A DNA stretch of 64,000 nt, from IMG/VR virus record IMGVR_UViG_3300021137_000001, positions 1-64,000 of that record; one strand, given 5' to 3'. The position numbers and the translations under genes are program-made. Positions within the stretch are counted from its first letter, which is position 1. Every line of letters starts with the position of its first letter. The notes under the pieces are model-generated. The model had not been told where the DNA came from, did not search any database, and saw only the letters and a list, made by a program, of their open reading frames with translations. Below, piece after piece: positions 1 through 64,000 of the stretch.

Positions 1-1773
1 CCAACATTAGTTGGACAACAAGCAACACAAGCATTGTATAATACCGTTGCAACTACAATGAACTTTGCTGGTGCTGCAACTGCAATTACAATTGGTGCTA
101 TTACTGGTACTGCAAACATACGTAATGCGCTAACTACTATAACTGGTGTTGCAAATATATTAGCAACAACTGATAGTACTGTGTCTACAACTGGTGCATT
201 AATAGTAGCTGGTGGTGTTGGTGTGGGTGGTAATGTACACGTTAAATCAGGCAAACAAATAATCGTCGGTTATGATATTGTTGGTGATGTTTATCTACCA
301 CAATCAACTGCGCAATTCTTTAGTAACGTTGCTGGATATAGCCAAGTTAACCAACAAAACATTAGTAGCAACACATGGGCAAGTAGTGACTTTATTGCAA
401 CTGCTGATAACGGTAATGATACACAAGGTTATATTGACTTAGGTGTTAACAGTAGTACATATAATCAAGCAACATTTACAATTAGTAAAGCAAATGATGG
501 TTATTTATATGTACAAGGTAATGCAACAACAGGTGGTGGTAACTTAGCAATAGGTACTGCAACTGCAAATGATTTACAATTCTTTACTGGCGGTACTTTA
601 GCTGCAAATGAAGTTGCGCGATTTAATAATTCATCTGCTAATTTACAACTTAAACAAACTACAGTATCAACATCGGCGACAACTGGTGCGTTAACTGTAG
701 CTGGTGGTGCTGGTTTTGCTAAAAACGTATATGTAGCTACAGGCGCAACAATTAATAGCACACAAAGCTCAGATAACTTCTTAGTTAAAGGCTTGCATTC
801 AACTGCATTAATTTACGCAGATAGTAATAATGATTCAGTTGTTATTGGTGGCGGACATAGTGGCGCTTCTGGTGGTAACACAACTATACAAGGTGGCGTA
901 ACATTAAAAATTGATTCAACTGATACATTTATGGTACCGGTTGGTACAACTGCACAACGTCCAAGTAACAGTGGCAACGTTGATGCTAGGGGTATGACAC
1001 GATTCAACTCTACTATTAACAACTTAGAGTTTTATGATGGTACAGTATGGCAAAGTGCTGGTTCTGTATTTACTGTAATTAGTGATAGACAATTTTCGGG
1101 TGCAACTGGCGGATTATACGGAAACGTTGATGGCACAAATGCTGTCTTTACAATACAATCAAGTTCAACAGCAGCGGCAACTATTGTAAGTATCAATGGT
1201 GTGGTACAAATCCCAGTAATAGCTTATGATGTAAGTACGGTAACATTAACATTTACAGAAGCCCCAACATTAGGTGATGTAATTGATGTACGTTGTTTAG
1301 CAGCTACAACAGTATTGACATCACTTGCAAGTAGTAACGGATTAAATCAGTTCATTACAGACACAACTGGCGCACAAATTTGGTCAGGTACAGGTAGTAC
1401 AGTTGAACGTGTAAACGTTGACCCTACTGGTGTAATGCAATTAATGAATGGTACTAAAGTTGGTTATGATCAAACTGCGGTAGCATTAACAGTAAGTGCA
1501 GTAACAGTTGATAGCTTTGCAGTAGCAACATATCGTTCTGCCAAGTACATAGTTACATTTACTAACGGTACAACATCATACGAAACAGCAGAAATTATGG
1601 TAATACATGATGGTACAACTGCTACTAGAGCACAATACGGTACAGTAAGTACAACAGGTAGTACACAGGTAACGTACACAGTGACAATTACTGGTGGTAA
1701 CGTATTATTACAAGCCGCAACAGTGTCTGGTACAGGTACAGTTAAATCATTTGCTACTTATATTAAGGTGTAA
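1..1773 (+). CDS. Virion structural/tail-fibre-like protein, 5' truncated by the window
   Basis: Frame 1 is open from base 1; Thr/Gly/Ala-rich repeats (STTTGALxVAGGxG); C-terminal domain (DSFAVATYRSAKY...HDG) resembles T4-like phage fibre proteins. Confidence 0.6.
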   Translation, partial: PTLVGQQATQALYNTVATTMNFAGAATAITIGAITGTANIRNALTTITGVANILATTDSTVSTTGALIVAGGVGVGGNVHVKSGKQIIVGYDIVGDVYLPQSTAQFFSNVAGYSQVNQQNISSNTWASSDFIATADNGNDTQGYIDLGVNSSTYNQATFTISKANDGYLYVQGNATTGGGNLAIGTATANDLQFFTGGTLAANEVARFNNSSANLQLKQTTVSTSATTGALTVAGGAGFAKNVYVATGATINSTQSSDNFLVKGLHSTALIYADSNNDSVVIGGGHSGASGGNTTIQGGVTLKIDSTDTFMVPVGTTAQRPSNSGNVDARGMTRFNSTINNLEFYDGTVWQSAGSVFTVISDRQFSGATGGLYGNVDGTNAVFTIQSSSTAAATIVSINGVVQIPVIAYDVSTVTLTFTEAPTLGDVIDVRCLAATTVLTSLASSNGLNQFITDTTGAQIWSGTGSTVERVNVDPTGVMQLMNGTKVGYDQTAVALTVSAVTVDSFAVATYRSAKYIVTFTNGTTSYETAEIMVIHDGTTATRAQYGTVSTTGSTQVTYTVTITGGNVLLQAATVSGTGTVKSFATYIKV

Positions 1774-1776
1774 TTA

Positions 1777-2514
1777 ATGTTAAAGATTAATAAAGTATAT
1801 AGAAAAGATTACATTGGCGAAAACATTGTAGTCGAGAGAAATTACACAGAAGGGACGTGGCATGATACAACAGAACATGTCCCTAATGCTGTAACTAATA
1901 CACAAATATCTAATAGAGCTGTTGTGATTGGCAATGGTCCAAGTAGATTAGAATTTGATATGCAAGCTGTATTTGAGCATAGAGGCGGATTATTAGGGGC
2001 AACAACTGTACAAACTTATGGTTGTAATGCACTGTACCGAGATTATACTCCGGACTTTTTAGTAGCTCGAGGTAATAGTATAGTTAATGAATTGGCAACC
2101 TCGACGTACATCAATAATAATATTGTGTATGCAAGCTCGATTGATGTGTTGGGTCATCCTAGTAAATTTTATTTAATTCCAATCGATCCATATTGTGATG
2201 TCGGAACAACAGCAGCATATATTGCGGCATTTGATGGACACACAACAATATTTTTATTAGGGTTTGATAATCAAGATAGCCCAGACTATAATTATAATGT
2301 ATATGCAGATACTACAGGATATGATGCACATAATAATAGTACATCAGACCAAAAGTGGATTGCAGATAGAGCAATGCTAGTTAAAACATATAGCGAAGTT
2401 GATTTTGTATGGGTAACTAAATTTGGTAGAACAACAATGCCAACTGCATGGACAACATTGGTGAACTATAGACAAATCTCTTTTAAAGAGTTTGTACTAG
2501 AAGCTAGTCTATAA
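1777..2514 (+). CDS. Glycosyltransferase-like/MptE(DUF115)-like protein
   Basis: Motifs VVIGNGPS, YGCNALYRDY and IFLLGFD. Confidence 0.45.
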   Translation: MLKINKVYRKDYIGENIVVERNYTEGTWHDTTEHVPNAVTNTQISNRAVVIGNGPSRLEFDMQAVFEHRGGLLGATTVQTYGCNALYRDYTPDFLVARGNSIVNELATSTYINNNIVYASSIDVLGHPSKFYLIPIDPYCDVGTTAAYIAAFDGHTTIFLLGFDNQDSPDYNYNVYADTTGYDAHNNSTSDQKWIADRAMLVKTYSEVDFVWVTKFGRTTMPTAWTTLVNYRQISFKEFVLEASL

Positions 2515-2961
2515 TATAGATTCTAAAGTTTTAATCTTAGCAATAACTTCTTTAAAATTAACAGTACGCCAAACTCCAGGATGTAGGGGTTTGGGGTAAT
2601 CTCCTAATCCAACCCAGCAATAACCTCTATGCTCGTGATTTAAGTCAGGAACAAATTCTTCTTTAACTGGTAATAAAAATGTGTGATATGAGAAATTGTT
2701 TTTGTCGCTAGTAAACTTTTCAATAGGTATCACTTTAGCAGAGGAAAAATCTACACCAAGCTCTTCTATAAGCTCGCGATGTAATGATTCAAGCAACTGT
2801 TCGCCAGCATCAATCTTACCACCTGCTAGTCCCCATGTACCTGCATACTTGCTTGAATTACGTAATAGAAAAAGATATCGATGTGTAGTTACACAATAAA
2901 TGAACGTACCTACACCTTCAATTGATTTATTTGATATTGATTCTTTTATTTTAGTTAACAT
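2509..2961 (-). CDS. NUDIX hydrolase
   Basis: Nudix box GGKIDAGEQLLESLHRELIEELG. Confidence 0.85.
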   Translation of the reverse strand: MLTKIKESISNKSIEGVGTFIYCVTTHRYLFLLRNSSKYAGTWGLAGGKIDAGEQLLESLHRELIEELGVDFSSAKVIPIEKFTSDKNNFSYHTFLLPVKEEFVPDLNHEHRGYCWVGLGDYPKPLHPGVWRTVNFKEVIAKIKTLESIL

Positions 2962-2967
2962 ATTACT

Positions 2968-2996
2968 ATTATACTACATTAACTGATAAATGTCAA
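2968..2996 (-). promoter_or_regulatory. Sigma70-type promoter for the NUDIX gene
   Basis: TTGACA-17nt-TATAAT on the minus strand; ATG follows 6 nt after the -10 box. Confidence 0.8.
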
Positions 2997-4397
2997 CTAA
3001 AGAACTAATGTCCAGAGTCCATTTTTATATTCTCCCTCAAAAGATTTAACCCATTGATTGAGATTCCATTTATATTGTGTTCCAGTATTCAAATTTGACA
3101 CGTATTGTAACACAGTTTCTGCTACACTGTCAAATACAACAGTCCAATGTGTGCCGTTGAATTCAATAATGTCATTTGCGTTAGCAATTAAATCTGCATT
3201 GTCTGTACCGCGCCACGCACTTGGACCATCGCCGTTTGCTGAATTAGTACTACCAATTGCATTTAAAATTAAATAACGTGTGCCTGCTACAGCACTTTGC
3301 GCTAAGTCAACAGCAGTATTCTTACGTGGGTCAATAATAGCATCAATTGCGTCTAAAGAATTTGCAGGATATGTATCGATGTCTGCATTAAAAATCAATA
3401 AACTATCGTCTGTTGGATGATAACTTACTGTACCAACAACCTCCGTAACTCCGTCACCAGAAGCTAATCTAATCTGACTGATACCTTCCTCTATAGACCC
3501 ATAAACATTAACTAAATTTTTCCATATATCACGTGTACCAATTTTAGTCGGAGTAGTTAACGTGGGCTCTCTTAATGTTTCTAAATCTTGCACTTTCAGC
3601 AAGGTAAGTGTATTACCGATTAATAAAACTCCATAGTCCATCGGAGTATAATACATACGTGCGCCCATTAAATTAGCTTCTGTGTACGCCGCAGAATTTA
3701 AATCACCCTGTGCATCGTGTATATTAGCAATAATTTTTTGAATAACGCCAAGTTTCTTAACTTTAGCTGGCGGACTAATCCAAATTGGTAATTTAAATGT
3801 TAATGTTGCAATATCAATTGGATTTTCGGTAGTAGCAGATACAGTTCTGCTTGACCAAGATGGGCTATCTAAATAGATAATACTTAAACTTGTCCAATCG
3901 ATGTAATTATCTGTACTTTGTATTTCTAATCCCGGATTAAACAACGGTAATATTTGTTCAATTAATTGTAATTTTTGTTTTGTATTACTTGTCCATATAT
4001 CTAACTTTAATTCTAAAGTATATGGCACTGGCATTATACGTTCGATAGTAAATGCATTACCTTGTGTTGGTACGTAGGTATCAGTTTCTGGATCGTATTT
4101 ACGTTGACGTATGCTCATATTATTAACATAAGTTGGACTTTGTACACGATCTCTATCGTATGTTAGTCCGCTAATATAAACCGCCATTGCTGGAACAGCA
4201 TTCATAGTACTTTCGCTATTGTTTGCTAAAATTGCTGCCACCTGTCTGCTACCATCTGCATAATAAATCGGCACACGTTGTAAAGTTTTACTACCAGTGC
4301 GATCTTGCCCAAACTCGACTTCGTACCCACTCATTATTCTAATGAATTGTACTACAAAACGTTCGATTTGTCCGTCATAAAAATATTGAGCTGCCAT
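2997..4397 (-). CDS. Tail terminator/sheath stabiliser, T4 gp15-like, with C-terminal extension
   Basis: N-terminal YFYDGQIERFVVQFIRIMS, VPIYY, PVPY and FNP motifs; neck/tail context. Confidence 0.65.
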   Translation of the reverse strand: MAAQYFYDGQIERFVVQFIRIMSGYEVEFGQDRTGSKTLQRVPIYYADGSRQVAAILANNSESTMNAVPAMAVYISGLTYDRDRVQSPTYVNNMSIRQRKYDPETDTYVPTQGNAFTIERIMPVPYTLELKLDIWTSNTKQKLQLIEQILPLFNPGLEIQSTDNYIDWTSLSIIYLDSPSWSSRTVSATTENPIDIATLTFKLPIWISPPAKVKKLGVIQKIIANIHDAQGDLNSAAYTEANLMGARMYYTPMDYGVLLIGNTLTLLKVQDLETLREPTLTTPTKIGTRDIWKNLVNVYGSIEEGISQIRLASGDGVTEVVGTVSYHPTDDSLLIFNADIDTYPANSLDAIDAIIDPRKNTAVDLAQSAVAGTRYLILNAIGSTNSANGDGPSAWRGTDNADLIANANDIIEFNGTHWTVVFDSVAETVLQYVSNLNTGTQYKWNLNQWVKSFEGEYKNGLWTLVL

Positions 4398-5941
4398 TAG
4401 TTATCCGCCAAAGGTTTAAGTGCGTCAGACAACGCCTGACGTTCCTGTATTACTTTACTGTAAACAGTGTATTCTAGCATGTCGTTATTAGCGAGTGTAT
4501 TTGTGAGTGTAAATGACACATTTCCGGCAGTATTTGACATCGTATTTGTAATATGTGTACCATTTAGTAGAGTTTTTACACCATATGTACTCACATACGC
4601 AATTTTCGTTACAACCGTCTTAGTTGACATATTAAATGATATTGTAGTTACATTAGCTACTGGAGTATAAGGACTTGCGACACGAATCGCATCCCACCCA
4701 AGTCCGCCACTGTACATAGCATTAATATTATTAACAAAGCCGCTAGCCAATGAAGTATTGTCTAATCCTGGAGTTAAGTTTGTACGTACAGCATCTTCAA
4801 TTTTAATCCAACGACGTGAATCATAACGGAATAGTCTATTTGGAACATAGTCCAATCGTAAATAATAATCACCTTTAACAGGAGTATCTGGAAAGGCAAT
4901 ACCAGCACCAACAGGCAAACCATTAGGCGGCAATCCTGTGCTAGTTAAGTATCCTTGTACTTTAGCAGTAGGCGATGCAACTGGATCATCGGGGAAACCA
5001 CTATCGTCTACAGGAGCAACATAGATGGAACTTGTATCGTATCCACTTAGTGGTACTTCAATTTCTGCACGTGCAATAATAGCATCGTTAACCGCAGTAT
5101 ATTTGTTGTATGTACTTAATAAATCACCAATTGGAGTATTGTTTGCATCACCGCTACTAATATTAGTTGTAATATCTTTATATTCTTGGCTATCAACTAA
5201 TGGTGCAACTTTAACTCTCCATAAATGGGGATACCATGTTTGACTAAACCCTTCTGCGGCACGAGTAGCATCTTGTACAACGTAATAACGTTTTAATGCA
5301 CTTGGTAAATCATCGTCTAACGGATAGAAGTCTTTAAGATGTGGCATTTCAATTACATCACCGACTATAATCTTACGTCCAAGCAATTCAACCATGTCGT
5401 TTAAGTGAAAAACCATAAACAACGTATCACCAGTTAAGAACAATCCAAACTGACTTAAATCAAAATCATTGTCACTCATACGATATACACTACGCAAAGT
5501 ATAAATGCTAGTATCATACTTGCGATCTCTATTCTCAAGGAATAATAGGTCTTGTATATTTTTTACACTTTCATTGGCATAACTTGGCTGTGTTGCATCA
5601 GTATAGAACGCTATCGCCGCCCCAGCCCCAACAATAGCAGTAGTGCTTGCTGATAGCGTAACGGTTGTGCTAGTTTTTGCAATAACGGTTGTATTTGGTG
5701 GAATGCTAGTACCAGCAACAAACATACCTCTTGTTATTGCTGAAGTATTTGCAAATACTAATTCAGTCCCAGGTGCAGACTGCGCCGCTGATGTGGCAAT
5801 ACTCGTACCTTGCTCTAATGGGCCGAGATACTTATGGATGTTAATATCAACGCCGCCGACAGTAAACATCTCACTGATTCGGCGATCCATAAATTTATAA
5901 TCATTGCCCTTCTGGGGTTTGTACATGCTTAATCTTGGCAT
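4397..5941 (-). CDS. Neck/head-closure protein, T4 gp14-like
   Basis: DLLFLENRDRKYD, LSQFGLF and GDVIEMPHL motifs; adjacent to the gp15-like gene; late motif TAAATA upstream on the minus strand. Confidence 0.55.
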   Translation of the reverse strand: MPRLSMYKPQKGNDYKFMDRRISEMFTVGGVDINIHKYLGPLEQGTSIATSAAQSAPGTELVFANTSAITRGMFVAGTSIPPNTTVIAKTSTTVTLSASTTAIVGAGAAIAFYTDATQPSYANESVKNIQDLLFLENRDRKYDTSIYTLRSVYRMSDNDFDLSQFGLFLTGDTLFMVFHLNDMVELLGRKIIVGDVIEMPHLKDFYPLDDDLPSALKRYYVVQDATRAAEGFSQTWYPHLWRVKVAPLVDSQEYKDITTNISSGDANNTPIGDLLSTYNKYTAVNDAIIARAEIEVPLSGYDTSSIYVAPVDDSGFPDDPVASPTAKVQGYLTSTGLPPNGLPVGAGIAFPDTPVKGDYYLRLDYVPNRLFRYDSRRWIKIEDAVRTNLTPGLDNTSLASGFVNNINAMYSGGLGWDAIRVASPYTPVANVTTISFNMSTKTVVTKIAYVSTYGVKTLLNGTHITNTMSNTAGNVSFTLTNTLANNDMLEYTVYSKVIQERQALSDALKPLADN

Positions 5942-5975
5942 TGCGTAGTCCTGTATATCTAATATTTAGCTTAGA

Positions 5976-6004
5976 TTGACATCGTGACAAATAGATGTTA
6001 TACT
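5976..6004 (+). promoter_or_regulatory. Sigma70-type promoter
   Basis: TTGACA-17nt-TATACT. Confidence 0.75.
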
Positions 6005-6010
6005 TGCTTT

Positions 6011-6277
6011 ATGAGTGAATTAACTACAAGTTTAGATTGGGTAAGGGTGCAAGCCGAAATTGAAGCACCAGTGCATAAACTAAAAAGCTATAGTGGCGAG
6101 ATGCTAAAGATGAGCAGAAATATTGCTTTGATGGTTACGAAGCTAAGTACTGAAGAAATAGAGTGCAGACGTCAGCAGAAACAAACACGTAAACACAAAG
6201 AAATATTAGACAACATCAACGCAGAGATACATAACTACGAGCAAATGGTAACTTTTGCGGTATTATTGGCAAGTTGA
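6011..6277 (+). CDS. Hypothetical helical protein (start more likely 6011 than 5984)
   Basis: ORF; the ATG at 6011 lies at the predicted +1 of the upstream promoter. Confidence 0.6.
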   Translation: MSELTTSLDWVRVQAEIEAPVHKLKSYSGEMLKMSRNIALMVTKLSTEEIECRRQQKQTRKHKEILDNINAEIHNYEQMVTFAVLLAS

Positions 6278-6279
6278 GC

Positions 6280-6308
6280 TTGACAAATGAATACAATGGC
6301 TGTATAAT
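6280..6308 (+). promoter_or_regulatory. Sigma70-type early promoter with extended -10
   Basis: TTGACA-17nt-TATAAT preceded by TG. Confidence 0.85.
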
Positions 6309-6340
6309 GCTATATATAAACTGTTAACAAGGACGAACAA

Positions 6341-7519
6341 ATGGCTATTAAAATTGATGGTATGAAGAAAAAAACTAAAGTAACACGTGATCCGATTTTT
6401 ATGGATGAGAAAAGTGTTGGCTCAGAACCAGTATGGGATCCAGTACGTGCTTTAGAGTTTACAGAAGAAGAATTCGACCATCACATGCGTATTAGCTTAC
6501 GTTATTACAATTATTTCTATACAACTAAAGAACTTAAGAAGTACTTGGTTGAATGGGCACGTAACTATGATAGTGCCGCACATAAATTTGATAAAGCAAC
6601 TTTAGATAAGTTTGCTAAAGCATCAGACAGTTTACTACCACTTACACCTTGTGCATTAGCTAAAGCACACAAACAGGGTATGCCGCTACACGAAAGACAC
6701 GTTACTTACTTGGTTAGCTCGATTAGAAAAGTAGTCGATAACTTAGTCGACGAAGCAGAAGTAATTGACCCAACAGCACCAGTAGTTGTTCGAGTAACTA
6801 TCCAAGATAGACTTAACGATATACTTAAAACACATATCTTACACTTTGAAGAACTTGAGGATCAGCTGATCGAAGGTAAAACAGTAGACCCAAAAGCATA
6901 TGAGTACTTAACGGGCAAAAACGTCCCACAAGGTATGTTAAGCAGAATTGCGGCAGTATTTGAAAAACATCAAGACGAAATGAACGAAGCACGTGCTGGT
7001 AAAGACGAGCAACTGAATGAAGGTTATGCGCATTACAAAGCGGCAGATTACAAACGCTTTGATGCATTTTACACAAAACTGATTGCAGACTTAACTAGCT
7101 ACGGTCAAGTTAAGAAAGCAACTAAGAAAGTAACAGTACGTAAGCCACTTGCTAAAGAGAAGTTAGTTGCAAAACTAAAATATCTTAAAGAAGAAAAGAC
7201 TCTACGCTTAGTATCTGTCAATCCAGTTGACATAGTTGGGTGTGCTGAATTGTGGGTTTACAACGTTAAGACACGTAAACTTGGCAAGTACGTTGCAGAG
7301 TCAATGGGCGGAGCACTTACTGTTAAAGGTACTGCTATTGTTGGATTTGATGTATCAACAAGCGTACAAAAGACATTGCGTAAACCCGAGCTACAACTTA
7401 AAGAGTTTTTAGCGGCAGGTAAGATACAACTGCGCAAGTTTATTGAAGATATTAAAGCAACAGAGATTAAACTAACGGGTCGTATTGGTCTAGATACTAT
7501 CCTTCTTAAAGTTCAGTAG
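6341..7519 (+). CDS. Hypothetical early protein (392 aa)
   Basis: Long ORF with AAGGA RBS downstream of a consensus promoter. Confidence 0.7.
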   Translation: MAIKIDGMKKKTKVTRDPIFMDEKSVGSEPVWDPVRALEFTEEEFDHHMRISLRYYNYFYTTKELKKYLVEWARNYDSAAHKFDKATLDKFAKASDSLLPLTPCALAKAHKQGMPLHERHVTYLVSSIRKVVDNLVDEAEVIDPTAPVVVRVTIQDRLNDILKTHILHFEELEDQLIEGKTVDPKAYEYLTGKNVPQGMLSRIAAVFEKHQDEMNEARAGKDEQLNEGYAHYKAADYKRFDAFYTKLIADLTSYGQVKKATKKVTVRKPLAKEKLVAKLKYLKEEKTLRLVSVNPVDIVGCAELWVYNVKTRKLGKYVAESMGGALTVKGTAIVGFDVSTSVQKTLRKPELQLKEFLAAGKIQLRKFIEDIKATEIKLTGRIGLDTILLKVQ

Positions 7520-7525
7520 CCATAC

Positions 7526-7559
7526 AGTCCTGTTTCTGCTAAATACATGAAACAGGACT
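7526..7559 (+). promoter_or_regulatory. Perfect 11-bp hairpin with the late promoter TAAATA in its loop and the RBS in its 3' arm
   Basis: AGTCCTGTTTC (7526-7536) / GAAACAGGACT (7549-7559); TAAATA at 7540-7545. Confidence 0.7.
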
Positions 7560-7565
7560 TTTACA

Positions 7566-8450
7566 ATGGCAACAGCAACTGGTAATTTAACCGCAACACT
7601 CAGTCTAACCACAGACAGCTTATACGATCCAGCTACGGGCACGGGCGCAGGGCATATTGCGTATGACCCGGCATTATTAACAGCGGAAAATCAGCTACGT
7701 AATGATATAGTTGATTATATTCGTCTACGTTTGGGTGATGGCATCATTGATGTTGAAGCAGATAAAGAACATTATGACATGGGTATTAAACAAGCCTTTG
7801 TACGTTATCGTCAACGCAGTTCAAACGCAGTAGAAGAAAGTTATGCGTTCCTAGACTTACTTCCAGAAACACAAGAGTATATACTACCACGTGAGATTAT
7901 GGATGTTAGACAAATATTTAGACGTGGTATTGGATCTGTAACAGGTACAACAGCAAGTCAATTTGAGCCATTCGCATCGGGCTACTTAAACACTTATATG
8001 TTAGTAGCTGGTCGTGTTGGCGGATTGGCAAACTACGAATTATTTGTGGATTATCAAAAGCTAGCAATGACTATGTTTGGTGGATATATGAACTTTACGT
8101 TTAACAAAGCAACTAAGAAGCTAACAGTAATACGTAAACAACCATGGCAAGGCACGAACTCTACTGCGGTAGAAGCAGTTGCACTATGGGTATATAATGT
8201 TAAACCAGATTCGATGTTGTTAAACGACCCACAAGTGTTTCCGTGGATACAGGATTATGCTTATGCATTGGTAATGATATCAATCGGTCAAGCACGTGAA
8301 AAATTTGCGCAAATCGCAGGCCCACAAGGCGGTAGTAGTTTAAACGGTGCTGCACTTAAAGCAGAAGGACAACTATTGCTCGACAAACTTGATGCAGAAA
8401 TATCAAGCTATGCTGATGGCGGGTCTCCGCTTACGTGGGTGACTGGCTAA
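7566..8450 (+). CDS. Neck protein/head-tail adaptor, T4 gp13-like
   Basis: IVDYIRLRLG...IDVE, WIQDYAYA, GQAREKF and LNGAALKAEG motifs. Confidence 0.65.
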   Translation: MATATGNLTATLSLTTDSLYDPATGTGAGHIAYDPALLTAENQLRNDIVDYIRLRLGDGIIDVEADKEHYDMGIKQAFVRYRQRSSNAVEESYAFLDLLPETQEYILPREIMDVRQIFRRGIGSVTGTTASQFEPFASGYLNTYMLVAGRVGGLANYELFVDYQKLAMTMFGGYMNFTFNKATKKLTVIRKQPWQGTNSTAVEAVALWVYNVKPDSMLLNDPQVFPWIQDYAYALVMISIGQAREKFAQIAGPQGGSSLNGAALKAEGQLLLDKLDAEISSYADGGSPLTWVTG

Positions 8451-8527
8451 ATCAATAATTGACATCTGTCTGTAATAAATAAAATCATCTTATCCGCAAC
8501 GTATAAATATATGTAAGGAATTAACTT

Positions 8528-9241
8528 ATGTTCTTACAAAATAAATATACAACGTGGTATTATGCAATCATTCACCGCGGTCAAGATAGAATATTAACTG
8601 GTTATAAAGAAAATCATCATATTATACCAAAATCACTCAACGGATCAGACGATAAGAGTAATTTAGTTAGTCTAACTGCTCGAGAACATTTAATATGTCA
8701 TTTATTATTAACTAGAATGACTATTGGATCAAATAAACATAAAATGTTGCATGCAGCGTGGGCATTAACTACCTATCGCGATAATAGTAGAGATACAATT
8801 AAAATAACATCACGGCTATACGAATCATTAAAGATAGCTCGCTCTTTAATGATCACTGCTACACAAAGTGGCGAAAATAATCCATTTTATAATAAAAAAC
8901 ATTCTAATGCTACCCGCATTAAAATGTCACAATCTGCATCAAAACCAAAATCACTTGCATGGAAAGAATCTGCATCAACTAATAGAAAAGGAGACGGCGG
9001 TAGTTTCTTTGGTAAAACTCACTCGGATTCTCAAAAAGAAAAATGGAAAACAGACCCTCGAAGAATTCATATGGGTGCAGAAAATGGATTTTATGGTAAA
9101 ACTCATACTGATGAACAGCGACAAAAGAAACGTGAGGAAAAACTTGCAGCTTCTAAGAAAATATGTTATTATTGTAATAAGAGTGTAGATGCAATGAATT
9201 ATGGGAGATGGCACGGTGATAGATGTAAATCAAAAAAATAG
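8528..9241 (+). CDS. HNH homing endonuclease with NUMOD3-like repeats
   Basis: ENHHIIPKS...NLVSLTAREHLICH; repeated FYGKTHS/FYNKKHS; TATAAATA at 8502-8509. Confidence 0.8.
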   Translation: MFLQNKYTTWYYAIIHRGQDRILTGYKENHHIIPKSLNGSDDKSNLVSLTAREHLICHLLLTRMTIGSNKHKMLHAAWALTTYRDNSRDTIKITSRLYESLKIARSLMITATQSGENNPFYNKKHSNATRIKMSQSASKPKSLAWKESASTNRKGDGGSFFGKTHSDSQKEKWKTDPRRIHMGAENGFYGKTHTDEQRQKKREEKLAASKKICYYCNKSVDAMNYGRWHGDRCKSKK

Positions 9242-9908
9242 ACAGATAATTAGTGTATCTGGTTTTATTTCAAGTGGCAAAGATACAATTGCAGATTACT
9301 TAGTTGCTGAACATGGCTTTAAACGAGAGAGCTTTGCTGGTACACTTAAAGATGCAGTTGCTACAGTCTTTGGGTGGGATAGAGAACTACTCGAAGGACG
9401 AAGCGCAGAAGGCAGAGCATGGCGGGAAAAAGTAGATCCATGGTGGGCTAAACGCTTAAAGATGCCAAAACTAACTCCACGTTGGGTATTACAAAACTGG
9501 GGCACAGAAGTATGTCGTCATGGTTTCCACACTGATATATGGATAGCAAGTCTAGAAAACAAACTACGTAAAACAAATGAAGATATTGTAATTTCGGATT
9601 GTCGCTTCCCTAATGAAATTAAAATGATTAAGAACATGGGCGGTAAAACAGTACGTGTTAAACGCGGCACTGAACCTGTATGGTATAATTCGGCTAAAGA
9701 TGTTAATGCTGGTATGAAGCGCATCGGCTGGGCATTAGGTAAAGGCGAATTAGATAAGTTAGGAATACACCCGAGCGAATATGCATGGATCGGTACTAAA
9801 TTTGATGTCACTGTTACCAACGATGGTACCATCGAAGACTTGTATGCTACTACTGAAGAACTACTAATATCAGAAATCAGGAACGAGATCGCCCTGAGTC
9901 CAGCCTAG
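9216..9908 (+). CDS. Deoxynucleoside monophosphate kinase (T4 gp1-like); start GTG 9216 or ATG 9201
   Basis: P-loop GFISSGKDT, SFAGTLKDAV, LQNWGTEVCR, ISDCRFPNE. Confidence 0.85.
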   Translation: MIDVNQKNRQIISVSGFISSGKDTIADYLVAEHGFKRESFAGTLKDAVATVFGWDRELLEGRSAEGRAWREKVDPWWAKRLKMPKLTPRWVLQNWGTEVCRHGFHTDIWIASLENKLRKTNEDIVISDCRFPNEIKMIKNMGGKTVRVKRGTEPVWYNSAKDVNAGMKRIGWALGKGELDKLGIHPSEYAWIGTKFDVTVTNDGTIEDLYATTEELLISEIRNEIALSPA

Positions 9909-10811
9909 TCCTTCTTTAACGATAGTGATTTGACAGTTTGCGCAAATAGTTCTTAAATTTAGCGGAGCATTATTCTTTAAGTTACCATCAACATAGTACA
10001 CGCTGAGTTGTTCTTTATACTTTGCCTTAAAGCCACATTTCTCACAGTGTGGCTTTTTCTTATACCCAGCTAATATCCATGTTGGCTTTTGTGGAGCAAG
10101 TTTTCTATTCTTTCTAGCACATGCACTGCATCGAGTGCGATAATGAGTGATGCCATTCCGCTTATAATTGACAGCAGATAGGTTTCTAGTACAGCTTTGA
10201 CATAAAGGACGGTGTGATATTAATTCTAATTTATCTGTAGTTAACTTAATTTTAATTTTTTGTGCTTCTTCTCTCGATTGCAAATTTTCTTGTTCTCTAC
10301 TTAATATTAATGCAATGCGAGCATTTTTCCGCTCTTCTTTTAACTTGAGTTTTTCTTGTTCTTTAATGAATTTATTATTATCTCTAACTTTTTTCTGTTC
10401 ACTCTTTAAAACTGCATGTTTTTCTTGAGTACGGAGTTTACGTATCGCATTAGCCTTTTGCTGATTTCTAATAGAGTCTGGGCTTCGTTTTCTTCCTTTT
10501 GGCCATCCAGGTCCTCGGTGACCGCCGGCCGAAATATTCCACCCAATATTTTTAGACGCTCGTATTTTACCCTCGAGTTCGTAACAATATGTTTCATCAC
10601 CGATTAGTATTATTTCTTTAATAATAGTATCCCATCCATATTTGCTAACAGCATACGCTAGATGTGGATTTGAATGAGTCTTGGCTATTAGTTTAGTAAA
10701 ATGATCAACAATGCGTCTATCATATCTTTTAGATACTCCGATATATCCTTCTAATAAAGGGTTTGTGTGGGATTCTAAGTGAATCCAATATAAGACTGCG
10801 GGTGTCTGCAT
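9870..10811 (-). CDS. GIY-YIG endonuclease domain fused to a Zn-finger/HNH-like domain
   Basis: N-terminal LYWI...GYIGVS; C-terminal CxxC pairs and VDGNLKNNAPLNLRTICANC; ATG at 10811 lies 5 nt after TAAATA. Confidence 0.65.
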   Translation of the reverse strand: MQTPAVLYWIHLESHTNPLLEGYIGVSKRYDRRIVDHFTKLIAKTHSNPHLAYAVSKYGWDTIIKEIILIGDETYCYELEGKIRASKNIGWNISAGGHRGPGWPKGRKRSPDSIRNQQKANAIRKLRTQEKHAVLKSEQKKVRDNNKFIKEQEKLKLKEERKNARIALILSREQENLQSREEAQKIKIKLTTDKLELISHRPLCQSCTRNLSAVNYKRNGITHYRTRCSACARKNRKLAPQKPTWILAGYKKKPHCEKCGFKAKYKEQLSVYYVDGNLKNNAPLNLRTICANCQITIVKEGLGWTQGDLVPDF

Positions 10812-10952
10812 ACTATTATTTACCAAAACCTTTAAAAAGGTATTAGATTTGTTATTACTGCTAAAAATGTTATTAATATATGCGGTATAATACCGTTAAA
10901 TTTTGATGATTTGATAAATATTTTAAAGTATTATAATATAAGGATACTAAAA

Positions 10953-13900
10953 ATGGCAGCACTAATTTCCCCAGGCGTATCGGTTACCATCATTGATGAG
11001 AGCCAATATCAACCTACAGCAACCGGTACTATTGCTTATGTATTGTTAGCAACAGACCAAGACAAAATTAATCCAAGTGGCACAACTGCTACTTACACAA
11101 CTAAAGCAAATGCTAATAAAATAGTTAAAATTACCAGCCAACGTGAATTAGTTTCTAACTTTGGTAGTATTAATTTCCAACTTGATTCAAGTGGCAATCC
11201 GATACATGCACATGAATTAAACGAATATGGCTTGTTAGCAGCTTACAGCGCATTAGGCGTTGCAAACCAATTATACATTCAACGTGCTGATGTTAAATTA
11301 TCTGAGTTAACTGGTACGAGCATTCGCCCTACTGGCAATGCATCAGATGGTACATATTGGCTAGATTTAACTACAACTAATTGGGGTGTTACTGAATGGA
11401 CTGAGTTAGGTTTTGTTCTTCAAACTCCAACAGTAATTACTGATGCTGCTAATTTATCAGGTGGCGTACCGCTAGCATCATTTGGTGCAATTGGCACTTA
11501 TGCTGTAGTTGCTACGAGCTCATCTAACCCAATCTACTTTAAACGTTTCGATAATACATGGGTATTAGTTGGTAGCGATGATTGGCAAGTTGCGGTTCCG
11601 ACTATTGTTGGTACAGCTGCAGACCCATTATTGAGTATTGGTACTAAAATGGTACTTAACGGTGTTAACGTTACATTAACTGGTACTTCTATTTCTAGCG
11701 CGGCAGACGACATTAATTCTGCATTAAGCGGTAAAAATGTTAGTGCAACAGTTAACGTTGCTGGTCAAATTGAATTACGTATTAACAGTTTAGCTGCATC
11801 AAGTGGTAACTTGTTACTTCCAAATGGTGAGTTAACAATTGCTAAAGGTACTGAAATTGGCGGAACAGATTGTGCTGTAACATTAGGCTTGTTTACATCA
11901 GCTGATGGTACTGCAAACGTTAAAACAGTATTTGGACCAACAGTGGCATTTGATTCATATCGTAATGCTCCAGCTTGGAGAACAAGTGATCAAACTCCTC
12001 GCCCAACTGGTAGTATCTGGCTTAAAACTTCAGCAACTGGTAACGGTGCTAATTGGGGTATTAAAGAATACAGTGCTAACTTAGATTCATGGGTATTGCA
12101 AGCTGCACCTTTATATTCTGGTGATACTGCTGCAATTAACGGATTGGATCCAGTAGGCGGCGGCGGACAACTAGGTGTTGGCACAGTATATGTACGTTAT
12201 GATACATTAGGAACAAATACTGCTACATATAAACCATACGTTAAAAACGTAACGGGCTTATTAAATGTAACAGGTACAACTCCAATCACTCCGTTTGAAT
12301 TTAAAGCAGGCGATGCGTTTATTATGGATGTAAGTGTTCCTGGTTCAACTATTACAACAGCAAAAACAATCACTATATCTGGCACAGGCAATGCTGTACC
12401 AGCGACTACATTTGTTGGTGATATTTTAGCTGCAAGTTTGCCAAATATTGTTGCAACAGTTACAACAAGCGGTGCAATTAGCATTAGTCATCTTGCTGGT
12501 GGTACTATTAAATTTACATACGTAACAGGTACTCCATTAACAACAGCTGGTTTAATTAATGATAGTAATGTGCAAACAGTGGTCGGTGGTCAAGTTTACT
12601 TGGCTAGTCCGTTTACTCCATTGACATACACATATTCAACTACTGCACCTTATAGCAACCCAGCTGATGGTACTTTATGGTATTACAATTCAGCACTTGA
12701 AGTTGACATTATGATTAATGATGGCAGTGGATGGAAAGGTTACAAAAACGTAGTTAATGATGCACGTGGTTATGATTTAAGTGCAACTGACGTATTAGGT
12801 CCAATCTTAGCAGCGGCTAAACCAACTACGCAAGTAAGTGGTGGACAATTAGTACCTGGTGATTTATGGATTGATACGGGTGATTTAGAAAATTATCCAA
12901 TGATTTATCGCTACACTTCTGCAAGCATCTGGGAATTATTAGATAATACAGATCAAGTTAGTGTTGATGGTGTATTGTTTGCTGATGCACGTTGGAGCTT
13001 TAATGATTCAACTAACCCGATCGTTGATGCAATTCCAAGCATTGTTAGTTTAGCATCAAGTGACAACACTGATAGTGATTGTCCAGATTACAGACTATAT
13101 GCACGTGGGACATTATTGTTTAATACACGTCGTAGTGGTTACGGTGTTAAACGCTTTGAAAGCACATGGTTTGCTAATGATGCAGTTCCTCCAACAGAAG
13201 TTGCAACATGGGTAAGTAACAGTGGCGTAGATCAAAACTTAGTTCCTTACTTCGGTCACAAAGCAGTTCGCAATGTTATTGTTGAAGCTATGAAAGCTGC
13301 AATTGAATCAAGTACAGCATTACGTGAAGAACAAGTACAATTTAACTTAATCGTTTGCCCTGGTTACCCAGAGTTAATGCAAAACATGATTACTTTAAAT
13401 AACGATCGTAAACAAACTGCATTCATTATTGGTGATAGTCCGATGACATTGAATTCAAGTTCTGCTACTATCGAAGCATGGGCAAGCAACGCAAATCTTG
13501 CACAAGATAACGGTACAAACGGCTTAGTAAGTACAAGTGAATACTTAGGTGTGTTCTACCCAAGCGGATTAGGTACAGACTTAGGTGGTGAAACTGTTGC
13601 AGTTCCTCCAAGTCACATGATGTTGCGTACAATTATCCGTAGTGACAATGTTAGCTATCCATGGTTTGCACCAGCTGGTGTACGTCGTGGCTTAATTGAC
13701 AATGTTACTGCAATTGGATATGTTGACACAACTGATAGCAATTCATTCCGTAGTATCGGAGTTACTCAAGGTCTACGTGATGTATTATACACACAAAGAG
13801 TTAACCCAATTACAGTACTTCCTGGTGTTGGTTTAGTTAACTACGGTCAAAAAACTCGTGCAGCAATGACAAGTGCAATGGATCGTATTAATGTTGCTCG

Positions 13901-14201
13901 TTTAGTATGTTACTTACGTGTTGTACTTGACCAAGTTGCTCGTCCGTTTATATTCGAACCAAATGATACAATTACACGTAATCAAGTTAAAGGTGCATTT
14001 GAATCGGTACTTAATGATGTAGTTGCTAAACGTGGTATCTATGACTATGTAGTAGTTTGCGATACAAGTAACAACACACCAGATCGTATTGACCGTAATG
14101 AATTGTATGTTGATATTGCAATTGAGCCAGTTAAAGCAATTGAATTCATCTACATTCCAGTACGCTTGAAAAATACAGGTGCTATTGCAGCAGGTGTTTA
14201 A
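10953..14201 (+). CDS. Tail sheath protein (gp18-like) with large inserted domains
   Basis: MAALISPGVSVTIIDES start; PWFAPAGVRRG, RINVARL, FIFEPND and IEPVKAIEFIYI motifs. Confidence 0.92.
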   Translation: MAALISPGVSVTIIDESQYQPTATGTIAYVLLATDQDKINPSGTTATYTTKANANKIVKITSQRELVSNFGSINFQLDSSGNPIHAHELNEYGLLAAYSALGVANQLYIQRADVKLSELTGTSIRPTGNASDGTYWLDLTTTNWGVTEWTELGFVLQTPTVITDAANLSGGVPLASFGAIGTYAVVATSSSNPIYFKRFDNTWVLVGSDDWQVAVPTIVGTAADPLLSIGTKMVLNGVNVTLTGTSISSAADDINSALSGKNVSATVNVAGQIELRINSLAASSGNLLLPNGELTIAKGTEIGGTDCAVTLGLFTSADGTANVKTVFGPTVAFDSYRNAPAWRTSDQTPRPTGSIWLKTSATGNGANWGIKEYSANLDSWVLQAAPLYSGDTAAINGLDPVGGGGQLGVGTVYVRYDTLGTNTATYKPYVKNVTGLLNVTGTTPITPFEFKAGDAFIMDVSVPGSTITTAKTITISGTGNAVPATTFVGDILAASLPNIVATVTTSGAISISHLAGGTIKFTYVTGTPLTTAGLINDSNVQTVVGGQVYLASPFTPLTYTYSTTAPYSNPADGTLWYYNSALEVDIMINDGSGWKGYKNVVNDARGYDLSATDVLGPILAAAKPTTQVSGGQLVPGDLWIDTGDLENYPMIYRYTSASIWELLDNTDQVSVDGVLFADARWSFNDSTNPIVDAIPSIVSLASSDNTDSDCPDYRLYARGTLLFNTRRSGYGVKRFESTWFANDAVPPTEVATWVSNSGVDQNLVPYFGHKAVRNVIVEAMKAAIESSTALREEQVQFNLIVCPGYPELMQNMITLNNDRKQTAFIIGDSPMTLNSSSATIEAWASNANLAQDNGTNGLVSTSEYLGVFYPSGLGTDLGGETVAVPPSHMMLRTIIRSDNVSYPWFAPAGVRRGLIDNVTAIGYVDTTDSNSFRSIGVTQGLRDVLYTQRVNPITVLPGVGLVNYGQKTRAAMTSAMDRINVARLVCYLRVVLDQVARPFIFEPNDTITRNQVKGAFESVLNDVVAKRGIYDYVVVCDTSNNTPDRIDRNELYVDIAIEPVKAIEFIYIPVRLKNTGAIAAGV

Positions 14202-14213
14202 TTAATAAAGTAT

Positions 14214-14248
14214 GCATATAATGGGGGAGTTATTTCCCCCGGTTATGC
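14214..14248 (+). other. GC-rich stem-loop between the sheath and tube genes
   Basis: GGGGGA/TCCCCC core with GCATA/TATGC outer stem; no U-tract; TAAATA follows at 14262. Confidence 0.45.
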
Positions 14249-14285
14249 GCTAAGAAATAGCTAAATATATAAAAGGAACAACAAG

Positions 14286-14903
14286 ATGGCAACATCATCA
14301 TTAAGTAAGTTTACCGTACCGCTAAGTACAGACCAAAGCGCAAGCGCACAAGGTTTGTTAATGCCTAAATTAAAGTTCCGCTTTCGCGTAACATTTGAAA
14401 ACTTCGGTGTTAGTCAACCATCAACGGAATTAACTAAACAGGTTATGAGCTTTAAACGTCCAAGTTTAACGTTTGATCCAATTGAAATTCCAGTTTACAA
14501 CAGCCGAGTTTATCTAGCTGGTAAACCAACATGGGACACAGTTACCACTACATTACGTGATGATGCAGGTGGTGAAGTTGCTAAACGTGTTGGTGAGCAA
14601 TTACAAAAACAATTTGACTTTATGGAACAAGCTTCTGCTTCTAGCGGTATTGACTATAAATTTATTACACGTTGGGAATCATTAGACGGCGGCAATGGTG
14701 CAAGTGAGCCAACTATTCTTGAATCATGGGAATTATATGGTTGCTTTATTACTACTGCTGACTATGGCGATTCTGATTATAGTGCAAATGATCCAATGAC
14801 AATTGCTTTAACAATCCGTTATGATAATGCTATCCAAACTCCAATTGGTACAGGTGTTGGTAGTGTTGTTGCAAGAACATTAGGCAGCACAATTACTGGT
14901 TAA
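14286..14903 (+). CDS. Tail tube protein (gp19-like)
   Basis: Directly after the sheath; KFRFRVTF, YLAGKPTW and WELYGCF motifs. Confidence 0.85.
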   Translation: MATSSLSKFTVPLSTDQSASAQGLLMPKLKFRFRVTFENFGVSQPSTELTKQVMSFKRPSLTFDPIEIPVYNSRVYLAGKPTWDTVTTTLRDDAGGEVAKRVGEQLQKQFDFMEQASASSGIDYKFITRWESLDGGNGASEPTILESWELYGCFITTADYGDSDYSANDPMTIALTIRYDNAIQTPIGTGVGSVVARTLGSTITG

Positions 14904-14924
14904 TTCCCGTAAATGAAACAACTC

Positions 14925-14954
14925 AAAAGCTCGGTTATTACCGGGCTTTTTTTT
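14925..14954 (+). terminator. Rho-independent terminator
   Basis: AAAAGCTCGGT-TATT-ACCGGGC followed by a T run. Confidence 0.8.
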
Positions 14955-14984
14955 GGCGATAAATAATATAAATGGATAGAACAA

Positions 14985-16034
14985 ATGGCAGCTGGATTCT
15001 TTAACCAACTATTATCACAAGTAAGCACGGGCGACCAAATAAAAGATTGGCAACATGCCTCTCGGACCTTTGTTGACGGATTATATCGACTTAGTCCTAA
15101 AATGGGATCGATGTTCCATGTGTATATCGATGTAAATAGTCAATTAGTACCCGGTGATCCAACGGAAATTGGTATGATGGCAAAAACAGTTACCTTGCCA
15201 AAGTTTACTATACAGAATAAAATTCTTAATGCATATAACAGAAAAAATATAGTACAAGAACGCATTAACTATGATCCAATTAATCTTACATTTCACGATG
15301 ATAGTTCCGATATTGTAAATAAGTTTTGGCAGGGATATTATCAGTATTATTATAGAGATTGGGATCACCAAGAAGCATTATATAAACAAGAATCTAAATA
15401 TCAAAAACGACAAGCACAAGATTGGGGGTTTAGTCCTAAATCAAGTGGAACTAATGCACCTAACTATATTAATAGTATTCGAATTTATAGTCTACATCAA
15501 AAATCATTTAGCAGTTATATACTAATAAATCCAATGATTACATCATTTCAACATGGTCAACATGCACAAGGTGAATATACTCCGCTTGAAAATTCAATGA
15601 CAGTAGCATATGAAGCTGTGCATTACGAAAGCGGCCCTGTCGGAAGCGGTAAAGTTATGGGCTTTGATCATGTACACTACGATAAAACAGCAAGCCCATT
15701 ATCATCCTTGGGCGGTGGCACACAAAGTTTGCTTGGGCAAGGTGGTGCAATACAGGGCATTGGAGATGTGTTGACTAACTTAGGAAGTGGCAATTTTGGT
15801 GCAGCGGCACTCGGAGCATTGCGAACAGGCACAAATATTAGTAATATGAATATTAAGCAAGTAGCAAATGCTGAATTACAACAAACTGCAATGAATATAC
15901 TTCGCGGACAAAATACACAAAGTACAGTATTTGTTCCTACTGCATCTAGTGTACAAGCAGGATTATCCAAGGCAATATATTCTGTACCGGGATTAGTTGG
16001 TGTAAAAAACCCTTCAACTGGTAATATGAACTAA
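14985..16034 (+). CDS. Tail tube-like/baseplate-tube initiator protein
   Basis: Tube-like motifs (KTVTLPKF, YDPINLTFHDD, AYE); context. Confidence 0.55.
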   Translation: MAAGFFNQLLSQVSTGDQIKDWQHASRTFVDGLYRLSPKMGSMFHVYIDVNSQLVPGDPTEIGMMAKTVTLPKFTIQNKILNAYNRKNIVQERINYDPINLTFHDDSSDIVNKFWQGYYQYYYRDWDHQEALYKQESKYQKRQAQDWGFSPKSSGTNAPNYINSIRIYSLHQKSFSSYILINPMITSFQHGQHAQGEYTPLENSMTVAYEAVHYESGPVGSGKVMGFDHVHYDKTASPLSSLGGGTQSLLGQGGAIQGIGDVLTNLGSGNFGAAALGALRTGTNISNMNIKQVANAELQQTAMNILRGQNTQSTVFVPTASSVQAGLSKAIYSVPGLVGVKNPSTGNMN

Positions 16035-16044
16035 AGGAACAACA

Positions 16045-16410
16045 ATGACAATTAACGGAAATTTACCACCAAGTACCAACACAAACAGTACAACAACCTA
16101 TTTTAACAATTTTTTTAAAAACGGATTTACTGTTAGTCAAAATGTCGACGATACGATGATAGGATACTTTCAAACTATTACAGGCGACAGGGCAAGTGGA
16201 ACAACGTTGGCATCGGCTGTACTTTATACAGCACAAAGTCAGGGTATTGATCCAATGATTATTATCGATGAGTTCCGTAAATTAAAACCCAATGAACTTA
16301 ACGCATACTTAACAATGTTCTTAAATCTAAATAGAGTAAGCACTAGTTTACTTGGGCTTAGTAACAGCCCGCAAACAAACAAATACATAGTAAGAGCAAT
16401 TCTTCCATAA
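16045..16410 (+). CDS. Hypothetical structural protein
   Basis: ORF with AAGGA RBS in the late operon. Confidence 0.55.
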   Translation: MTINGNLPPSTNTNSTTTYFNNFFKNGFTVSQNVDDTMIGYFQTITGDRASGTTLASAVLYTAQSQGIDPMIIIDEFRKLKPNELNAYLTMFLNLNRVSTSLLGLSNSPQTNKYIVRAILP

Positions 16411-16841
16411 TGGCAAAGTATGCAAATGGCAAATTTACAATAAAGAATACTGAGAAATACATCGGTAAACGTTTGCCAACATACAGATCAAGCTGGGAAT
16501 TTACGTTTATGTCATTCTGCGATAACAACCCAGCAGTAGTTAACTGGGCAAGTGAAGCAATTACAATCCCATACCGTAATCCAGTAACTGGAAAGAATAC
16601 AGTTTATATTCCGGATTTTCTCGTTGTGTATATTGATGCAAATCAGCGCAAGCACTCAGAACTTATCGAAATCAAACCAAGCACACAAACAACAATGGAA
16701 GGCGCTAAAAGCTATCAAGACAAATTGTCGGTAGCGGTGAACATGGCTAAGTGGGCAATGGCAGATGCTTATTGTAAAGCCCATGGCATGCGCTTTAGAG
16801 TAATTACAGAGTTTGATATTTTTAAAAACGTCAAACGCTAG
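16410..16841 (+). CDS. Head completion nuclease (T4 gp4-like, TnsA-like fold)
   Basis: YRSSWE, WASE, IPY, YIPDF and IEIKP motifs. Confidence 0.8.
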   Translation: MAKYANGKFTIKNTEKYIGKRLPTYRSSWEFTFMSFCDNNPAVVNWASEAITIPYRNPVTGKNTVYIPDFLVVYIDANQRKHSELIEIKPSTQTTMEGAKSYQDKLSVAVNMAKWAMADAYCKAHGMRFRVITEFDIFKNVKR

Positions 16842-16859
16842 ACTAATAAATAGTTTACT

Positions 16860-17363
16860 ATGACAAAAAAACTTGAAGAACTCTTTAACCTTGCTCCTAC
16901 TGATGAAGTTACAGTAGAAGAAGCAACACAAACAATCGAAGAAAACAATGCAATACTAGCAGATGTCAATCTTGCAATTGATAAGATTGATGCGGCACTA
17001 CCATATGTTAACGACATCGATACAACAGACACTGAACTAGATGAGCTTGCTGAGTTAGCAACTGAAAAGTTTAAAGACTTACTAGATTTAGGTATGAATG
17101 TAGAAGCACGTTTTAGCGGGACAATATTGCAAACAGCGGGCACACTACTAGGACATGCAATTACAGCAAGACAAGCTAAAATGGATAGAAAGATGCGCAC
17201 TATTGATCTGCAACTTAAAAAGATGCGACTTGATCAGATTGCGGCTAAAGATGCTATTAAATCAGACAGCGATAAGATACTTGATGCAGTAGAAGGCGGT
17301 GGCGTGGTACTTGACAGAAACGCACTACTAGCACAAATCTTAAACAAAGCCAAGCCAGATTAA
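16860..17363 (+). CDS. Putative terminase small subunit
   Basis: Helical coiled-coil protein upstream of terL with its own late motif; assignment by context. Confidence 0.4.
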   Translation: MTKKLEELFNLAPTDEVTVEEATQTIEENNAILADVNLAIDKIDAALPYVNDIDTTDTELDELAELATEKFKDLLDLGMNVEARFSGTILQTAGTLLGHAITARQAKMDRKMRTIDLQLKKMRLDQIAAKDAIKSDSDKILDAVEGGGVVLDRNALLAQILNKAKPD

Positions 17364-17406
17364 AACAGCAATTTTGAATAAATAACTGTAAGGATATATA
17401 AAAACT

Positions 17407-18003
17407 ATGAAGAATTTTCTACAACATTTAACTGAAAACCAAAAAACATACGAGTTTCGCATCAAGATAGCCGACATTGATCCAGCAGATATAATGGACA
17501 GATTGAAAGCGGCACTTGATGCATATGGCTTAGAAAGTTTGAGCAAACCAAAACGTTTACCAATTAAATCTAATGACATTGACTTTCCGAGTTTAGCTAA
17601 CTGTCAATTGTATTTAATGGACGCAGTGCTTAAATATCCAGTCAATGATGCTCAGTTACGTGCCATTGTATCGGAACGTGGTGCAATCCCAATAAGTAAT
17701 ATCGTAGTTGTTCCTGGCAATCATCCAGAAGAACAACGTCGTTGGAACTTAGAAGGTAATGATGTGCGTGAATTTAAAAAAGGTGAGTCAGTATTAGACA
17801 AACCATATGAAGCAGACAAACCAGATGCTAAAGTAGCAAGTGAAGCATTTGCAAATGCAACAAGTTTACTTAAAGAACTAAGCACACCGTCATTTGGCAT
17901 TGCAGGTAGTGAAAAAGCAGACGGCAAAACAACAAACGATATCCCAACTGGTGATATAAGCCCAATTGGCAGTACACAAAATAAAATTACAAAGGTAAAA
18001 TAA
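17407..18003 (+). CDS. Hypothetical late/head protein
   Basis: N-terminus MKNFLQHLTE; late motif upstream. Confidence 0.6.
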   Translation: MKNFLQHLTENQKTYEFRIKIADIDPADIMDRLKAALDAYGLESLSKPKRLPIKSNDIDFPSLANCQLYLMDAVLKYPVNDAQLRAIVSERGAIPISNIVVVPGNHPEEQRRWNLEGNDVREFKKGESVLDKPYEADKPDAKVASEAFANATSLLKELSTPSFGIAGSEKADGKTTNDIPTGDISPIGSTQNKITKVK

Positions 18004-18005
18004 TC

Positions 18006-19562
18006 ATGAGCAATAACAACATCTATAACATCTTAGGCAAGTTAAAAAGCATTACTGATACTGCTGCATTAACGCCAGACACACAACCTACTACTGTTTA
18101 CGAAAGCGTAGAAGCACGTGGTAGTATTACTGAAGCAGTCAGAGCTTTAGAAGCTAAGTTTGCAACGTTTAAAGAAAGCGTAGCAGATGACATTGCTGAT
18201 AAGAAAGCAGAAAAAGAAGCTGGCGATTGGTGGGGCGATAAGAAAGCTAGCCTTAACAAAGACAAACGTGAAGTTAAGGGTAGCAAGTACGGCGGGAGCA
18301 AACAAAAAGACGACGACGAAGCTAAAGATAAAGACGACAAGAAAGATGCACAACTTTCTAAAAAATCTAATAAGACTGCTATCTTAGATAAAGATGACGA
18401 AGAAGATTTAGATGAAGGCATTGTAGATGCTATTGGCAGTAGAATTGGTCACGCAGTTAAAGGTGCTAAACGTGCATTAGCTGGCAAACCAAGTGCTAAA
18501 CAAGTTCAACAACAACATGCTTTTAAAGCAGGTCTCGGTCAGGTGAATTTAGGTGTTACAGCTCAACAAATTGCTGATGCTCCTGGTGAATATAAGAAAG
18601 CTGAAAGAACTGGCAAACTATTGCGCAATGTCTCTGCACAACAAGCTGGTTATAAAAATGATGTAGATGAAGCATTTGAGTTTGGTAGCAAAAACTTTAA
18701 AAATGCATCTAGCTTAAAGAAAGCTCCAAAAGCTAAACTAGTTAAAGAAAGTGCAGTACGTAATCACCCAATCTATACTAACCCAGAAGCGTGGGATCAC
18801 TATAAGAAAGAATTAGACGAAGAAGAATTAAACAAAGCAACACAAGAGTTAGACGAAATTGCTAAACTTGCTGGTCTGCCAAAACAAATCAACGTTGATA
18901 TGAATAAACCACTTGGCGCACCTGCTAAAGCAGACGGAGTAACCCTTCCACCAGCGCCGATTGAGCATGAGCCAATGTTGGAAATGGATGATGAATGGGA
19001 CGACGAATCAGGTTATGATTTAGATGATCCAAAACATCCAACATGGGCAGAAAGACAACGTGAAAAAGCAGAGTGGGCTAGAGATTATGCTAGAGATAGT
19101 GAGTTAGATGAAGCTGAAATGGAAGAAGGCAACGAATTCAGTGGAGCATTAGCATCTGCTAAAGCAACTGGCGCTAAAGAATTTACAGTTGGCGATAATC
19201 CAACAGTATACAAACTTAAAGAAGATATTAACGTAAGCGTTACAGCAAATGGCGAAGAAGATGCACTTAATCTATTCCGCAAACTAGCTGGTATGCCACA
19301 AATTGCAATTGCACAAAATGAAGAACCGTGTGATGGCGCAATGGAAATTGAAGTTGATGAAGAACGTGACCCAGAATACGTAAACAGTCCACGTGAACAA
19401 ATAGCACCAGTTAGTGCTGCTATTCCAAGTGGTACTGACTTAAACCGTAGCAAACGTCAATACAAAAAAGAATATCCAGGCGATAACCCAATGGCAGTTG
19501 CAGAAGCTAAAGATACTAGCTGGAGCAAATATGCTAGCATGTTAAAAGGTTTATTGAAATAA
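18006..19562 (+). CDS. Acidic putative internal head/scaffold protein
   Basis: Charged low-complexity sequence with many [ILV]xE / xDE[GA] motifs. Confidence 0.5.
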   Translation: MSNNNIYNILGKLKSITDTAALTPDTQPTTVYESVEARGSITEAVRALEAKFATFKESVADDIADKKAEKEAGDWWGDKKASLNKDKREVKGSKYGGSKQKDDDEAKDKDDKKDAQLSKKSNKTAILDKDDEEDLDEGIVDAIGSRIGHAVKGAKRALAGKPSAKQVQQQHAFKAGLGQVNLGVTAQQIADAPGEYKKAERTGKLLRNVSAQQAGYKNDVDEAFEFGSKNFKNASSLKKAPKAKLVKESAVRNHPIYTNPEAWDHYKKELDEEELNKATQELDEIAKLAGLPKQINVDMNKPLGAPAKADGVTLPPAPIEHEPMLEMDDEWDDESGYDLDDPKHPTWAERQREKAEWARDYARDSELDEAEMEEGNEFSGALASAKATGAKEFTVGDNPTVYKLKEDINVSVTANGEEDALNLFRKLAGMPQIAIAQNEEPCDGAMEIEVDEERDPEYVNSPREQIAPVSAAIPSGTDLNRSKRQYKKEYPGDNPMAVAEAKDTSWSKYASMLKGLLK

Positions 19563-19915
19563 TGAAAAGTCTACGCTCATACATAGAAGAAGGCATGCAA
19601 CGACTAGTTGAGCGTAGTTCTATTGATCCAGAAACACAAAATATGCTAAATGTAGCAAAAGCCAAATACCCAGATACTACTGATGACTTTGGTGCACTTG
19701 CTACATTAGTACGTAGAGCAAATACTCACAGTATTGCAGGTATTAAAACACTTGGCGCAGAAAATGATGCGGAAGAAGCAGACATTGACACATTAGAAAT
19801 TGAGAATGATGTTGAAGATAGAGAAATTGCACACGGCGAACACAGACTCGACGGAATTGATGCAGAGCTTGCGGCCTTGCGCAGACAAATTGCTACACTT
19901 ACAGGTAAACAATAA
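19562..19915 (+). CDS. Hypothetical coiled-coil head protein
   Basis: N-terminus MKSLRSYIEE; TAATG coupling. Confidence 0.5.
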   Translation: MKSLRSYIEEGMQRLVERSSIDPETQNMLNVAKAKYPDTTDDFGALATLVRRANTHSIAGIKTLGAENDAEEADIDTLEIENDVEDREIAHGEHRLDGIDAELAALRRQIATLTGKQ

Positions 19916-20301
19916 TGAAAATTAAAGATATTATTACAGAAACCGACCACCACGCAAGTGCCAAAGACTTGCCAGGCGATCAAGTCGCCGCCCTAAAAGG
20001 TGCTGTAAGTATGCCCGGTATTAGTATGAACAAATCAAACGGTAGTGCGTATGCACAATATCGCTTTGGGCTAGCATTAGCAGGTGCACCGGATTTCCCA
20101 ACTAAAGCAGCAGGTGCAATAGCAGGTGACCCATTACTATGTACATATACAGATGAAGAACTAGCGATGATTAATAGTGCTGCTGATATGGTAGGCGCAG
20201 GTCATGTTAATCGCTTAACTAACAATCGTAGTGAAGAACTTGGCAACACTGGCAAAACTAGCCCAGTACCCACACGTAAAAAGAACAAGTACGGTGTCTA
20301 A
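19915..20301 (+). CDS. Hypothetical head protein
   Basis: N-terminus MKIKDIITE. Confidence 0.55.
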   Translation: MKIKDIITETDHHASAKDLPGDQVAALKGAVSMPGISMNKSNGSAYAQYRFGLALAGAPDFPTKAAGAIAGDPLLCTYTDEELAMINSAADMVGAGHVNRLTNNRSEELGNTGKTSPVPTRKKNKYGV

Positions 20302-20479
20302 ACAATATCGCATTAGGGCACAGGACTATACAGAGTCATTAATCCCCGATGCAATACTTGATGTAAACGACCCAGCATACACAATTGCAAGTGTAACTGA
20401 TGTAAATCAACCGATGAGTTTATCTAACTTCATCGCAACACACAACAATATTAACACATTACCTCCGCAAGCTAAGTAA
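20294..20479 (+). CDS. Small hypothetical protein (probable GTG start overlapping the previous stop)
   Basis: In frame with track ORF 20231..20479; fills the gap before terL. Confidence 0.4.
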   Translation: MSKQYRIRAQDYTESLIPDAILDVNDPAYTIASVTDVNQPMSLSNFIATHNNINTLPPQAK

Positions 20480-20483
20480 TATT

Positions 20484-21401
20484 ATGGCACAAACTCCAGA
20501 CAGCGTCTTAGTTAAAAGACCCTACCAATCAGAAACATTTACAGAAGAACAGCTCTTAGAATTTGCTAAGTGTGCTGACCCAATCACTGGGCCGGAATAC
20601 TTTATGAGTCATTACTTCTACATACAACATCCTACTAAAGGACGTATGTTGTATCAGCCGTTTGAATATCAAAAACGCTTAATTGAAACATATCACAATT
20701 ATAGATTCAGTATCAGTTTAATGCCACGTCAAACTGGTAAATCAACAAGTGCTGCCGGATACTTACTATGGTACGCAATGTTCGTACCCGATGCAACAAT
20801 TCTTATCGCGGCACACAAATATACAGGCTCGCAAGAAATTATGTCACGTATTCGTTACGCATATGAACTATGCCCTGACTTTATACGTGCTGGCGTAACA
20901 ACATACAACAAAGGTAATATCGATTTTGAAAATGGCTCACGTATTAACTCGGCTACAACGACAGAAAACACAGGTCGCGGTATGTCTATATCATTATTAT
21001 ATTGTGATGAGTTCGCATTTGTACGCAGTACAATCGGTCGTGAATTTTGGACTTCTATCAGTCCTACACTAGCAACAGGCGGTAAATGTATTATCACATC
21101 AACTCCTAACTCAGACGAAGATCAATTTGCTACTCTGTGGAAGGGAGCCAACAAATGCGTGGACGATTTTGGAAACGCCACTGCGTTAGGAGTTAATGGG
21201 TTTAAATCATTCCGTAGTTATTGGAGAGAACATCCAGATAGAGATGACACGTGGGCAACGGAACAACGTGCGCAATTAGGTGATGAACGCTTCCGTAGAG
21301 AGATGGATTGCTGTAACGGTGATACAATACTACAATTAGAAATTAATGATGAGCAAAAAATAGTCACAATTGGTGAATTGTTTAATATAATCGATAAATA
21401 A
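20484..21401 (+). CDS. terL: Terminase large subunit, N-terminal half (ATPase) fused to a 30-aa N-intein
   Basis: Walker A PRQTGKS, Walker B LYCDEFAF, ITSTPN; ends RREMD|CCNGDT...IIDK*. Confidence 0.92.
   Translation: MAQTPDSVLVKRPYQSETFTEEQLLEFAKCADPITGPEYFMSHYFYIQHPTKGRMLYQPFEYQKRLIETYHNYRFSISLMPRQTGKSTSAAGYLLWYAMFVPDATILIAAHKYTGSQEIMSRIRYAYELCPDFIRAGVTTYNKGNIDFENGSRINSATTTENTGRGMSISLLYCDEFAFVRSTIGREFWTSISPTLATGGKCIITSTPNSDEDQFATLWKGANKCVDDFGNATALGVNGFKSFRSYWREHPDRDDTWATEQRAQLGDERFRREMDCCNGDTILQLEINDEQKIVTIGELFNIIDK
21309..21398 (+). mobile_element. Split intein N-fragment (30 aa, atypically short)
   Basis: Begins with Cys in a block-A-like CCNGDTILQL, then KIVTIGELF, then stop. Confidence 0.85.
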
Positions 21402-22433
21402 TTGGAGAAGACCAATTTAATTGAGAAATGTATGAGTGATGCAAATTATGTAATATCGAAAATAGATAACAAAAACTATTGTGTATCTAACGGTCAGTTT
21501 ACAAAACATCTCAGAACAAATCAACTCACATATCAAGCATATTATGAAAAATATATAACAGGTACTATTAAATTATGTAGTTGTAGTAAACCATTGACCT
21601 TTTATCAAAAAAATCACACCTATGCTAGCAGTTGCGGAAACCCTGTATGTGTGGGTAAAACTATAGCTAAATCAAAACAATTATGGACAGACGAGCAGAA
21701 GCTATCGGATTCAGCAAACAAGAAAAAAGCTGCCAATGCTAAGACAGACAAACAGAAAGAGCTGCAAGTGGCTCGAGCCAGAGCAACTTTTATGCGCAAG
21801 TATGGAGTTGAATGGAGTTCTAAGTTTGCCGACCAAAAAGAAAAATCTAGAAAGACAAAGAAAGAAAAATATGGTAGCGAAACATATAATAATAGCAAGC
21901 AAACAAGCAATGCCTGGCAAGCAAAGACACTTGATGAAATTTCCAATATAGTATCTAAACGTCGTGCAACTTGTATGGATCGATTTGGGGTCGAAAATGC
22001 TTTAATGAAACCGGAAGCTAGAATAAATTCTGCTAAATCAAATAGTATAGGTCGAGCATTTGTTATGCCATCGGGTAAGGTTGTTGGGGTTCGTGGGTAC
22101 GAAGATACTGTGCTGGCCAACTTATTAAAAGAATACAGCGAATCAGAATTATTATTTGATGATAGGAAAACTATATATAGTTTACCGGTGTTTGCATATA
22201 TAAACGTAAACTTACACCTTGCAACATATTATCCGGATATCTATATTTCAAAAGAGAATAAAATCATCGAAGTAAAAAGCATGTGGTGGTGGAACGGAAA
22301 TGGTAATGAAAAATATAATTCTAGACTAATTAATAATTTACGGAAGAAAGATTCAGTAATAGAGCAAGGATACGAATACGAAGTTTGGTTGTTTAAAAAT
22401 AAAACAGAATATGAGATACTAGCATGGAAATAA
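21402..22433 (+). CDS. Free-standing PD-(D/E)xK-type homing endonuclease between the terL halves (start TTG 21402 or ATG near 21431)
   Basis: GYE...YYPDIYI...IIEVKS; KYG/RFGVEN repeats; Cys motifs. Confidence 0.7.
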   Translation: MEKTNLIEKCMSDANYVISKIDNKNYCVSNGQFTKHLRTNQLTYQAYYEKYITGTIKLCSCSKPLTFYQKNHTYASSCGNPVCVGKTIAKSKQLWTDEQKLSDSANKKKAANAKTDKQKELQVARARATFMRKYGVEWSSKFADQKEKSRKTKKEKYGSETYNNSKQTSNAWQAKTLDEISNIVSKRRATCMDRFGVENALMKPEARINSAKSNSIGRAFVMPSGKVVGVRGYEDTVLANLLKEYSESELLFDDRKTIYSLPVFAYINVNLHLATYYPDIYISKENKIIEVKSMWWWNGNGNEKYNSRLINNLRKKDSVIEQGYEYEVWLFKNKTEYEILAWK

Positions 22434-22765
22434 TGTATAAAGAAAACAAACACGGTTATAAAGTGTTAACTCCTGATGGATATAAATCCTTTGTAGGCAT
22501 TCGGTGTCTTGGCAAAAAAGAAATCCACCGGATTGAATTGGGTACTGACTATTGGATTGAGTGTACATCTAATCATAAGGTATTTGTTAGTGATACTATC
22601 AGAGTTACTGTTGATGAACTTGTAGTAGGAGATATAGTATTAACTAATAGTGGCAATCAACAAGTATCTGCTAAATTAAATTTAGGAAGAGAAGAATTAG
22701 TATACGATTTAATCGAAGTAGACGGTGGGCATCGTTATTATACAAATGGAATATTGTCGTCAAAT
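22424..22765 (+). mobile_element. Split intein C-fragment (114 aa) ending Ser-Asn, followed by Cys+1
   Basis: AAT at 22763-22765, TGT at 22766. Confidence 0.85.
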
Positions 22766-23506
22766 TGTGAATTTATCATCTGGGATGAAACACTTATTAA
22801 CCCAGGGCATTTAGTTGAAATGCAAGGTATTGACCCAATCGAACAGCAAGGACAAATACGTTGGTATAAAAAGCCAAATCCAGCATTTACATATCTCGTT
22901 GCACTTGACCCAAGTCTAGGCACAGGCGGCGACCCAGCGGCAATACAAATATTTGAACTCCCAAGTTTTATACAAGTAGGCGAGTGGCAACATAATCGCA
23001 CACCAGTACAACGTCAAATTGTTATACTAAGTGAGATTACTAAGTACCTTGCTGAAACTGTGCCAGTTAATAGCATATACTATAGCATGGAAAACAACTC
23101 TATCGGCGAAGCGGCATTAGTAACAGTAGCATCGATGGGCGAAGAAAACATTAAGGGAACATTCTTAAACGAACCACGCAAATCAAGTGGCGGAAGTTAT
23201 AGAAAGGGATTTAATACAACACAACGTTCTAAGCTATCTGCTTGCGCAAAGTTAAAAAACTTAATTGAATCTAAACGCTTAACAGTAAACAGTAAGAACT
23301 TAATCTCAGAACTAAAAACATTTGTTGCAAACGGCTCTAGCTTTGCTGCTAAACCCGGCGAAACAGATGACTTAGTAATGAGTGTAGTACTAATGGTACG
23401 CATGGCTATGCTATTGCAATCATACGATGCAAGTTTAGATAGTGCGATGCGTGATACGTTAGATGATTTCATCGAGCCTCTTCCCTGGATAATGACTACA
23501 TATTAG
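22424..23506 (+). CDS. terL: C-intein (114 aa) fused to the terminase large subunit C-terminal half (nuclease)
   Basis: Intein blocks B (CTSNH), F (VYDL) and G (YTNGILSSN|C); then CEFIIWDET, ALDPSLGTGGD, ENN and DDLVM. Confidence 0.9.
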   Translation: MEIMYKENKHGYKVLTPDGYKSFVGIRCLGKKEIHRIELGTDYWIECTSNHKVFVSDTIRVTVDELVVGDIVLTNSGNQQVSAKLNLGREELVYDLIEVDGGHRYYTNGILSSNCEFIIWDETLINPGHLVEMQGIDPIEQQGQIRWYKKPNPAFTYLVALDPSLGTGGDPAAIQIFELPSFIQVGEWQHNRTPVQRQIVILSEITKYLAETVPVNSIYYSMENNSIGEAALVTVASMGEENIKGTFLNEPRKSSGGSYRKGFNTTQRSKLSACAKLKNLIESKRLTVNSKNLISELKTFVANGSSFAAKPGETDDLVMSVVLMVRMAMLLQSYDASLDSAMRDTLDDFIEPLPWIMTTY

Positions 23507-23557
23507 ATTAGATGCCTTTCAACAGACTAGCATAAATAATACTATGAGAATAAAAAA

Positions 23558-25903
23558 ATGCGCGAAATAAACAAAATAGCTGAAGCATTGTTTGAAAAAA
23601 TCCGTGATAGATTTGATGATGTTACTTTAGGTGATGAAAACGCTAAAGCAACACAAGATCCAGCATCCGCACGTTTCTTCAACTTTGATTATACAGTAGA
23701 TGGCGCAAGCCACGGTAACATAACAATTAGCGTTATTGATGAAAATTCACTTAAAGTATACTTTAGTAAAAACATCAGTAGTGATTTAGACGATGAAGAA
23801 AAAGCAAAATGGTATGCGTTTTTACGTGAACTAAGAGAGTTTGCTCGTCGCAACTTATTAAGTTTCGACCCACGTGATATTACACGTAGTACACTAAAAC
23901 ACCGCGATTTGCAACAAGTAAGCAAATCAGACAATACATACAGTAAAGATGAAGTTGCACTTGGCGAAAGCAGAATGCACGGCACAAGTCGTAGTAGTTA
24001 CGAGCAAGATGGTGACGTAAAGATTATTGTACGTCATAGCGATCGAGTAGACCCAGAGCAACGTGGCGCACGTAGTCGTAAAATTAAAGCTCTGTTTATT
24101 GAAACAGCAGATGGCGCACGTATTAAACTACCCCACAACAACTTAAAATACGCACGTGCAATGGCACAACACATATCACAAGGTGGTGACGCTGGTGATG
24201 ATTTTGGGTGCCATATTACTAAAATAGCAGAAGAATGTGGTAAACTACGTCCGTTTAAATCAGCAATGATACGTAGAACATTTGAAGATGCTGAAACACA
24301 ATCAATGGCAGAAGCCGCATTTGAATATCACGGCTTGCTAAACAATACACTTAAAAAAATGGGTGGACGTAAAGGTTATGCTGCTTGTAAAGAAAGTTTT
24401 ATAGCAGATGATGTTTTAATGGATGAATTTGATGTTGATGCATTGCGTGAACGCTTTGTTAAACGATCATTTAATGATAGAATGGAAGACGCACTACCAC
24501 TTGTACAAAAGGCATATAATATGAAAAAATCTAATAACTTCGCGCAACAATTTGAAAGCTGGGCAGACAACGTAAGTGAAGGCACATGGGCTAAACCGGA
24601 AGGTGAAGAACAAGTTGCTGAACTTATCGACTTGTTGATGGAACCGCTAACAGTTGGTATTGATGCAACTAACGCAACTAGCGCACTATATAACTTAGTC
24701 GGTGATGACCAATTGTTTGATCGCTTAGGTGATTTAGCAGAAGAAAACCCAGAAGCTGATGCACGTGATGTGGTTATGGATTGGGTACAAGAAAACATGC
24801 CAGAAATTTATCAACAAGTTATGGCTGCAATTGGCGATGAAGATACAGCCGGTCAACAAGCAGAGCCAGAAATGGATGAAGGCGACACATATGGCGGCAC
24901 ACCGGCTGGTGGACAAGATTATACAAACGTTGAAGAAAACTACGACGATGAAGAAAATGATAGCTGCGATGCAGTACAAGCGGCAATTATTCGTCGTATC
25001 ATAAATTCACATAGTGATTTACTATCACAATACGGACCAGAAGCAATTACAAATGCATCTAGAGATGTTGCTGAATGGGTGGGTAACGTTGAAGAAATTG
25101 GTAGCAGTGATGTTAGCGGTTGGGTTAAAGAAGTTATTAACAACTTAGGCGGCACTGACGAAATTGAACTTGAACGTGACCGTGATGAACCAGAGCAAGA
25201 ATACGGTAGCGATATGCAGTTTGATCAAGACATCGACAGCCCAGACCAGTTTAATCGCGGTGGCGAAATGGATGAAGGCATAGTTGATACTGTTCGCGGT
25301 AAGAACTATAAACGTTTAGCAGATCGCAGTTTTAACAAGGCAATGAACGCACATGATGAGACTTTGAAATATGATTTTGATGACCCGTTCGGCCGCCCTC
25401 CACACGAAAAAGAATTTAGTAAACAAATGGCTAACATGCGTCAACGTGATAACAAAGCAAAATCACTTGGTATCGATGAAGCCACAGGTGCGTTAGATGC
25501 TATTATTGCTAATAACAAAGCGGCAGTTGATAATTTTATCCATCACAATGAATTAGATTATGATTTAGAAAGTGACTTACATGAATATTATTATGACAGA
25601 TTAAGTCATTCTGCACAACGTGATGCAGACGACGAAGGTGAAATTGCACAAATGTTTGCAGATGATTTGGCTGACATGGGTATGATGTCTAACGTTGACG
25701 AAGCAATTGGCGACGATTACGTAAACAAAGATGAAAAATTAAAACGTATGGGTGCGAAAGAATTAAGTCCGTTAGACAAAGCTAGAATTATGCCAAGCCA
25801 AATGAAAGCAATGTCTAAAGGCGACGACGAAGGCGACTTAACAGCATACAACAAACAATTTAATGAAGAAATCGCACAGATGCGCAGAATCGCTGGTATT
25901 TAA
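23558..25903 (+). CDS. Large acidic hypothetical virion protein
   Basis: 781-aa ORF after terL; late motif upstream; repeated xDE[GA] motifs. Confidence 0.6.
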   Translation: MREINKIAEALFEKIRDRFDDVTLGDENAKATQDPASARFFNFDYTVDGASHGNITISVIDENSLKVYFSKNISSDLDDEEKAKWYAFLRELREFARRNLLSFDPRDITRSTLKHRDLQQVSKSDNTYSKDEVALGESRMHGTSRSSYEQDGDVKIIVRHSDRVDPEQRGARSRKIKALFIETADGARIKLPHNNLKYARAMAQHISQGGDAGDDFGCHITKIAEECGKLRPFKSAMIRRTFEDAETQSMAEAAFEYHGLLNNTLKKMGGRKGYAACKESFIADDVLMDEFDVDALRERFVKRSFNDRMEDALPLVQKAYNMKKSNNFAQQFESWADNVSEGTWAKPEGEEQVAELIDLLMEPLTVGIDATNATSALYNLVGDDQLFDRLGDLAEENPEADARDVVMDWVQENMPEIYQQVMAAIGDEDTAGQQAEPEMDEGDTYGGTPAGGQDYTNVEENYDDEENDSCDAVQAAIIRRIINSHSDLLSQYGPEAITNASRDVAEWVGNVEEIGSSDVSGWVKEVINNLGGTDEIELERDRDEPEQEYGSDMQFDQDIDSPDQFNRGGEMDEGIVDTVRGKNYKRLADRSFNKAMNAHDETLKYDFDDPFGRPPHEKEFSKQMANMRQRDNKAKSLGIDEATGALDAIIANNKAAVDNFIHHNELDYDLESDLHEYYYDRLSHSAQRDADDEGEIAQMFADDLADMGMMSNVDEAIGDDYVNKDEKLKRMGAKELSPLDKARIMPSQMKAMSKGDDEGDLTAYNKQFNEEIAQMRRIAGI

Positions 25904-25923
25904 TACAAGAAATTAGTTTTACC

Positions 25924-25950
25924 AAAAGGGCACTTTTTAGTGCCTTTTTT
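25924..25950 (+). terminator. Rho-independent terminator
   Basis: AAAAGGGCACT-TTTT-AGTGCC followed by a T run. Confidence 0.75.
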
Positions 25951-25951
25951 C

Positions 25952-25980
25952 TTGACCTTACTATCAATATAACGTATTAT
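25952..25980 (+). promoter_or_regulatory. Sigma70-like promoter for ssb (late motif also present near 25995)
   Basis: TTGACC-17nt-TATTAT. Confidence 0.55.
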
Positions 25981-26063
25981 TAATGTGTAGGTGATAAATA
26001 GTATTGTAAGTAGCGGGAAGTTACCTACATTAAAGACCAACTTAAAACACAAGGAGTTATACC

Positions 26064-27077
26064 ATGGCAACATCATTAGCAGAAATCAGAGCAAAGTTAC
26101 AAGCGCAAGACACACGTAGTACAGGTAAATCATCAGGCGGCGGCGACAACGCAATCTACGCACATTGGAACATTGACGAAGGTGCAACGGCACGTATTCG
26201 TTTCTTACCAGATGCAGATCCAAAAAACACATTCTTCTGGGTTGAACGTAATATGATCAACTTAGAATTCGCTGGCGTTAAAGGTCAGACAGACAGCAAA
26301 AAAGTAGTAGTTCAAGTACCATGCGTTGAGATGTGGGGCGAAGCGTGTCCAATCTTAGCAGAAGTGCGCACATGGTTTAAAGATTCTTCATTAGAAGAAA
26401 TGGGCCGTAAGTATTGGAAAAAGAAATCATATTTGTTCCAGGGCTTTGTTCGTGAAAATCCAATGAAAGATGACAAGACCCCAGACAATCCAATTCGTCG
26501 TTTCATCATCAGTCCACAAATCTTTAACTTAGTTAAGTCAGCGTTACTTGACCCAGAGTTAGAAAACTTGCCAACTGATTATGCAGGCGGTTTAGATTTT
26601 ACTGCAACTAAAACATCTAAAGGTGGTTACGCAGACTATAGTACTAGTAAATGGTCACGTAAAGAATCTGCATTAACTGTAGACGAAGCTGAAGCAATTG
26701 AGAAACACGGTTTATATAATCTTGCAGACTTCTTGCCTAAACGTCCAACTGATGTTGATCTTAAAATCATGAAAGAAATGTTCGAAGCATCAGTTGATGG
26801 ACAACCATACGATGAAGAAAAATGGGGTGCGTATTACAAACCACGCGGTTCATTCACTTCTAATGCTCCGGCCACTAACACAGCACCGGCTGCGCAAGCA
26901 CCTGTAGCTACACCTGCTGCAACAGCAGTTGTTAGTGAGCATGTTGCTACAACAGACGTTCCATTTGAAGCAGATGATGCTCCAGAACCAACAGCGGCAG
27001 TAACAACTCCTGCTAGTGGCGGACAACGTGCTGAAGACATTTTAGCAATGATTCGTAATCGTCAAAAGACTGCGTAG
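26064..27077 (+). CDS. Single-stranded DNA-binding protein (gp32-like)
   Basis: IRFLP, PCPI-like ACPI, IISPQIF, YSTSKW; flexible acidic tail; upstream of uvsX. Confidence 0.8.
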   Translation: MATSLAEIRAKLQAQDTRSTGKSSGGGDNAIYAHWNIDEGATARIRFLPDADPKNTFFWVERNMINLEFAGVKGQTDSKKVVVQVPCVEMWGEACPILAEVRTWFKDSSLEEMGRKYWKKKSYLFQGFVRENPMKDDKTPDNPIRRFIISPQIFNLVKSALLDPELENLPTDYAGGLDFTATKTSKGGYADYSTSKWSRKESALTVDEAEAIEKHGLYNLADFLPKRPTDVDLKIMKEMFEASVDGQPYDEEKWGAYYKPRGSFTSNAPATNTAPAAQAPVATPAATAVVSEHVATTDVPFEADDAPEPTAAVTTPASGGQRAEDILAMIRNRQKTA

Positions 27078-27086
27078 GGAGTATAA

Positions 27087-27869
27087 TTGATTACGTATGT
27101 AATTGATTACCAAAACGGGAGTATGGGTCAGAGTTTGTTGGCTCATACTCTTTATAGTTGCAATCAAGTCGAGTTAGATCTAAATCTATTTTTTTCTGAT
27201 ACTGGCAATAGTCATAACATTTGTAAATTAAATAAAACACATCTACAGGCGCAGCATTATATTAATATTATTGATACTTGCAATTATACAAAGCTAGTGG
27301 AAATAGTGCCCGATAATGAATATAAGTTGCTTCGATTAAAGATGAGTTATGAAAAATGGACTGGATGTTTTCCGGAGCCAGGTAATTTTGAAAAATTTAA
27401 TTTTCGTGATCTAGGTAAAGATAATTCATATTATGAATCGTTGGCTTTAAATTATTATGGTATATTTGATGATATACCATACAATAGTGATATAGTAACA
27501 CTGTCGGCATTTATAGCCAATGATATTGATGCATATAAAACATTAATTGCACGTACATTTGGTTGGCAGTGGGATGATGCTAAAAGTACTGAATTTAACC
27601 ATTCAATGATTTATGCCAATAAAGCATATTTAGATTGGCTTAATAAAATAACCACTATTTGTACAGATATTATTAATTTCAACATTAGTCAACTTGATAA
27701 TTTATTGTTTTGGGAAAAGGCTGCAATTATAGCGTATGTTTGTTATACATTAAAGATAGATGATTTAAAGAAGTTAACCTGGAACGAAGCAGATCAATTC
27801 CTACTTAACGATACTAAATTTTTAATTACTGATTTAAAAAGGATATTAACACATGGCAAAACCATTTGA
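27087..27869 (+). CDS. AT-rich accessory hypothetical protein
   Basis: ORF with TTG start between ssb and uvsX; visibly more AT-rich than its flanks. Confidence 0.55.
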   Translation: MITYVIDYQNGSMGQSLLAHTLYSCNQVELDLNLFFSDTGNSHNICKLNKTHLQAQHYINIIDTCNYTKLVEIVPDNEYKLLRLKMSYEKWTGCFPEPGNFEKFNFRDLGKDNSYYESLALNYYGIFDDIPYNSDIVTLSAFIANDIDAYKTLIARTFGWQWDDAKSTEFNHSMIYANKAYLDWLNKITTICTDIINFNISQLDNLLFWEKAAIIAYVCYTLKIDDLKKLTWNEADQFLLNDTKFLITDLKRILTHGKTI

Positions 27870-28923
27870 TGTAAGTAAATTTAGAAAGACCTTAACTAAG
27901 TCAATTGACGGGTTAGGATTTGGATTCAACGACCCAACTGATTGGGTTAGTACAGGTAACTATGCACTTAACTATTTAATTAGTGGCGACTTTAACAAAG
28001 GTATTCCGCTAGGTAAAGTAACAGTATTTGCTGGTGAGTCTGGCGCAGGTAAATCATACATCTGTTCTGGCAATATTATTAAAAATGCACAAGATCAAGG
28101 CATCTATGTTGTTTTAATTGACAGCGAAAATGCGTTAGATGAAGCATGGCTTAAAGCACTTGGTGTTGATACAGACGACAGCAAATTGCTTAAACTAAGC
28201 ATGTGTATGATTGATGATGTAGCAAAAACAATTAGTACATTTATGGCAGACTATAAAGTATTAGCAGAAGGCGATCGCCCAAAAGTTATGTTTGTAGTTG
28301 ATTCGCTTGGTATGTTACTAACACCAACGGACGTCAATCAGTTCGAAGCAGGCGACATGAAAGGTGATATGGGTCGTAAACCTAAAGCCCTTACATCACT
28401 TGTACGTAACTGTGTAAACATGTTTGGTAACTACAACGTGGGCTTAGTGTGTACAAATCACACATACGCAAGTCAAGATATGTTTGACCCAGATGATAAA
28501 ATCAGTGGCGGCCAAGGCTTTATCTACGCATCAAGTATTGTAGTTGCTATGCGTAAATTAAAACTTAAAATTGACGAAGACGGCAACAAAGTTACTGAAG
28601 TACTTGGTATACGTGCGGCTTGTAAGATTATGAAAACACGTTATGCTAAACCATTTGAATCAGTGCAAGTACAGATCCCATATGAAACAGGTATGAGCCC
28701 GTACAGTGGACTAGTTGATTTAAGTGAGAAAAAAGGTATTTTGGCTAAAGATGGTAACAGTCTTAAGTATACCGCAGTCGATGGCACGGTTATTAAACAA
28801 TTCCGCAAAGCGTGGGAACGTAATGATAACAACTGTCTAGACAAAATTATGAAAGATCTTCAAGACAATCCTGATATGCTAAGTAAACAAGATACAGTTA
28901 AATCAGAGGAAGAAGCAGAATGA
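27853..28923 (+). CDS. uvsX: RecA-like recombinase UvsX
   Basis: Walker A AGESGAGKS, DSENALD, VVDSLG, NHTY and SGG motifs. Confidence 0.92.
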   Translation: MAKPFDVSKFRKTLTKSIDGLGFGFNDPTDWVSTGNYALNYLISGDFNKGIPLGKVTVFAGESGAGKSYICSGNIIKNAQDQGIYVVLIDSENALDEAWLKALGVDTDDSKLLKLSMCMIDDVAKTISTFMADYKVLAEGDRPKVMFVVDSLGMLLTPTDVNQFEAGDMKGDMGRKPKALTSLVRNCVNMFGNYNVGLVCTNHTYASQDMFDPDDKISGGQGFIYASSIVVAMRKLKLKIDEDGNKVTEVLGIRAACKIMKTRYAKPFESVQVQIPYETGMSPYSGLVDLSEKKGILAKDGNSLKYTAVDGTVIKQFRKAWERNDNNCLDKIMKDLQDNPDMLSKQDTVKSEEEAE

Positions 28924-29150
28924 GTGTAGATGTAGAAATTTTGAGTGAAATGTGGCTTACAGTTAAGGAGTACATCTCGCAAAAGGACAGACAAGCAGTA
29001 GCAGATCATGTTATTAATGTTGTAGCAGACCACAGCATTACAGAAGCAGATTTGAAGAAGTTTGGCGGTACTGATGCATATCTGCGACGAGCAGTTGAGG
29101 AATACTTAGGCGAAGAAGCTGAACCCGAAAACGACTACGACGACGAGTAA
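28920..29150 (+). CDS. Hypothetical protein
   Basis: ORF coupled to uvsX. Confidence 0.6.
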   Translation: MSVDVEILSEMWLTVKEYISQKDRQAVADHVINVVADHSITEADLKKFGGTDAYLRRAVEEYLGEEAEPENDYDDE

Positions 29151-29152
29151 AT

Positions 29153-29608
29153 ATGTGGTATAACAAAGTAGTACAAGATATTAGCAGACTCCCTGACTTC
29201 ATTGATTACTATGGTGCTGAACTAGCACAGGCGAAAAATGAAGTTAAGGTGTTTGGCAATATTGAAAAGGGACTAGCAATGCTCCCAGGCGTTACAGAGC
29301 AACGTTTCAATCAGTTACAAGAGATTGAAGCGGTGCTTAACTTTCTAAACATTAAACTACGTAAAATTCGTCAAGATCACTATAAAAAGTATCTCGAAGG
29401 ATATGCACGTGCGCTAACATCGAGAGATGCTGAAAAGTACGTTGATGGCGAAAGCGAAGTTATTGATATGGAAACAATTATTAACGAAGTTGCACTATTG
29501 CGCAACAAGTGGCTTGGCATTATGAAAGGGCTCGAAGCGAAATCATACATGATAGGACATATTGTTAGACTGCGTACGGCAGGAATGGAAGATGCAACAA
29601 TTAACTAA
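29153..29608 (+). CDS. uvsY: Recombination mediator UvsY-like
   Basis: Helical protein with KYVDGE and KGLEAKSY motifs next to uvsX. Confidence 0.7.
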   Translation: MWYNKVVQDISRLPDFIDYYGAELAQAKNEVKVFGNIEKGLAMLPGVTEQRFNQLQEIEAVLNFLNIKLRKIRQDHYKKYLEGYARALTSRDAEKYVDGESEVIDMETIINEVALLRNKWLGIMKGLEAKSYMIGHIVRLRTAGMEDATIN

Positions 29609-29858
29609 TCCTGTAGACGAATTATTGGAACAATGGGAAGAAATTAAACATATTTCTTCCCATATCACCTCAACTGACAACACAGACATATTAGATTATA
29701 TGCGTCGCAAAGCTCAACTCGTGCATTATTCTCAAGAACTACGATTCGCAAGACTAAGCAACGATACTAAAACTGAAGAAGAATATACTGCAAAATTTAT
29801 AGAAGCTTACACTACTTTCAGCAAAGATTTTATTTTTAGGATATTAAAAAATGGCTAG
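29592..29858 (+). CDS. Hypothetical protein
   Basis: ORF overlapping its neighbours. Confidence 0.5.
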   Translation: MQQLTNPVDELLEQWEEIKHISSHITSTDNTDILDYMRRKAQLVHYSQELRFARLSNDTKTEEEYTAKFIEAYTTFSKDFIFRILKNG

Positions 29859-30747
29859 ACATGCACTTAAGGTATTAAATCAACTTAGGGAATATGATAG
29901 CTTCCTTGATAGTTTACATACAATTGTAGACATAGGCTGTGGCACTGGTGAAGATATCACTTGGTGGGCTACATTAGAGTCACGCGATGATACGCCTGTT
30001 CCATACAACTATAATTGTTTTGCTATTGACCGCGACGCCGCTAAATTATCAAAAGTTCCCGATCTTATTAACATACATAAACTTGAAAAAGATTTTAATA
30101 AATTCTGTTTGCCTGTATTGGCTGATTTAATGTGGTCGCACGATAGTTTACAGTATAGCACTAACCCAATTGAAACATTGAAAGTGTGGAATGAGCAAAT
30201 GAATGTTGATGCTATGCTAATTTTAAGCATTCCACAACATTCCGGAGTTGCCGATAACAAATACTATAGTCGTACACATAGCGGATGTTTTTATAACTTT
30301 ACTCCAACCAGTTTAATTTATATGCTTGCAGTTAATGGCTTTGATTGTAAAGATGCATATATGCTTAAAGAATTCAATGATCCGTGGATTCATGTTGCAG
30401 TATATAAATCAGCAATTGCTCCAATGGATGCAACTACAACAACTTGGCTTGATTTGGTTAATTTTGGTTTACTGAATCAAACAGTAGTTGATTCGATTAA
30501 TTCGTATGGTTACTTACGACAAGAAGATATACTATATCCGTGGTTAGATAAAGAAAACTATTATATTGATTATGTAAGTCAATGGACAGAAATCCCAGAG
30601 CAAGCAACACGAACGGTAGATGGTGTTATTAACATTTCCACACCGACTACTACACCGGTTATTAAACAAGGCAAACCTACTAAAAAAAGTACAACGCTAC
30701 TTAAAGCAGTTGGTATAATGCGCCCACCTAAGAAAAAATATGATTAA
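29851..30747 (+). CDS. Class I SAM-dependent methyltransferase-like protein
   Basis: IVDIGCGTG motif I. Confidence 0.65.
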   Translation: MARHALKVLNQLREYDSFLDSLHTIVDIGCGTGEDITWWATLESRDDTPVPYNYNCFAIDRDAAKLSKVPDLINIHKLEKDFNKFCLPVLADLMWSHDSLQYSTNPIETLKVWNEQMNVDAMLILSIPQHSGVADNKYYSRTHSGCFYNFTPTSLIYMLAVNGFDCKDAYMLKEFNDPWIHVAVYKSAIAPMDATTTTWLDLVNFGLLNQTVVDSINSYGYLRQEDILYPWLDKENYYIDYVSQWTEIPEQATRTVDGVINISTPTTTPVIKQGKPTKKSTTLLKAVGIMRPPKKKYD

Positions 30748-31504
30748 TAGAGTTGTGCTTGTAACGGGCGGGTTTGACTGCTTGCATAGCGGGCATATTG
30801 CCTACTTCAAAGCTGCTAAAGCACTTGGGCATATACTTGTTGTTGGAGTAAACAGTGATGCTTGGATTGCTCGTAAGAAGGGCCGAGCATTTATGCCAAG
30901 CACTGAGCGTATTGCTATTATTGAAAACTTAAAGATGGTTGATCATTGTATATTGTTTAACGACGATGATGATACTGCAATCGAAGCAATTAATAACGTT
31001 AAAGCAATGTACCCAAACAGCGAGATAGTATTTGCTAACGGCGGCGATAGAACAGAATATAACATTCCTGAGATGAAATGTGCAGATGTTGCATTTGCAT
31101 TTGGCGTTGGCGGCAAGGATAAGCTCAATAGTAGCAGTTGGATATTAGATGAGTGGAAAGCGCCTAAAACTCTACGAGAATGGGGTTATTATCGTGTATT
31201 ACATGACGTTCCAGGTCTAAAAGTGAAAGAATTAACCATCGATCCGGGCAAGCGCCTAAGTATGCAGAAACATTACGATAGATCCGAGTTATGGTTTATT
31301 GCAGATGGCGAAGCAACTGTTAGCGAGTACAGTATTGTTTACCCAACAACGCTACAAAATCCGCACCTACCCAAAAGTTCAACTCATCGCATACCAGAAG
31401 AACAATGGCATCAACTTGCTAACCCATATACTAGACCATGTCGCATAATTGAAATACAATATGGCGATCAATGTGTCGAAGAAGATATAGAAAGGAAAGA
31501 TTAA
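30740..31504 (+). CDS. Cytidylyltransferase-family domain fused to a cupin (mannose-6-phosphate isomerase type II-like)
   Basis: TGGFDCLHSGH (HIGH-like), GVNSD, NGGDR; REWGYY, LSMQKH, IEIQYG. Confidence 0.8.
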   Translation: MINRVVLVTGGFDCLHSGHIAYFKAAKALGHILVVGVNSDAWIARKKGRAFMPSTERIAIIENLKMVDHCILFNDDDDTAIEAINNVKAMYPNSEIVFANGGDRTEYNIPEMKCADVAFAFGVGGKDKLNSSSWILDEWKAPKTLREWGYYRVLHDVPGLKVKELTIDPGKRLSMQKHYDRSELWFIADGEATVSEYSIVYPTTLQNPHLPKSSTHRIPEEQWHQLANPYTRPCRIIEIQYGDQCVEEDIERKD

Positions 31505-33066
31505 TGTTTGACAATAGTAAGCCAAATATTATTTTATTAACAGATCACAGTGAGCCAATATTCATGCAGAAGTTGTTTGGGATTGCACGAGTTGCATCGG
31601 CCCTACGACAAGCAGGGTATCAGGTGGTTGTTATTAATCATTTGCATATATGGACTCCTGATGAACTTATGACTACACTTAGTCATTTAATTTCATCTCA
31701 CACATTGTTTGTAGGGTTTAATTCTATATTTTATCGTGATTTAGAAAATGTAATTACCCGAGACGATGGTCATATCGAGTGGCCGTTATGTAAACCTGGA
31801 TCTATGTTACCACATGCACACAGTCTGAATCGACGAGTAGTGCAGACTATTAAAACCGCAAATCCTAATTGTAAAATAGTATTGGGTGGTCCTGATGCTG
31901 CTGATGCTAGTTGGAATAAAGATTATGAGTATGTAGTATGTGGTTATGCAGATATGAGTATAGTTAATCTTGCAAATCATTTATTAAATGGCGAAAAACT
32001 TAATAAATCATATAGAAGCATTAATGGATTTATTATAATAAATGATAGTAAAGCAGATGGGTTTGATATAGCAACATCTAGGACATCGTACGAAACATAT
32101 GATGTAGTATTACCAGGAGAAACATTACCTATTGAGATTGCTCGTGGCTGCATATTCCAGTGTGCATTTTGTAGTTATCCATTAAATGGTAAAAAGAAAT
32201 TAGATTTTATTCGTAGTGAAGAATTCTTATATAATGAATTTTTAGAAAACTACGAAAAATATCAAGTAACTAGATATATATTCTCCGATGATACCTTTAA
32301 TGATAGCGTGGATAAAGTGCAGATGATGTATAATGTTTCAAAACGCTTGCCTTTTAAATTGGAATATTGGGCATATATAAGATTAGATTTAATCTCGGCC
32401 CATCCAGAAACAGCTGATTTACTGTTAGACAGTGGCATGCGTGGAGCCTACATGGGTATCGAATCGTGGAATAAAATCACCGGTGAAATCATTGGCAAGG
32501 GCATGGCTAAAGAAAAGCAACTTGCAACCTTACGATACCTTAAAGGTAAGTGGGGAAATCAAATAATGCTACACGGTTCTTTTATGGTTGGCTTACCGGA
32601 AGAAAGCGTAGAATCAGTAACTGACACCTTTAATACTTTAATGACTGATGATTCTCCACTTGATTCTTGGATATTTCGAGGATTTAACATGGAAGATAAA
32701 GCCGCCAAATCAAATGAATTTTACAGTAAGATAACATTAGATCCTAAGGGCTATGGATATCGAATATTAGGCAAACAAGATCATTTGCTAGCATGGGAAA
32801 ATGATTATATGGATTGGAAAAAAGCAACAGAACTTGCCAACCATTTTACATTGTCTGGCAGAACAGTTCGATCTGTTAAAATTGGAGGATTGGGATCATT
32901 TTCTATTGCTAGCCTTGGATTTGATTTAGAATTTTCGACAAATAAATATGTTTCAGACTTTGATTGGAATCAAGTTGATATGCGTAAACAACAGCGAGCA
33001 ACGGAATATAAACATAAATTTTTCAAAGAACTACGTATACCTATTGATATAGAACGAAAAGAATAA
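31504..33066 (+). CDS. Radical SAM protein with B12-binding-like N-terminus
   Basis: RGCIFQCAFC (CxxxCxxC), FSDDTF, MGIES, FMVGLP. Confidence 0.8.
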   Translation: MFDNSKPNIILLTDHSEPIFMQKLFGIARVASALRQAGYQVVVINHLHIWTPDELMTTLSHLISSHTLFVGFNSIFYRDLENVITRDDGHIEWPLCKPGSMLPHAHSLNRRVVQTIKTANPNCKIVLGGPDAADASWNKDYEYVVCGYADMSIVNLANHLLNGEKLNKSYRSINGFIIINDSKADGFDIATSRTSYETYDVVLPGETLPIEIARGCIFQCAFCSYPLNGKKKLDFIRSEEFLYNEFLENYEKYQVTRYIFSDDTFNDSVDKVQMMYNVSKRLPFKLEYWAYIRLDLISAHPETADLLLDSGMRGAYMGIESWNKITGEIIGKGMAKEKQLATLRYLKGKWGNQIMLHGSFMVGLPEESVESVTDTFNTLMTDDSPLDSWIFRGFNMEDKAAKSNEFYSKITLDPKGYGYRILGKQDHLLAWENDYMDWKKATELANHFTLSGRTVRSVKIGGLGSFSIASLGFDLEFSTNKYVSDFDWNQVDMRKQQRATEYKHKFFKELRIPIDIERKE

Positions 33067-33076
33067 TAAATACATT

Positions 33077-34234
33077 ATGCGCAAATTTATTGACCTCATT
33101 TTAGAAGCTGAATCTATTCTTAAACAACAAGTAGTTGATTTAGTACACCAAACCAACGATCCACAAATATTACACAAAGTACTATTAGCGTTAAAGTCTA
33201 CTGACTTAGGTGCAAAACTTAAACAAGTACTTAAACAGGATGTTGATGCTAACAAGATGGTAGATAAGTTGGCTAATTTAATTGTACATGTTGATGGTAC
33301 CGTTGAAGAAAAAGAAAAATTTGCAGACGAATATCCAAATGGCTTTGTTGATACTACTACGTTACTGAATGGTAAGAGAAATAGTTTTACTGATATCATT
33401 GAAGCTGGCTTCCCAGATCGAGTATTTCGTTTACTTGCAATTGAATTAACAGCACAGGGTGTTGGACCAGGGGAAATTGCACTAGCAATACTAAGTCCTA
33501 AGATTAAACATAGTGGCCGTGCAAGTGGTGGCGGCGATTTGAATATTGATGGTAAGGCAGTTGAAGTTAAGACTACAGTAAGCAAAGGTGGCCGCTGGAG
33601 CGACGCACGTAAAGCTAATTTAAACATGCGAGCTATTAGAGATGCAATTGCTGAAATAGTAGTAGCAAACGGTATTGAAATGCCAGCACGAGTAGGGATT
33701 ACGTTTTGGGTTAATACAGTACGTCCTTTGATACAGGATGATTCGACAGCACTCGACAAAGTAACAACAATTATGGCCGATGGATTGTTTTCACATGTTA
33801 ATAACTCAGAGTATAAAGAATCACTACAAACTGGTGACGCCGGTGCCATCAAAGAAGCAGTATTGAGTACAGGATATGATAATTATAAAAAATATGCTGG
33901 ATTTGATGGTATGCTATTGCTAGATGTGCGCGGCGGTGGATCTGCGCAGTATTTTGAAACATACGACGATATGCGCGGTCAAATTAATGCGTCGACTATC
34001 TATCTAATGGCACCAGAATCAGAGGCTATGCCACAAATAGTATTGTCAACTTCGTCAAATGGTGCAGAACAATTTACAGGAATTGCGCCCCAATCCAGTA
34101 AAGAAACAGCAGATGCAATACGTAAGCAAGTAGATAACATAACTGCACCAACTACAGGACTTAGACCACCCGGAACAGTGACAGCTCCACGTGCTCAGAG
34201 GACAGTATCAGACATACCAAGAGAAAAACGATAG
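33077..34234 (+). CDS. Late protein with putative PD-(D/E)xK nuclease domain
   Basis: GVGPGE...GDLNIDGKAVEVK; N-terminus MRKFIDLILE; TAAATA at 33067. Confidence 0.5.
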   Translation: MRKFIDLILEAESILKQQVVDLVHQTNDPQILHKVLLALKSTDLGAKLKQVLKQDVDANKMVDKLANLIVHVDGTVEEKEKFADEYPNGFVDTTTLLNGKRNSFTDIIEAGFPDRVFRLLAIELTAQGVGPGEIALAILSPKIKHSGRASGGGDLNIDGKAVEVKTTVSKGGRWSDARKANLNMRAIRDAIAEIVVANGIEMPARVGITFWVNTVRPLIQDDSTALDKVTTIMADGLFSHVNNSEYKESLQTGDAGAIKEAVLSTGYDNYKKYAGFDGMLLLDVRGGGSAQYFETYDDMRGQINASTIYLMAPESEAMPQIVLSTSSNGAEQFTGIAPQSSKETADAIRKQVDNITAPTTGLRPPGTVTAPRAQRTVSDIPREKR

Positions 34235-34241
34235 ATTCTCT

Positions 34242-34266
34242 AAAAAGGCACTTCGGTGCCTTTTTT
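34242..34266 (+). terminator. Rho-independent terminator
   Basis: AAAAAGGCAC-TTCG-GTGCC followed by a T run. Confidence 0.85.
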
Positions 34267-34267
34267 A

Positions 34268-34296
34268 TTGACTTCATTTTCTAAAGGCTATATAAT
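34268..34296 (+). promoter_or_regulatory. Sigma70-type promoter
   Basis: TTGACT-17nt-TATAAT; ATG follows 6 nt later. Confidence 0.8.
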
Positions 34297-34302
34297 AGTA
34301 CT

Positions 34303-34542
34303 ATGAACTACACATTAGAACAAATTATAGCACTAGCACAAGAAGTTGAAACAACTGATGCAATTGATTGGGAAAACTTGCCGCTTAATAAAGATCATAT
34401 ATATCAAATGGTTGGCAGTCAAGCATACGAACTATATAAGCAACACGCCGATACAGAAGATGGCGAAGCAATTATAGTAGCAACAATAACTAAACTGTTA
34501 GTAGAAAATTTTGTACTAAATCTCAAAGTTGAATCACGATAA
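34303..34542 (+). CDS. Hypothetical protein
   Basis: ORF at the predicted +1. Confidence 0.6.
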   Translation: MNYTLEQIIALAQEVETTDAIDWENLPLNKDHIYQMVGSQAYELYKQHADTEDGEAIIVATITKLLVENFVLNLKVESR

Positions 34543-34555
34543 GGAGTATTACAGC

Positions 34556-34765
34556 ATGGCTAAAACAAATGCAAGTTTTAAATTAGGTAAGATGGTTAAA
34601 TTAACATTGTCTACAATTGATGACAAAGAATCACGTCGTTTATATTTGAAAGCAATGGTTGATGCACAGCAATCATTTATGGAATCAAAGAACAAAAAGT
34701 TCTCTGAATTACGCTCAACACCAGCTAACGGCGGACAAGCACGTCAGCAACAACCAGCTAAGTAA
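34556..34765 (+). CDS. Hypothetical basic protein
   Basis: AAGGAG at 34541 before the ATG at 34556. Confidence 0.6.
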   Translation: MAKTNASFKLGKMVKLTLSTIDDKESRRLYLKAMVDAQQSFMESKNKKFSELRSTPANGGQARQQQPAK

Positions 34766-35310
34766 TGCAGGTACATAATCTTATTGGCGGAGCAAAGCTA
34801 CTTATGTTTGCTCGCCATGCAGATAGTAGAGGCTGGTTTGCTGAAAGTTGGTCGAACAAATGGATGGAAGAATACGGAATTGCAAAACCATTTGTTCAAT
34901 CCAACACAGTGCGCACTGAACTAAAACATACTATTCGTGGATTGCACACACAAATCCCACCTCACCAAACTTCCAAGTTATTGCAAGTTATACGTGGTGC
35001 GGTGTTGGATGTGTTTGTTGATGCACGTGTAGATTCAGTAACGTATGGGCAATGGGGCTCAGTTACCCTAAGCGAAGATACTGCACAATTAATTTACGTA
35101 CCCGATGGATTTTATCACGGCTATATGACATTAGTTGATAATACTATTGTACACTATCAACAGGATGAATTTTACTCATCCGATTCGGATCACGGCTTAC
35201 TATGGAATGATTCAACAATAAACATAGAATGGGGGCTAAATGGTGCAATACCGATAGTTTCTAGCAAAGATACTGCCCAACCGACGTGGAATCTTGCCAA
35301 AAAGTTCTAA
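34765..35310 (+). CDS. rfbC: dTDP-4-dehydrorhamnose 3,5-epimerase
   Basis: DSRGWFAE, TIRGLH, DVFVDAR, YVPDGFYHGY, LLWND. Confidence 0.88.
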   Translation: MQVHNLIGGAKLLMFARHADSRGWFAESWSNKWMEEYGIAKPFVQSNTVRTELKHTIRGLHTQIPPHQTSKLLQVIRGAVLDVFVDARVDSVTYGQWGSVTLSEDTAQLIYVPDGFYHGYMTLVDNTIVHYQQDEFYSSDSDHGLLWNDSTINIEWGLNGAIPIVSSKDTAQPTWNLAKKF

Positions 35311-35315
35311 AAAGG

Positions 35316-35345
35316 TTGACATTGTGCTTGCAAATATGCTATTAT
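35316..35345 (+). promoter_or_regulatory. Possible sigma70 promoter
   Basis: TTGACA-18nt-TATTAT. Confidence 0.5.
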
Positions 35346-35379
35346 TGTAAGATAAACAATTAATCAATGAGGTAACACT

Positions 35380-35535
35380 ATGTTTGAATCAATCGAAATT
35401 AGAAAAGTAGCAAATGGTTTTATTGTAATTTTAAATACCGAAGATGACGCTAAAGAGTTTGTATTTGATACAAGTCGCAAAGCAGTTAAGTTCATTCGTG
35501 AATACGTAGAAGGTAAAGTATCACAACCAGCATAA
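35380..35535 (+). CDS. Small hypothetical protein (51 aa, MFESIEIRKVANGFIV...)
   Basis: Not in the ORF track; GAGG RBS; translated by hand. Confidence 0.65.
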   Translation: MFESIEIRKVANGFIVILNTEDDAKEFVFDTSRKAVKFIREYVEGKVSQPA

Positions 35536-35601
35536 TTTTATCTGTGTTATATGCTAAAATAAATACCATATAGCAGTAAATTCAACTAAAAGGAACATTC
35601 A

Positions 35602-36630
35602 ATGTCAAAAAACGTACTCGTAACGGGTGGCGCAGGTTTTGTAGCCCATCACGTTATTGAAAACTTACTTAGAAATACTGATTGGAATATTATCAGTCTT
35701 GATCGCTTAGATTTCTCAGGCAACTTAAATCGCCTTGCAGATATGATGGATCAATTTGATGCGACAACTAAAAAACGTGTACGGGTTGTGCATCACGATT
35801 TACGTGCAGAACTTAACTCAATGTTACAATATGATTTAGGTGATGTTAATCTTGTATTACACTTAGCGGCAGGTTCTCACGTTGATCGCAGTATTGCCGA
35901 TCCAATGAGCTTTGTGCTTGATAACGTTGTAGGTACTTGTAATATTCTAAACTATGCACGTACACTTCCTAACTTAGAACGCTTTATCTACTTCTCAACA
36001 GATGAGATCTTCGGCGCAGCTCCTCCTGGTATTAATTATGGTGAGCGCGACCGTTACAACTCAACTAACCCATACTCTGCTACTAAAGCAGGCGGTGAAG
36101 AACTTGCAGTTGCATACGAAAATACATATAAAATGCCAATCTTCATTACACACACGATGAACGTGTTTGGTGAAAGACAGCATCCAGAGAAATTTATCCC
36201 AATGTGTGTACGTAAAGTATTAGATGGTGACACAATTACTGTACATAGTGATGTTAGTCGCACAGTAGCAGGTAGTAGACATTATATCCATGCCGCAGAC
36301 GTTGCAGATGCAATGCACTTCTTGTTAAACTTAGATGATGCTAAACTTACTACTGACTTTGGCGGCGCCAAATGTCCTAAGTTCAACTTAGTAGGTAAAG
36401 AAGAAATCGATAATTTAACGCTTGCTAAAATTATTGCGCAAGTACAAGGCAAAGAACTAAAATACGAATTAGTGGATTGTCATAGTTCACGTCCAGGACA
36501 TGATTTACGTTATGCATTAAGTGGTGACTACATGCGCAGTTTAGGATGGGAACCAAAGTATTCATTAAGCCAACGTATTGGTGAAGTAGTTGAGTGGACA
36601 CTTGCAAATGAGAGATGGTTAAGATGCTAA
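35602..36630 (+). CDS. rfbB: dTDP-glucose 4,6-dehydratase-like (extended SDR)
   Basis: TGGAGFVA, LAAGSHVDRS, STDE, PYSATK, RPGHDLRYA; TAAATA at 35570. Confidence 0.88.
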   Translation: MSKNVLVTGGAGFVAHHVIENLLRNTDWNIISLDRLDFSGNLNRLADMMDQFDATTKKRVRVVHHDLRAELNSMLQYDLGDVNLVLHLAAGSHVDRSIADPMSFVLDNVVGTCNILNYARTLPNLERFIYFSTDEIFGAAPPGINYGERDRYNSTNPYSATKAGGEELAVAYENTYKMPIFITHTMNVFGERQHPEKFIPMCVRKVLDGDTITVHSDVSRTVAGSRHYIHAADVADAMHFLLNLDDAKLTTDFGGAKCPKFNLVGKEEIDNLTLAKIIAQVQGKELKYELVDCHSSRPGHDLRYALSGDYMRSLGWEPKYSLSQRIGEVVEWTLANERWLRC

Positions 36631-37286
36631 GAGATATATTTGATAATTTAGATTTACATTGCGGTAAATGGTCTGAGTACTTTGACATTTATGAACGACA
36701 TTTTGCAAAATATCAAAACAGAAAACCAGTTGTAGTCGAAGTTGGTATCTGTAGGGGCGGAAGTGCTGAGATGTGGAAGAAGTATTTTGGTACTGATGCT
36801 ACTATTGTCGGCATCGATGTTGATCCAGTGTCATTTGAACAACGCCATCAAACTGAAGGTTGCATACAAGTAAATGGCAATCAAGGTGACCCTGCATTTT
36901 GGCAAGAGTTTCTAAAAACATATCCGCAAATTGATGTGTTCTTAGACGATGGTGGTCATCATATGAGTCAACAGATTGTTACGTTGCAACAAGTATGGCC
37001 ACATATTGTTAATGGTGGTGTTTATATGTGTGAAGATACACATACTGCATACTGGCCAGAATATGGCGGCGGACTTAATAACCCACGTAGCTTTCTTGAA
37101 TATGCAAAACAAATTTCAGATACAATGAATGTTAATTACTATCGTGGCAATGACCGTCACCCTGATAATATTGCACTTGCTAAATTCTTTAAAGAACTAA
37201 CCGGCATGCATTTTTATGATAGCATTGTAGTAATGGACAAAAATGTCCGTAAAGAACAAATTCTTGTAACGAGTACACCAATATAA
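36615..37286 (+). CDS. SAM-dependent methyltransferase (Methyltransf_24-like)
   Basis: VEVGICRGGS, IDVFLDDGGH, GGVYMCED. Confidence 0.75.
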   Translation: MVKMLRDIFDNLDLHCGKWSEYFDIYERHFAKYQNRKPVVVEVGICRGGSAEMWKKYFGTDATIVGIDVDPVSFEQRHQTEGCIQVNGNQGDPAFWQEFLKTYPQIDVFLDDGGHHMSQQIVTLQQVWPHIVNGGVYMCEDTHTAYWPEYGGGLNNPRSFLEYAKQISDTMNVNYYRGNDRHPDNIALAKFFKELTGMHFYDSIVVMDKNVRKEQILVTSTPI

Positions 37287-38023
37287 TGAAAAACACAGTC
37301 CTAGTAACATCGGCAGTATATACTAACTATGGTATATACGATACTAAACAGCGTATACAACAAACATTAGATACCGTTAAAAGCGCACGTAAGTATATCC
37401 CAGATTGTACTATTATTCTAATTGACAATAGCACTACTGCAATTGCGCAAGACGACAGTACAGAACTAAATGAACTAATTGATATTGTTGATTACTATAT
37501 CGACAATAGTGATGACAAAGACATACAGCACTTCCATAACAATATTACTAATTACGACATTGGTAAGAACTCAATGGAGTGTATTGGTATGTACAAAGCA
37601 CTTGCTTACATGTCGTCTAATGCAGAGATAATGGATATTATTACAAGCTCATCACGCATATTTAAACTTAGTGGTCGTTATCAAGTTACTGATAAGTTTG
37701 ACATTACTAAGTTTGATAATGAAACAACTGTGGACAAATATGTGTTTAAGAAGGCACAAGCAAGTTGGATTGCAGAAGCTGATACCGGTGTAACTACATT
37801 GTTACAAACTCGTCTGTGGTCATTTACTCCGAGTTTGTTTGTTGATACAGTTCAGTTGTTTCAAAACATTCTAAAAAATATGTTTTCTACTATTAATAAC
37901 GGCAAGTACATTGATGTCGAGCATAGTATGGCTAAGTTCATTCCAGCAGACAAGTTAGTTGAACTCGACACAGTTGGATTAATTGGTAATATTGCTCCAA
38001 ACGGTATGGTAGTAGTTGATTAG
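37286..38023 (+). CDS. Glycosyltransferase-like hypothetical protein
   Basis: LIDNS and IFKLSGRY motifs; sugar-cluster context. Confidence 0.45.
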   Translation: MKNTVLVTSAVYTNYGIYDTKQRIQQTLDTVKSARKYIPDCTIILIDNSTTAIAQDDSTELNELIDIVDYYIDNSDDKDIQHFHNNITNYDIGKNSMECIGMYKALAYMSSNAEIMDIITSSSRIFKLSGRYQVTDKFDITKFDNETTVDKYVFKKAQASWIAEADTGVTTLLQTRLWSFTPSLFVDTVQLFQNILKNMFSTINNGKYIDVEHSMAKFIPADKLVELDTVGLIGNIAPNGMVVVD

Positions 38024-38024
38024 C

Positions 38025-39227
38025 ATGGAACACGCAAAAGAACTTAACGAATGTTTATGTTGTGGAAGTAAACAGTTGACATTGGTGATGGATTTAGGCG
38101 AGCAACCACTTGCTAATAGCTTTATCGACGATACTGCTATTCCTGAATATATATTTCCATTACAAGTAAATCTTTGTACGGATTGTACTCATTTGCAATT
38201 AAGTCATGCAGTAAATCCAGACTTAATGTTTAAAAATTATCTATATGTAAGTGGTACAAGCAAAACATTGCGTGACTACTTTGATAGTTTTGCTAAGTCG
38301 ACGTTGGATTATTTTACAACACCACCAACGACTATGTTAGATATTGCATGCAATGATGGTTCGCAATTGAATTCATTTAAAGCATTAGGATTAAAAACAT
38401 ACGGAATTGATCCTGCTCGTAACTTGTATATGTTAAGTAGTGCCAAACATGAAGTGGTTTGTGATTACTTTACGGAAGAATATGTAGAGCATTTTAAATC
38501 TAAACATATAGATATTATTAACGCACAAAATGTATTTGCGCATACAAGTTATCCGTTAGAGTTTTTAATGATGTGTAAAGAAATTATGCATGACAATAGT
38601 CGCTTGTTCTTACAAACAAGTCAGGCTAACATGGTGCACAATGATGAATTTGATACTGTGTACCATGAGCATTTAAGTTTCTTTAATGTTGCAAGTATGC
38701 AGGCACTAGCTATTCGTGCAGGGCTGTATTTAATTGATGTAGAGAAAACTCCAATTCACGGAATTAGTTATAAATTTGTGTTTGCTACAGTGCCAGACTT
38801 TAAGTCGGGAGTCGAACAACACCTGGCAGAAGAACGTGCATGGGGATTACAAGAGATTGATACGTACACTACGTGGGCAGAAAAATGTCAACAAGGGGTT
38901 GATGTACTTAAAGAAAAGATTAAGGAATATCGAGCTGAAGGATATGTAATCGCTGGCTATGGTGCCGCTGCAAAAGGTATGACATTACTCAACTTTGGTA
39001 ATATACAATTAGATTTTATCATTGACGATAATCCATTGAAACAAAATTTGTTTACGCCAGGTATGCATATTCCTGTAGTATCAATTGACATACTTAAAGA
39101 AGTTGAAGATATGAATGTAGCATTTATTCCGCTAGCATGGAATTTCTTTGATGAAATAAGTGCAAACATTCGGCTAGTACGTAATAAAGAAGGTGACGTA
39201 TTTCTTAAATACGCACCAGGTAACTAA
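38025..39227 (+). CDS. NDP-hexose C-methyltransferase-like protein
   Basis: N-terminal CxxC...DLGEQPLANSF...CxxC, DIACNDG, YHEHLSFF, GYGAAAKG, IDDNPLKQ. Confidence 0.8.
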   Translation: MEHAKELNECLCCGSKQLTLVMDLGEQPLANSFIDDTAIPEYIFPLQVNLCTDCTHLQLSHAVNPDLMFKNYLYVSGTSKTLRDYFDSFAKSTLDYFTTPPTTMLDIACNDGSQLNSFKALGLKTYGIDPARNLYMLSSAKHEVVCDYFTEEYVEHFKSKHIDIINAQNVFAHTSYPLEFLMMCKEIMHDNSRLFLQTSQANMVHNDEFDTVYHEHLSFFNVASMQALAIRAGLYLIDVEKTPIHGISYKFVFATVPDFKSGVEQHLAEERAWGLQEIDTYTTWAEKCQQGVDVLKEKIKEYRAEGYVIAGYGAAAKGMTLLNFGNIQLDFIIDDNPLKQNLFTPGMHIPVVSIDILKEVEDMNVAFIPLAWNFFDEISANIRLVRNKEGDVFLKYAPGN

Positions 39228-39228
39228 T

Positions 39229-40008
39229 ATGAAGAAAACAGTTGTTTGTACTTTTTATAATGAAGAATATATATTACCGTGGTTTTTAAAACATAATCGT
39301 GAAGTGTTCGACCATGGCGTTATGATTGACTATCACAGCACCGACAGAAGTAGAGAAATTATTAAAGAACTATGCCCAACTTGGGATATAGTAATGAGTC
39401 GAAACTTTGATTTCCAAGCCGATAAAGTAGATCGAGAAATAATGGATGTTGAGAACCAATTTGATGGTTGGAAGATGTGCCTTAACGCAACTGAATTGTT
39501 AGTAGGTGATTATTCTATATTAGGTGATCAACCTGGGCAATTTCTTGTGCCAAGTGTGTTTATGGTTGATTGCGATAAAGAACGACTAGTTACACATGAT
39601 CTTCCTTTATATGAACAAAAGACTTTTGGATTTACATTTGATACACAGCAAAACTTTTTAGAACGACGGGCTCGCAGCATACATAGTATACCTGTGCAAT
39701 ACGCACTTCAATCTACAGTTGAGTGTATGGGTCCGGGAAGACATTTTAACAAGTACACAACGGATAAGTTAGCAGTATTTTATTACGGTTGGGCTCCATT
39801 GGATGAACAGGGTATGAAACGTAAGTTACAAATCCAAACACAAACTCCTTTACATGATAGACAACGCGGATGGGGATTTCATCACATAACAAACAAAGAA
39901 ACAGTCGAGTATAGATTAGAAAATGAATTTATACCACGCAGTCGAGACTTAACACAGGAAATTGCAAAATATGTCACTAAACATAAAAATCTTTCAAATA
40001 TACTTTAA
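39229..40008 (+). CDS. GT-A-fold glycosyltransferase (family 2-like)
   Basis: FYNEEYILPWFLKH, IDYHSTD. Confidence 0.7.
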   Translation: MKKTVVCTFYNEEYILPWFLKHNREVFDHGVMIDYHSTDRSREIIKELCPTWDIVMSRNFDFQADKVDREIMDVENQFDGWKMCLNATELLVGDYSILGDQPGQFLVPSVFMVDCDKERLVTHDLPLYEQKTFGFTFDTQQNFLERRARSIHSIPVQYALQSTVECMGPGRHFNKYTTDKLAVFYYGWAPLDEQGMKRKLQIQTQTPLHDRQRGWGFHHITNKETVEYRLENEFIPRSRDLTQEIAKYVTKHKNLSNIL

Positions 40009-40804
40009 GCCAGAACAAGTTGCAACGTTAGATCCAGCATTTACTCCACTTGATAACACAGTAAACCTTAAACCAGAGTTGCGCGAGTGGGCAATATGGG
40101 AACAGGAATATGAACGTATATGTGCAGAAGGATTGGACTACTGGGGCTTTGTATCTTGGAAGTTTAAAGAGAAAACAAATCTAAGCGGTGAACAGTTACT
40201 GGCTTTTATTACTGATAATCCCGGTGCTGACTTATACTTTGTTAACCCATGCTTAGTAAATGAAGCGTTATTTGCTAACAGTTGGGAACAAGGCGATATA
40301 CACCACCCTAACATCTCTGCAATTGGCAACAGCTTTCTAACTAAGATCGGTTACGAAGATGTTGATGTACGCAGTATGGTACTTGATCGTAACTGTACTA
40401 TGTTTGCTAACTACATTGTTGGTAGTAGAGCATTCTGGGATAAGTTTATGACATTTACACGTCGACTATTTACAGAAGCAGAAAAAGACCCTGTGTTCAA
40501 ACAGCAAGTATTTGGTGAGGGTATGAGTAACTATGCGCATGATAAAACTCTACCTAACTTTACATTTTTAATTGAACGCTTAATCCCAACGTTTATTGAT
40601 CTTGAGAAGATTTCTGCACTTGCATACCAATACACGCCAGAAACTATACTTGAAAAATATCAGCCATATTTAGGCGAGTTACGAGCATTATCGAACCTAA
40701 AAGTACTCATAAATCAGTATAATAGTGATGATTTGTACGACATTTGGAACCATTATAGACATAGCCTACTACAGCGTCACCCTGGGATATTGGGGTTAGA
40801 ATGA
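39962..40804 (+). CDS. Glycosyltransferase-like hypothetical protein
   Basis: DYWGFVSWKF, ANYIVG and IERL motifs; context. Confidence 0.45.
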   Translation: MQNMSLNIKIFQIYFKPEQVATLDPAFTPLDNTVNLKPELREWAIWEQEYERICAEGLDYWGFVSWKFKEKTNLSGEQLLAFITDNPGADLYFVNPCLVNEALFANSWEQGDIHHPNISAIGNSFLTKIGYEDVDVRSMVLDRNCTMFANYIVGSRAFWDKFMTFTRRLFTEAEKDPVFKQQVFGEGMSNYAHDKTLPNFTFLIERLIPTFIDLEKISALAYQYTPETILEKYQPYLGELRALSNLKVLINQYNSDDLYDIWNHYRHSLLQRHPGILGLE

Positions 40805-41453
40805 GTTTAACTAGTAAAAAAATTATTAAGATCGAGCCAATAAATCCGACATTTTCGATAACTTGGTTTTTAGGATTAAGATGTAACTTTGATTGTATGT
40901 ATTGCCCTGACAAATATCATAATTTAACTGATAAGGATCTGACATTAGCTGAATTGCAACATAAATGGGAGATAATTTTTGCAAAAACACAAAAGCGTGG
41001 ATTAAAATATAAATTAGCATTCACTGGCGGTGAAGTTACTGCTAATAAAAATTTCCTACCTTTCTTACAATGGCTTGATACAAATTATAAGGAATATATT
41101 TCCGAAACAGGATTCACTACAAATGGATCCGCTAGTAAACAATATTACTTAACTGCAATATCAATTGATATAATTTCATTTATTAGTTTTTCAACGCACA
41201 GTGAATTTTTTAATGAACATAAATTTTTTGATACAATAATAGCAGTTCATCGAATAGCAACAATGATCCGTAAAAGTATACATGTTAATGTTATGAATGA
41301 ATATTAGAGCACTGAAAAATCTACAATATATTGCAACTTTTTAAAAGAGAAAAAATCAATCATAGTCTTAATGAAATCGAATACAGTCTTAAAATTAGAG
41401 ATACTATAAAACTTAATCCTAATAAAAAGGAGTTTAATTTTGACAGTCAATGA
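40801..41453 (+). pseudogene. Radical SAM gene, probably degraded (premature TAG plus frameshift)
   Basis: CNFDCMYC and FTGGE; TAG at 41305-41307; protein-like continuation switches frame at the A6 run (41350-41355) and ends at TGA 41451-41453. Confidence 0.55.
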
Positions 41454-41739
41454 TCGTAATTATAATTCAAAAGTTACATTTGATGATAATACTACGGCAC
41501 TAATATATGTTAGTAGATTACATAATGAGGGGCTTGATCATTGGCAAGGTTGGCACTGTGACGCAGGGGTCAATTATATTTACATTTATCAGAATGAAGT
41601 ATATGGCGGTGAATGTCAAAATGATAGGCTAGGCATATTGGATCAAGAATGGGACTTAATTGATTATTATACCATTTGTAATTTAGATAGGTGTAGCGGC
41701 TGCACCAATGATTTGATGCAGAAAAAGCAGAAACCGTAG
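41440..41739 (+). CDS. Cys-rich SPASM-like Fe-S domain protein
   Basis: WHCDAG, GGEC, CxxxxCxxC; AAGGAG before the TTG. Confidence 0.55.
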   Translation: MTVNDRNYNSKVTFDDNTTALIYVSRLHNEGLDHWQGWHCDAGVNYIYIYQNEVYGGECQNDRLGILDQEWDLIDYYTICNLDRCSGCTNDLMQKKQKP

Positions 41740-41820
41740 TTATCCCAACCTACATAAAGTAAAGTATATAGTAAACCATAGGAACACATGGACTATATAT
41801 AATACACAAGGAGGATTCTT

Positions 41821-42036
41821 ATGCGCAAACCAGAAGAAGCCACATTGCAACAAGCAACACCCGCCAGAGATTATTATTGTGCGGGAAGGAAGTGTAAGAT
41901 AAGTAATACGTGCCACAGACACACAGCAAGTCTAGAAGTTGCAGAACCCAGATGTAGTGATTATGATCTACTGATGATTCAAGAGCAACCAGCTACTTGC
42001 AGATTTTATACAATTCAAAGAAAGACATCAACTTAG
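41821..42036 (+). CDS. Small Cys-rich hypothetical protein
   Basis: GGAGG RBS; YCAGRKC...C...C pattern. Confidence 0.5.
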   Translation: MRKPEEATLQQATPARDYYCAGRKCKISNTCHRHTASLEVAEPRCSDYDLLMIQEQPATCRFYTIQRKTST

Positions 42037-42084
42037 TAACACGTCTGTAAGAAATACGCAATAACTTAATAGGAGGTATCTACT

Positions 42085-42600
42085 ATGAGCAGTTTCGTCT
42101 ACTCAAAAATAGCATTCATGGCCATTATGTCATTAGTTATAATTACTGCCAACGCAGAAGAAGCAATATCAGTCGCAACACAAAAACAATTAACTTGTTT
42201 AGCACAAAACATCTACCACGAAGCCGGAAACGAAAGTTTAGCTGGCAAAGTAGCAGTGGCTCAAGTAACAATCAATCGCGCTAAAAGCGGAGACTTCCCA
42301 CGTACAATATGTGGTGTAGTTAATCAAAAAATAGTAATAGCAGATAAAACAATATGTCAGTTCTCGTGGGTATGCGATCCGCTTGCTCACGGACAACGCA
42401 TATATTCTGCAGCATGGAAAGAAAGCTACACAATAGCACAAAACGTATTGTTCGAAGGACTACGCATTGAGTCATTGGGTACAGAAGCATTGTACTTTCA
42501 TAATGCATCTGCCAACCCACGATGGGGACTTGCAAAACTTGATCGCATTGGCGGGCATACATTTTACAGCGCAGACAAAGTAAAAGTAGCAGCCAGATAA
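42085..42600 (+). CDS. Cell wall hydrolase (SleB/Hydrolase_2 family)
   Basis: CLAQNIYHEA, VAQVTINR, QFSW, YFH, IGGHTFY; N-terminal signal. Confidence 0.85.
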   Translation: MSSFVYSKIAFMAIMSLVIITANAEEAISVATQKQLTCLAQNIYHEAGNESLAGKVAVAQVTINRAKSGDFPRTICGVVNQKIVIADKTICQFSWVCDPLAHGQRIYSAAWKESYTIAQNVLFEGLRIESLGTEALYFHNASANPRWGLAKLDRIGGHTFYSADKVKVAAR

Positions 42601-42603
42601 TGC

Positions 42604-42632
42604 TTGACACTTTCACTAAATTCAAGTATACT
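42604..42632 (+). promoter_or_regulatory. Sigma70-type promoter
   Basis: TTGACA-17nt-TATACT. Confidence 0.8.
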
Positions 42633-42657
42633 ATGTTTTTAGTGAAGGAGAGTTAAA

Positions 42658-43140
42658 ATTAAAATTGGATTCAGTTTTGGAAGATGCTTGCGAGATTTAG
42701 TCAACGGCACAGTTAAACTTGAAGATGTTATGTGCATCATTGCACGTACACATATGATTACAGAAGAACACGTTAAGAATGTGATTAAAGAATACACATA
42801 TCGACGTGATTACTTATACGGGCTTGACTCAGCAGAGTGTGAACGTATTGGACTCGAACTATGGAAGTCCGGTAAAATACTCGAGCCACGTGCTAACGGT
42901 ATTAGTGCTAGCTCAGTACCGCGTGATTATATCTGGATGGATTTATACCCAACAGAAGCAGACGTTACAAGTGATGGCGTTAAAGAAGCATGGGAAACAT
43001 ATCGTCTTATGATTGCGCTTACTGAACAACTACCCGAACCAAATGAGCAAGTGTATCATCACAGTTCAAAGTTTGTAAGCGAAAATGAGCGTGGCACCTT
43101 TGATGACATTGACCCCGCTATACTTGCGGCATTAATTTAA
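42658..43140 (+). CDS. Hypothetical early protein, probable ATT start
   Basis: AAGGAG at 42645-42650, ATT 7 nt later, in frame with the 42688 ORF; in-frame TGA at 42643. Confidence 0.6.
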   Translation: MKIGFSFGRCLRDLVNGTVKLEDVMCIIARTHMITEEHVKNVIKEYTYRRDYLYGLDSAECERIGLELWKSGKILEPRANGISASSVPRDYIWMDLYPTEADVTSDGVKEAWETYRLMIALTEQLPEPNEQVYHHSSKFVSENERGTFDDIDPAILAALI

Positions 43141-43193
43141 CTAAATATTTACATGGTGACAAAATTACCGTGCAAATTACAAAGGGACATACA

Positions 43194-43319
43194 ATGTCGA
43201 ACACTACAGATACAAACTTACCAACTCCCCCAGAAGAACCAACTCCCTCAACTGTCTGCCAACCAGGTGATACAGAATGCGTTAAACGCTTAATTGAAGC
43301 TTTTTCGGACTGTGATTAA
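43194..43319 (+). CDS. 41-aa Pro/Cys-containing peptide (...VCQPGDTECVKRLIEAFSDCD)
   Basis: AAGGGA RBS; TAAATA at 43142; translated by hand. Confidence 0.5.
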   Translation: MSNTTDTNLPTPPEEPTPSTVCQPGDTECVKRLIEAFSDCD

Positions 43320-43320
43320 A

Positions 43321-43650
43321 TTATAGATTATCTGGCCAGTCACGATATAATGCATGTTGGATATTGCCTTTAACAAACTGATTAAAACTTCTATGTTTAG
43401 ATTCTAGTTCACCTTCTAACGGAGCAACACGTTTAAACGCATTGTCCAGTTGCGCCATATCTTTAAATTCCATCATAATATGCCACTCTGGAATATCCAG
43501 GCTTCGAAATCCCATCTTACAACGTGTAATACGATAGCTAACTAATTTATCCTCGTTAACTAAATGTTGTAAAAATCCTTTCATATTATTGACCCAGTCT
43601 AAATCACTGATGTCGCCTTCTTTGTCTGCCCATATATGATAAATGTCCAT
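43321..43650 (-). CDS. DUF6614-like small protein
   Basis: YHIW, RCKMGFRS and PEWHIMMEF motifs (family recalled from memory, unverified). Confidence 0.5.
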   Translation of the reverse strand: MDIYHIWADKEGDISDLDWVNNMKGFLQHLVNEDKLVSYRITRCKMGFRSLDIPEWHIMMEFKDMAQLDNAFKRVAPLEGELESKHRSFNQFVKGNIQHALYRDWPDNL

Positions 43651-43651
43651 C

Positions 43652-44803
43652 TTAACTCCTCTCCGGAAAATAGTCTTTTATTGTACCTTCTCTATGCAAG
43701 TCACTTGTAATACAATGGAGGCCGCCATCCCAAAAATATCTATGTCGAAAATTGACAACATGAGGAGTAATTCCGTGCCGAACAAATGCCTCAAATACAT
43801 GTTCATTGTAATTATTACACACTACATTATGCTCATCTATAACCAACATATTGACATCAAATACAGTTTCTTCTACATAACCAACCCAATGCCCTAACCA
43901 TTGCTCGACAAAATCAGTAAATTCATCATTTAGTTCTTCTCCCGGAACCCACCACTTACCATAATTTTTTTCTTTAAGATCTAAAAATGGTTTAACAGCC
44001 GCCCAACTTTGACCTGGTAAATAAACAACTTCCCAGTCTGGGAATGTTTCGGCATACGTCGGAACATCCCTCAGACTTATAATCAGTCCTGGTTTAACCG
44101 GACAGTATGTGCTATCCATGTGTCCACCAGTATTAATAACACGGCACCGGTATTCTGAGAAAAAATTACTATATTTTTTTTTAATTTCTAATAGATCATC
44201 ATTGTAATTTTCAGTGCCAAAATATAAATCTCGACCAACTCTGGTAGTCATAGCACGGTTCAACAGTGCTGGTCCCGATCCGTCTGACATCGGTTGTTCA
44301 CTTATTATATTTCCTTGTGCGGATATTTTTTGAAATATATGGTTGTATTCTTGTGAAATAGTCACCCGATGTTTATTAATAATTGACTGTACTTCTTGTT
44401 TAATAATATCGGGTAATATATTATATTCATCTACAGTAGATATTTTTGGCCAATCATCTGCTGCAATACTTTGATATACCTGCACCTCGGTGCACCAATT
44501 ATGATAAAAAGTTTCACCAATCATAACTGAAAAATCACATGGAGTCATTGGTGGGGGTAGATATCTCCCATCCTTTAAATATACACTAAAATCTTCATTA
44601 ATTATAGGTCTGAGTACTTCGACCCCAAATGATTCTAATAGAATGATTAATTTTTGATAATCTTCTTCTGTTTCGACGGCAATGCGTTCCATAACAGAAC
44701 GCACACGTATATTTTTAATAAATGAATAAAATTCAGGAGGATAGCTACGTCCTACTATGCAGACCTTAAGTGGATCCCAATGTTGATAAACTGAATATGT
44801 CAT
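43652..44803 (-). CDS. Amidinotransferase (glycine/inosamine amidinotransferase superfamily)
   Basis: WDPLKVCIVG, GHMD, RHRYFWDGGLHCITSDLHR. Confidence 0.8.
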   Translation of the reverse strand: MTYSVYQHWDPLKVCIVGRSYPPEFYSFIKNIRVRSVMERIAVETEEDYQKLIILLESFGVEVLRPIINEDFSVYLKDGRYLPPPMTPCDFSVMIGETFYHNWCTEVQVYQSIAADDWPKISTVDEYNILPDIIKQEVQSIINKHRVTISQEYNHIFQKISAQGNIISEQPMSDGSGPALLNRAMTTRVGRDLYFGTENYNDDLLEIKKKYSNFFSEYRCRVINTGGHMDSTYCPVKPGLIISLRDVPTYAETFPDWEVVYLPGQSWAAVKPFLDLKEKNYGKWWVPGEELNDEFTDFVEQWLGHWVGYVEETVFDVNMLVIDEHNVVCNNYNEHVFEAFVRHGITPHVVNFRHRYFWDGGLHCITSDLHREGTIKDYFPERS

Positions 44804-45228
44804 TCTAATTTTCCTAATAATTCAAACCCGGAGATAGTTTGTTTGTATTCATCTGCTCCGCCCATATACAAATAAGTAAATCCTAATGCTTTGTATATAG
44901 CACACTCATTCTTTAAACTTTCTATTCCTAATCGCAATTTAGGATTATCATAATCCCATGCAAACTGTAAACTTTCAGCATTATTAACATCGTATTTTTT
45001 AACTAAACTAAATGCTATTAATTGACCCTGATTATGATATCCGATTATGTCAGTATTACTATCTAAATATTGTTGATTAAAAATTGGCATTACGCTACTA
45101 AACTTTTTATACTCGCAGTACTTGCGATAAATGAGATTTAATTCTGATATATCAGGGTTGCGGATATATTGCCAGTTGGTTGATGTTGTATAATTGGTTT
45201 TTGCCAGATTTATTCTTGCGTATTTCAT
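44800..45228 (-). CDS. GNAT protein resembling the C-domain of aminoacyl-tRNA-protein transferases (ATE1/Bpt-like)
   Basis: LIAFSLV...WDYDNPKLRLG...E...ALGFTYLYMG resembles the YDP...SLG...YxYLG pattern. Confidence 0.55.
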   Translation of the reverse strand: MKYARINLAKTNYTTSTNWQYIRNPDISELNLIYRKYCEYKKFSSVMPIFNQQYLDSNTDIIGYHNQGQLIAFSLVKKYDVNNAESLQFAWDYDNPKLRLGIESLKNECAIYKALGFTYLYMGGADEYKQTISGFELLGKLE

Positions 45229-45232
45229 TAAA

Positions 45233-45727
45233 TTACTTATGGCGCCACGTTACTACTTCGTCTAACTCTGATTGACTCCATGTATCATAATATCCCTTAG
45301 CACGAATTTGATCAGACGCCGCAGTTAATTTACTCAACGGAGAGATTACAAATAATCCACATTGCCCAAAGTTCATATTAACCCCTGCAATATATTCTTT
45401 TACATCTGGGTGGTCTTCTAATAGAACATAATCATTTTGCATAATGTTAGCATTCAATTCTAATGCTAACTGTTGGCAATCTTCACCAGAGATTAGTGTA
45501 TGGTCAAAGCATATAACTGCTACGTCATACTGTCCGAACATAGTTAAACTTTCGTTGACAGTTTTGGTTAAGTCTGCTATACTACTTTCGATTATAAGGA
45601 TTTTATTGTTTATGCGAGCTTGTCTTGCATACAGGCAAGGCGGCCAATTATTTAATGCAGGATTTGGTTTCTCTACAAATGACGTCAACCATTCGATTAA
45701 TTGAGTCTTTATTAAATTGAAGTTCAT
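45233..45727 (-). CDS. Hypothetical protein (DUF1415-like N-terminus)
   Basis: W...V...PPCLYARQA; first gene after the minus-strand TAAATA (45733-45738). Confidence 0.5.
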   Translation of the reverse strand: MNFNLIKTQLIEWLTSFVEKPNPALNNWPPCLYARQARINNKILIIESSIADLTKTVNESLTMFGQYDVAVICFDHTLISGEDCQQLALELNANIMQNDYVLLEDHPDVKEYIAGVNMNFGQCGLFVISPLSKLTAASDQIRAKGYYDTWSQSELDEVVTWRHK

Positions 45728-45751
45728 ACTACTATTTAAGGTAGATTTAGG

Positions 45752-45780
45752 TTGACAAAATATTATTTTGGCTGTATAAT
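45752..45780 (+). promoter_or_regulatory. Consensus early promoter
   Basis: TTGACA-17nt-TATAAT with TG extension. Confidence 0.85.
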
Positions 45781-45812
45781 GCTATACATACACTAACAAC
45801 AAGGAGCAACAA

Positions 45813-45977
45813 ATGACTAAACTTATTATTATTTTTATCTGCCTTAATTTAACTGCTTGCGGGTGGGACCAGAAGAAATGTGTAGATGGAAAGTTATACC
45901 ACAAGCCCTACGGAAATGGACCGTACCTACTCGAAAACGGTATCACTTGCCTACCTGAAGATAAGGAAACAAAATGA
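45813..45977 (+). CDS. Small lipoprotein (54 aa)
   Basis: MTK plus hydrophobic stretch and lipobox LTA|C; AAGGAG RBS; translated by hand. Confidence 0.65.
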   Translation: MTKLIIIFICLNLTACGWDQKKCVDGKLYHKPYGNGPYLLENGITCLPEDKETK

Positions 45978-46261
45978 AAAACTTAGCACAGTATATTGAA
46001 CAGAAAAATACTTGGGCAATTTTTTTTAAAAGCCCAACTTATGATGTTAATAACTTATCAGAACGTGATTGTCAAAATCTGTACGATAGTTTAGACAATG
46101 ACCTAAGCCCAGAGAACTTAACTTGTGACGGCGAACTTAGCGGAGCAAACATTCGCGGTCGCGCACGTTTATTGAACTCAGCGGCAAAAGAGTTAGTTAC
46201 GATAATTCGTGCTAACAACTACACAATCCCCTACTCCGACTTCCGCGAACTTAATTTTTAA
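45974..46261 (+). CDS. Hypothetical early protein
   Basis: LSPENLTCDGE motif; coupled to the lipoprotein gene. Confidence 0.6.
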   Translation: MKNLAQYIEQKNTWAIFFKSPTYDVNNLSERDCQNLYDSLDNDLSPENLTCDGELSGANIRGRARLLNSAAKELVTIIRANNYTIPYSDFRELNF

Positions 46262-46265
46262 TCAC

Positions 46266-46294
46266 TTGACTTTTTGGTAAAATGGCTGTATAAT
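46266..46294 (+). promoter_or_regulatory. Early promoter
   Basis: TTGACT-17nt-TATAAT with TG. Confidence 0.8.
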
Positions 46295-46326
46295 AGCACT
46301 TATACACTAAAGCAACGGAGCACAAG

Positions 46327-46758
46327 ATGACATACACATTTGATGAGAACGTAGTTAGCGACTTACACAAAGATGCACGTGGTTCACGTCCAAATGAATA
46401 CTTTTGGGAAGAATGGTATAACATCAATGATGAAGGTAAACAGTCAATATGGGATGGCTTGCTTGTGGAACTTGACGTTACTGATAAGGAAGAACAAGCT
46501 CGCGAACAATCAGCAATTGCTAGTTTTGAACGGCACATTGCTTCATTGGAATCAATTAGCAACTCACGTGAACAATCAATCAGATGGATTCTTGAAGGCT
46601 TAGAACTTACTGAATCAGACAAACTATATGGTAGTGATTACATTTGCTACAAATTGGGTCTACCATACAGTTACGCTACACAATTTGATCTAGCAAGTGT
46701 GCGCAACGACGCAGACATATATGCGGATTTAGATGCTATTGCATATGGCAACAAATAG
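46327..46758 (+). CDS. Hypothetical early protein
   Basis: SDLHKDARGSRP motif; GGAG RBS. Confidence 0.6.
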   Translation: MTYTFDENVVSDLHKDARGSRPNEYFWEEWYNINDEGKQSIWDGLLVELDVTDKEEQAREQSAIASFERHIASLESISNSREQSIRWILEGLELTESDKLYGSDYICYKLGLPYSYATQFDLASVRNDADIYADLDAIAYGNK

Positions 46759-46759
46759 G

Positions 46760-46788
46760 TTGACAGAACAGAAAATAGACTGTATAAT
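46760..46788 (+). promoter_or_regulatory. Early promoter
   Basis: TTGACA-17nt-TATAAT with TG. Confidence 0.85.
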
Positions 46789-46850
46789 AGCTACATAATA
46801 AGAAAACAGATAACTGTTTCAAAATTATAAAATTATTTAAGGAGCATTAA

Positions 46851-47873
46851 ATGACTGGTTTTGTTAAAATTAAAAGTGGTACTTACAGAAACGCTAAAGT
46901 AGAAAACGAAGTGTTTCCGCTTGTTAAACAATATACTGTTGGTGCTAAAGGTGGCTTTATTACTGTTGATGGTACAGGACAGTTTGGTAAGGATAAAGTA
47001 CGTGTGTTAGTAGATGGTGTAACAGACTTTGAGTTTGTACACGCAGACGAATATACAGGTACTGTTAGCACAGCAACAAAAACTTCAGCAGTAACGTCAA
47101 CAGATGAAGAACGTATTACGCAAATTGCAGAACGTTTTGAAATCTTAGATGACATGACTAAGGCAACATTGAATGGTGACATTCGTGCGCTGATTGTAAG
47201 TGGCCCTCCGGGTGTTGGTAAATCTTTTACAGTTGAACGTGAACTTGAACGTTCTGCACTGTTTGATCAAATTAGCGGACGTCGTGTAAAAAGTACTATT
47301 GTTAAAGGTAGTGCAACAGCTATTGGCTTGTACAAAACATTGTATGAGTTTAGTGATAGCAACTGCGTAATTGTATTTGATGACTGTGATAGCATCTTGT
47401 TTGATGAAGTGAGTTTGAACTTGCTTAAAGGTGCATTGGACAGTGGTAAAAATCGTAAGATTAGCTGGTTAGCTGAATCACGTGTATTGAAAAATGAAGG
47501 CATTCCAAATAGCTTTACATTTCACGGTAGCGTAATTTTTATTACAAACTTGAAATTTGATCAAGTACGTAGTCAAAAGATGAAAGATCACTTAGAAGCA
47601 TTGCAATCACGTTGTCATTACTTAGATTTGACACTTGATACAATGCGTGATAAGATTTTGCGTATCAAACAAATTGCCGATACTGGTGTGTTGTTTGCAG
47701 ACTACGATTTTGAACAATGCGCACAAGATGAGATTATTAACTTCTTGAACGTAAACAAAAACAAAATGCGTGAAATGAGTTTGCGTATGGCAATTAAAGT
47801 AGCAGAGCTACGTAAGAGCTTTCCGACAAAATGGCAGGCACTTGCTTCAACAACTTGTATGAAAGCAGGTTAA
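46851..47873 (+). CDS. AAA+ ATPase
   Basis: Walker A GPPGVGKS, Walker B IVFDDCD, ITN, SRC arginine finger. Confidence 0.8.
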   Translation: MTGFVKIKSGTYRNAKVENEVFPLVKQYTVGAKGGFITVDGTGQFGKDKVRVLVDGVTDFEFVHADEYTGTVSTATKTSAVTSTDEERITQIAERFEILDDMTKATLNGDIRALIVSGPPGVGKSFTVERELERSALFDQISGRRVKSTIVKGSATAIGLYKTLYEFSDSNCVIVFDDCDSILFDEVSLNLLKGALDSGKNRKISWLAESRVLKNEGIPNSFTFHGSVIFITNLKFDQVRSQKMKDHLEALQSRCHYLDLTLDTMRDKILRIKQIADTGVLFADYDFEQCAQDEIINFLNVNKNKMREMSLRMAIKVAELRKSFPTKWQALASTTCMKAG

Positions 47874-48139
47874 TGCGACATCGCAAGCGTAGAGTCTTAG
47901 AGGGTAGCTGGTTTAACTTAAACAGTGTAACCAGCCCCGCAACAGGTCGTAAGCACTATGTGGTCAGTGCTAATGCCTACAGACTATTAAAGTTAGAAGG
48001 CATGAACATAGACGATGTGCGTGATCACTTTGACCCACATCATAATAGAGGTAGTAAGCACAGTACTTCGTGGAAGTTTAGAAGCCGTGAACAAGCAGAA
48101 CAATTACTTACAATGGCAATATTAAAGTTCGGAGGATAA
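47873..48139 (+). CDS. Hypothetical protein
   Basis: TAATG coupling. Confidence 0.5.
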   Translation: MRHRKRRVLEGSWFNLNSVTSPATGRKHYVVSANAYRLLKLEGMNIDDVRDHFDPHHNRGSKHSTSWKFRSREQAEQLLTMAILKFGG

Positions 48140-48140
48140 G

Positions 48141-48515
48141 ATGGCTACTGGATACGCTCACGCAACAATTGAACGGCAGTTTCTAGCAGAAACAATACGT
48201 AAAGCAAAGTACGCGGCAAAGACAACTAGGAATCTTGCTTTCCTAGTTGACTTGGACTATGTTATTGGTTTACTAAAAGCGCAGTCCGGCAAGTGTGCGA
48301 TTACAGGTTGGGATTTAGAATTTACACGCGGCGGGACCTTCAAGGGAAGTATGAATCCTCGAGGTTGCACGATGGATAGAATTGATAACGACAAAGGTTA
48401 TATTCGAGGTAATATTCAATTGACCTGTGTGTTGCCTAATATGATTCGGGGAACAATGTCGTTGGAGTCATTTAAATCTTTGTGCAATGATGTAGTTGCA
48501 CATACAGGAAAATAA
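48141..48515 (+). CDS. HNH/endonuclease VII-like protein
   Basis: CAITG...DRIDNDKGYIRGNIQLTC. Confidence 0.65.
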   Translation: MATGYAHATIERQFLAETIRKAKYAAKTTRNLAFLVDLDYVIGLLKAQSGKCAITGWDLEFTRGGTFKGSMNPRGCTMDRIDNDKGYIRGNIQLTCVLPNMIRGTMSLESFKSLCNDVVAHTGK

Positions 48516-48516
48516 G

Positions 48517-48624
48517 ATGGACAACAACACAGCCGCACTATTATTACTTGCTGGTACAGCTTATTTGGTAGGTTGGTGCGGCTGGAGTGCTTGGTGGTTT
48601 TTGTTTGCAGTATTATTGATGTAA
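48517..48624 (+). CDS. 35-aa hydrophobic membrane peptide
   Basis: MDNNTAALLLLAGTAYLVGWCGWSAWWFLFAVLLM; translated by hand. Confidence 0.45.
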   Translation: MDNNTAALLLLAGTAYLVGWCGWSAWWFLFAVLLM

Positions 48625-48668
48625 TAGCTTTCACTGTGTCGCATGTATGCTCCTGACACAGTGACCTC

Positions 48669-48703
48669 AAAGCCCGATGTTTAATCGCATTGGGCTTTTT
48701 TTT
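48669..48703 (+). terminator. Rho-independent terminator
   Basis: AAAGCCCGATG...CATTGGGC followed by a T run. Confidence 0.75.
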
Positions 48704-48708
48704 ATCGG

Positions 48709-48737
48709 TTGCTCTCTATAACTTAATCGCGTATAAT
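48709..48737 (+). promoter_or_regulatory. Sigma70-like promoter
   Basis: TTGCTC-17nt-TATAAT; ATG follows 5 nt later. Confidence 0.6.
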
Positions 48738-48742
48738 AAACT

Positions 48743-49870
48743 ATGACCTATAAATTCATCGAAGATTTTTTAGAAATAATGGCTGGTTACGATAACAATA
48801 TCGCACCAAACATATTTCACGTTGCTAACTACACCCCAACTATTAGCCTTGCTCGTTACGACCATACAATAGTTGAGAGCATGGGCGCACATACACGTTA
48901 TGGTGGCGCACTAACTGATAAGCAAGCTGACTTGGCTGTACGCCTAGTGCTTAAATATCGTAAGCAATTTACTAAACTTGGTATTGATGTAACGCCAGCC
49001 GAGAACCCACAGTATCGCAGACCAGTGCGCATTATTAACAGAGCAAAACGTGTATGGTTAGATGATGAACGTATTGCTATGCGCTTCCCATACGACATGG
49101 CGATTATTAAAGAAGTGCAGACATACAGAAATCAAAGTCAAGGGCGCATGAAGTTTGATAGCGAAGATAAGATATGGTATCTAGCATTAACAGAATCAAA
49201 CATCTGTTGGGCAGTTGCATTTAGCGAACTATATAACTTTGAAGTCGATGAGCTTGTACAAAACTTAAACACACTAATCACAACATGCGAAGCAGAACTG
49301 TATGAGATTAAACTTGTATATGATGCGGTGCATGGCTTTAAGATTACTAACGCGGCTGATAGTTTAATTGAATACATCAATACTAACTTAGGTGGGTTTG
49401 GTCTCGACAATGCAGTTGCACTAATTGATAATGCAAGTGTGCTAGGTTATACGTATGACGAAATGATTATACACCCTGCACTATTAGATGTGTTTAATAT
49501 GCGTCGTAACATACATCTACCAACTACAGCAAGTGCCCTTACGCTTGTTTTAGACTATGCAGAGCTAACTAATCGCTACCCTGTATGTATATACGACCCA
49601 TCAATGACATCAACGGATATGGATTTAAGCAGGTTTAGTGAAAGCGAAATTGTACGCTTTAATCATAGTGGTAAAACAAAGACTTGCGATTATAACATAG
49701 ATTGTGTTAAAGTAGTATATGCAAACAAGATACCAACGACATGGGAGTATCCAGTGCCGTTACTTATATCAACTGCTGAGATGATGTTTGGTGGTAAACG
49801 GATGGAATGGATTAATCGAGCAGAGAAGATTGTTTACTATACCAATGTTAAATTGAGAGAAGCTGATTAA
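48743..49870 (+). CDS. Hypothetical protein upstream of uvsW
   Basis: 375-aa ORF. Confidence 0.65.
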   Translation: MTYKFIEDFLEIMAGYDNNIAPNIFHVANYTPTISLARYDHTIVESMGAHTRYGGALTDKQADLAVRLVLKYRKQFTKLGIDVTPAENPQYRRPVRIINRAKRVWLDDERIAMRFPYDMAIIKEVQTYRNQSQGRMKFDSEDKIWYLALTESNICWAVAFSELYNFEVDELVQNLNTLITTCEAELYEIKLVYDAVHGFKITNAADSLIEYINTNLGGFGLDNAVALIDNASVLGYTYDEMIIHPALLDVFNMRRNIHLPTTASALTLVLDYAELTNRYPVCIYDPSMTSTDMDLSRFSESEIVRFNHSGKTKTCDYNIDCVKVVYANKIPTTWEYPVPLLISTAEMMFGGKRMEWINRAEKIVYYTNVKLREAD

Positions 49871-50664
49871 TGGCAACAAAAATTTTAGTAGTCGGATGTT
49901 CGTTTTCAAATGGTCATGGGCTCAATGATCAGGACAATGGCGATTGTAATAAATCTGATCCAAAACTTTGGGTTAATCAGGTATGCAATAAAGTTTGGCC
50001 TAATTCAGACATAACTAATCTTGCGAAAACTGGAGCAAATAATAATTGGATATTCTTTGAAACTATAAGCGCATTATTATTAAATGAATATGATATTGTT
50101 TTAGTAGAATGGACGGCGATACCTAGATTCAATATTAAAGTAGGATTAGAATTGTACACCGTTGAATCAATGTTAAATTCAGAATCAATTGATATTAATA
50201 TTAATAACAATATAACTTATACCAGTAAATGGCTAAACTCATTAGGTGATAATTTACGAAAAATACATAACGATCATTGGGATATTTTAGATCTTGTCAA
50301 ATATATAAATGTCATATTGCAAATACACAAAGGAAAAACATTTTTTATCAATGGGTTGGCTCCGTGGCCAGATCAATATTTTACTAAGAAAAAAATTCAG
50401 TATCCATCTGAATTATCAAATTTTGAACAAAATATGTTTGCTATAAGTACCAGAGATGACGATGAAATATTTGCTCTTTATGAAATGGTACATAATCAAT
50501 ATCAACAATATGGAGGAGTACGTCAAGAGCATTGGTTAAATTTATATAGCTCATTGATGTCGATGCAAGTTGATTATATAAGCGATACAGATCTGCACCC
50601 AGGTTACAAAAGTCAAGATATATTTGCAGAATATTTAATATCACAACTAAGAGAAAATAATTAA
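49870..50664 (+). CDS. SGNH/GDSL hydrolase-like accessory protein
   Basis: LVVGCSFSNG at the N-terminus, DLHPG at the C-terminus; AT-rich. Confidence 0.55.
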   Translation: MATKILVVGCSFSNGHGLNDQDNGDCNKSDPKLWVNQVCNKVWPNSDITNLAKTGANNNWIFFETISALLLNEYDIVLVEWTAIPRFNIKVGLELYTVESMLNSESIDININNNITYTSKWLNSLGDNLRKIHNDHWDILDLVKYINVILQIHKGKTFFINGLAPWPDQYFTKKKIQYPSELSNFEQNMFAISTRDDDEIFALYEMVHNQYQQYGGVRQEHWLNLYSSLMSMQVDYISDTDLHPGYKSQDIFAEYLISQLRENN

Positions 50665-51680
50665 TGGCACTAGCTAGACTGATAATCAAAGATGAAGTTA
50701 ATGTAAAGATCGAAGGACTAGACTTACATGAACGCAAAGAACTCAGCAACATGTTCAAGTATGAAATTCCGGGCGCACGTTATCTACCAAGTGTACGTCT
50801 TGGTCGTTGGGATGGCAAGATTGCTTACTTTCAGTTAGGTGGTAGCACGTACACTAACTTGCTTGCTGAGATATTACCATACTTAGATGAGCGTGGGTAT
50901 AACATTGAGTTGGAAGATTTACGTGACTATAGAACACAGTTTAGTTTTGCGCAGGTAACAGAACAAACATTCGCACACAAAGTATGGCCAGCTAAACATC
51001 CGATTGCGGGCCAGCCAGTTGTGCTACGAGATTATCAAATTGAAATCATTAACAAGTTTCTTGAGAACCCACAGTGCATACAAGAAATTGCAACTGGCGC
51101 AGGTAAGACATTAATTACTGCGGCACTAAGTTATAGCTGTGAACAATACGGTCGTACTGTAGTAATCGTACCAAACAAATCACTTGTTACACAAACAGAA
51201 GCAGACTACATTAACTTGGGACTAGACGTTGGTGTTTACTTTGGTGACAGAAAAGAATATGGACGTACACATACAATATGTACATGGCAAAGTCTTAACA
51301 TTATGCTTAAGAACACTAAGTCAGCAGAAGCCGATGTTACTATAATGGAATTTTTAGAAGGTGTTGTATGCGTTATGGTCGACGAATGTTTTGATAGTGA
51401 TAGTAAGGTATTAACTCCGACTGGATATGTGGCTATTAAAAATATAAAAGCTGGTGACAAAGTAATTAACTATTCGGAAAATACTAAAGAATTTAAGATA
51501 GATACTGTAGTTAAACAACATATAAATTTAACTAATTCGTCTAGCGAAAAAATGTATGAGCTAACCTTTGATAATGGAGTATCTATCCGTGTAACTGGCA
51601 ATCATAAATTTTTAACTAATTTGGGTTGGTGCAGGGCCGACGAATTATCAGATAACCATGAAATTGTAAATAAAACATAA
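50664..51680 (+). CDS. uvsW: UvsW SF2 helicase N-terminal half fused to a 97-aa N-intein
   Basis: LRDYQ, ATGAGKT, VIVPNKSLVTQ, TWQS, VMVDE|CFDSDS...TGNH...NKT*. Confidence 0.9.
   Translation: MALARLIIKDEVNVKIEGLDLHERKELSNMFKYEIPGARYLPSVRLGRWDGKIAYFQLGGSTYTNLLAEILPYLDERGYNIELEDLRDYRTQFSFAQVTEQTFAHKVWPAKHPIAGQPVVLRDYQIEIINKFLENPQCIQEIATGAGKTLITAALSYSCEQYGRTVVIVPNKSLVTQTEADYINLGLDVGVYFGDRKEYGRTHTICTWQSLNIMLKNTKSAEADVTIMEFLEGVVCVMVDECFDSDSKVLTPTGYVAIKNIKAGDKVINYSENTKEFKIDTVVKQHINLTNSSSEKMYELTFDNGVSIRVTGNHKFLTNLGWCRADELSDNHEIVNKT
51387..51677 (+). mobile_element. Split intein N-fragment (97 aa)
   Basis: Block A CFDSDSKVLT, block B VTGNHKF. Confidence 0.88.
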
Positions 51681-51707
51681 ATACATATAACTAATGCAGA
51701 AGTCCTT

Positions 51708-52610
51708 ATGAAAATACAATACAATAAATGGATAGAATTACTCAATGACAGACTAATAGAACATAATCAATCTATTAGAGTAATCGAGTACTCTAGTGGC
51801 ACATTAACATTGTCGAGCGGTGAAACTTTACTAGATAATAAGTTTGAGAAATTTAAAAAACGAGTTATGAATAAAAAAACCACAATGTGGGTAGATAATA
51901 TGGATAACTTATTCCATGGTACAGTTACTGAAAAAGAAATTAAATCTAAATTGGCGGCAATTGGCGGGTTGTCAGTACAAGAAAAATACGGTGAAAATAT
52001 TAGATTAAATCTTAATACAGGTACCCCATGGAATAAAGGTACCAAAGGACAAAATATAGGTACAGGTACTCCCCGACCACAAGCAGTTAAAGACAAAATT
52101 AGTGAAAAAAATTCCGGCAACAGAAATGGTATGTACGGAATTAAGATGACTGAACAAGATAGACAAAAAAAATCATCATTAATGAAACAAAAAATATTAG
52201 CAGGAGAGTTTACTCCTAACAGCAATAATAGAAATACTCATTGGGACACGAAATTTAATAGTAAATCGTATAGGTCAAGTTGGGAGGCATTATATCAATA
52301 TATTAACCCTTTTGCAGAATACGAGACACTGAGGATAGAATATAATTTGCATGATAAAAGACATATTTATATTGTGGATTTTGTAGATCATGTCAATAAA
52401 CTAGTGGTAGAAGTTAAACCTAAAGAATTGTGCATTGGAGAGAAATTTGGTGCGAAAATGTCGGCACTAACTGCATGGGCCAACAATAATAACTATAAAA
52501 CACTATTAGTTAATAAAAAGTGGTTACAAGAACAAGTAGTTGATATTGATTACAGTATGTTTGATACAAAAACTGCAAAAAAAATAAAGGCGTTATATGA
52601 AACTAATTAA
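51708..52610 (+). CDS. Free-standing homing endonuclease (NUMOD3-like plus TnsA-like PD-(D/E)xK) between the uvsW halves
   Basis: PWNKG, NGMYG; YRSSWE...YIVDF...VEVKP. Confidence 0.75.
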   Translation: MKIQYNKWIELLNDRLIEHNQSIRVIEYSSGTLTLSSGETLLDNKFEKFKKRVMNKKTTMWVDNMDNLFHGTVTEKEIKSKLAAIGGLSVQEKYGENIRLNLNTGTPWNKGTKGQNIGTGTPRPQAVKDKISEKNSGNRNGMYGIKMTEQDRQKKSSLMKQKILAGEFTPNSNNRNTHWDTKFNSKSYRSSWEALYQYINPFAEYETLRIEYNLHDKRHIYIVDFVDHVNKLVVEVKPKELCIGEKFGAKMSALTAWANNNNYKTLLVNKKWLQEQVVDIDYSMFDTKTAKKIKALYETN

Positions 52611-52701
52611 CCGAACAGAAATATCTAAACCGGCCAATGTATATAATTTACATATAGAAAATGACCACAACTATATTGTCGACGGAGCAGTGGTGTCAAA
52701 T
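52597..52701 (+). mobile_element. Split intein C-fragment (35 aa) ending Ser-Asn, followed by Cys+1
   Basis: AAT at 52699-52701, TGT at 52702. Confidence 0.88.
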
Positions 52702-53436
52702 TGTCATATGGCCAAAGCGGATGCGCTGAAAACTTTATTAACGGGAGTGATGTCACACATACCTATCCGATGGGGCTTAACGGGCACAATACCTAAAGAA
52801 ATGTACGAGTTTATGAGCCTAAAGTGTTCATTGGGTGAAGTCATTGGGCGTTTAAGTGCAAGTGAATTACAAGATCAGGGTGTACTTGCTAACTGTCATG
52901 TAAACGTTGTACAGCTAATAGACCATGTTGAATATAAGGATTATCAAAGCGAGTTAAAATATCTATTAGAGACAGACGCACGTATTGATTATATAAGTAA
53001 AATGATAGAGCGTATTAGATTAACTGGCAATACACTTGTCTTAGTTGATCGCATCGCACCGGGCAAAGCATTAGTTGAGCTAGTTAAAGATGCTGTGTTT
53101 GTATCAGGAGGAACAAAAGCAAATGATAGGAAAGAAAGTTATGATGAGTTTGCAACCAGTGATAACTTTGTTGCTGTTGCCACTTATGGGGTTGCTGCTG
53201 TTGGTATCAATATCCCTCGCGTTTTTAACCTTGTGCTCATTGAGCCTGGTAAGAGCTTTGTGCGGGTCATCCAAAGTATCGGGCGTGGCATTCGTAAAGC
53301 GGAAGACAAAGATTTCGTCCAAATCTGGGACGTAACGTCAACTTGTAAGTTTGCTAAACGACATCTTACAGTCAGAAAGAAATTTTATTCTGAGGCCTCA
53401 TATCCTTACGCAATAGAAAAAACCGAATGGAAATAA
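52597..53436 (+). CDS. uvsW: C-intein (35 aa) fused to the UvsW C-terminal half
   Basis: VYNLHIENDHNYIVDGAVVSN|CHMAK; GLTGT, GINIP, QSIGRGIR. Confidence 0.9.
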   Translation: MKLINRTEISKPANVYNLHIENDHNYIVDGAVVSNCHMAKADALKTLLTGVMSHIPIRWGLTGTIPKEMYEFMSLKCSLGEVIGRLSASELQDQGVLANCHVNVVQLIDHVEYKDYQSELKYLLETDARIDYISKMIERIRLTGNTLVLVDRIAPGKALVELVKDAVFVSGGTKANDRKESYDEFATSDNFVAVATYGVAAVGINIPRVFNLVLIEPGKSFVRVIQSIGRGIRKAEDKDFVQIWDVTSTCKFAKRHLTVRKKFYSEASYPYAIEKTEWK

Positions 53437-53455
53437 TTAATCAAGGAGCATTAAA

Positions 53456-53532
53456 ATTCACATCCTCACCTTAGAAAATACCGCATACGAAATGAATGAA
53501 ATCCCAGATGAAGTGGAGGATTTACGCTTTGC
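53456..53532 (+). repeat. Duplicated 5' end of the gene at 54485 (copy 1, truncated)
   Basis: 53471-53532 matches 54500-54561 at 60 of 62 nt; codons 2-5 are synonymous variants. Confidence 0.9.
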
Positions 53533-53597
53533 GCTATTTGGATTGAATTCTGACAGATTATGTAGACCAAAAGATTTTAGCAACACCACCATACCTT

Positions 53598-53816
53598 ATG
53601 AATACTAACATAGTTTGCGCTATGTTGGAATATTTTGATACAAATGCAATTAGTATTACAGATAATGTAGGTGTAATATTACCTGCTGATCCAAAGTGTG
53701 CGGACTATTATCTGTATAACGCATGGATTATTAAAACAAAACAAATTGATCAAATAGTATGGTCTGATGAACTTGTTGCTAGTTTGCCATTTGACAGAAC
53801 ATTACGTAGACATTAA
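53598..53816 (+). CDS. Small hypothetical protein within the insertion
   Basis: ORF between the duplicated segments. Confidence 0.4.
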   Translation: MNTNIVCAMLEYFDTNAISITDNVGVILPADPKCADYYLYNAWIIKTKQIDQIVWSDELVASLPFDRTLRRH

Positions 53817-53836
53817 ATTTAGAAAAGGAAACAACA

Positions 53837-54472
53837 ATGATTTATAAAGTAGATTTACCTCCGCCTCATCCGGGCATTATTAAATATTGTCTTGAAAATA
53901 TATTAGGAACTCACTTAGACTGGGCGTATACATGGCATGACCAATTTATCGCACCGCACATACCTGCAGGAACAACACCGGTATCATCTTATATACATCC
54001 ATTTCTACCTGAAAGTTTGGTATTTAAACAGATTAATATACAGTATAAAACGTATTTTAGTAAACCCGTTAGACCTGCAATTGTTATGTTTACTAATAAC
54101 TCCACAGATCATAAATTTGCTAGTCTAGTACCGCATTGTGATAAGAATCGAACATTTTCTATTAATTATATAATAGAACAGGGCGGCGCCGAAGTCACCA
54201 CATCATTTTATCGAGAAGGTAGAGAAAATCCGGATTTATCAGTGGCAGAATTTGGATATCCTAATCAGTTAACACTTGAAAATGTTTATGTATGTCCGAA
54301 AAATTCCTGGTCGATGCTTAATGTTCAGCAATATCATGGCGTTGATAATATTGAATCTACTAGAATCGTGTTTATGTTAATGTCGCTGGATAATTTTGAT
54401 AGATCAGTAGAAGAAATATATAAAGAGTTAGAACATTTAACAACACCACTGGAACCAATTAACAAGGATTAA
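53837..54472 (+). CDS. 2OG-Fe(II) oxygenase/cupin-like accessory protein
   Basis: PHCD (HxD)...YHGV; AAGGA RBS; AT-rich. Confidence 0.5.
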   Translation: MIYKVDLPPPHPGIIKYCLENILGTHLDWAYTWHDQFIAPHIPAGTTPVSSYIHPFLPESLVFKQINIQYKTYFSKPVRPAIVMFTNNSTDHKFASLVPHCDKNRTFSINYIIEQGGAEVTTSFYREGRENPDLSVAEFGYPNQLTLENVYVCPKNSWSMLNVQQYHGVDNIESTRIVFMLMSLDNFDRSVEEIYKELEHLTTPLEPINKD

Positions 54473-54484
54473 TACCATAATACT

Positions 54485-54985
54485 ATGCATATACTAACAT
54501 TAGAAAATACCGCGTACGAAATGAATGAAATCCCTGATGAAGTGGAGGATTTACGCTTTGCTATTTTAGACAACAGTGATCCAAAGAATCCGGACTATTT
54601 CTTTATCCCACTAATCTTTTTAGAATCATTTAACAGCCCTGCACTTGTATTAAACATCGGTGGCAACATGGTAAAGATGCCGGTTGATTGGCAAGTGCTA
54701 ATCGGCGAACCAGACATTGGTGATTTAGAAGTAATACCATTAACTAGCATCAATGACAGGGGCTTTAGTGTATTCGAATTCAATCCAATCTCGAGCTTTA
54801 AGCCAGAGTTCTTTAAGATTGAGATTGTAGACATCTATCAAGACGTTAAATGGTACTTCCCAAAACTTAAACCAGGGCAGATGCTGGCTGTACCAATTGA
54901 ATCAGGCGACAAGCCATTATGCGCTTACTTTGTTAAAGACATTTCGAGACAAAGTGAAGTCGTGGATTATTCAAAGATATTTTAA
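54485..54985 (+). CDS. Hypothetical core-like protein
   Basis: Intact ORF; its 5' end is duplicated at 53456. Confidence 0.7.
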   Translation: MHILTLENTAYEMNEIPDEVEDLRFAILDNSDPKNPDYFFIPLIFLESFNSPALVLNIGGNMVKMPVDWQVLIGEPDIGDLEVIPLTSINDRGFSVFEFNPISSFKPEFFKIEIVDIYQDVKWYFPKLKPGQMLAVPIESGDKPLCAYFVKDISRQSEVVDYSKIF

Positions 54986-55156
54986 ATGGCACGTAAACAT
55001 ATTTGGCGGATGTGGGCTAAGGCACTTGGCGACAAGGCTGGGCTCACCGATAAAGAAGCAGATACAGTTGCATTAATACGCACTATAATTGTGTTAACAT
55101 ATCTGCTAACTAACTTTACTATTGTTGCAGGTGTACTGCGACATTGGAATGGATAA
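54986..55156 (+). CDS. Small membrane protein of a type common in T4-like phages (WRxWAKALG...WN)
   Basis: 56 aa, translated by hand. Confidence 0.65.
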   Translation: MARKHIWRMWAKALGDKAGLTDKEADTVALIRTIIVLTYLLTNFTIVAGVLRHWNG

Positions 55157-55383
55157 TGATATTTGAAAGCCCGGACAAAGGTAAGACTGTGTACAGTAGG
55201 GAAGTGGGAGAAACAGCCCGCACACTACATAGCATGGATGATGACATACAAGATATGTTTGCAACTATACGCGAAGAGAGACTATGGGAGAACATTCGCT
55301 GTGAAGCAAAGACAAATATCGCTTTACAAAACGCCCTCGAACATGCTATAATGATATATAAGTTAAGCAAAGAGTATGAATAA
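55156..55383 (+). CDS. Hypothetical protein
   Basis: MIFESPDKGKTVYSR; TAATG coupling. Confidence 0.6.
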   Translation: MIFESPDKGKTVYSREVGETARTLHSMDDDIQDMFATIREERLWENIRCEAKTNIALQNALEHAIMIYKLSKEYE

Positions 55384-56371
55384 ATTACATATTAGACAAC
55401 ATTTAGATCGCCTGACTACTAAGAAAATATTAGTAGTCGATGAGTCTGATCTACTTGCCGATGAGATAATTTCCACTGATTCATATGATAGTATAATATT
55501 TGATTATGCAACCCCATATATTCAACAGTTAAATGAACTTAAAATAGTTGAGTTGTTAATACAACTAAATTTATCTATACCGTGGATAATAATAACATCA
55601 AATTTTACTTATTATAAAAATAATAATCCACATATAATATATTATCCAATTTATTTTATTGATGGCATTGATAAAGCTGGGCAACGAATAGAGATATGGG
55701 GACCTCGCTTATATAATTTAAGTTTTATGTCGTATCATTTGCACTGGCATCGATTATTGTCGTTGTTAGCATTATATAAACAAACATGGTTTACTACTTG
55801 CCTACTAAATTTATTGCCTATTGCCCAAATGAATTCAAGTCAATTACAAGGATATCAAAATGGTATACTATTGTTAACTAAGGATGAATTGTTATCATTA
55901 AATGAATTGTTTAAATTAGCTCCAATTGTTGCAGACGACACCGATGATCAACGAGAGATTGTGAATATACAAAATCGAGCATTCACTGATTGCTATATAA
56001 ACATGTTTACTGAATCTGATTACGCAAAACCATTTATAACAGAAAAAAGCATAAAACCTTTTTTATCAGGGCAATTCACTGCGGTGATGGCACATAAAGG
56101 AGTATATACCCATTTACAAGATTTAGGATTTGATTTATTTCAAGAATACATTAATTTAGAATTTAATATAATAGACATAAATGATGCAAGAAATGCAATT
56201 AATAATGTGATTGATCAAATTTCTAAATTATTACCTAATATAGAACAAGTATGGAATGATACCTATATTAGACGTAAGCATAATTATGAACTTGCAATAT
56301 CGCCTGCATTGCGCAGTGAATTGTGTAGAGAATTAACAGAACAATTAAATAAAGATAAAGAGACTATATAA
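55376..56371 (+). CDS. AT-rich glycosyltransferase-like accessory protein
   Basis: FTES...FITEKSIKPF...G...LQDLGFDLF resembles GT-B (GT10-like) C-terminal motifs. Confidence 0.45.
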   Translation: MNKLHIRQHLDRLTTKKILVVDESDLLADEIISTDSYDSIIFDYATPYIQQLNELKIVELLIQLNLSIPWIIITSNFTYYKNNNPHIIYYPIYFIDGIDKAGQRIEIWGPRLYNLSFMSYHLHWHRLLSLLALYKQTWFTTCLLNLLPIAQMNSSQLQGYQNGILLLTKDELLSLNELFKLAPIVADDTDDQREIVNIQNRAFTDCYINMFTESDYAKPFITEKSIKPFLSGQFTAVMAHKGVYTHLQDLGFDLFQEYINLEFNIIDINDARNAINNVIDQISKLLPNIEQVWNDTYIRRKHNYELAISPALRSELCRELTEQLNKDKETI

Positions 56372-56610
56372 TGGCATATAACCCAGCCCAATTTAAAGCA
56401 AAGAAGAAACGTGCAGTAGATCCAAATGCGCCACCGCGCCCTAACTTGCTAGCACATGAAAAGAAAATGAAAGAGTCGCAAGCGGCATTTGAAGAACTGT
56501 ATCATAGAGTGCATCAACAAGCAGAGTTGATTGAAAGTTTGCGCACAAAGTTTCAATTTTTAGAACACACAGTGAATTACATTGTGGCTAAACTTAAAGG
56601 TAACAAATGA
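56371..56610 (+). CDS. Small coiled-coil protein
   Basis: Coupled ORF. Confidence 0.55.
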   Translation: MAYNPAQFKAKKKRAVDPNAPPRPNLLAHEKKMKESQAAFEELYHRVHQQAELIESLRTKFQFLEHTVNYIVAKLKGNK

Positions 56611-57071
56611 GTTCAAGTTTACAAATTAGTGATGAGATGGCAGCATATGATCGCAAAGATCGTGCTTACTACGATAACTTTACAGACGAAGATGTGAAGA
56701 AGTTTAGCACATACTTAATGCTACGTTATGGCGCAAGCGTTACTGGGTCAAGTGATTTACAAGCATACTATGTTATGGCAGTAAACGAACGTGTAAACAA
56801 AAACTTCTTTGACTTAGGCAAACACCCGAAGTTACAATGGTTACTTTGTACAACAGTAAGCCCGGGAATGGGCAGACAAAGTCATTACTGGCAGGGTACT
56901 AAGAAGAAAGAAGGCGATAGCAAAGCAGTAAAGTTTCTTGCTAAACTATATCCTAATTTAAAACAAGATGAGCTCGATGTACTTGTTGCAATCAATGATA
57001 CTAAAAGTCTTAAACTGCTAGGGCAAACAATGGGTATGGATGATAAGGCAATTAAGAAAGAGCTTGGATGA
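56607..57071 (+). CDS. Putative clamp-loader small subunit (gp62-like)
   Basis: YLMLRY, VNERVN and LQWLL motifs; replication context. Confidence 0.4.
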   Translation: MSSSLQISDEMAAYDRKDRAYYDNFTDEDVKKFSTYLMLRYGASVTGSSDLQAYYVMAVNERVNKNFFDLGKHPKLQWLLCTTVSPGMGRQSHYWQGTKKKEGDSKAVKFLAKLYPNLKQDELDVLVAINDTKSLKLLGQTMGMDDKAIKKELG

Positions 57072-57805
57072 TTAACGACATTGTTAGCGCATGGAAGGAT
57101 AGCAACATAGCAAAGCCCGCGGGATATACGTGTAAGTATTGCGAGCGTAGTTTTCAACGTGAGAAAACACTTGCTGCGCATCAGTGCGAACCAAAGCGCA
57201 GATGGCAACAGGAAAAAGAAGTCGGTGTACAGTTTGGCTTACAGGCATACTTACGCTTCTTTGAACTGAGTCAAGGTAGCGCAAAGACAAAGAGCTACGA
57301 AGATTTTGTTACAAGCCCTTACTACACAGCATTTGTTAAGTGTGGCAGATACATGATTGATGTACGTGCAGTGAACCCAAAAGCGTTTATTGAATATGTA
57401 CTTAAACAAAACAAGAAGATTGATCATTGGACACACGAAGTAGTATACTTAGAATACTTACATCAGTATATGCGCAAAGAAGCAGTGTCGGATGCGCTTG
57501 AAAGAGCATTAACGGAGATGCAAAAATATGTGGACGAAAATACAGAATTATTTCCGAATGGGTTCAGAGACTATTTTAGAGTGGCTAATCCAAACCGTGT
57601 TTGCCATCATATTGCTAATGGGCGTGTCAGTCCTTGGATTGTGTTTAACTGTGATTCGGGCATTGCATTTCTTGGTGAGTTGGGCGAAGAGCAAGTTACA
57701 CAAATAATTAAAATGATTGACCCGGAGTACTGGCAACGTAAGTTTAAAGATTACTTGGCTGATACTGAATGGACTAAACAGATTTTAAAAGATGCCGGGC
57801 TATGA
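57068..57805 (+). CDS. C2H2 Zn-finger-containing protein
   Basis: YTCKYCERSF...LAAHQC. Confidence 0.6.
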   Translation: MINDIVSAWKDSNIAKPAGYTCKYCERSFQREKTLAAHQCEPKRRWQQEKEVGVQFGLQAYLRFFELSQGSAKTKSYEDFVTSPYYTAFVKCGRYMIDVRAVNPKAFIEYVLKQNKKIDHWTHEVVYLEYLHQYMRKEAVSDALERALTEMQKYVDENTELFPNGFRDYFRVANPNRVCHHIANGRVSPWIVFNCDSGIAFLGELGEEQVTQIIKMIDPEYWQRKFKDYLADTEWTKQILKDAGL

Positions 57806-58389
57806 CAATTAAGTTTAAATCCGACATTGATATCGATTTTGCTGACCGAACAGAGATATTGAATTTAATAGATCATGTACCTGCGAGCATACTAACTAAT
57901 GGTAATTTTCGAAAACATGCGTCTGGAATCTATGTAACGGACATCCCACAAGACCCATTTACAGCACAAGCAAGTATTGATTATGATGTTGCTGAAGATA
58001 GAGGTTATGTTAAACTGGACTTTCTTAACGTAAACTTATACAAGCAAGTACGTGACGAAGCACATTTAATTGAACTTATGCGTGAACCGGACTGGGCTCG
58101 ACTATATGACCCAGACTTCTGTGCGCAATTGATGCATGTAAATGCACATTATGATACATTGATTAAAATGCCCGAAGCAGTAAACACTATTCCGCGACTA
58201 GCAATGTTCCTTGCTATCATACGTCCTGCAAAGCGACACTTGGTTGGTAAAACTTGGAAAGAAGTTGCTGAAACTGTGTGGGATAAACCCGATGATGATA
58301 CTTATTACTTTAAGAAGGCGCATTCGATTTCGTACAGCCAATTAGTTGTTGTTAATATGAATTTAATAGAAGAACAATTAATGTTGTAA
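57802..58389 (+). CDS. Miniature DNA polymerase III alpha (DnaE)-like catalytic protein
   Basis: DIDIDF, KHASG, KLDFL, AIIRP and FKKAHSISY occur in DnaE order within 195 aa. Confidence 0.7.
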   Translation: MTIKFKSDIDIDFADRTEILNLIDHVPASILTNGNFRKHASGIYVTDIPQDPFTAQASIDYDVAEDRGYVKLDFLNVNLYKQVRDEAHLIELMREPDWARLYDPDFCAQLMHVNAHYDTLIKMPEAVNTIPRLAMFLAIIRPAKRHLVGKTWKEVAETVWDKPDDDTYYFKKAHSISYSQLVVVNMNLIEEQLML

Positions 58390-59067
58390 TCGTTTTAATT
58401 CGGCAACTTTTCTGGCAGCATCTCCTAATTTTCTTTTATGCTCTTCTGTTCTAACAGGTTTTGGTTTTCTTAATTTAGCCTTTCGTTCTTCGGATAATGG
58501 TATTCCCTTCAACTTCGATACTTTGCCTGTTTGTGAGATTGATTTCTTCCGTTTGGTTTCTTCTGAATCGGGTATTCTGTGTTTGTGTGCTTCGCTCATT
58601 TTTAATTTAGTTTCGAGTGAATGTTTCTTTCGTGCGATACCTTTTTGTGCATTGGAAATTTTTTGTCGTGTTTCTGCAGAACACACACGCTTTGTTAATT
58701 GTTGGGTTACCAAATTTGATCTTTCTATTCTTAAATTTTCATACACCCTGCTAGTGATGTTAGTGGTATATCTAGGTTGAGTAACAGACATTCGCTTCAT
58801 TGAAAACAACGCAAAAATCATCGATGTTCGACCTGGGCCAGTGGTAATTTTACTTAATAACCAATGACAAATAAAATGTTCTCTTGCTGTTAATTTAACT
58901 AAATTACCTAATTCGTTGCTTCCTAATAAAGAACGAGGAATAATATGATGAGTTTCGTAATATACATACTCGGGATTACTTTTTTTTAATTTTTTTCGAT
59001 TCTGTGATTTTGCGGTATTGATTATATTATAATACCAGATAGTGTATTTGTTATTAATAAATAACAT
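58378..59067 (-). CDS. HNH homing endonuclease with NUMOD3-like repeats (paralogue of 8528..9241)
   Basis: ETHHIIPRS...NLVKLTAREHFICH; KHSLETKLKMS. Confidence 0.8.
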   Translation of the reverse strand: MLFINNKYTIWYYNIINTAKSQNRKKLKKSNPEYVYYETHHIIPRSLLGSNELGNLVKLTAREHFICHWLLSKITTGPGRTSMIFALFSMKRMSVTQPRYTTNITSRVYENLRIERSNLVTQQLTKRVCSAETRQKISNAQKGIARKKHSLETKLKMSEAHKHRIPDSEETKRKKSISQTGKVSKLKGIPLSEERKAKLRKPKPVRTEEHKRKLGDAARKVAELKRLQH

Positions 59068-59137
59068 AGCTGTAACTCCTAAATAGTTATAGAGTAGTTG
59101 GATATGTCTAGTATCGTGAACTACATTAATATTTATC
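59068..59137 (-). promoter_or_regulatory. Late promoter plus a structured two-hairpin 5' leader of the HNH gene
   Basis: TAAATA; GTAGTT/AACTAC with inner GATA/TATC; CTATAACT/AGTTACAG covering AGGAG. Confidence 0.55.
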
Positions 59138-59511
59138 TATTGAACACGTCTTACCAACGTGATGGAACGGCGCTTACTGCGCTTTGCTGCAATTTCTCTT
59201 AGACTTACGTACGGCCCGTGTTGTATTACGACATCTTTACTGTTGAATGTTTTTAAACAAACTCTAAACTCTACCCAATCCTGCTTTAAAAATACGTTAA
59301 TAGGTATAAGTCTATTACTCTCCCACCACCACTGATCTGCCATAGCTAAAAACACTGTTTTCTGCTCCAATGTTCGTAGTGCAGCGAAGTCATATATAGT
59401 GGTGATGAATTCATCTGCGTTCTGAACCACGCCAATATATTCATTACCACCATACGTTAAGAACGACATGAAAGGGTATTGATCTAATAAAATCTTGTGA
59501 CTGTCTTCCAT
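59137..59511 (-). CDS. Hypothetical protein (MEDSHK...)
   Basis: ORF with YPF, YIG and WWWESNRLIPI motifs. Confidence 0.6.
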   Translation of the reverse strand: MEDSHKILLDQYPFMSFLTYGGNEYIGVVQNADEFITTIYDFAALRTLEQKTVFLAMADQWWWESNRLIPINVFLKQDWVEFRVCLKTFNSKDVVIQHGPYVSLREIAAKRSKRRSITLVRRVQ

Positions 59512-59549
59512 TGGATTCCGTATAAATATGTGATAAGGGATAAAACATA

Positions 59550-60044
59550 GTGCCACTCATTACTTCATATTTATACGAGAATATTATCGAGGTTCAGATT
59601 CTGGACACAAATCCCACAATTAAAACAAGGAATAATGTCGTGTATAGCAGACCAATCAAAATTTACCAAGGAATAGATAATCCTGTTCAAGTTCATATTA
59701 AGAATCAAGATCAAAAATCAGTAAATTTGACGGGCTATGCAGTACAAATAGACATACAAGATCCATTAGTACAAGGGTCGATGGAAAGTTTAGCTGTAGA
59801 CATGACAGACATAACAACAGGACAAGGTACGGTAATTATTACACGTGATGTTGTAAACTCGTTAGATCAACGATACTATAAACTAACTATTAAATTAATT
59901 AAACAAAGTAATAATGCAGAACGCCCGTTGTATATTGACAGCAACTTTGGCGCACTGTTAGATTTAGAAGTATTACCGGGTTGGTATGAAAGCATGCCAC
60001 TCACATTAAACTCAGATGAAGTAATTGACGGTGGAACAATATAA
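59550..60044 (+). CDS. Hypothetical virion protein (possibly baseplate/fibre adaptor)
   Basis: TATAAATA at 59521; GTG start; coupled to the fibre gene. Confidence 0.5.
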   Translation: MPLITSYLYENIIEVQILDTNPTIKTRNNVVYSRPIKIYQGIDNPVQVHIKNQDQKSVNLTGYAVQIDIQDPLVQGSMESLAVDMTDITTGQGTVIITRDVVNSLDQRYYKLTIKLIKQSNNAERPLYIDSNFGALLDLEVLPGWYESMPLTLNSDEVIDGGTI

Positions 60045-63000
60045 TGACAATATCATATAGCAAACAAGTATTATTAAAAAGAGGCAATACTGCGGTATCG
60101 AGTACATATCTTGGACCGCTGGGTGAGTTAGTATTAGATACTGATACATTAAATGTATATGTACACGATGGCGTAACTGTAGGTGGTACATTAATAGGTA
60201 CGGGCACAGGCGGTACTGGTGGCAGCATTTATGGTGACGCTAATGTTGCGGCTTATTTGACAAGTATCGGATATAACCCATACGGTGATTCAAATGTTGC
60301 TACGTATCTAGGTGCGTTTGATGGTAACATCGTTCCATCGGCAAATAATGTTTATAGTTTAGGTAGTATTGATAGTCAATGGAAGGATTTGTTTGTTAGT
60401 AATAACACCATTTACATCAATGGTGTGCCATTAACGTTGGGCGCAGATAATACTTCATTGAGTATTAACGGACAACCCATATTAAGCAACGGTAGTATTA
60501 GTAGTTTTAGTACAACAGGTAATATCGCAGCCAGCAACTTCTTTATAACTGATGGTGTTCCCTTAACAGGCAACATAGCATTTGCTGGTGATCAAATTAT
60601 TAATTCAGCTGGAAATGATATCCGTATTGTTGCCAATAACAATACGTGGGCATTTGGCACAGATGGAGTAATTACGTTCCCAGACAACACAGTACAAACT
60701 ACAGCATATCCGGGAGATGGTGCAATCGACACACATAGCTGGGTTAACAAATTATCATATCCTGTTAATTCATCTATTAATCCAATAGCAGTAACATCTA
60801 CAGAATATGACAGTCAAGGTAATATTATTGCGCTAGTACTTAATTATTCAAATGGACCAGATTTTGTCACTGTTATGAAGTTTGATCAATACGGGTCATT
60901 AATCGGGCAAGTTAACTATGCTGATACTTTTAATATTGATGGCTGGGGACTGGCAGTTGATCTAAATGACGATAGTATATACATTACCGGTTCCACTGCC
61001 GGCGTACTTGATACTGAGATATTTATTACTAAATTAACTAGCGAACTGGTGGCAGTATGGACAAATACTTACGGCACACCACAAGACGATAATGGGTATG
61101 TTATTGACGTAGCATCGGATGGCAACCCAGTTATAGTTGGTATATCATCAGTTACTGCTATTACTATATTAAAAGTTGCTAGTGCAGATGGAGCAGTTAT
61201 CTGGCAACAAGAATTAATTGCGGCTACAGGCAGTTCTCAAGCATACGGAATGGGAGTAGGCCCAAGTGGCGAGATTGTTGCGGTTGGCAATAGATATGAC
61301 GTTGGTGATTCTACTAATCGTCAATTAGTTGTAAAATATGATAGTACTGGCGCAATACAGTGGCAAAAAGAATTATTAATGGATGCTGGCTTTGAGTGTC
61401 GTGGTGCTGATGCAGATATAGATAGTAGCGGAAATATTTACGTACTTGGTACTTACGATTGGGCCAGTGGTACCGGTCTTAGCGTAACGCAACTTAACAG
61501 TTCAGGAGTGGCACAATGGACACGTAAAGTACAAGGACCGTGTAATGAGCTTGCATCTAGTATAGTATGCGGCCAAGATGGTTTCTTATACTTAGAAGCG
61601 ACATCAGGAACTGCTATTACTGGCCCTGATATAAGACTTGATAAATTAATAGCCAAATATGATACAAGTGGTGCAGTTATATGGCAACGTAAATTTTCAT
61701 CGGCAGTTAATTGGCAAGTAGATTTTAATTTCTTCACTAATGGTATTGCTGGCGGCAGCTTGTTAGCAGTTAGAAATGGTTTATTTGCCGTGGGTGGATT
61801 ACAAACTCCTCCTTATTTCGGCGGTGGCCCATCACAGTGGAACGGTCTAGTATTTCAAACTGCTACAAGTGGGGTTGAAGTCACTATGGGAGAATATACA
61901 TTTGCAGCAAGTAACTTATCTGGTATATTAACTACACCGTTTAATACTGCTGATGCTGGATTAGTAACTCAGACAGGTAACTTATCTCAATTTAACACAT
62001 ACGCAATCACATTATCGTCGGGCAGTGTTACTTCGACACATACCGGTACTGAGAATCTTGGTAATTTTATATTCTTTAAAGATACTGTTAGAGTTGATAA
62101 TGGAATGACAGTAATTACCAACCGTGGAACATTAAATATCGGTACTAATATGGAAATGCCCGGCGTTCCACAACATTTTCATATTGCCTTTGATGGTAGT
62201 AATGGCACAGCCCCAACCAGTGACTTATTCTTAGGAGATGATTGGAATTATACAAAAATACCAGCAGGACGTAATGGAGTTATTATTGGTGCTGGTAACT
62301 TAGGTGGCAACGCACAACAATGGAACTTTGGTATCGATGGCAATTTAACATTGCCTAACTCTGCTACCATTTCTGACCTTAAGGGTGGAGCAACAGCATT
62401 TAGTTCTATAGGCGGCGTACAAATTAACACAGCAGCAGGTACTTGGCAATTTGGTGGTGATGGCAGTTTAACATTACCGGGTGGTGGTACAATCACTTCT
62501 GCTCTTGGCTCGCCACAACAAGGACTTTGGTTAGGATGGAATGGACATAAATTATTACTGAACGATGACGGTCAATTTTGGACGGGCGGGGTTCAGCTAG
62601 GCGGTAGTGGACACCCAGGTTATGTTGGGTCATATGGCAACATAACGCTAGATACCAATATTGGTGCTACTCCCGGCGATTCAAAATGGGTCTTTGGAAC
62701 AGATGGTTTGCTAACATTCCCAGATGGACAACTAATTGGATCTCTAGAAGGCTCTGCTGGTATCTTTGGTCCAAACGGAACAGATTTTTTAATCAATACT
62801 CGCTTTGATAACACAGGTTCTTATCAGGCGTGGACATTTGGCACCAATGGTATATTAACATTACCATTTGGTAGCACTATCAATGATACACCGTTAGCCC
62901 CAGGTGCAGGCGGTAATGGCCAGGCTGTTGAGATCAAACCAGGCCGCGTCAGCCATAATAATCAACTATTAAGAATATATCCCACAGCTCCTAATCCAGA

Positions 63001-63904
63001 CGGCAATCACCTACACTTAACTTCAGGCGATCTCACAGACACTGATTTGTTCCTAGGCGATGACAATCAGTTTGTACAAATTGCTGTTGACGGTAAAGTT
63101 TGTATTGGTACTTATGGTACTGAAGGACATTTCTGGCAGTTTGGCACAGATGGTACAACTTCATTTCCTAACAATGCTATTACCACATCTAATACACCAT
63201 TAACAATACAAACTAAATTACCTGCTACATATGGTCCGTTTTACACAGCGTATTTTGAAAGTGGCAATGGCAGTGTAAACGGTGTTCATCCGGGAACTTA
63301 TGCTGGATATTTTAGTATTACTACTGTCAATATTAACAACGATGGAACATATTCAGTTAGTGGTTACCCAGCATCTATACAGAACGGAACTAATCCAACT
63401 TATACAATATCGGGTGTAGACTTAGGCGGTACTTCCCCTGCCAACGACTGCCTATTAACTGTTACCACAGTCGATGACATTATTACAAATGTAGTAGTAT
63501 CCGGTACTGCGCTTTTACCTAAATGGACCTTTGGCACAGATGGTTCGTTGACATTACCTGGTGCAATTATTACAACTGCAAACACTTCATCATATACCAG
63601 TACAACGGTTACTGTTGATATTACTGCATTAGTTAATAAATTAGTACCACAAGCAACAACAGGTGCCCCACATTATTATATTCCTCCAGGAACTGATGGA
63701 CAAATTATGTATCTTGTTCCGGCAAATATACATAATGACGGCAGTGAATCAACAACGATAAGTTTTGATAATGCTCGTTGGTCAAGTGGCGCAGGTCCAA
63801 TTTATATTAGTGAAGGCGCAAGGCCAAGTTGGCTTCCATTTGCAGCCGGTTCTGCTGTTGTAACAATCATATTCGCTAATGGTGCATGGAATCTTCCATA
63901 CTAG
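60044..63904 (+). CDS. Tail fibre/receptor-binding protein with Mtd_N-like N-terminus, propeller-like repeats and WxFGxDG modules
   Basis: LLKRG...GELVLDTD...VHDG; KYDSTG.IQWQ repeats; seven WxFG(T/I/G)(D/N)G motifs. Confidence 0.7.
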   Translation: MTISYSKQVLLKRGNTAVSSTYLGPLGELVLDTDTLNVYVHDGVTVGGTLIGTGTGGTGGSIYGDANVAAYLTSIGYNPYGDSNVATYLGAFDGNIVPSANNVYSLGSIDSQWKDLFVSNNTIYINGVPLTLGADNTSLSINGQPILSNGSISSFSTTGNIAASNFFITDGVPLTGNIAFAGDQIINSAGNDIRIVANNNTWAFGTDGVITFPDNTVQTTAYPGDGAIDTHSWVNKLSYPVNSSINPIAVTSTEYDSQGNIIALVLNYSNGPDFVTVMKFDQYGSLIGQVNYADTFNIDGWGLAVDLNDDSIYITGSTAGVLDTEIFITKLTSELVAVWTNTYGTPQDDNGYVIDVASDGNPVIVGISSVTAITILKVASADGAVIWQQELIAATGSSQAYGMGVGPSGEIVAVGNRYDVGDSTNRQLVVKYDSTGAIQWQKELLMDAGFECRGADADIDSSGNIYVLGTYDWASGTGLSVTQLNSSGVAQWTRKVQGPCNELASSIVCGQDGFLYLEATSGTAITGPDIRLDKLIAKYDTSGAVIWQRKFSSAVNWQVDFNFFTNGIAGGSLLAVRNGLFAVGGLQTPPYFGGGPSQWNGLVFQTATSGVEVTMGEYTFAASNLSGILTTPFNTADAGLVTQTGNLSQFNTYAITLSSGSVTSTHTGTENLGNFIFFKDTVRVDNGMTVITNRGTLNIGTNMEMPGVPQHFHIAFDGSNGTAPTSDLFLGDDWNYTKIPAGRNGVIIGAGNLGGNAQQWNFGIDGNLTLPNSATISDLKGGATAFSSIGGVQINTAAGTWQFGGDGSLTLPGGGTITSALGSPQQGLWLGWNGHKLLLNDDGQFWTGGVQLGGSGHPGYVGSYGNITLDTNIGATPGDSKWVFGTDGLLTFPDGQLIGSLEGSAGIFGPNGTDFLINTRFDNTGSYQAWTFGTNGILTLPFGSTINDTPLAPGAGGNGQAVEIKPGRVSHNNQLLRIYPTAPNPDGNHLHLTSGDLTDTDLFLGDDNQFVQIAVDGKVCIGTYGTEGHFWQFGTDGTTSFPNNAITTSNTPLTIQTKLPATYGPFYTAYFESGNGSVNGVHPGTYAGYFSITTVNINNDGTYSVSGYPASIQNGTNPTYTISGVDLGGTSPANDCLLTVTTVDDIITNVVVSGTALLPKWTFGTDGSLTLPGAIITTANTSSYTSTTVTVDITALVNKLVPQATTGAPHYYIPPGTDGQIMYLVPANIHNDGSESTTISFDNARWSSGAGPIYISEGARPSWLPFAAGSAVVTIIFANGAWNLPY

Positions 63905-63910
63905 AACGTG

Positions 63911-64000
63911 ATGCAACTATTTTTATATACCTTAATCGTAACACACATTACAATAGTGTGTGTTACGCTTTATCTACACCGTTGCCAAAGTCATAAAGGT
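63911..64000 (+). CDS. Fatty-acid (delta-9-type) desaturase, 3' truncated by the window
   Basis: Hydrophobic N-terminus then HITIVCVTLYLHRCQSH (first His box HRxxxH). Confidence 0.6.
   Translation, partial: MQLFLYTLIVTHITIVCVTLYLHRCQSHKG

Follow-up and report, generated by a model that had tools for sequence, protein, structure and literature searches.

Two fractured genes of a freshwater jumbo phage, terL and uvsW, probably carry trans-splicing split inteins with a homing-endonuclease gene between the halves

We propose that terL and uvsW of a freshwater jumbo phage are two independent "fractured genes", each divided into coding halves that carry the parts of a split intein and flank a homing-endonuclease gene, with products rejoined by trans-splicing and the two inteins kept orthogonal by sequence; taken as a whole, we regard this reading as probable. 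Judged by their sequences, both inteins are real and very probably functional. The loci lie on the + strand of the window, the 64,000-nucleotide stretch analysed here, in the order TerL-N, HEG1, TerL-C and UvsW-N, HEG2, UvsW-C, and the three open reading frames (ORFs) of each locus overlap or sit no more than 27 nt apart. A first-pass annotation had described two split inteins that differ in split site and share one genome, of 30+114 aa (TerL) and 97+35 aa (UvsW), with S-N/C ends (SSN, VSN; slashes mark junctions) and a block B TxNH in both. That description is confirmed: both are genuine split inteins, the genome that carries them is complete, and the sizes, reproduced by script, are correct to the base; the annotation omitted the ORFs between the halves, at 21402-22433 and 51708-52610, one endonuclease gene per locus. 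The source phage has a 329-kb genome with direct terminal repeats and a completeness rating of 100%, and is distantly related to the PA5oct/Atu_ph07/GAP32 group. Whole-genome search finds a single copy each of terL and uvsW, and the TerL and UvsW inteins make up the intein content of the entire genome.

At the terL locus, the TerL-N ORF (20484-21401, +; coordinates here and for the other three extein-bearing ORFs reproduced by script) begins with a 275-aa N-extein (20484..21308) that contains Walker A, Walker B and the C-motif and ends in FRREMD (Pfam Terminase_6N, E 7e-16, residues 79-279; PHROG terminase large subunit, E 6e-70). The 30-aa IntN and its stop codon follow at 21309..21401; this part holds block A only, with Cys1-Cys2, and starts CCNGDT at nt 21309, as placed by script; the IntN homologues of relatives span 29-50 aa and always begin with Cys1 (27/27 distinct homologues). 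The free-standing endonuclease gene HEG1 occupies 21402..22433 (+) and encodes 343 aa from a TTG (Pfam DUF7487, E 3e-31; PHROG 3339 'homing endonuclease', E 8e-6), the more likely start being the ATG at 21432, which gives 333 aa. The TerL-C ORF (22424-23506, +) opens with the 114-aa IntC (22424..22765; block B TSNH, block F Asp and His, ending SSN), for which the ATG at 22433, giving 111 aa, is the more likely start because it forms a TAATG stop/start overlap and because many homologues and CatC start there. The 246-aa C-extein and stop (22766..23506) begin with CEF and encode the nuclease domain (Pfam Terminase_6C; PHROG 36964, E 9e-46). The junctions thus read REMD/CCNGDT and SSN/CEF, which places the intein in the FRxE../CEF motif, where the ATPase domain ends.

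The uvsW locus is built in the same order. The UvsW-N ORF (50664-51680, +) comprises a 241-aa N-extein (50664..51386) with UvsW_N and helicase motifs I to II, ending VMVDE (Pfam ResIII, DEAD, UvsW_N; PHROG 16259, E 4e-64), and a 97-aa IntN (CFDSDS, nt 51387-51677; 51387..51680 with its stop) that carries blocks A and B with TGNH and has at least 222 cluster homologues; for the UvsW intein as a whole, at least 210 metagenomic clusters are related. HEG2, also free-standing, lies at 51708..52610 (+; 300 aa; PHROG 22417, E 6e-43; PHROG 15427 'endonuclease', E 8e-23). The UvsW-C ORF (52597-53436, +) supplies a 35-aa IntC (52597..52701) with blocks F and G and a His at -11, ending VSN before CHM, and then the 244-aa C-extein and stop (52702..53436), which starts with the CH of the DExH box (Pfam Helicase_C; PHROG 9690, E 3e-56). 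The intein therefore interrupts the DExH box itself, between VDE/CFDSDS and VSN/C. Its split is canonical: blocks A and B lie on one side, blocks F and G on the other, and the break falls where endonuclease domains insert. Contiguous alleles in relatives (L121, L126) fuse the IntN and IntC parts at that very point.

The sequence evidence for both inteins is well beyond chance. A genome scan with PF14890 (Intein_splicing) recovers the UvsW (E 2e-10; IntN 38.4 bits, above cut-off) and TerL (E 4e-6) inteins; both IntC exceed the curated cut-off of TIGR01443 (intein_Cterm), UvsW IntN exceeds that of TIGR01445 (40.9 bits), and TerL IntC matches the solved atypical intein CatC (6dsl_B) over 113 residues (IntC residues 4-116; E 7.8e-12). 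Both have the hallmarks of class 1 inteins, namely Cys1 directly after the N-extein, block B TxNH, a terminal Asn and Cys+1. The catalytic positions (Cys1, Thr and His of block B, the block-F His, Asn and Cys+1) hardly vary, if at all, although the homologues elsewhere show only 40-90% identity: all TerL homologues (n=56) keep H51 and at least 90% keep T48, the TerL clade (n=57) has an almost invariant S-S-N/C with invariant terminal Asn and Cys+1, and the UvsW clade (n=121) has invariant His -11, Asn 0 and Cys +1.

This conservation, across 57 TerL and 121 UvsW homologues, bears on whether the halves might have ceased to splice and now serve as dimerisation domains that hold the TerL and UvsW halves together non-covalently. 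A precedent for such assembly is the fragmented NrdA of phage Aeh1, whose gene a mobile endonuclease has split (PMC3045599), and the penultimate His is absent here. We nevertheless find a docking-only role quite improbable, because a mere docking domain would not need catalytic conservation; moreover, an unspliced intein inside the DExH box would disrupt motif II of UvsW, and splicing in vitro has been established for relatives of the TerL intein (PMC11766414). Splicing of both inteins is supported indirectly by the combination of conserved catalytic residues with sole copies of essential genes in a circulating phage.

The penultimate residue is Ser in both inteins, not His. The penultimate His (G:6) is a common assisting residue of class 1 inteins and does not strictly define them. 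Within the TerL clade the position is Ser in 56/57 members, with one reading SHN, and within the UvsW clade it is S88/A28/K4/T1/H0 (n=121), while the block-F His at -11 is kept in 56/57 and 121/121 homologues, respectively. Absence of the penultimate His is documented in phage inteins, where the block-F His can replace it (PMC5050341), and the titles of Chen 2000 and Sun 2005 (PMC4031507) present the Ssp DnaE split intein as another that lacks it. Ssp/Npu DnaE and mycobacteriophage class-1 inteins are naturally active without the G:6 His, the block-F His being the proposed substitute (PMC5050341); they belong to other hosts and families, and it is the conservation of His -11 that suggests similar compensation here. 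The missing His noted in the first-pass annotation is thus correct as an observation; as an oddity shared by the two inteins it does not hold, since its lack is, by alignment, normal for both families.

Comparison with relatives indicates that both insertions are precise and in frame, such that excision restores the host sequence. Among the 80 closest IMG/VR terL loci, 77 are intein-free with directly fused exteins (REMD-CEF), and one of the remaining three is this phage's own sequence. The joined TerL exteins (DERFRREMD followed by CEFIIW) form an exact 15-mer that runs uninterrupted in 31 intein-free relatives; these alleles read DERFRREMDCEFIIW, and the 31 loci are identical to the predicted spliced product. 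For uvsW, the intein is lacking from 66 of the 80 closest loci, where the sequence runs VDE-V/A-H, as in VMVDE-V-HMAK across the junction. All evolutionary stages are seen among relatives: intein-free alleles, cis mini-inteins at the same sites (L121 and L126/127 for UvsW, P0020 for TerL), split inteins with an endonuclease gene between the halves at both loci, and split inteins whose endonuclease gene is decayed or absent (L007, L010, L020, L074). A 260-kb relative, about 74% complete, has the TerL intein and an intein-free uvsW (L004/L114), which indicates that the two inteins were acquired independently.

Stop codons and inserted ORFs can mimic pseudogenes, and the record is a metagenome assembly; the loci could on those grounds be decaying or dead genes, or artefacts of assembly. 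We give this very little credence. All six ORFs are intact, dozens of diverged relatives and the cultured phage SEA1 share the layout, and neither terL nor uvsW has a further copy in the genome, which is rated 100% complete and has direct terminal repeats. Contigs that carry the locus occur in many freshwater sequencing runs dated 2012-2025, all of them DNA, with an identical arrangement in several runs; two contigs span the locus whole, and may be the record's own source, while partial contigs from two further runs agree and no joint deletes an intein or endonuclease gene.

The "fractured gene" layout is already known, and both inteins belong to large families. The TerL intein matches the atypical TerL split inteins (GOS-TerL, 37+115; AceL-TerL, 25+104; the engineered consensus Cat-TerL, 30+104, PDB 6DSL), a family with IntN of about 25-37 aa and IntC of about 104-122 aa (PMC2677866, PMC11766414), in split pattern and in sequence homology to CatC. 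It shares with them the TerL host, a short IntN with block A only, a long IntC with blocks B, F and G, and a Cys+1 followed by Glu, and, as at the original GOS locus, an endonuclease gene lies between the halves (PMC2677866). GOS-TerL, AceL-TerL and Cat-TerL splice in vitro (PMC11766414), whereas splicing here is predicted; CatC has a penultimate His where ours has Ser (SSN), and GOS-TerL begins with Ser1 rather than Cys1 (PMC11766414). In Escherichia phage kaaroe (Krischvirus), terL likewise houses a TerL intein that is split atypically and has a long IntC, together with a HEG2-family endonuclease; the site is, however, Walker B (IDE/C) rather than FRxE/CEF, the IntN and the endonuclease form one in-frame fusion, and the intein ends SHN/C.

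The fractured genes of Dassa et al. 2009 (gp41-1, NrdJ-1, IMPDH-1 and others, including an unusually split terminase intein; PMC2677866) similarly place gene halves bearing split-intein halves on one strand with an endonuclease ORF between. Their canonical splits, with IntN of 88-105 aa and IntC of 33-54 aa, bracket the 97+35 of the UvsW intein, and their hosts are phage DNA-metabolism genes, as are terL and uvsW; UvsW is outside the eight host types given (PMC2677866), and the combination of UvsW with a split intein was not found in the literature searched. The endonucleases here carry a classical D...E-x-K signature and not GIY-YIG, and their link to the "Vsr-like" family of that study is one of fold (Vsr Z 6.0, I-Bth0305I Z 5.4). 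The closest cultured counterpart of the uvsW locus is uvsW_1 / hypothetical protein / uvsW_2 of Salmonella phage SEA1 (Gelderlandvirus), which shares the insertion site DE/CH, homologous IntN and IntC, and a homologous endonuclease between the halves; PHROGs 16259, 22417 and 9690 cover the three SEA1-type parts. SEA1 IntC ends AHN/CH and so keeps the penultimate His, in contrast to the Ser, Ala, Lys or Thr of the freshwater clade. SEA1 is annotated as three helicase fragments and a hypothetical protein, with no intein label.

We next consider what keeps the two inteins apart. The TerL and UvsW inteins are about 32% identical over aligned positions. In a four-chain co-fold with both UvsW halves present, TerL IntN docks only on TerL IntC with an ipSAE of 0.74, a mark reached by 51/78 solved complexes and 2/108 mismatched pairs in calibration, on a set that differed from the present job. 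When TerL IntC was replaced and both UvsW halves kept, the best TerL IntN score was 0.00. The scoring covers the placement of TerL IntN; runs share at least 84% of contacts, with partner pLDDT of at least 71, and the modelled interface puts Cys1 beside block B and the C-terminal SSNC, a geometry that may reflect memory of 6DSL. Subject to that same possibility, formation of TerL/UvsW chimeras appears unlikely.

The annotation had attributed this to architecture, in that mismatched pairs would miss or duplicate the central region. One half of the argument stands, as TerL IntN (block A only) and UvsW IntC (blocks F and G only) cannot form a HINT core. The other half fails: when a single intein is split at different sites, its overlapping N and C fragments do cross-splice, and most intein cross-talk involves short atypical pieces (Pinto 2020, PMC7090010). 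Inteins of the same architecture also coexist, with three short-N split inteins inside a single terL of relatives (L020/L021) and several inteins per genome in other relatives (G003), and specificity must therefore come from sequence. A view in which the inteins owe their orthogonality to the different split sites themselves, as a selected trait or a sufficient mechanism, would accord with the missing core and with the placement of TerL IntN on its own IntC alone; we consider it unlikely, given the independent acquisition noted above and because each split site coincides with an endonuclease-gene insertion, which explains the sites without selection for orthogonality. Orthogonality through sequence rather than architecture is the likely reading. 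By net charge (-4/-3 and -1/-1), neither half-pair is strongly complementary in the way known from DnaE and gp41-1.

HEG1 and HEG2 are putative PD-(D/E)xK homing endonucleases, an assignment that draws on sequence motifs and on fold matches of moderate score (Foldseek E > 1e-3; TnsA alone reaches Z 8.6). The C-terminal PD...E-x-K nuclease of HEG1, in which P268, D269, E280 and K282 are invariant in 12 homologues, is joined to a Cys-rich N-terminus and three KYGxE repeats; the HEG1 model (pLDDT 77) gives weak Foldseek matches to PD-(D/E)xK nucleases (PA endonuclease, RecE; prob about 0.9, E 3e-3), and relatives vary at the position of this gene, some having it, some a decayed copy and some none. 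HEG2 combines an N-terminal domain, a NUMOD3-like linker and a C-terminal PD-(D/E)xK nuclease (D224...E235-x-K237; D224 and E235 invariant, K237 at least 90% conserved). Its model (pLDDT 89.6) aligns over residues 156-299 to TnsA at Z 8.6 and, at the lower scores given above, to Vsr and I-Bth0305I; 850 representative clusters match it, with homologues at the equivalent position in SEA1 and IMG/VR loci. Promoter and terminator scans were at background level, so it is gene packing that suggests co-transcription. The presence of these genes between the halves explains where the inteins are split.

The allele states suggest that a mini-intein first resided in a conserved motif of each essential gene, and that a free-standing PD-(D/E)xK homing-endonuclease gene then inserted inside the sequence encoding that intein: in uvsW at the site usual for endonuclease domains (97+35 aa), in terL just past block A (30 + about 111-114 aa). 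After translation, cognate halves would associate into one HINT fold and undergo class-1 trans-splicing, in which a Cys1 N-S shift, trans-thioesterification to Cys+1 and Asn cyclisation, aided by the block-F His (-11) in place of the penultimate His, would yield a 521-aa TerL and a 485-aa UvsW with a DECH box. Cross-reaction would be prevented mainly by sequence divergence, the mismatch in split sites being a by-product of where the endonuclease genes landed. The endonucleases may spread each whole cassette into intein-free alleles of co-infecting relatives, and the patchy distribution of cassettes among close relatives supports such homing into cassette-free alleles.

The two fractured genes lie within a 329,321-bp record with direct terminal repeats and a completeness rating of 100%, the first 64 kb of which (GC ~37%) form the window. 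The two loci comprise six ORFs, all co-directional. TerL-N (20484-21401) and TerL-C (22424-23506) are separated by a 343-aa ORF (21402-22433), and UvsW-N (50664-51680) and UvsW-C (52597-53436) by a 300-aa ORF (51708-52610). These separating ORFs, overlooked in the first-pass annotation, are putative homing-endonuclease genes, termed HEG1 and HEG2 respectively, and both loci show the arrangement to which Dassa et al. 2009 (PMC2677866) gave the name "fractured gene". A whole-genome search found no second copy of terL or uvsW. With both loci as queries, megablast returned no match among 50,697 phage records, and known relatives are found at the protein level only, with 45-52% identity. Between the fractured genes, at 26064-28923, the window encodes a gp32-like SSB (PHROG 1192, E 2e-66) and a UvsX-like recombinase (PHROG 97, E 5e-69); the UvsW assignment is supported by this T4-type recombination module. 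No tRNA genes were found in the window, and we draw no regulatory inference from promoter and terminator scans because their counts fall within shuffled expectation.

The intein halves are readily delimited. TerL IntN starts at nt 21309 (30 aa) and TerL IntC (114 aa, block B TSNH) ends SSN|CEF at nt 22765, while UvsW IntN starts at nt 51387 (97 aa, block B TGNH) and UvsW IntC (35 aa) ends VSN|CHM at nt 52701. Recomputation by script reproduced exactly the fragment sizes first reported, 30+114 and 97+35, along with the S-N|C ends (SSN, VSN) and the TxNH block B of both inteins. TerL IntC is probably 111 aa long, starting at ATG 22433, because this codon and the upstream stop overlap as TAATG, because the CatC chain of the solved structure aligns from this point onward, and because many TerL IntC homologues start with MYKEN. 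PF14890 matches both loci and nowhere else in the genome; a custom intein HMM agrees, and this search found no inteins beyond TerL and UvsW. TIGR01443 scores above its curated cut-off on both IntC halves, as does TIGR01445 on UvsW IntN. TerL IntC matches PDB 6DSL chain B, a consensus atypical TerL intein (E 7.8e-12), and UvsW IntN matches DnaB, gp41-1, and BIL structures (E 1e-7 to 5e-4). The TerL intein is located where the Terminase_6N ATPase domain ends; the Pfam match to that domain runs to residue 279.

Judged from sequence, the intein assignment of both loci is beyond chance, and we regard comparison with intein-free junctions as the most telling evidence. No intein interrupts 77 of the 80 IMG/VR loci closest to the terL C-extein, and 31 of these 77 carry DERFRREMDCEFIIW across the junction, the exact predicted ligation product of this phage's exteins. 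The site reads VDE-V/A-H in the uninterrupted uvsW loci (66 of the 80 closest) versus VDE|...N|CH in all intein-bearing alleles, and the UvsW intein therefore lies inside helicase motif II. Across the uvsW loci compared (L064-L143), intein-free alleles have a DEVH, rarely DEAH, box. In alleles with an intein the +1 residue is always Cys, and splicing would therefore yield a helicase with a DECH box. No intein is present in the alleles with the most similar uvsW exteins (88-95% amino acid identity), a sign that the UvsW intein was gained or lost recently. In two of four metagenome runs whose contigs were compared with both loci, each locus is spanned whole by one contig, and these two runs may be the source of the record itself; partial contigs from the other two are consistent with both layouts. 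No joined forms without intein or endonuclease gene occur among these contigs at either locus, and thus the four runs give no evidence for a co-circulating, near-identical empty allele. Contigs of the terL locus are present in many freshwater runs dated 2012-2025, these four included; a search for RNA runs identified none.

We infer that both inteins are active in trans-splicing, with predicted products of 521 aa (TerL) and 485 aa (UvsW). Diverged homologues show little or no variation at the catalytic positions. In a four-chain co-fold of TerL IntC, UvsW IntN, and UvsW IntC with TerL IntN as partner, docking occurred on TerL IntC only (ipSAE 0.74, versus 0.00 for the best control), although a like complex (6DSL) is solved and the prediction may simply reproduce it. 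Replacing TerL IntC while keeping both UvsW halves gave 0.00. Among solved complexes, 51 of 78 attain the mark that TerL IntN attained, and among mismatched pairs 2 of 108 do, with the caveat that this job differs from the tool's calibration set. Contacts agree at 84% or more between runs, partner pLDDT is at least 71, and in the modeled interface block B and the SSNC terminus both lie next to Cys1.

The first-pass annotation held that mismatched split sites alone would bar TerL/UvsW chimeras. This stands for TerL IntN with UvsW IntC, a pair without the core, but the overlapping pair, UvsW IntN with TerL IntC, could in principle still cross-react. The modeled comparison of cognate with non-cognate halves covered TerL IntN as the scored partner, which docks only on its cognate. 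Cross-reaction is unlikely because the two inteins are ~32% identical over aligned positions; charge complementarity between halves is not evident. A relative's locus (L020:107-5098, IMGVR_UViG_3300020198_000018; L021 alike) divides terL into four pieces with three split inteins, each of which pairs a short N-terminal fragment (~32-39 aa) with a long C-terminal one. The first lies in Walker A (RQSGK|C...SHN|T) and the second in Walker B (LLY|C...TKN|C), each with a Vsr-like endonuclease gene in its gap, and the third at the FRxE|CEF site (...SSN|C) with a 0-nt gap. These would need mutual orthogonality, and three inteins of the same architecture within one TerL therefore argue that sequence specificity suffices. 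The split sites of the window's own inteins are each explained by insertion of an endonuclease gene there.

HEG1 matches Pfam DUF7487 (E 3e-31) and a PHROG "homing endonuclease" (E 8e-6), and its PD...E-x-K motif is invariant among 12 homologues; Foldseek matches of its model to PD-(D/E)xK folds are weak (E > 1e-3). HEG2 matches a PHROG "endonuclease" (E 8e-23) and belongs to a family of 850 representative clusters. Its confident model (pLDDT 89.6) gave weak matches only by Foldseek (E > 1e-3), and VIA-align of the C-terminal domain returned TnsA (Z 8.6), Vsr (Z 6.0), and I-Bth0305I (Z 5.4). BLASTP found no significant similarity between HEG1 and HEG2, which we therefore assign to different endonuclease families. 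A PDB sequence search with both yielded nothing useful, and NCBIfam gave no matches to either.

The absence of a penultimate His from both inteins, each with Ser instead, was correctly noted at first pass and is a real yet ordinary feature. Among 57 TerL IntC sequences, the penultimate residue is Ser in 56 and His in one, His at -11 (block F:13) is present in 56, and block F:4 is an invariant Asp. The 121 UvsW IntC sequences have Ser (88), Ala (28), Lys (4), or Thr (1) and never His, all keep His at -11, and block F:4 is an invariant Asn. Among characterised relatives, the penultimate His is kept in CatC, SH(N), as it is in SEA1, AHN. The penultimate His is often missing in phage class-1 inteins, where a block-F His can substitute and splicing can even slow once His is restored (PMC5050341). 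The Ssp DnaE split intein is the textbook case "without the penultimate histidine", going by reference titles in PMC4031507. We reject inactivity or degeneration as an explanation, since Ser or Ala is conserved clade-wide and the other catalytic residues are all invariant.

Both inteins are members of large families, with 59 clusters for TerL-C + IntC, at least 222 for UvsW-N + IntN, and at least 210 for UvsW-C + IntC. Every stage of the proposed gene-breaking pathway is represented in homologous loci: empty sites at both terL and uvsW; contiguous mini-inteins in these same positions (UvsW L121 and L126/127; TerL fragment P0020); split inteins with an endonuclease gene; and split inteins whose endonuclease gene is decayed or missing, with spacers of 0-61 nt (L007, L010, L020, L074). 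A 260-kb relative (~74% complete; L004/L114) has the TerL intein and an intein-free uvsW, and another (L029/L121) combines a split TerL intein with a contiguous UvsW intein; these differing states indicate independent acquisition. In a further relative of 327 kb (IMGVR_UViG_3300044644_001125), Hint is matched at no fewer than five distinct positions. One of these appears to be split, its halves (257798 and 259881) lying ~1.8 kb from each other, and others are contiguous within ORFs of 862-1056 aa. In some relatives (L029:310-1050, L036:469-1269) the fractured terL is directly preceded by another TerL-N-like ORF, which has diverged (34-37% identity); no such paralogue is found in the window's genome.

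Cultured phages carry comparable loci. Salmonella phage SEA1 (Gelderlandvirus; OQ927978.1, L144:2429-5158) likewise has a uvsW fractured by a split intein at DE|CH, with a homologous endonuclease in the gap, but keeps the penultimate His (AHN) where the window's UvsW IntC has Ser (VSN). The annotation of SEA1 goes no further than uvsW_1 / hypothetical protein / uvsW_2. In the RB49-like Escherichia phage kaaroe (MN850574.1, kaaroe_25/kaaroe_24, L145:757-3868), terL is broken at Walker B (IDE|C). A short IntN in frame with a HEG2-family endonuclease forms a 583-aa "hypothetical protein", and the downstream "terminase large subunit" opens with a long IntC ending SHN|C; the record carries no intein annotation. 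TerL is an intein hot spot in this phage group. Two metagenomic TerL fragments were also observed: P0020, whose cis intein at FRxE|CEF (SSN|C) lies downstream of a Walker-B IntC, and P0064, with several contiguous inteins, one within Walker A.

One of the split inteins that Dassa et al. described, from a terminase, was "fractured at an unusual point"; its C part of 122 residues had only motif N1 missing (PMC2677866). It was later named GOS-TerL and is listed alongside AceL-TerL and Cat-TerL (PMC11766414). Within this atypical TerL group, the window's terL intein forms a branch with penultimate Ser. The uvsW intein represents a family of canonical split inteins that appears undescribed, as the literature searched contained no report linking UvsW to a split intein. 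Overall, the first-pass observation holds and its interpretation is supported in part. Fractured genes, atypical TerL inteins, His-less inteins, and orthogonal split-intein sets are already established, and these two loci leave current understanding unchanged. For protein engineering, they offer a candidate UvsW family (97 + 35 aa, Cys1/Cys+1) and the Ser-penultimate TerL branch. We consider it improbable that the freshwater jumbo-phage clade of this genome maintains mutually orthogonal split-intein sets (as many as three of the short-N type in a single terL, with uvsW and others) in which Ser or Ala for His is a tuned catalytic variant, not drift. If so, this variant, with its invariant block-F His, may time TerL and UvsW maturation during infection, and the window would offer, ready for use, an orthogonal intein pair that co-evolved in nature and has distinct Asn-cyclisation chemistry. 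For phage biology, this complete genome is a clean case of two essential genes that are predicted to depend on trans-splicing.

What the first reader, a model, noticed from the sequence alone, without database searches (positions are those of the whole stretch)
21395..51685. In both fractured genes the splitting stop codon is part of the late promoter
Seen: the IntN stops are GA-TAAATA at 21399 (terL) and CA-TAAATA at 51678 (uvsW), so the TAA is the first half of the late motif. Each endonuclease stop overlaps the IntC start (22424-22433; 52597-52610). Inference: an invading endonuclease that brings its own late promoter would itself create the stop that splits the intein and would couple the C-half to its own translation. 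That is a simple route to split inteins and a way to make the endonuclease hard to lose.
Basis: partly seen in the sequence, partly recalled or inferred. Interest (0 to 1): 0.65.

Follow-up and report, generated by a model that had tools for sequence, protein, structure and literature searches.

The report
Split terL and uvsW genes, endonuclease inserts
Two essential genes of a freshwater giant phage are each broken inside an intein by a selfish endonuclease gene, and the first half ends in that gene's late promoter; this is a good example of the published "fractured gene" arrangement, not a new mechanism.

Summary
[quoted passage not shown] Each HEG stop overlaps the IntC start.

ATAAATA is the most upstream-enriched 7-mer in this 329-kb phage, which encodes a gp55-type late sigma. 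It is very likely a late promoter, but no RNA data exist.

The uvsW IntN stop is the first half of CATAAATA, as claimed. The terL stop is not. Its frame is GAT AAA TAA, so it uses only the last two bases of GATAAATA.

Stop/motif overlap is rare in this genome: 10 of 429 genes, 9 of 78 promoter-led junctions. The uvsW junction is conserved in relatives whose HEGs are only 51-70% identical.

It is not a rule. Sister lineages read through the motif and stop 15 nt later, lose motif and stop together, or have no promoter at all (S16, PM2, phiR1-RT, SG1, JK32).

An ORF reading into a promoter-led insert should stop in the motif about half the time.

Dassa et al. 2009 already proposed that the HEG's 5' end supplies the stop and its 3' end the start.

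"Hard to lose" is contradicted by four independent HEG-loss alleles. One re-fuses the intein into a single ORF.

The parts
20484..21308 (+). terL N-extein (T4-type terminase ATPase part)
   Evidence: Pfam Terminase_6N 7e-16. Intein-less relatives match residues 1-276 and then continue directly with the C-extein. Boundary.
21309..21401 (+). terL IntN, 30 aa starting with Cys1, plus stop TAA 21399-21401. An atypically short N fragment.
   Evidence: Block B (TSNH) lies in the C piece.
21393..21400 (+). Late-promoter-type motif GATAAATA, 31 nt before the HEG ATG. Its last two bases are the first two of the IntN stop.
   Evidence: Same register in L114 (AATAAATAA). L044 has a one-mismatch version (GATGAATAA).
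21432..22433 (+). Free-standing HEG of terL (333 aa; DUF7487; PD..EVK motif at residues 268-282)
   Evidence: Pfam PF24308 2e-31. phrog_3339 'homing endonuclease'. Start confirmed by homologs. Weak PD-(D/E)XK fold matches. Motif.
22424..22765 (+). terL IntC, 114 aa (blocks B, F, G; ends ..SSN). Its ATG lies 10 nt inside the HEG 3' end (overlap 22424-22433).
   Evidence: Pfam Intein_splicing.
22766..23506 (+). terL C-extein, starting with the +1 Cys (CEFIIW..)
   Evidence: Intein-less relatives align from residue 114.
48669..48742 (+). Context: a strong terminator (48669-48698), then a sigma-70-type promoter (TTGCTC-17-TATAAT) 5 nt before the ATG at 48743. This heads the operon that contains uvsW.
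50664..51386 (+). uvsW N-extein, ending at ..VDE of helicase motif II
   Evidence: Pfam UvsW_N, ResIII, DEAD. Boundary.
51387..51680 (+). uvsW IntN, 97 aa (Cys1; block B TGNH), plus stop TAA 51678-51680
   Evidence: Pfam Intein_splicing/PT-HINT..
51676..51683 (+). Late-promoter-type motif CATAAATA, 24 nt before the HEG ATG. Its TAA is the IntN stop. It is the only ATAAATA in the operon 48743-53436.
   Evidence: Conserved in all Type A relatives.
51708..52610 (+). Free-standing HEG of uvsW (300 aa; TnsA/Vsr-like PD-(D/E)XK domain, residues 155-300; D..EVK at 224-237)
   Evidence: phrog_22417 6e-43 and phrog_15427 'endonuclease' 8e-23. Model pLDDT 81. TnsA Z 7.9, Vsr Z 6.0, I-Bth0305I Z 5.3.
52597..52701 (+). 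uvsW IntC, 35 aa (ends ..VVSN). Its ATG lies 14 nt inside the HEG 3' end (overlap 52597-52610).
52702..53436 (+). uvsW C-extein, starting with the +1 Cys (CH of the DECH box)
   Evidence: Pfam Helicase_C..

Best explanation
Both loci are 'fractured genes' in the sense of Dassa et al. 2009. The phage is a T4-related freshwater jumbo phage (329 kb, direct terminal repeats).

terL is interrupted at the ATPase ..D|C.. site by an atypical split intein (30 + 114 aa). uvsW is interrupted in the DE|CH box by a canonical split intein (97 + 35 aa). In each, a free-standing PD-(D/E)XK homing endonuclease gene sits at the intein break.

Each HEG carries its own gp55-type late promoter (NATAAATA) 24-31 nt before its ATG. 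Its last codons overlap the IntC start.

IntN ends in the promoter because the intein reading frame runs into the HEG cassette and stops at the first in-frame stop. The motif offers one in one frame always (xNA TAA ATA), and in a second frame when the next base is A or G (NAT AAA TAR). The third frame (ATA AAT A..) reads through.

The whole unit IntN-promoter-HEG-IntC moves by homing.

Shown: the anatomy, motif enrichment, conservation of the junction, the homing tract, and the alternative states in relatives.

Inferred: that the motif fires late, that IntC is translationally coupled, that the inteins trans-splice, and that the stop was historically supplied by the insert.
For: Anatomy and domains.

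Promoter status:
- ATAAATA is the top upstream-enriched 7-mer. 79 of 126 copies lie in the 4.6% of sequence within 70 nt upstream of starts.
- A gp55-type late sigma is present (phrog_12791, 4e-79).

Junction conservation:
- The motif is kept whether it is non-coding plus stop (Type A) or coding I-N-T (Type B), with the same 24-nt spacing to the ATG.
- Three registers occur in terL lineages.

Frame expectation: an ORF that reads into the motif should stop in it 0.49 of the time.

IntN reaches the motif in 5 of 6 HEG junction classes, against 9 of 76 ordinary promoter-led junctions (Fisher p 4e-4).

Homing:
- 51393-52718 is about 100% identical in phages whose exteins are 70-85% identical and whose outer flanks do not align.
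- A lake contig equals exactly that segment.
- Another lake contig is a precise intein-less allele, 51386 joined to 52705.

The model itself is published: PMC2677866.
Against: - No transcript data. No RNA run holds the locus, so late firing is untested.
- Unlike 15 of 16 loci in Dassa et al., no significant RBS-sequestering hairpin spans the promoter (z -0.5 and +0.3).
- The junction classes share ancestry, so the Fisher test overstates independence.
- A T4 gp45 clamp homolog was not detected by sequence.
- The direction of the founding event (HEG into a contiguous intein) is not shown. The only contiguous allele found is derived.
Confidence: 0.8

Rival explanations
1. Selected interlock. The 8-bp motif is kept as both IntN terminator and HEG promoter because the dual use protects the HEG. 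Any mutation that kills the promoter also removes the stop, and vice versa.
For: - The Type A junction (..NKT, TAA in CATAAATA) persists across HEGs down to 51% identity.
- In Type A, and in the window's terL, IntN and the HEG are in the same frame with only that one stop between them.
- L136 lost the motif (ATAAGTA) and the stop (TAA to GAA) together and became an IntN-HEG fusion.
Against: - L083 kept the stop (TAG) while that same substitution destroyed the motif.
- L134 and L093 keep the stop with a decayed motif.
- Type B separates motif and stop by 15 nt.
- T-even relatives need no promoter.
- Four HEG-loss alleles exist.
- Frame chance alone predicts about 49% overlap.
Confidence: 0.12
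2. Pure coincidence of AT-rich sequence. TAA stops next to A/T-rich codons often spell TAAATA, with no functional promoter at these sites.
For: - PM2 has AAATAAATATA at its uvsW IntN stop, but this lies inside the HEG ORF, where it cannot serve as the HEG promoter. S16 has AAATAAAAATA at the same place.
- The codons I-N-K (ATA AAT AAA) create a second motif 11 nt upstream in several lineages.
- 17 of 429 stops overlap TAAATA.
Against: - The exact 7-mer is 14-fold enriched upstream of starts.
- It is the best conserved block of the junction in both coding and non-coding registers, with fixed spacing to the ATG.
- p = 5e-4 to 0.012 for both loci.
Confidence: 0.05
3. Fission from an in-frame IntN-HEG fusion. 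The ancestor resembled JK32/TB34 or L136 (host N part + IntN + HEG in one ORF). A later mutation created the stop, and with it a promoter, freeing the HEG.
For: - Fusion forms exist for both genes.
- In the window both IntN ORFs are in frame with their HEG, with a single stop between.
Against: - The in-frame relation is not conserved in terL lineages (L114, L112, L076, L044, L083) or in part of Type B. Chance for two loci is 1/9.
- L136 is nested as sister of L128, which has a stop and promoter, so it looks derived.
Confidence: 0.1

Closest known systems
Fractured genes (Dassa, London, Stoddard, Schueler-Furman, Pietrokovski 2009, NAR 37:2560; PMC2677866)
   Same: [quoted passage not shown]
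- A T4-type late promoter element upstream of the HEG.
- The HEG 3' end overlaps the downstream start.
- Their model states that the stop of the upstream gene comes from the 5' end of the invader and the Met of the downstream gene from its 3' end.
- Their HEG-less derivative keeps the upstream element (their gp41-7; here L074/75).
   Different: - No significant RBS-sequestering hairpin here.
- The stop physically overlaps the promoter hexamer, a detail not found in the passages of that paper that were read.
- The host genes are uvsW and terL, with a DUF7487 HEG.
- A re-fusion to a contiguous mini-intein by deletion (L121-124) is not a step drawn in their model.
Atypical natural split inteins of terL (AceL-TerL 25+104 aa, GOS-TerL 37+115, Cat-TerL 30+104; reviewed in PMC11766414)
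   Same: Same host gene. A very short IntN (30 aa here) and a long IntC (114 aa) that carries block B. Cys1 and Cys+1.
   Different: Sequence homology to those inteins was not tested, because no reference sequence was available in the tools. The source here is a temperate freshwater phage, not the Ace Lake or GOS samples.
Aeh1 nrdA/mobE genes-in-pieces (Gibb and Edgell; Friedrich et al.; as cited in PMC2677866)
   Same: A free-standing HEG splits an essential T4-like phage gene. HEG expression is tied to a late promoter. The HEG coding sequence overlaps the downstream piece.
   Different: There is no intein in Aeh1, where the halves assemble non-covalently. In Aeh1 the late promoter sits in a hairpin that masks the RBS, which is not seen here.
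Unannotated fractured uvsW/terL in cultured Straboviridae (S16 gp114/114.1/115, PM2, phiR1-RT g166-168, SG1, JK32, TB34)
   Same: The same intein sites (DE|CH in uvsW; IDE|C..HN|CAF in terL). A homologous uvsW intein. The HEG family of the window's uvsW insert (37-44% identity).
   Different: No late promoter at the junction. The HEG ATG overlaps the IntN end by 10-14 nt, or IntN is fused in frame to the HEG.

Membership tests
Fractured gene (split intein + free-standing HEG) | One host gene appears as two adjacent same-strand ORFs whose ends are intein halves (Cys1/block A-B; block F-G with terminal Asn and a +1 nucleophile). | tested here: met
   Pfam intein/Hint hits on both N and C pieces. 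Cys1, TxxH..SN|C read directly. Intein-less relatives join exactly at these points.
Fractured gene (split intein + free-standing HEG) | A separate endonuclease ORF lies between the halves. | tested here: met
   DUF7487 / phrog 'homing endonuclease' and a TnsA/Vsr-like PD-(D/E)XK domain. The homing footprint is a 100%-identity tract bounded by the intein ends.
Fractured gene (split intein + free-standing HEG) | The HEG 3' coding end overlaps the downstream start. | tested here: met
   10-nt and 14-nt overlaps. Conserved in relatives.
Fractured gene (split intein + free-standing HEG) | A hairpin in the HEG 5' UTR holds the late promoter and masks the RBS (15 of 16 published loci). | tested here: not met
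   Folds are no better than shuffles: z -0.49 (terL) and +0.33 (uvsW). terL has only a weak AAUUGG/CCAAUU stem.
Fractured gene (split intein + free-standing HEG) | Protein trans-splicing restores the host protein. | not testable with these tools
   Needs expression of the two halves.
T4-type (gp55) late promoter | A TATAAATA-like -10 element with no -35 element. | tested here: met
   GATAAATA and CATAAATA match 7 of 8 positions. Genome-wide only the 7-mer carries information.
T4-type (gp55) late promoter | The genome encodes the late sigma, and the motif is concentrated upstream of genes. | tested here: met
   phrog_12791 4e-79 and phrog_234 8e-23. 79 of 126 motif copies lie in upstream zones.
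T4-type (gp55) late promoter | Transcripts start about 6-8 nt downstream, late in infection. | not testable with these tools
   No RNA run holds the sequence.
T4-type (gp55) late promoter | A sliding-clamp (gp45) co-activator is present. | tested here: inconclusive
   T4 gp45 found nothing in the genome at E<=1. A divergent clamp would be missed.
Atypical terL split intein (AceL/GOS/Cat-TerL type) | IntN of about 25-37 aa that lacks block B, and an IntC of more than 100 aa, in terL. | tested here: met
   30 + 114 aa, with TSNH in IntC.
Atypical terL split intein (AceL/GOS/Cat-TerL type) | Sequence homology to the named inteins. | not tested
   No reference sequence was available through the tools. 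Lengths are taken from PMC11766414.
Vsr-like / EDxHD homing endonucleases (I-Bth0305I) | A Vsr/TnsA-like PD-(D/E)XK catalytic fold. | tested here: inconclusive
   TnsA Z 7.9, Vsr Z 6.0, I-Bth0305I Z 5.3, NGO0050 Z 5.2 over residues 155-300. The Z values are middling. There was no sequence hit to the PDB.
Vsr-like / EDxHD homing endonucleases (I-Bth0305I) | The EDxHD signature. | tested here: not met
   Neither HEG contains an ED.HD string. The motifs are VDF..EVK and PD..EVK.

The most novel reading that the evidence does not exclude
The promoter/stop module may act as a selected toggle. Because IntN and the HEG are in frame with only the promoter's TAA between them, decay of the motif converts a free-standing, late-transcribed HEG into an IntN-HEG fusion (as in L136, and in JK32). 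Microhomology deletions convert the fractured gene back into a contiguous mini-intein (L121-124). Fracture would then be a reversible, interconvertible state and not a one-way step toward split inteins.
Probability: 0.2. Interest if true: 0.5.

Novelty: new member of a known kind. Interest (0 to 1): 0.3.

Why it matters
The finding gives no new mechanism. It does give a well-sampled natural series for a model that was proposed from 26 short metagenomic loci.

In one family of lake phages, all of these states can be seen:
- the fractured state with the stop in the promoter;
- the fractured state with the stop 15 nt after the promoter;
- an in-frame IntN-HEG fusion;
- HEG-less split alleles that keep the HEG's two ends;
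- a re-fused contiguous mini-intein that still carries the last 17 HEG codons in its linker;
- precise intein-less alleles;
- a clean homing tract.

This is useful for intein and HEG evolution. It also yields new natural split inteins: an atypical 30+114 terL intein and a 97+35 uvsW intein. Finally, it flags unannotated fractured uvsW/terL genes in cultured Salmonella, Proteus, Yersinia and Escherichia phages, where the model can be tested at the bench.

Tried and rejected
- Megablast of the terL locus against GenBank phages: no match.
- Search for paralogs of either HEG in the 329-kb genome: none. This removes any within-genome test of whether the HEG carries its promoter elsewhere.
- Other inteins in the genome: only these two.
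- RBS-masking hairpins of the Aeh1/Dassa type: not significant.
- Terminators inside the loci: none on the + strand, so read-through transcripts are expected.
- RNA evidence: no RNA run holds the locus. The DNA contigs laid cannot show transcript starts.
- PDB sequence searches with either HEG, and with a 14-sequence profile: nothing.
- T4 gp45 search: nothing.
- Free-standing DUF7487 homologs in Vibrio phages Va1 and SRILMA sit behind a terminator after the capsid gene, without an exact ATAAATA. They do not show whether the promoter travels with the HEG.
- The in-frame relation of IntN and HEG was considered as evidence for fission of a fusion protein. It was rejected as weak, because it is not conserved among relatives.
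- L121-124 were first misread by my script as 'no HEG, stop after ..EWK'. They are a single 625-aa ORF.
Full report
**What the window is**

The window is the first 64 kb of a 329,321-bp virus record with direct terminal repeats, GC 37%. It carries T4-type tail sheath and tube genes, a gp32-like SSB, terL and uvsW. The genome encodes a gp55-type late sigma (phrog_12791, 4e-79). Identical or near-identical DNA occurs in many freshwater lake metagenomes.

**Check of the observation**

terL:
- The N piece is 20484-21401, the HEG is 21432-22433 and the C piece is 22424-23506.
- The N piece reads ..ATC GAT AAA TAA. Its stop (21399-21401) is the last TA of GATAAATA (21393-21400) plus the next A.

uvsW:
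- The N piece is 50664-51680, the HEG is 51708-52610 and the C piece is 52597-53436.

Both overlaps between the HEG stop and the IntC start are as stated: 10 nt at 22424-22433 and 14 nt at 52597-52610.

**Anatomy**

terL:
- The N-extein ends at ..EMD.
- IntN is 30 aa starting at Cys (nt 21309).
- IntC is 114 aa. It carries block B (TSNH), block F, and ..SSN followed by Cys+1 at nt 22766.
- This is the atypical short-IntN layout known from AceL-, GOS- and Cat-TerL (lengths in PMC11766414). Homology to those inteins was not tested.

uvsW:
- The intein sits in the DE|CH box.
- IntN is 97 aa starting at nt 51387, with block B TGNH.
- IntC is 35 aa ending ..VVSN, with Cys+1 at nt 52702.

The endonucleases:
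- The terL HEG is DUF7487 (2e-31) with an invariant PD..EVK motif. Its fold matches are weak, and all are to PD-(D/E)XK nucleases.
- The uvsW HEG has a C-terminal domain whose best structural matches are TnsA (Z 7.9), Vsr (Z 6.0), Hjc, I-Bth0305I (Z 5.3) and NGO0050. It lacks the EDxHD signature.

**Is ATAAATA a promoter in this genome?**

- It is the single most upstream-enriched 7-mer. 79 of 126 copies lie within 70 nt upstream of a start, a zone that is 4.6% of the sequence. That is stronger enrichment than for Shine-Dalgarno words or the TTGACA/TATAAT words.
- Only the 7-mer itself carries information. G is slightly preferred just before it, and there is no -35 element.
- Together with the gp55 homolog, this is the T4 late-promoter pattern.
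- No RNA run holds the locus, so firing remains inferred.

**Chance**

- 10 of 429 stops overlap ATAAATA.
- Among 78 motif copies upstream of genes, 67 lie after the preceding stop (median gap 53 nt), 9 overlap it and 2 lie inside the upstream ORF.
- Both fractured genes belong to the rare overlapping class (p 5e-4 or 0.012, depending on the baseline).

**Relatives of the uvsW locus**

- Type A junctions have an IntN tail ..NKT with the TAA inside CATAAATA. They occur in lineages whose HEGs are 51-100% identical to the window's.
- Type B junctions have a homologous promoter and leader with the same spacing to the ATG. One extra base upstream puts the motif in frame ATA AAT ACA, so IntN reads through it as ..INT.. 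and ends at a conserved AACTAA 15 nt later.
- In the distant L102, TATAAATA lies inside IntN and the stop follows 5 nt after it.
- The block CATAAATACA..CTAA.GC is the best conserved part of the junction. Conservation in both coding and non-coding registers argues for selection on the DNA element itself.
- Decay is also seen:
  - L093 has G-TAAATA.
  - L134 has ATAAGTA with the stop retained.
  - L136 has ATAAGTA and TAA changed to GAA. There IntN is fused in frame to the HEG.

**Relatives of the terL locus**

- Most relatives have no intein.
- With the same HEG family:
  - L114 has AATAAATAA in the window's register, with a homologous leader.
  - L044 has GATGAATAA, the same register with one mismatch.
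  - L076-79 have the TAA as the first half of CATAAATA.
  - L112/113 have GT-TAAATA.
  - L083 has TAG-ATAAGTA. Aligned to L076, the base difference that makes its stop TAG instead of TAA is also what breaks the motif.
- L007 and L021 carry a small HNH HEG with GATAAATA 16-26 nt after a TAG stop.
- L073 has no HEG and a 14-nt spacer.

**Cultured T4-like phages**

- S16 and PM2 have the same uvsW intein and a homolog of the window's uvsW HEG. The HEG ATG lies inside the last IntN codons and there is no usable promoter. The ATAAATA at the PM2 stop lies inside the HEG ORF.
- phiR1-RT and SG1 have terL fractured at the same site by that HEG family. The overlap is 14 nt and there is no ATAAATA within -200 to +100.
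- In JK32 and TB34 the terL N part, IntN and the HEG form one ORF.

**What moves**

- Four other phage contigs carry 51393-52718 at about 100% identity. Their uvsW exteins are 70-85% identical and their outer flanks do not align.
- The tract starts within 6 nt of Cys1 and ends 17-68 nt past the +1 codon.
- A lake contig equals exactly this segment. Another joins 51386 to 52705 with GTA in between, which is a precise intein-less allele reading DE-V-H (low depth).
- The mobile unit is therefore the whole composite, not the HEG alone.

**Loss of the HEG**

- L074/75 are L076 with an internal deletion of about 881 bp. They keep the stop and promoter, plus about 115 nt of the HEG 3' end with the IntC ATG.
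- L179 has an intein identical to that of L159. It lost the IntN tail, the promoter and most of the HEG. It gained a new TAG stop and keeps about 200 nt of the HEG 3' end.
- L121-124 are a single 625-aa ORF with a contiguous mini-intein.
  - Read in the HEG frame, its 11-aa linker spells the last 17 codons of an L095-type HEG.
  - The junction shows TCACG microhomology.
  - In an intein tree these alleles are sister to L095/L099 (support 100/99) and are nested among fractured alleles.
  - They are therefore re-fusions by deletion, not ancestors.
- The endonuclease is thus lost repeatedly. What survives each time is a working stop and start, or a restored reading frame.

**Interpretation**

An ORF that reads into a cassette beginning with NATAAATA meets a stop in the motif in one frame always. 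It meets one in a second frame when the next base is A or G, which is the case for 47% of motif copies. The expected overlap is 0.49. The observed registers fit this passive picture: two stop-giving frames and one read-through frame, all present among relatives.

IntN reaches the motif in 5 of 6 junction classes, against 9 of 76 ordinary junctions. This is the footprint expected of an insertion into an ORF, or of strong compaction at the break. The classes are not fully independent.

The published model says this in general form.

**Differences from the published loci**

- No significant RBS-masking hairpin.
- Different host genes and a different HEG family.
- A re-fusion route to a contiguous mini-intein that is not drawn in the published model.

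**Verdict**

This is a real feature that is largely already explained. It is a new member of a known kind and of modest interest.

Noticed in passing
Whole genome; e.g. window 33065-33079 and 48731-48745: About 14 late motifs sit exactly 5 nt before an ATG (20 sit within 0-7 nt). The sigma-70-type TATAAT at 48732-48737 is also 5 nt before the ATG at 48743. Transcripts from these promoters would be leaderless or nearly so.
   Followed up: partly
L074-L079 (terL relatives), locus coordinates about 2000-3500: These terL genes carry one or two further intein-like inserts in the N-terminal half. Matches to the IntC query interrupt the terN match.
   Followed up: no
L101 coordinates 893-2400: The uvsW N-extein is interrupted by about 1.5 kb between query residues 150 and 149. 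This looks like a second insertion (another HEG or intein) in the same gene.
   Followed up: no
L103 (Salmonella phage S16), L105 (Proteus phage PM2), L106 (phiR1-RT), L107 (SG1), L104 (JK32), L108 (TB34): Cultured Straboviridae carry fractured uvsW or terL with split inteins. They are annotated only as two 'DNA helicase' or 'terminase' CDS plus a hypothetical protein or endonuclease. PHROGs even has families made of the N fragments (phrog_5989, phrog_16259).
   Followed up: partly
window 51386/52705 in run X5: A low-depth lake contig is a precise intein-less uvsW allele with Val in place of the +1 Cys (DEVH box). It may be an allele that cannot host the intein.
   Followed up: no
window 51690: The only polymorphism inside the homing tract is A/G in the HEG leader. 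It is shared by several phage backgrounds and by the X19 contig.
   Followed up: no
G000 whole genome: T4 gp45 (the sliding clamp and late-transcription co-activator) finds no homolog at E<=1, although a gp55-type sigma is present.
   Followed up: no

Follow-up and report, generated by a model that had tools for sequence, protein, structure and literature searches.

Several inteins in the large terminase subunit (TerL) of T4-type phages have a short IntN and a long IntC, the break lying between blocks A and B: AceL-TerL, reportedly from Thiel et al in 2014; GOS-TerL, which is attributed to Bachmann and Mootz in 2015; and the consensus Cat intein (PDB 6DSL), said to come from Stevens et al in 2018. 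Already in 2009, a GOS terminase intein was reported to be "fractured at an unusual point" (Dassa et al, 2009; PMC2677866), and AceL-TerL, GOS-TerL, and Cat are now established tools (PMC11766414). In the fractured genes of the 2009 study (gp41-1, NrdJ-1, IMPDH-1, and others), the order and orientation of the two halves are preserved, and the break holds a split intein. The halves are separated by a free-standing endonuclease gene that has a short leader and whose end is overlapped by the downstream half; GIY-YIG and Vsr-like enzymes are the only endonucleases listed for these genes (Dassa et al, 2009; PMC2677866). Canonical split inteins, with an IntN of 88-105 aa and an IntC of 33-54 aa, are broken at the usual site of the endonuclease domain.

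The locus described here lies in the window, by which we mean the whole 64,000-nt stretch of viral DNA that was analysed, and is a fractured TerL gene on a 329-kb contig from an uncultured jumbo T4-like myovirus. Its parts follow in the order TerL-N plus IntN (ORF A), nuclease gene (ORF B), and IntC plus TerL-C (ORF C), with ORF A and ORF C in different reading frames (Table 1). The conserved order and orientation of the halves, the split intein at the break, the free-standing endonuclease gene with its short leader, and the overlap of the downstream half with the end of the endonuclease ORF are all shared with the fractured genes of 2009; here the endonuclease stop and the IntC start overlap as TAATG.

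Table 1. Features of the fractured TerL locus, in positions of the window.
Feature	Position	Strand	Description	Basis
ORF A	20484-21401	+	305 aa: 275-aa TerL ATPase part plus 30-aa IntN	
TerL N-extein	20484-21308	+	275 aa, ATPase domain, C-terminal RFRREMD	Terminase_6N, PHROG
IntN	21309-21401	+	30 aa (nt 21309-21398), block A alone, begins CCNGDTIL, then TAA stop	
Endonuclease cassette	21396-22424	+	1,029 nt	Boundaries against the endonuclease-free allele L085
Hairpin	21400-21417	+	6 bp, AATTGG/CCAATT, in the interval from IntN stop to endonuclease start	Fold prediction, weak
ORF B	21432-22433	+	Putative free-standing homing endonuclease, 333 aa, ATG start	Pfam DUF7487
ORF C	22424-23506	+	360 aa: 114 aa of intein, then TerL from CEFIIWDET	
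IntC	22433-22765	+	Blocks B (TSNH), F (VYDL), and G (SSN)	6dsl_B and VidaL matches
TerL C-extein	22766-23506	+	246 aa, RNase H-like nuclease domain, first residue is the nucleophile Cys+1 (CEFIIWDET)	

TerL is recognizable on both sides of the break. ORF A matches Terminase_6N in Pfam (E=7e-16), its N-extein matches the PHROG terminase large subunit (6e-70), and the C-extein matches a PHROG terminase (9e-46); ORF C gives a weak match to Terminase_6C (4e-4, 20.8 bits, cut-off 22.6). At the end of ORF A, RFRREMD is followed by CCNGDTILQLEINDEQKIVTIGELFNIIDK and a stop. Two intein-free TerLs of 519 aa, P0032 and P0033, read unbroken across RREMD-CEF (...ERFRREMDCEFIIWDETLI...) and are 93% identical to the N-extein ORF and ~92% identical to the C-extein. 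The N-extein is collinear with residues 1-275 of P0032 and the C-extein with P0032 from residue 276. Judged from these relatives, the intein insertion is exact at RFRREMD/CEFIIWDET, with Asp as the -1 residue of the N-extein. The fractured TerL gene reported in the earlier note is thus borne out by Pfam and by collinearity with both intein-free proteins, and the RREMD-CEF junction proposed there agrees exactly with the intein-free alleles. P0032 in turn matches T4 gp17 (3EZK; 4e-51), and the splice junction aligns to T353/A354 of gp17, where the ATPase domain meets the nuclease domain. Megablast of positions 20000-24000 against the INPHARED phages gave no match; the nearest cultured TerLs, from the jumbo phages Phosso, PA5oct, and Atu_ph07, are each less than 50% identical.

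The earlier note had also read the flanks of the break as a natural, atypically split intein with a short IntN and a long IntC, and both halves proved to have structurally characterized homologues. The 114 aa of intein carrying TSNH, VYDL, and SSN and followed by CEFIIWDET are present in ORF C when the ATG at 22424 is used; from the conserved ATG at 22433, IntC is 111 aa. In a phmmer search of the PDB, IntC matched CatC (6dsl_B, E=7e-12) in an alignment that runs across the splice site (...GIVSHA/CE in CatC, ...GILSSN/CE in the window), and it matched VidaL at E=3e-6. ORF C also has a weak match to the Pfam family Intein_splicing (1e-5, under the Pfam cut-off). The 30-aa IntN alone found no match in the PDB with phmmer, and a profile built from 16 IntN alleles matched CatN (6dsl_A) at 6e-7, the next best match being at 0.13. 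Contiguous inteins at the same site in other phages (P0241 and P0274) are tiled by IntN and then IntC.

Of the class 1 HINT set, Cys1, the Thr-x-x-His of block B, the Asp of block F, the terminal Asn, and Cys+1 are present and invariant. Cys1 does not vary among the 16 IntN alleles, nor do T48, H51, V93-Y94-D95, S113, N114, and C115 (Cys+1) among 35 IntC sequences, in alleles whose overall identity is only 30-70%. The intein is under purifying selection as strong as that on the exteins: relative to the closest relative, L085, dN/dS is 0.048 for IntC (dS 0.94) and 0.045-0.063 for the exteins. Where the class 1 set has a penultimate His, the window clade has an invariant Ser. To our knowledge, not every intein strictly depends on a penultimate His. 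Given that it is invariant in the window clade, the Ser is probably tolerated.

The published atypical TerL inteins are the nearest known counterparts of this intein. AceL, GOS, and Cat share with it the T4-type TerL host, the CE... start of the C-extein, the break between blocks A and B, and the insertion point, as compared on the C-extein side through the CatC alignment. Its IntN of 30 aa stands beside IntNs of 25, 37, and 30 aa in the published inteins, and its IntC of 111-114 aa beside IntCs of 104-122 aa; unlike canonical split inteins, it is broken after block A. The Cys1/Cys+1 chemistry is that of AceL-TerL. Both halves are homologous to those of Cat, with an identity to CatC of roughly 35-40%, counted by eye. 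VidaL (PDB 6VGV), another naturally atypical split intein of the short-N/long-C type, has an IntC homologous over its whole length but is a more distant relative than Cat. The window intein differs from the published atypical TerL inteins in its penultimate residue (SSN rather than SHN), in having Cys as residue 2, and in its intervening gene, which encodes a DUF7487 nuclease. The window holds a second fractured gene, UvsW (50664-53436), with a split intein whose break, unlike that in TerL, is of the canonical type.

Relatives of the locus display the site in many states. L085 has no endonuclease gene; its IntN ends in its own stop, followed by a 13-nt spacer and an IntC in another frame. Because L085 retains the IntN stop, the spacer, and the frame change without any endonuclease, the split is at the protein level. 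The three-gene arrangement of the window recurs in L001-L004, L020, L031, L042, and L087-L091, in 54 of 54 IMG/VR loci with a DUF7487 gene at least 42% identical, and on phage contigs of up to ~340 kb. Other alleles carry HNH plus NUMOD3 or GIY-YIG genes at the same break in place of DUF7487, some relatives have frameshifted or truncated DUF7487 copies, and intein-free phages of the same clade are without the DUF7487 gene altogether. Among related phages, the site can therefore be empty, filled by a contiguous mini-intein, split without an endonuclease, split with a DUF7487, HNH, or GIY-YIG gene, or split with a decayed endonuclease. Public metagenomes hold hundreds of alleles with this architecture which, together with the published systems (PMC2677866, PMC11766414), accords with the earlier note's remark that such inteins are known from metagenomes.

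The free-standing nuclease gene that had been noted between the halves is a member of Pfam family DUF7487 (5e-31, 108.8 bits, cut-off 27, residues 113-324). Its length had been given as 343 aa, a figure reproduced by a mechanical count from the TTG that abuts the IntN stop (21402-22433); gene callers and homologues instead place the start at the ATG at 21432, giving 333 aa. From N to C terminus, the protein has a Cys-rich part, three helical K(Y/F)G(V/S)E repeats, and a PD-(D/E)xK-like nuclease domain. The PD-(D/E)xK assignment made from the sequence finds support in an E...PD...ExK pattern that is invariant among 30-46 homologues (E25, P69-D70, and E81-x-K83 in A4 numbering). AlphaFold2 models reached pLDDT 89.5 and, for the nuclease domain, 92.8. 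In Foldseek searches with the full model and the nuclease domain, the best matches were all PD-(D/E)xK nucleases, although weak ones (E 0.007-0.1, TM 0.13-0.42); for the nuclease domain, influenza PA-N, RecE, and Cas4 SSO0001 came top (E 0.017-0.1, TM 0.2-0.4). A phage homologue, Va1_269, also matches TnsA-like_N (9e-6). The fold assignment is accordingly tentative.

We also considered whether ORF B might be an EDxHD/Vsr-like enzyme. I-Bth0305I (3R3P; PMC3239194), of this type, is likewise a free-standing endonuclease in a fractured phage gene, and its bipartite layout, an N-terminal DNA-binding region and a C-terminal restriction-endonuclease-like nuclease domain, resembles that of ORF B. We rejected this assignment: the ORF B sequence matched no chain in the PDB at E<=10, 3R3P and Vsr included, neither of these is among the fold matches, and the motif is the canonical E...PD...ExK rather than EDxHD.

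Where the window has the 1,029-nt cassette, L085 (1960-2140 compared) has 20 nt. Besides the endonuclease ORF and a 30-nt leader, the cassette contributes the final codon of IntN and its stop. Identity to L085 is 91-98% within ~100 nt on either side of the insertion point and 71-78% beyond, which could reflect a co-conversion tract or constraint on the target site. Similar patches of high identity to L085 occur elsewhere in the gene, and we do not rely on the one near the insertion point. Candidate signals in and around the leader were discarded. A regulatory role for the hairpin is not supported: it is weak, the fold of the whole region is not significant (z-score -0.23), and an AATTG...CAATT motif akin to it is shared by many related cassettes but missing from others. 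Promoter-like sites in the leader are no commoner than in shuffled sequence, and a conserved GATAAATAA at the cassette edge was rejected as a T4-type late promoter, TATAAATA occurring 5 times in the window against 11.9 expected.

From these comparisons, we put at about 0.85 the probability that TerL is encoded in two pieces broken by an atypically split mini-intein, with an endonuclease gene in the break, and that the pieces are joined by trans-splicing. RNA splicing or frameshifting, which the earlier note had set against this reading, would instead yield a continuous TerL, with the interruption removed as a group I or II intron bearing an endonuclease ORF or bypassed during translation. Endonuclease genes in T4-like phages do often lie within group I introns. 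However, Rfam 15, searched over 20000-24000 with permissive filters, returned no family at E<=1, introns included; the frames of ORF A and ORF C differ; intein blocks under purifying selection are encoded on both flanks; and the endonuclease-free L085, with its stop, spacer, and frame change, has nothing left to splice out, leaving this explanation very improbable. It is equally hard to credit that this terminase gene is dead or mis-assembled, even though it is spread over three ORFs and a second intact TerL is possible elsewhere, the 64 kb inspected being part of a 329-kb contig: dN/dS is ~0.05 in every part, the same arrangement is found on long phage contigs, and the locus is 100% identical in contigs of four metagenomes, which excludes an assembly artefact, and is identical too in assemblies made independently by JGI and ENA.

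A subtler possibility is that the intein halves do not splice and serve only as high-affinity docking modules, making TerL a two-chain enzyme. There is a reported parallel in a fragmented ribonucleotide reductase, whose pieces assemble via interaction domains that stem from a mobile element (PMC3045599). The TerL break lies precisely at the border of two domains that fold independently, such that a non-covalent motor is conceivable, and Ser replaces the penultimate His. But pure docking would not constrain Cys1, the block B Thr and His, the block F Asp, the terminal Asn, and Cys+1, all of which are invariant down to 30-40% identity, and the homologous Cat, AceL, and GOS inteins do splice (PMC11766414); we therefore think docking alone quite unlikely. 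As for ORF B, it might be no selfish homing endonuclease but a nuclease or DNA-binding protein that the phage has domesticated, perhaps for packaging, degradation of host DNA, or competitor exclusion, and that merely happens to lie within the intein gene. Most loci have the ORF intact and conserved, many residues are invariant among 46 aligned homologues, the TAATG overlap couples its translation to that of IntC-TerL-C, and distant relatives are free-standing by other genes, such as the capsid gene of Vibrio phage Va1. Set against this are its presence or absence at one precise point between the window and L085, its replacement there by HNH or GIY-YIG genes, its frameshifted and truncated copies, and its absence from intein-free phages of the clade. 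This combination is what marks a mobile, dispensable element, and domestication appears unlikely.

In the trans-splicing pathway that we infer, which extends to splicing activity, docking order, and the activity and target of the endonuclease, the locus would yield three proteins: TerL(1-275)-IntN (30 aa), the endonuclease (333 aa), and IntC (111-114 aa)-TerL(276-521). The short IntN would dock on the nearly complete IntC, completing the HINT fold. Class 1 splicing would then begin with an N-S acyl shift at Cys1 and trans-thioesterification to Cys+1, and end with cyclization of the terminal Asn and an S-N shift. Both intein pieces would be released, leaving a TerL of 521 aa in which the native RREMD-CEF junction is restored. 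During co-infection, the endonuclease probably cleaves the intein-coding DNA of alleles that lack its gene, which repair then copies in; such homing would account for the presence/absence polymorphism and for the decay seen in relatives.

The principle was first published in 2009 (Dassa et al), engineering of such inteins dates from 2014, and the finding leaves current understanding unchanged. What is modestly new is an uncharacterized, putative PD-(D/E)xK endonuclease of family DUF7487 tied to the site, the conserved penultimate Ser, and a second fractured gene in UvsW. Short-IntN split inteins suit protein semisynthesis, the small piece being chemically makeable, and each new natural allele is a candidate tool; the window allele offers Cys1/Cys+1 and an unusual penultimate Ser. 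We regard it as an even bet that DUF7487 is an undescribed family of homing endonucleases, with a canonical PD-(D/E)xK nuclease, a Cys-rich module, and three helical repeats, specialized on the coding sequence of the atypical TerL intein, having created the split point and still keeping it, and that the window intein of the SSN subgroup is a functional trans-splicing pair, possibly orthogonal to Cat and AceL. That all 54 close IMG/VR relatives occupy this one break is our reason for proposing DUF7487 as the agent behind this unusual split. With its relatives, the locus forms a complete natural series of gene breakage by a homing endonuclease, and this allelic series ties an uncharacterized Pfam family to a concrete, testable role.

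ORF A, which carries the N-terminal part of the large terminase subunit (TerL) and the N-terminal intein half (IntN), matches Pfam Terminase_6N at 7e-16 and the PHROG terminase large subunit at 6e-70. Its TerL part ends ...RFRREMD, followed by 30 residues starting with CCNGDTIL and a TAA stop. ORF C begins with the C-terminal half (IntC), a stretch of 114 residues, or 111 from a conserved ATG at 22433 that shares TAATG with the stop of ORF B; TSNH and VYDL occur within it, SSN ends it, and CEFIIWDET... comes next. The Terminase_6C match in ORF C is weak, under Pfam's cut-off; PHROG terminase is matched at 9e-46. ORF B, between them, matches DUF7487 (Pfam, 5e-31). All three ORFs lie where an earlier note had placed them, although the 343 aa it gave the middle one hold solely when counting from a TTG abutting the ORF A stop; gene callers and homologues support 333 aa.

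Searching with ORF C gathered thousands of relatives, including terminases of 519-522 aa without an insert. Two TerL relatives, P0032 and P0033 (with 93% identity to ORF A and about 92% over the C-extein, the TerL piece of ORF C), run uninterrupted across the junction (...ERFRREMDCEFIIWDETLI...). With IntN, ORF B and IntC removed, what remains is therefore a normal TerL of 521 aa without a single added or missing residue, and the restored RREMD-CEF junction proposed earlier is exact against these intein-free proteins. P0032 aligns with T4 gp17 (PDB 3EZK) at 4e-51, with the junction at gp17 T353/A354. In the P0032 search, the ATPase-domain construct 2O0H aligns as far as residue 260 of the query, and the nuclease domain of RB49 (3C6A) aligns from residue 284, so the break falls at the ATPase/nuclease domain boundary.

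IntC matched PDB 6DSL chain B ('Consensus engineered intein CatC') with E=7e-12, in an alignment that crosses the splice site into the extein (...GIVSHA/CE in CatC, ...GILSSN/CE in the window). VidaL, another naturally atypical split intein, was a weaker match (3e-6). The 30-aa IntN as a single query found no match in the PDB; a profile from 16 allelic IntN sequences reached 'CatN' (6DSL chain A) at 6e-7; the second-best match was at 0.13. The exact junction and the Cat homology of both halves bear out the reading of a fractured TerL gene with an atypical split intein and an intervening putative endonuclease gene. Such terminase inteins are confirmed as a kind in passages of Dassa et al. (PMC2677866), and AceL-TerL (IntN 25 aa), GOS-TerL (IntN 37 aa) and consensus Cat (30/104 aa) are in established use for labelling (PMC11766414). 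The window pair is like this family in size (30 / 111-114 aa) and in its Cys1/Cys+1; unlike CatC, to which it is roughly 35-40% identical, its IntC has a penultimate Ser in place of His. Homology to Cat and VidaL, taken with the published family, argues that the pair is a new allelic member of the AceL-TerL/GOS-TerL/Cat family: new as an allele, as the earlier note had it, but not in kind.

Could a continuous TerL arise instead through an RNA intron or recoding? Rfam over 20000-24000 (E<=1, permissive filters) matched no family, and ORF A and ORF C differ in frame. The closest relative, L085 (IntC 92% identical), is without any endonuclease gene, yet its IntN has its own stop, followed by a 13-nt spacer and IntC in another frame, which argues that the split is a property of the proteins. 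RNA splicing or frameshifting, named earlier as a refuting outcome, left no sign in the Rfam search or the L085 comparison and is very unlikely. Among 35 IntC-TerL-C relatives with intein parts only 30-92% identical to the window's, the block B residues T48 and H51, V93-Y94-D95 of block F, and S113, N114 and Cys+1 are invariant in 35/35; Cys1 is the sole invariant IntN residue. The dN/dS of IntC against L085 is 0.048 (dS 0.94), not distinguishably different from the exteins (0.045-0.063), and the locus is 100% identical among contigs of four metagenomes. The invariant catalytic residues, low dN/dS and identical contigs argue against a pseudogene, an artefact or a docking-only role. The IMG/VR contig is 329,321 bp long, and the window covers its first 64 kb.

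Set against L085, the cassette contributes the final codon of IntN with its stop, then a 30-nt leader, then the ORF, whose last codons extend into sequence common to the endonuclease-free allele. IntN is almost without synonymous changes against L085 (dS 0.06 vs about 0.9 in the flanks), and identity is raised for ~100 nt on either side of the cassette; either a co-conversion tract or a target-site constraint might account for this. Similar high-identity patches against L085 also occur elsewhere in the TerL gene.

In the ORF B protein, five Cys close to the N-terminus are invariant. Three helical repeats share the signature K(Y/F)G(V/S)E, and the C-terminal domain carries an invariant E...PD...E-x-K. 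Confident AlphaFold2 models (pLDDT 89.5 for the whole protein, 92.8 for the domain) gave only weak Foldseek matches (E 0.007-0.1), the leading ones all PD-(D/E)xK nucleases: influenza PA-N, RecE and Cas4. One phage homologue, which carries the annotation 'HJR family nuclease', matches both DUF7487 and TnsA-like_N. We rejected a Vsr-like/EDxHD identity, that of the endonucleases in the 2009 and 2011 papers, because no PDB sequence matched at E<=10, no Vsr appeared among the fold matches and the motif is different. Our literature search found no paper mentioning DUF7487.

A tblastn comparison of the five parts with 84 related loci, together with 64 loci fetched by endonuclease, showed a full series of states at this one TerL site. 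The site is empty in most TerLs of the clade, and P0241 and P0274 hold a contiguous mini-intein tiled by IntN then IntC. The split occurs without an endonuclease (L008, L021, L023, L085), with DUF7487 at many loci, or with an HNH+NUMOD3 gene (L011, L051, L086) or a GIY-YIG gene (L059, L076, L080) in its place. Decayed DUF7487 copies also occur: L134, L138 and L154 carry frameshifts, L136 and L145 have a broken gene, and L142, L143, L147 and L023 a truncated one. All 54 loci with DUF7487 >=42% identical sit in this break. L086 has an N-extein nearly identical by eye to the window's and a C-extein 94% identical, but identity falls to 41% for its intein allele, and it carries an HNH endonuclease, which indicates that the cassette moves independently of its TerL host gene. 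The 92-aa IntN ORF of L021 has a tail (...WYNNGVVNKQF...GFVRGRFIKK) resembling the C-terminus of the HNH+NUMOD3 endonucleases in L011 and L051; it looks like a relic of a deleted endonuclease, now fused to IntN. Inteins occupy at least three sites in this TerL clade, ~86/87 (Walker A), ~174 (Walker B, LLY/CDEF) and 275/276, all occupied in L023 and L076. L091 also has a LAGLIDADG-containing intein, and L001 combines the split intein with a contiguous one at the first site.

Sequence analysis establishes the anatomy, homology, selection and allelic series described here; from these we infer splicing, docking and cleavage. The two precursors would associate via IntN and IntC, completing the HINT fold, and class-1 splicing would then give the 521-aa TerL. 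The endonuclease may spread when, in co-infected cells, it cuts intein alleles that lack an endonuclease gene.

A second fractured gene in the window encodes a UvsW-like helicase, with a canonical split (long N, short C) in contrast to the atypical one of TerL. Three further free-standing endonuclease-like genes lie in the window, and selfish nuclease genes seem plentiful in the phage genome. Genes for modifying sugars and nucleotide sugars form a block next to the UvsX and gp32 genes, unusual cargo there for a T4-like phage. Escherichia phage kaaroe (L092), a cultured E. coli phage (Krischvirus RB49) and thus a growable isolate, carries an intein, again atypically split, at a TerL site other than the window's; a two-piece TerL match is also found in several further T4-like coliphages.

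Features of the TerL locus, of the rest of the window and of related records (window positions unless a record is named; a slash marks a splice site)
Feature	Position	Strand	Length	Content
ORF A	20484-21401		305 aa	Residues 1-275, T4-type terminase ATPase part
High identity to L085	21294-21395, 22425-22514			91-98% nt; 71-78% just beyond
Cassette	21396-22424		1,029 nt	20 nt in L085
ORF B	ATG 21432		333 aa	Same start in gene callers and all homologues
ORF C	22424-23506		360 aa	Intein stretch, then RNase H-like terminase nuclease part
UvsW-like gene	50664-53436	+		Fractured
UvsW N piece	50664-51680	+		UvsW_N + DEAD/ResIII, then long IntN after ...VMVDE/CFDSDSKVLTP; Intein_splicing 9e-9
UvsW middle ORF	51708-52610	+	300 aa	Weak TnsA-like PD-(D/E)xK match; YIVDFVDH...VVEVKPK
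UvsW C piece	52597-53436	+		Short IntC (...IVDGAVVSN/CHMAKAD), then Helicase_C
Free-standing endonuclease-like gene	8528-9241	+		HNH+NUMOD3; NUMOD3 4e-13
Free-standing endonuclease-like gene	9870-10826	-		Weak GIY-YIG match, 9e-4
Free-standing endonuclease-like ORF	58378-59067	-		NUMOD3-containing
Sugar block	29851-40804	+		Includes mannose-6-P isomerase/cytidylyltransferase, B12-type radical SAM, GDP-mannose dehydratase-like epimerase, C-methyltransferases, glycosyltransferase
L021 IntN ORF	2565-2840 (L021)		92 aa	Endonuclease-free allele
kaaroe TerL	18884-21995 (MN850574.1)			Two annotated genes
kaaroe_25			583 aa	'hypothetical protein'; TerL-N to Walker B ...FIYIDE/C, short IntN, in-frame Cys-rich TnsA-like nuclease
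kaaroe_24			459 aa	Long IntC (...NNVESHN/CAF), then remaining TerL

An arrangement of this kind is well known and abundant. Modestly new are the uncharacterised DUF7487 putative endonuclease, tightly tied to the TerL break, the conserved penultimate Ser, and the presence within the same window of a second fractured gene, UvsW, with a canonical split.
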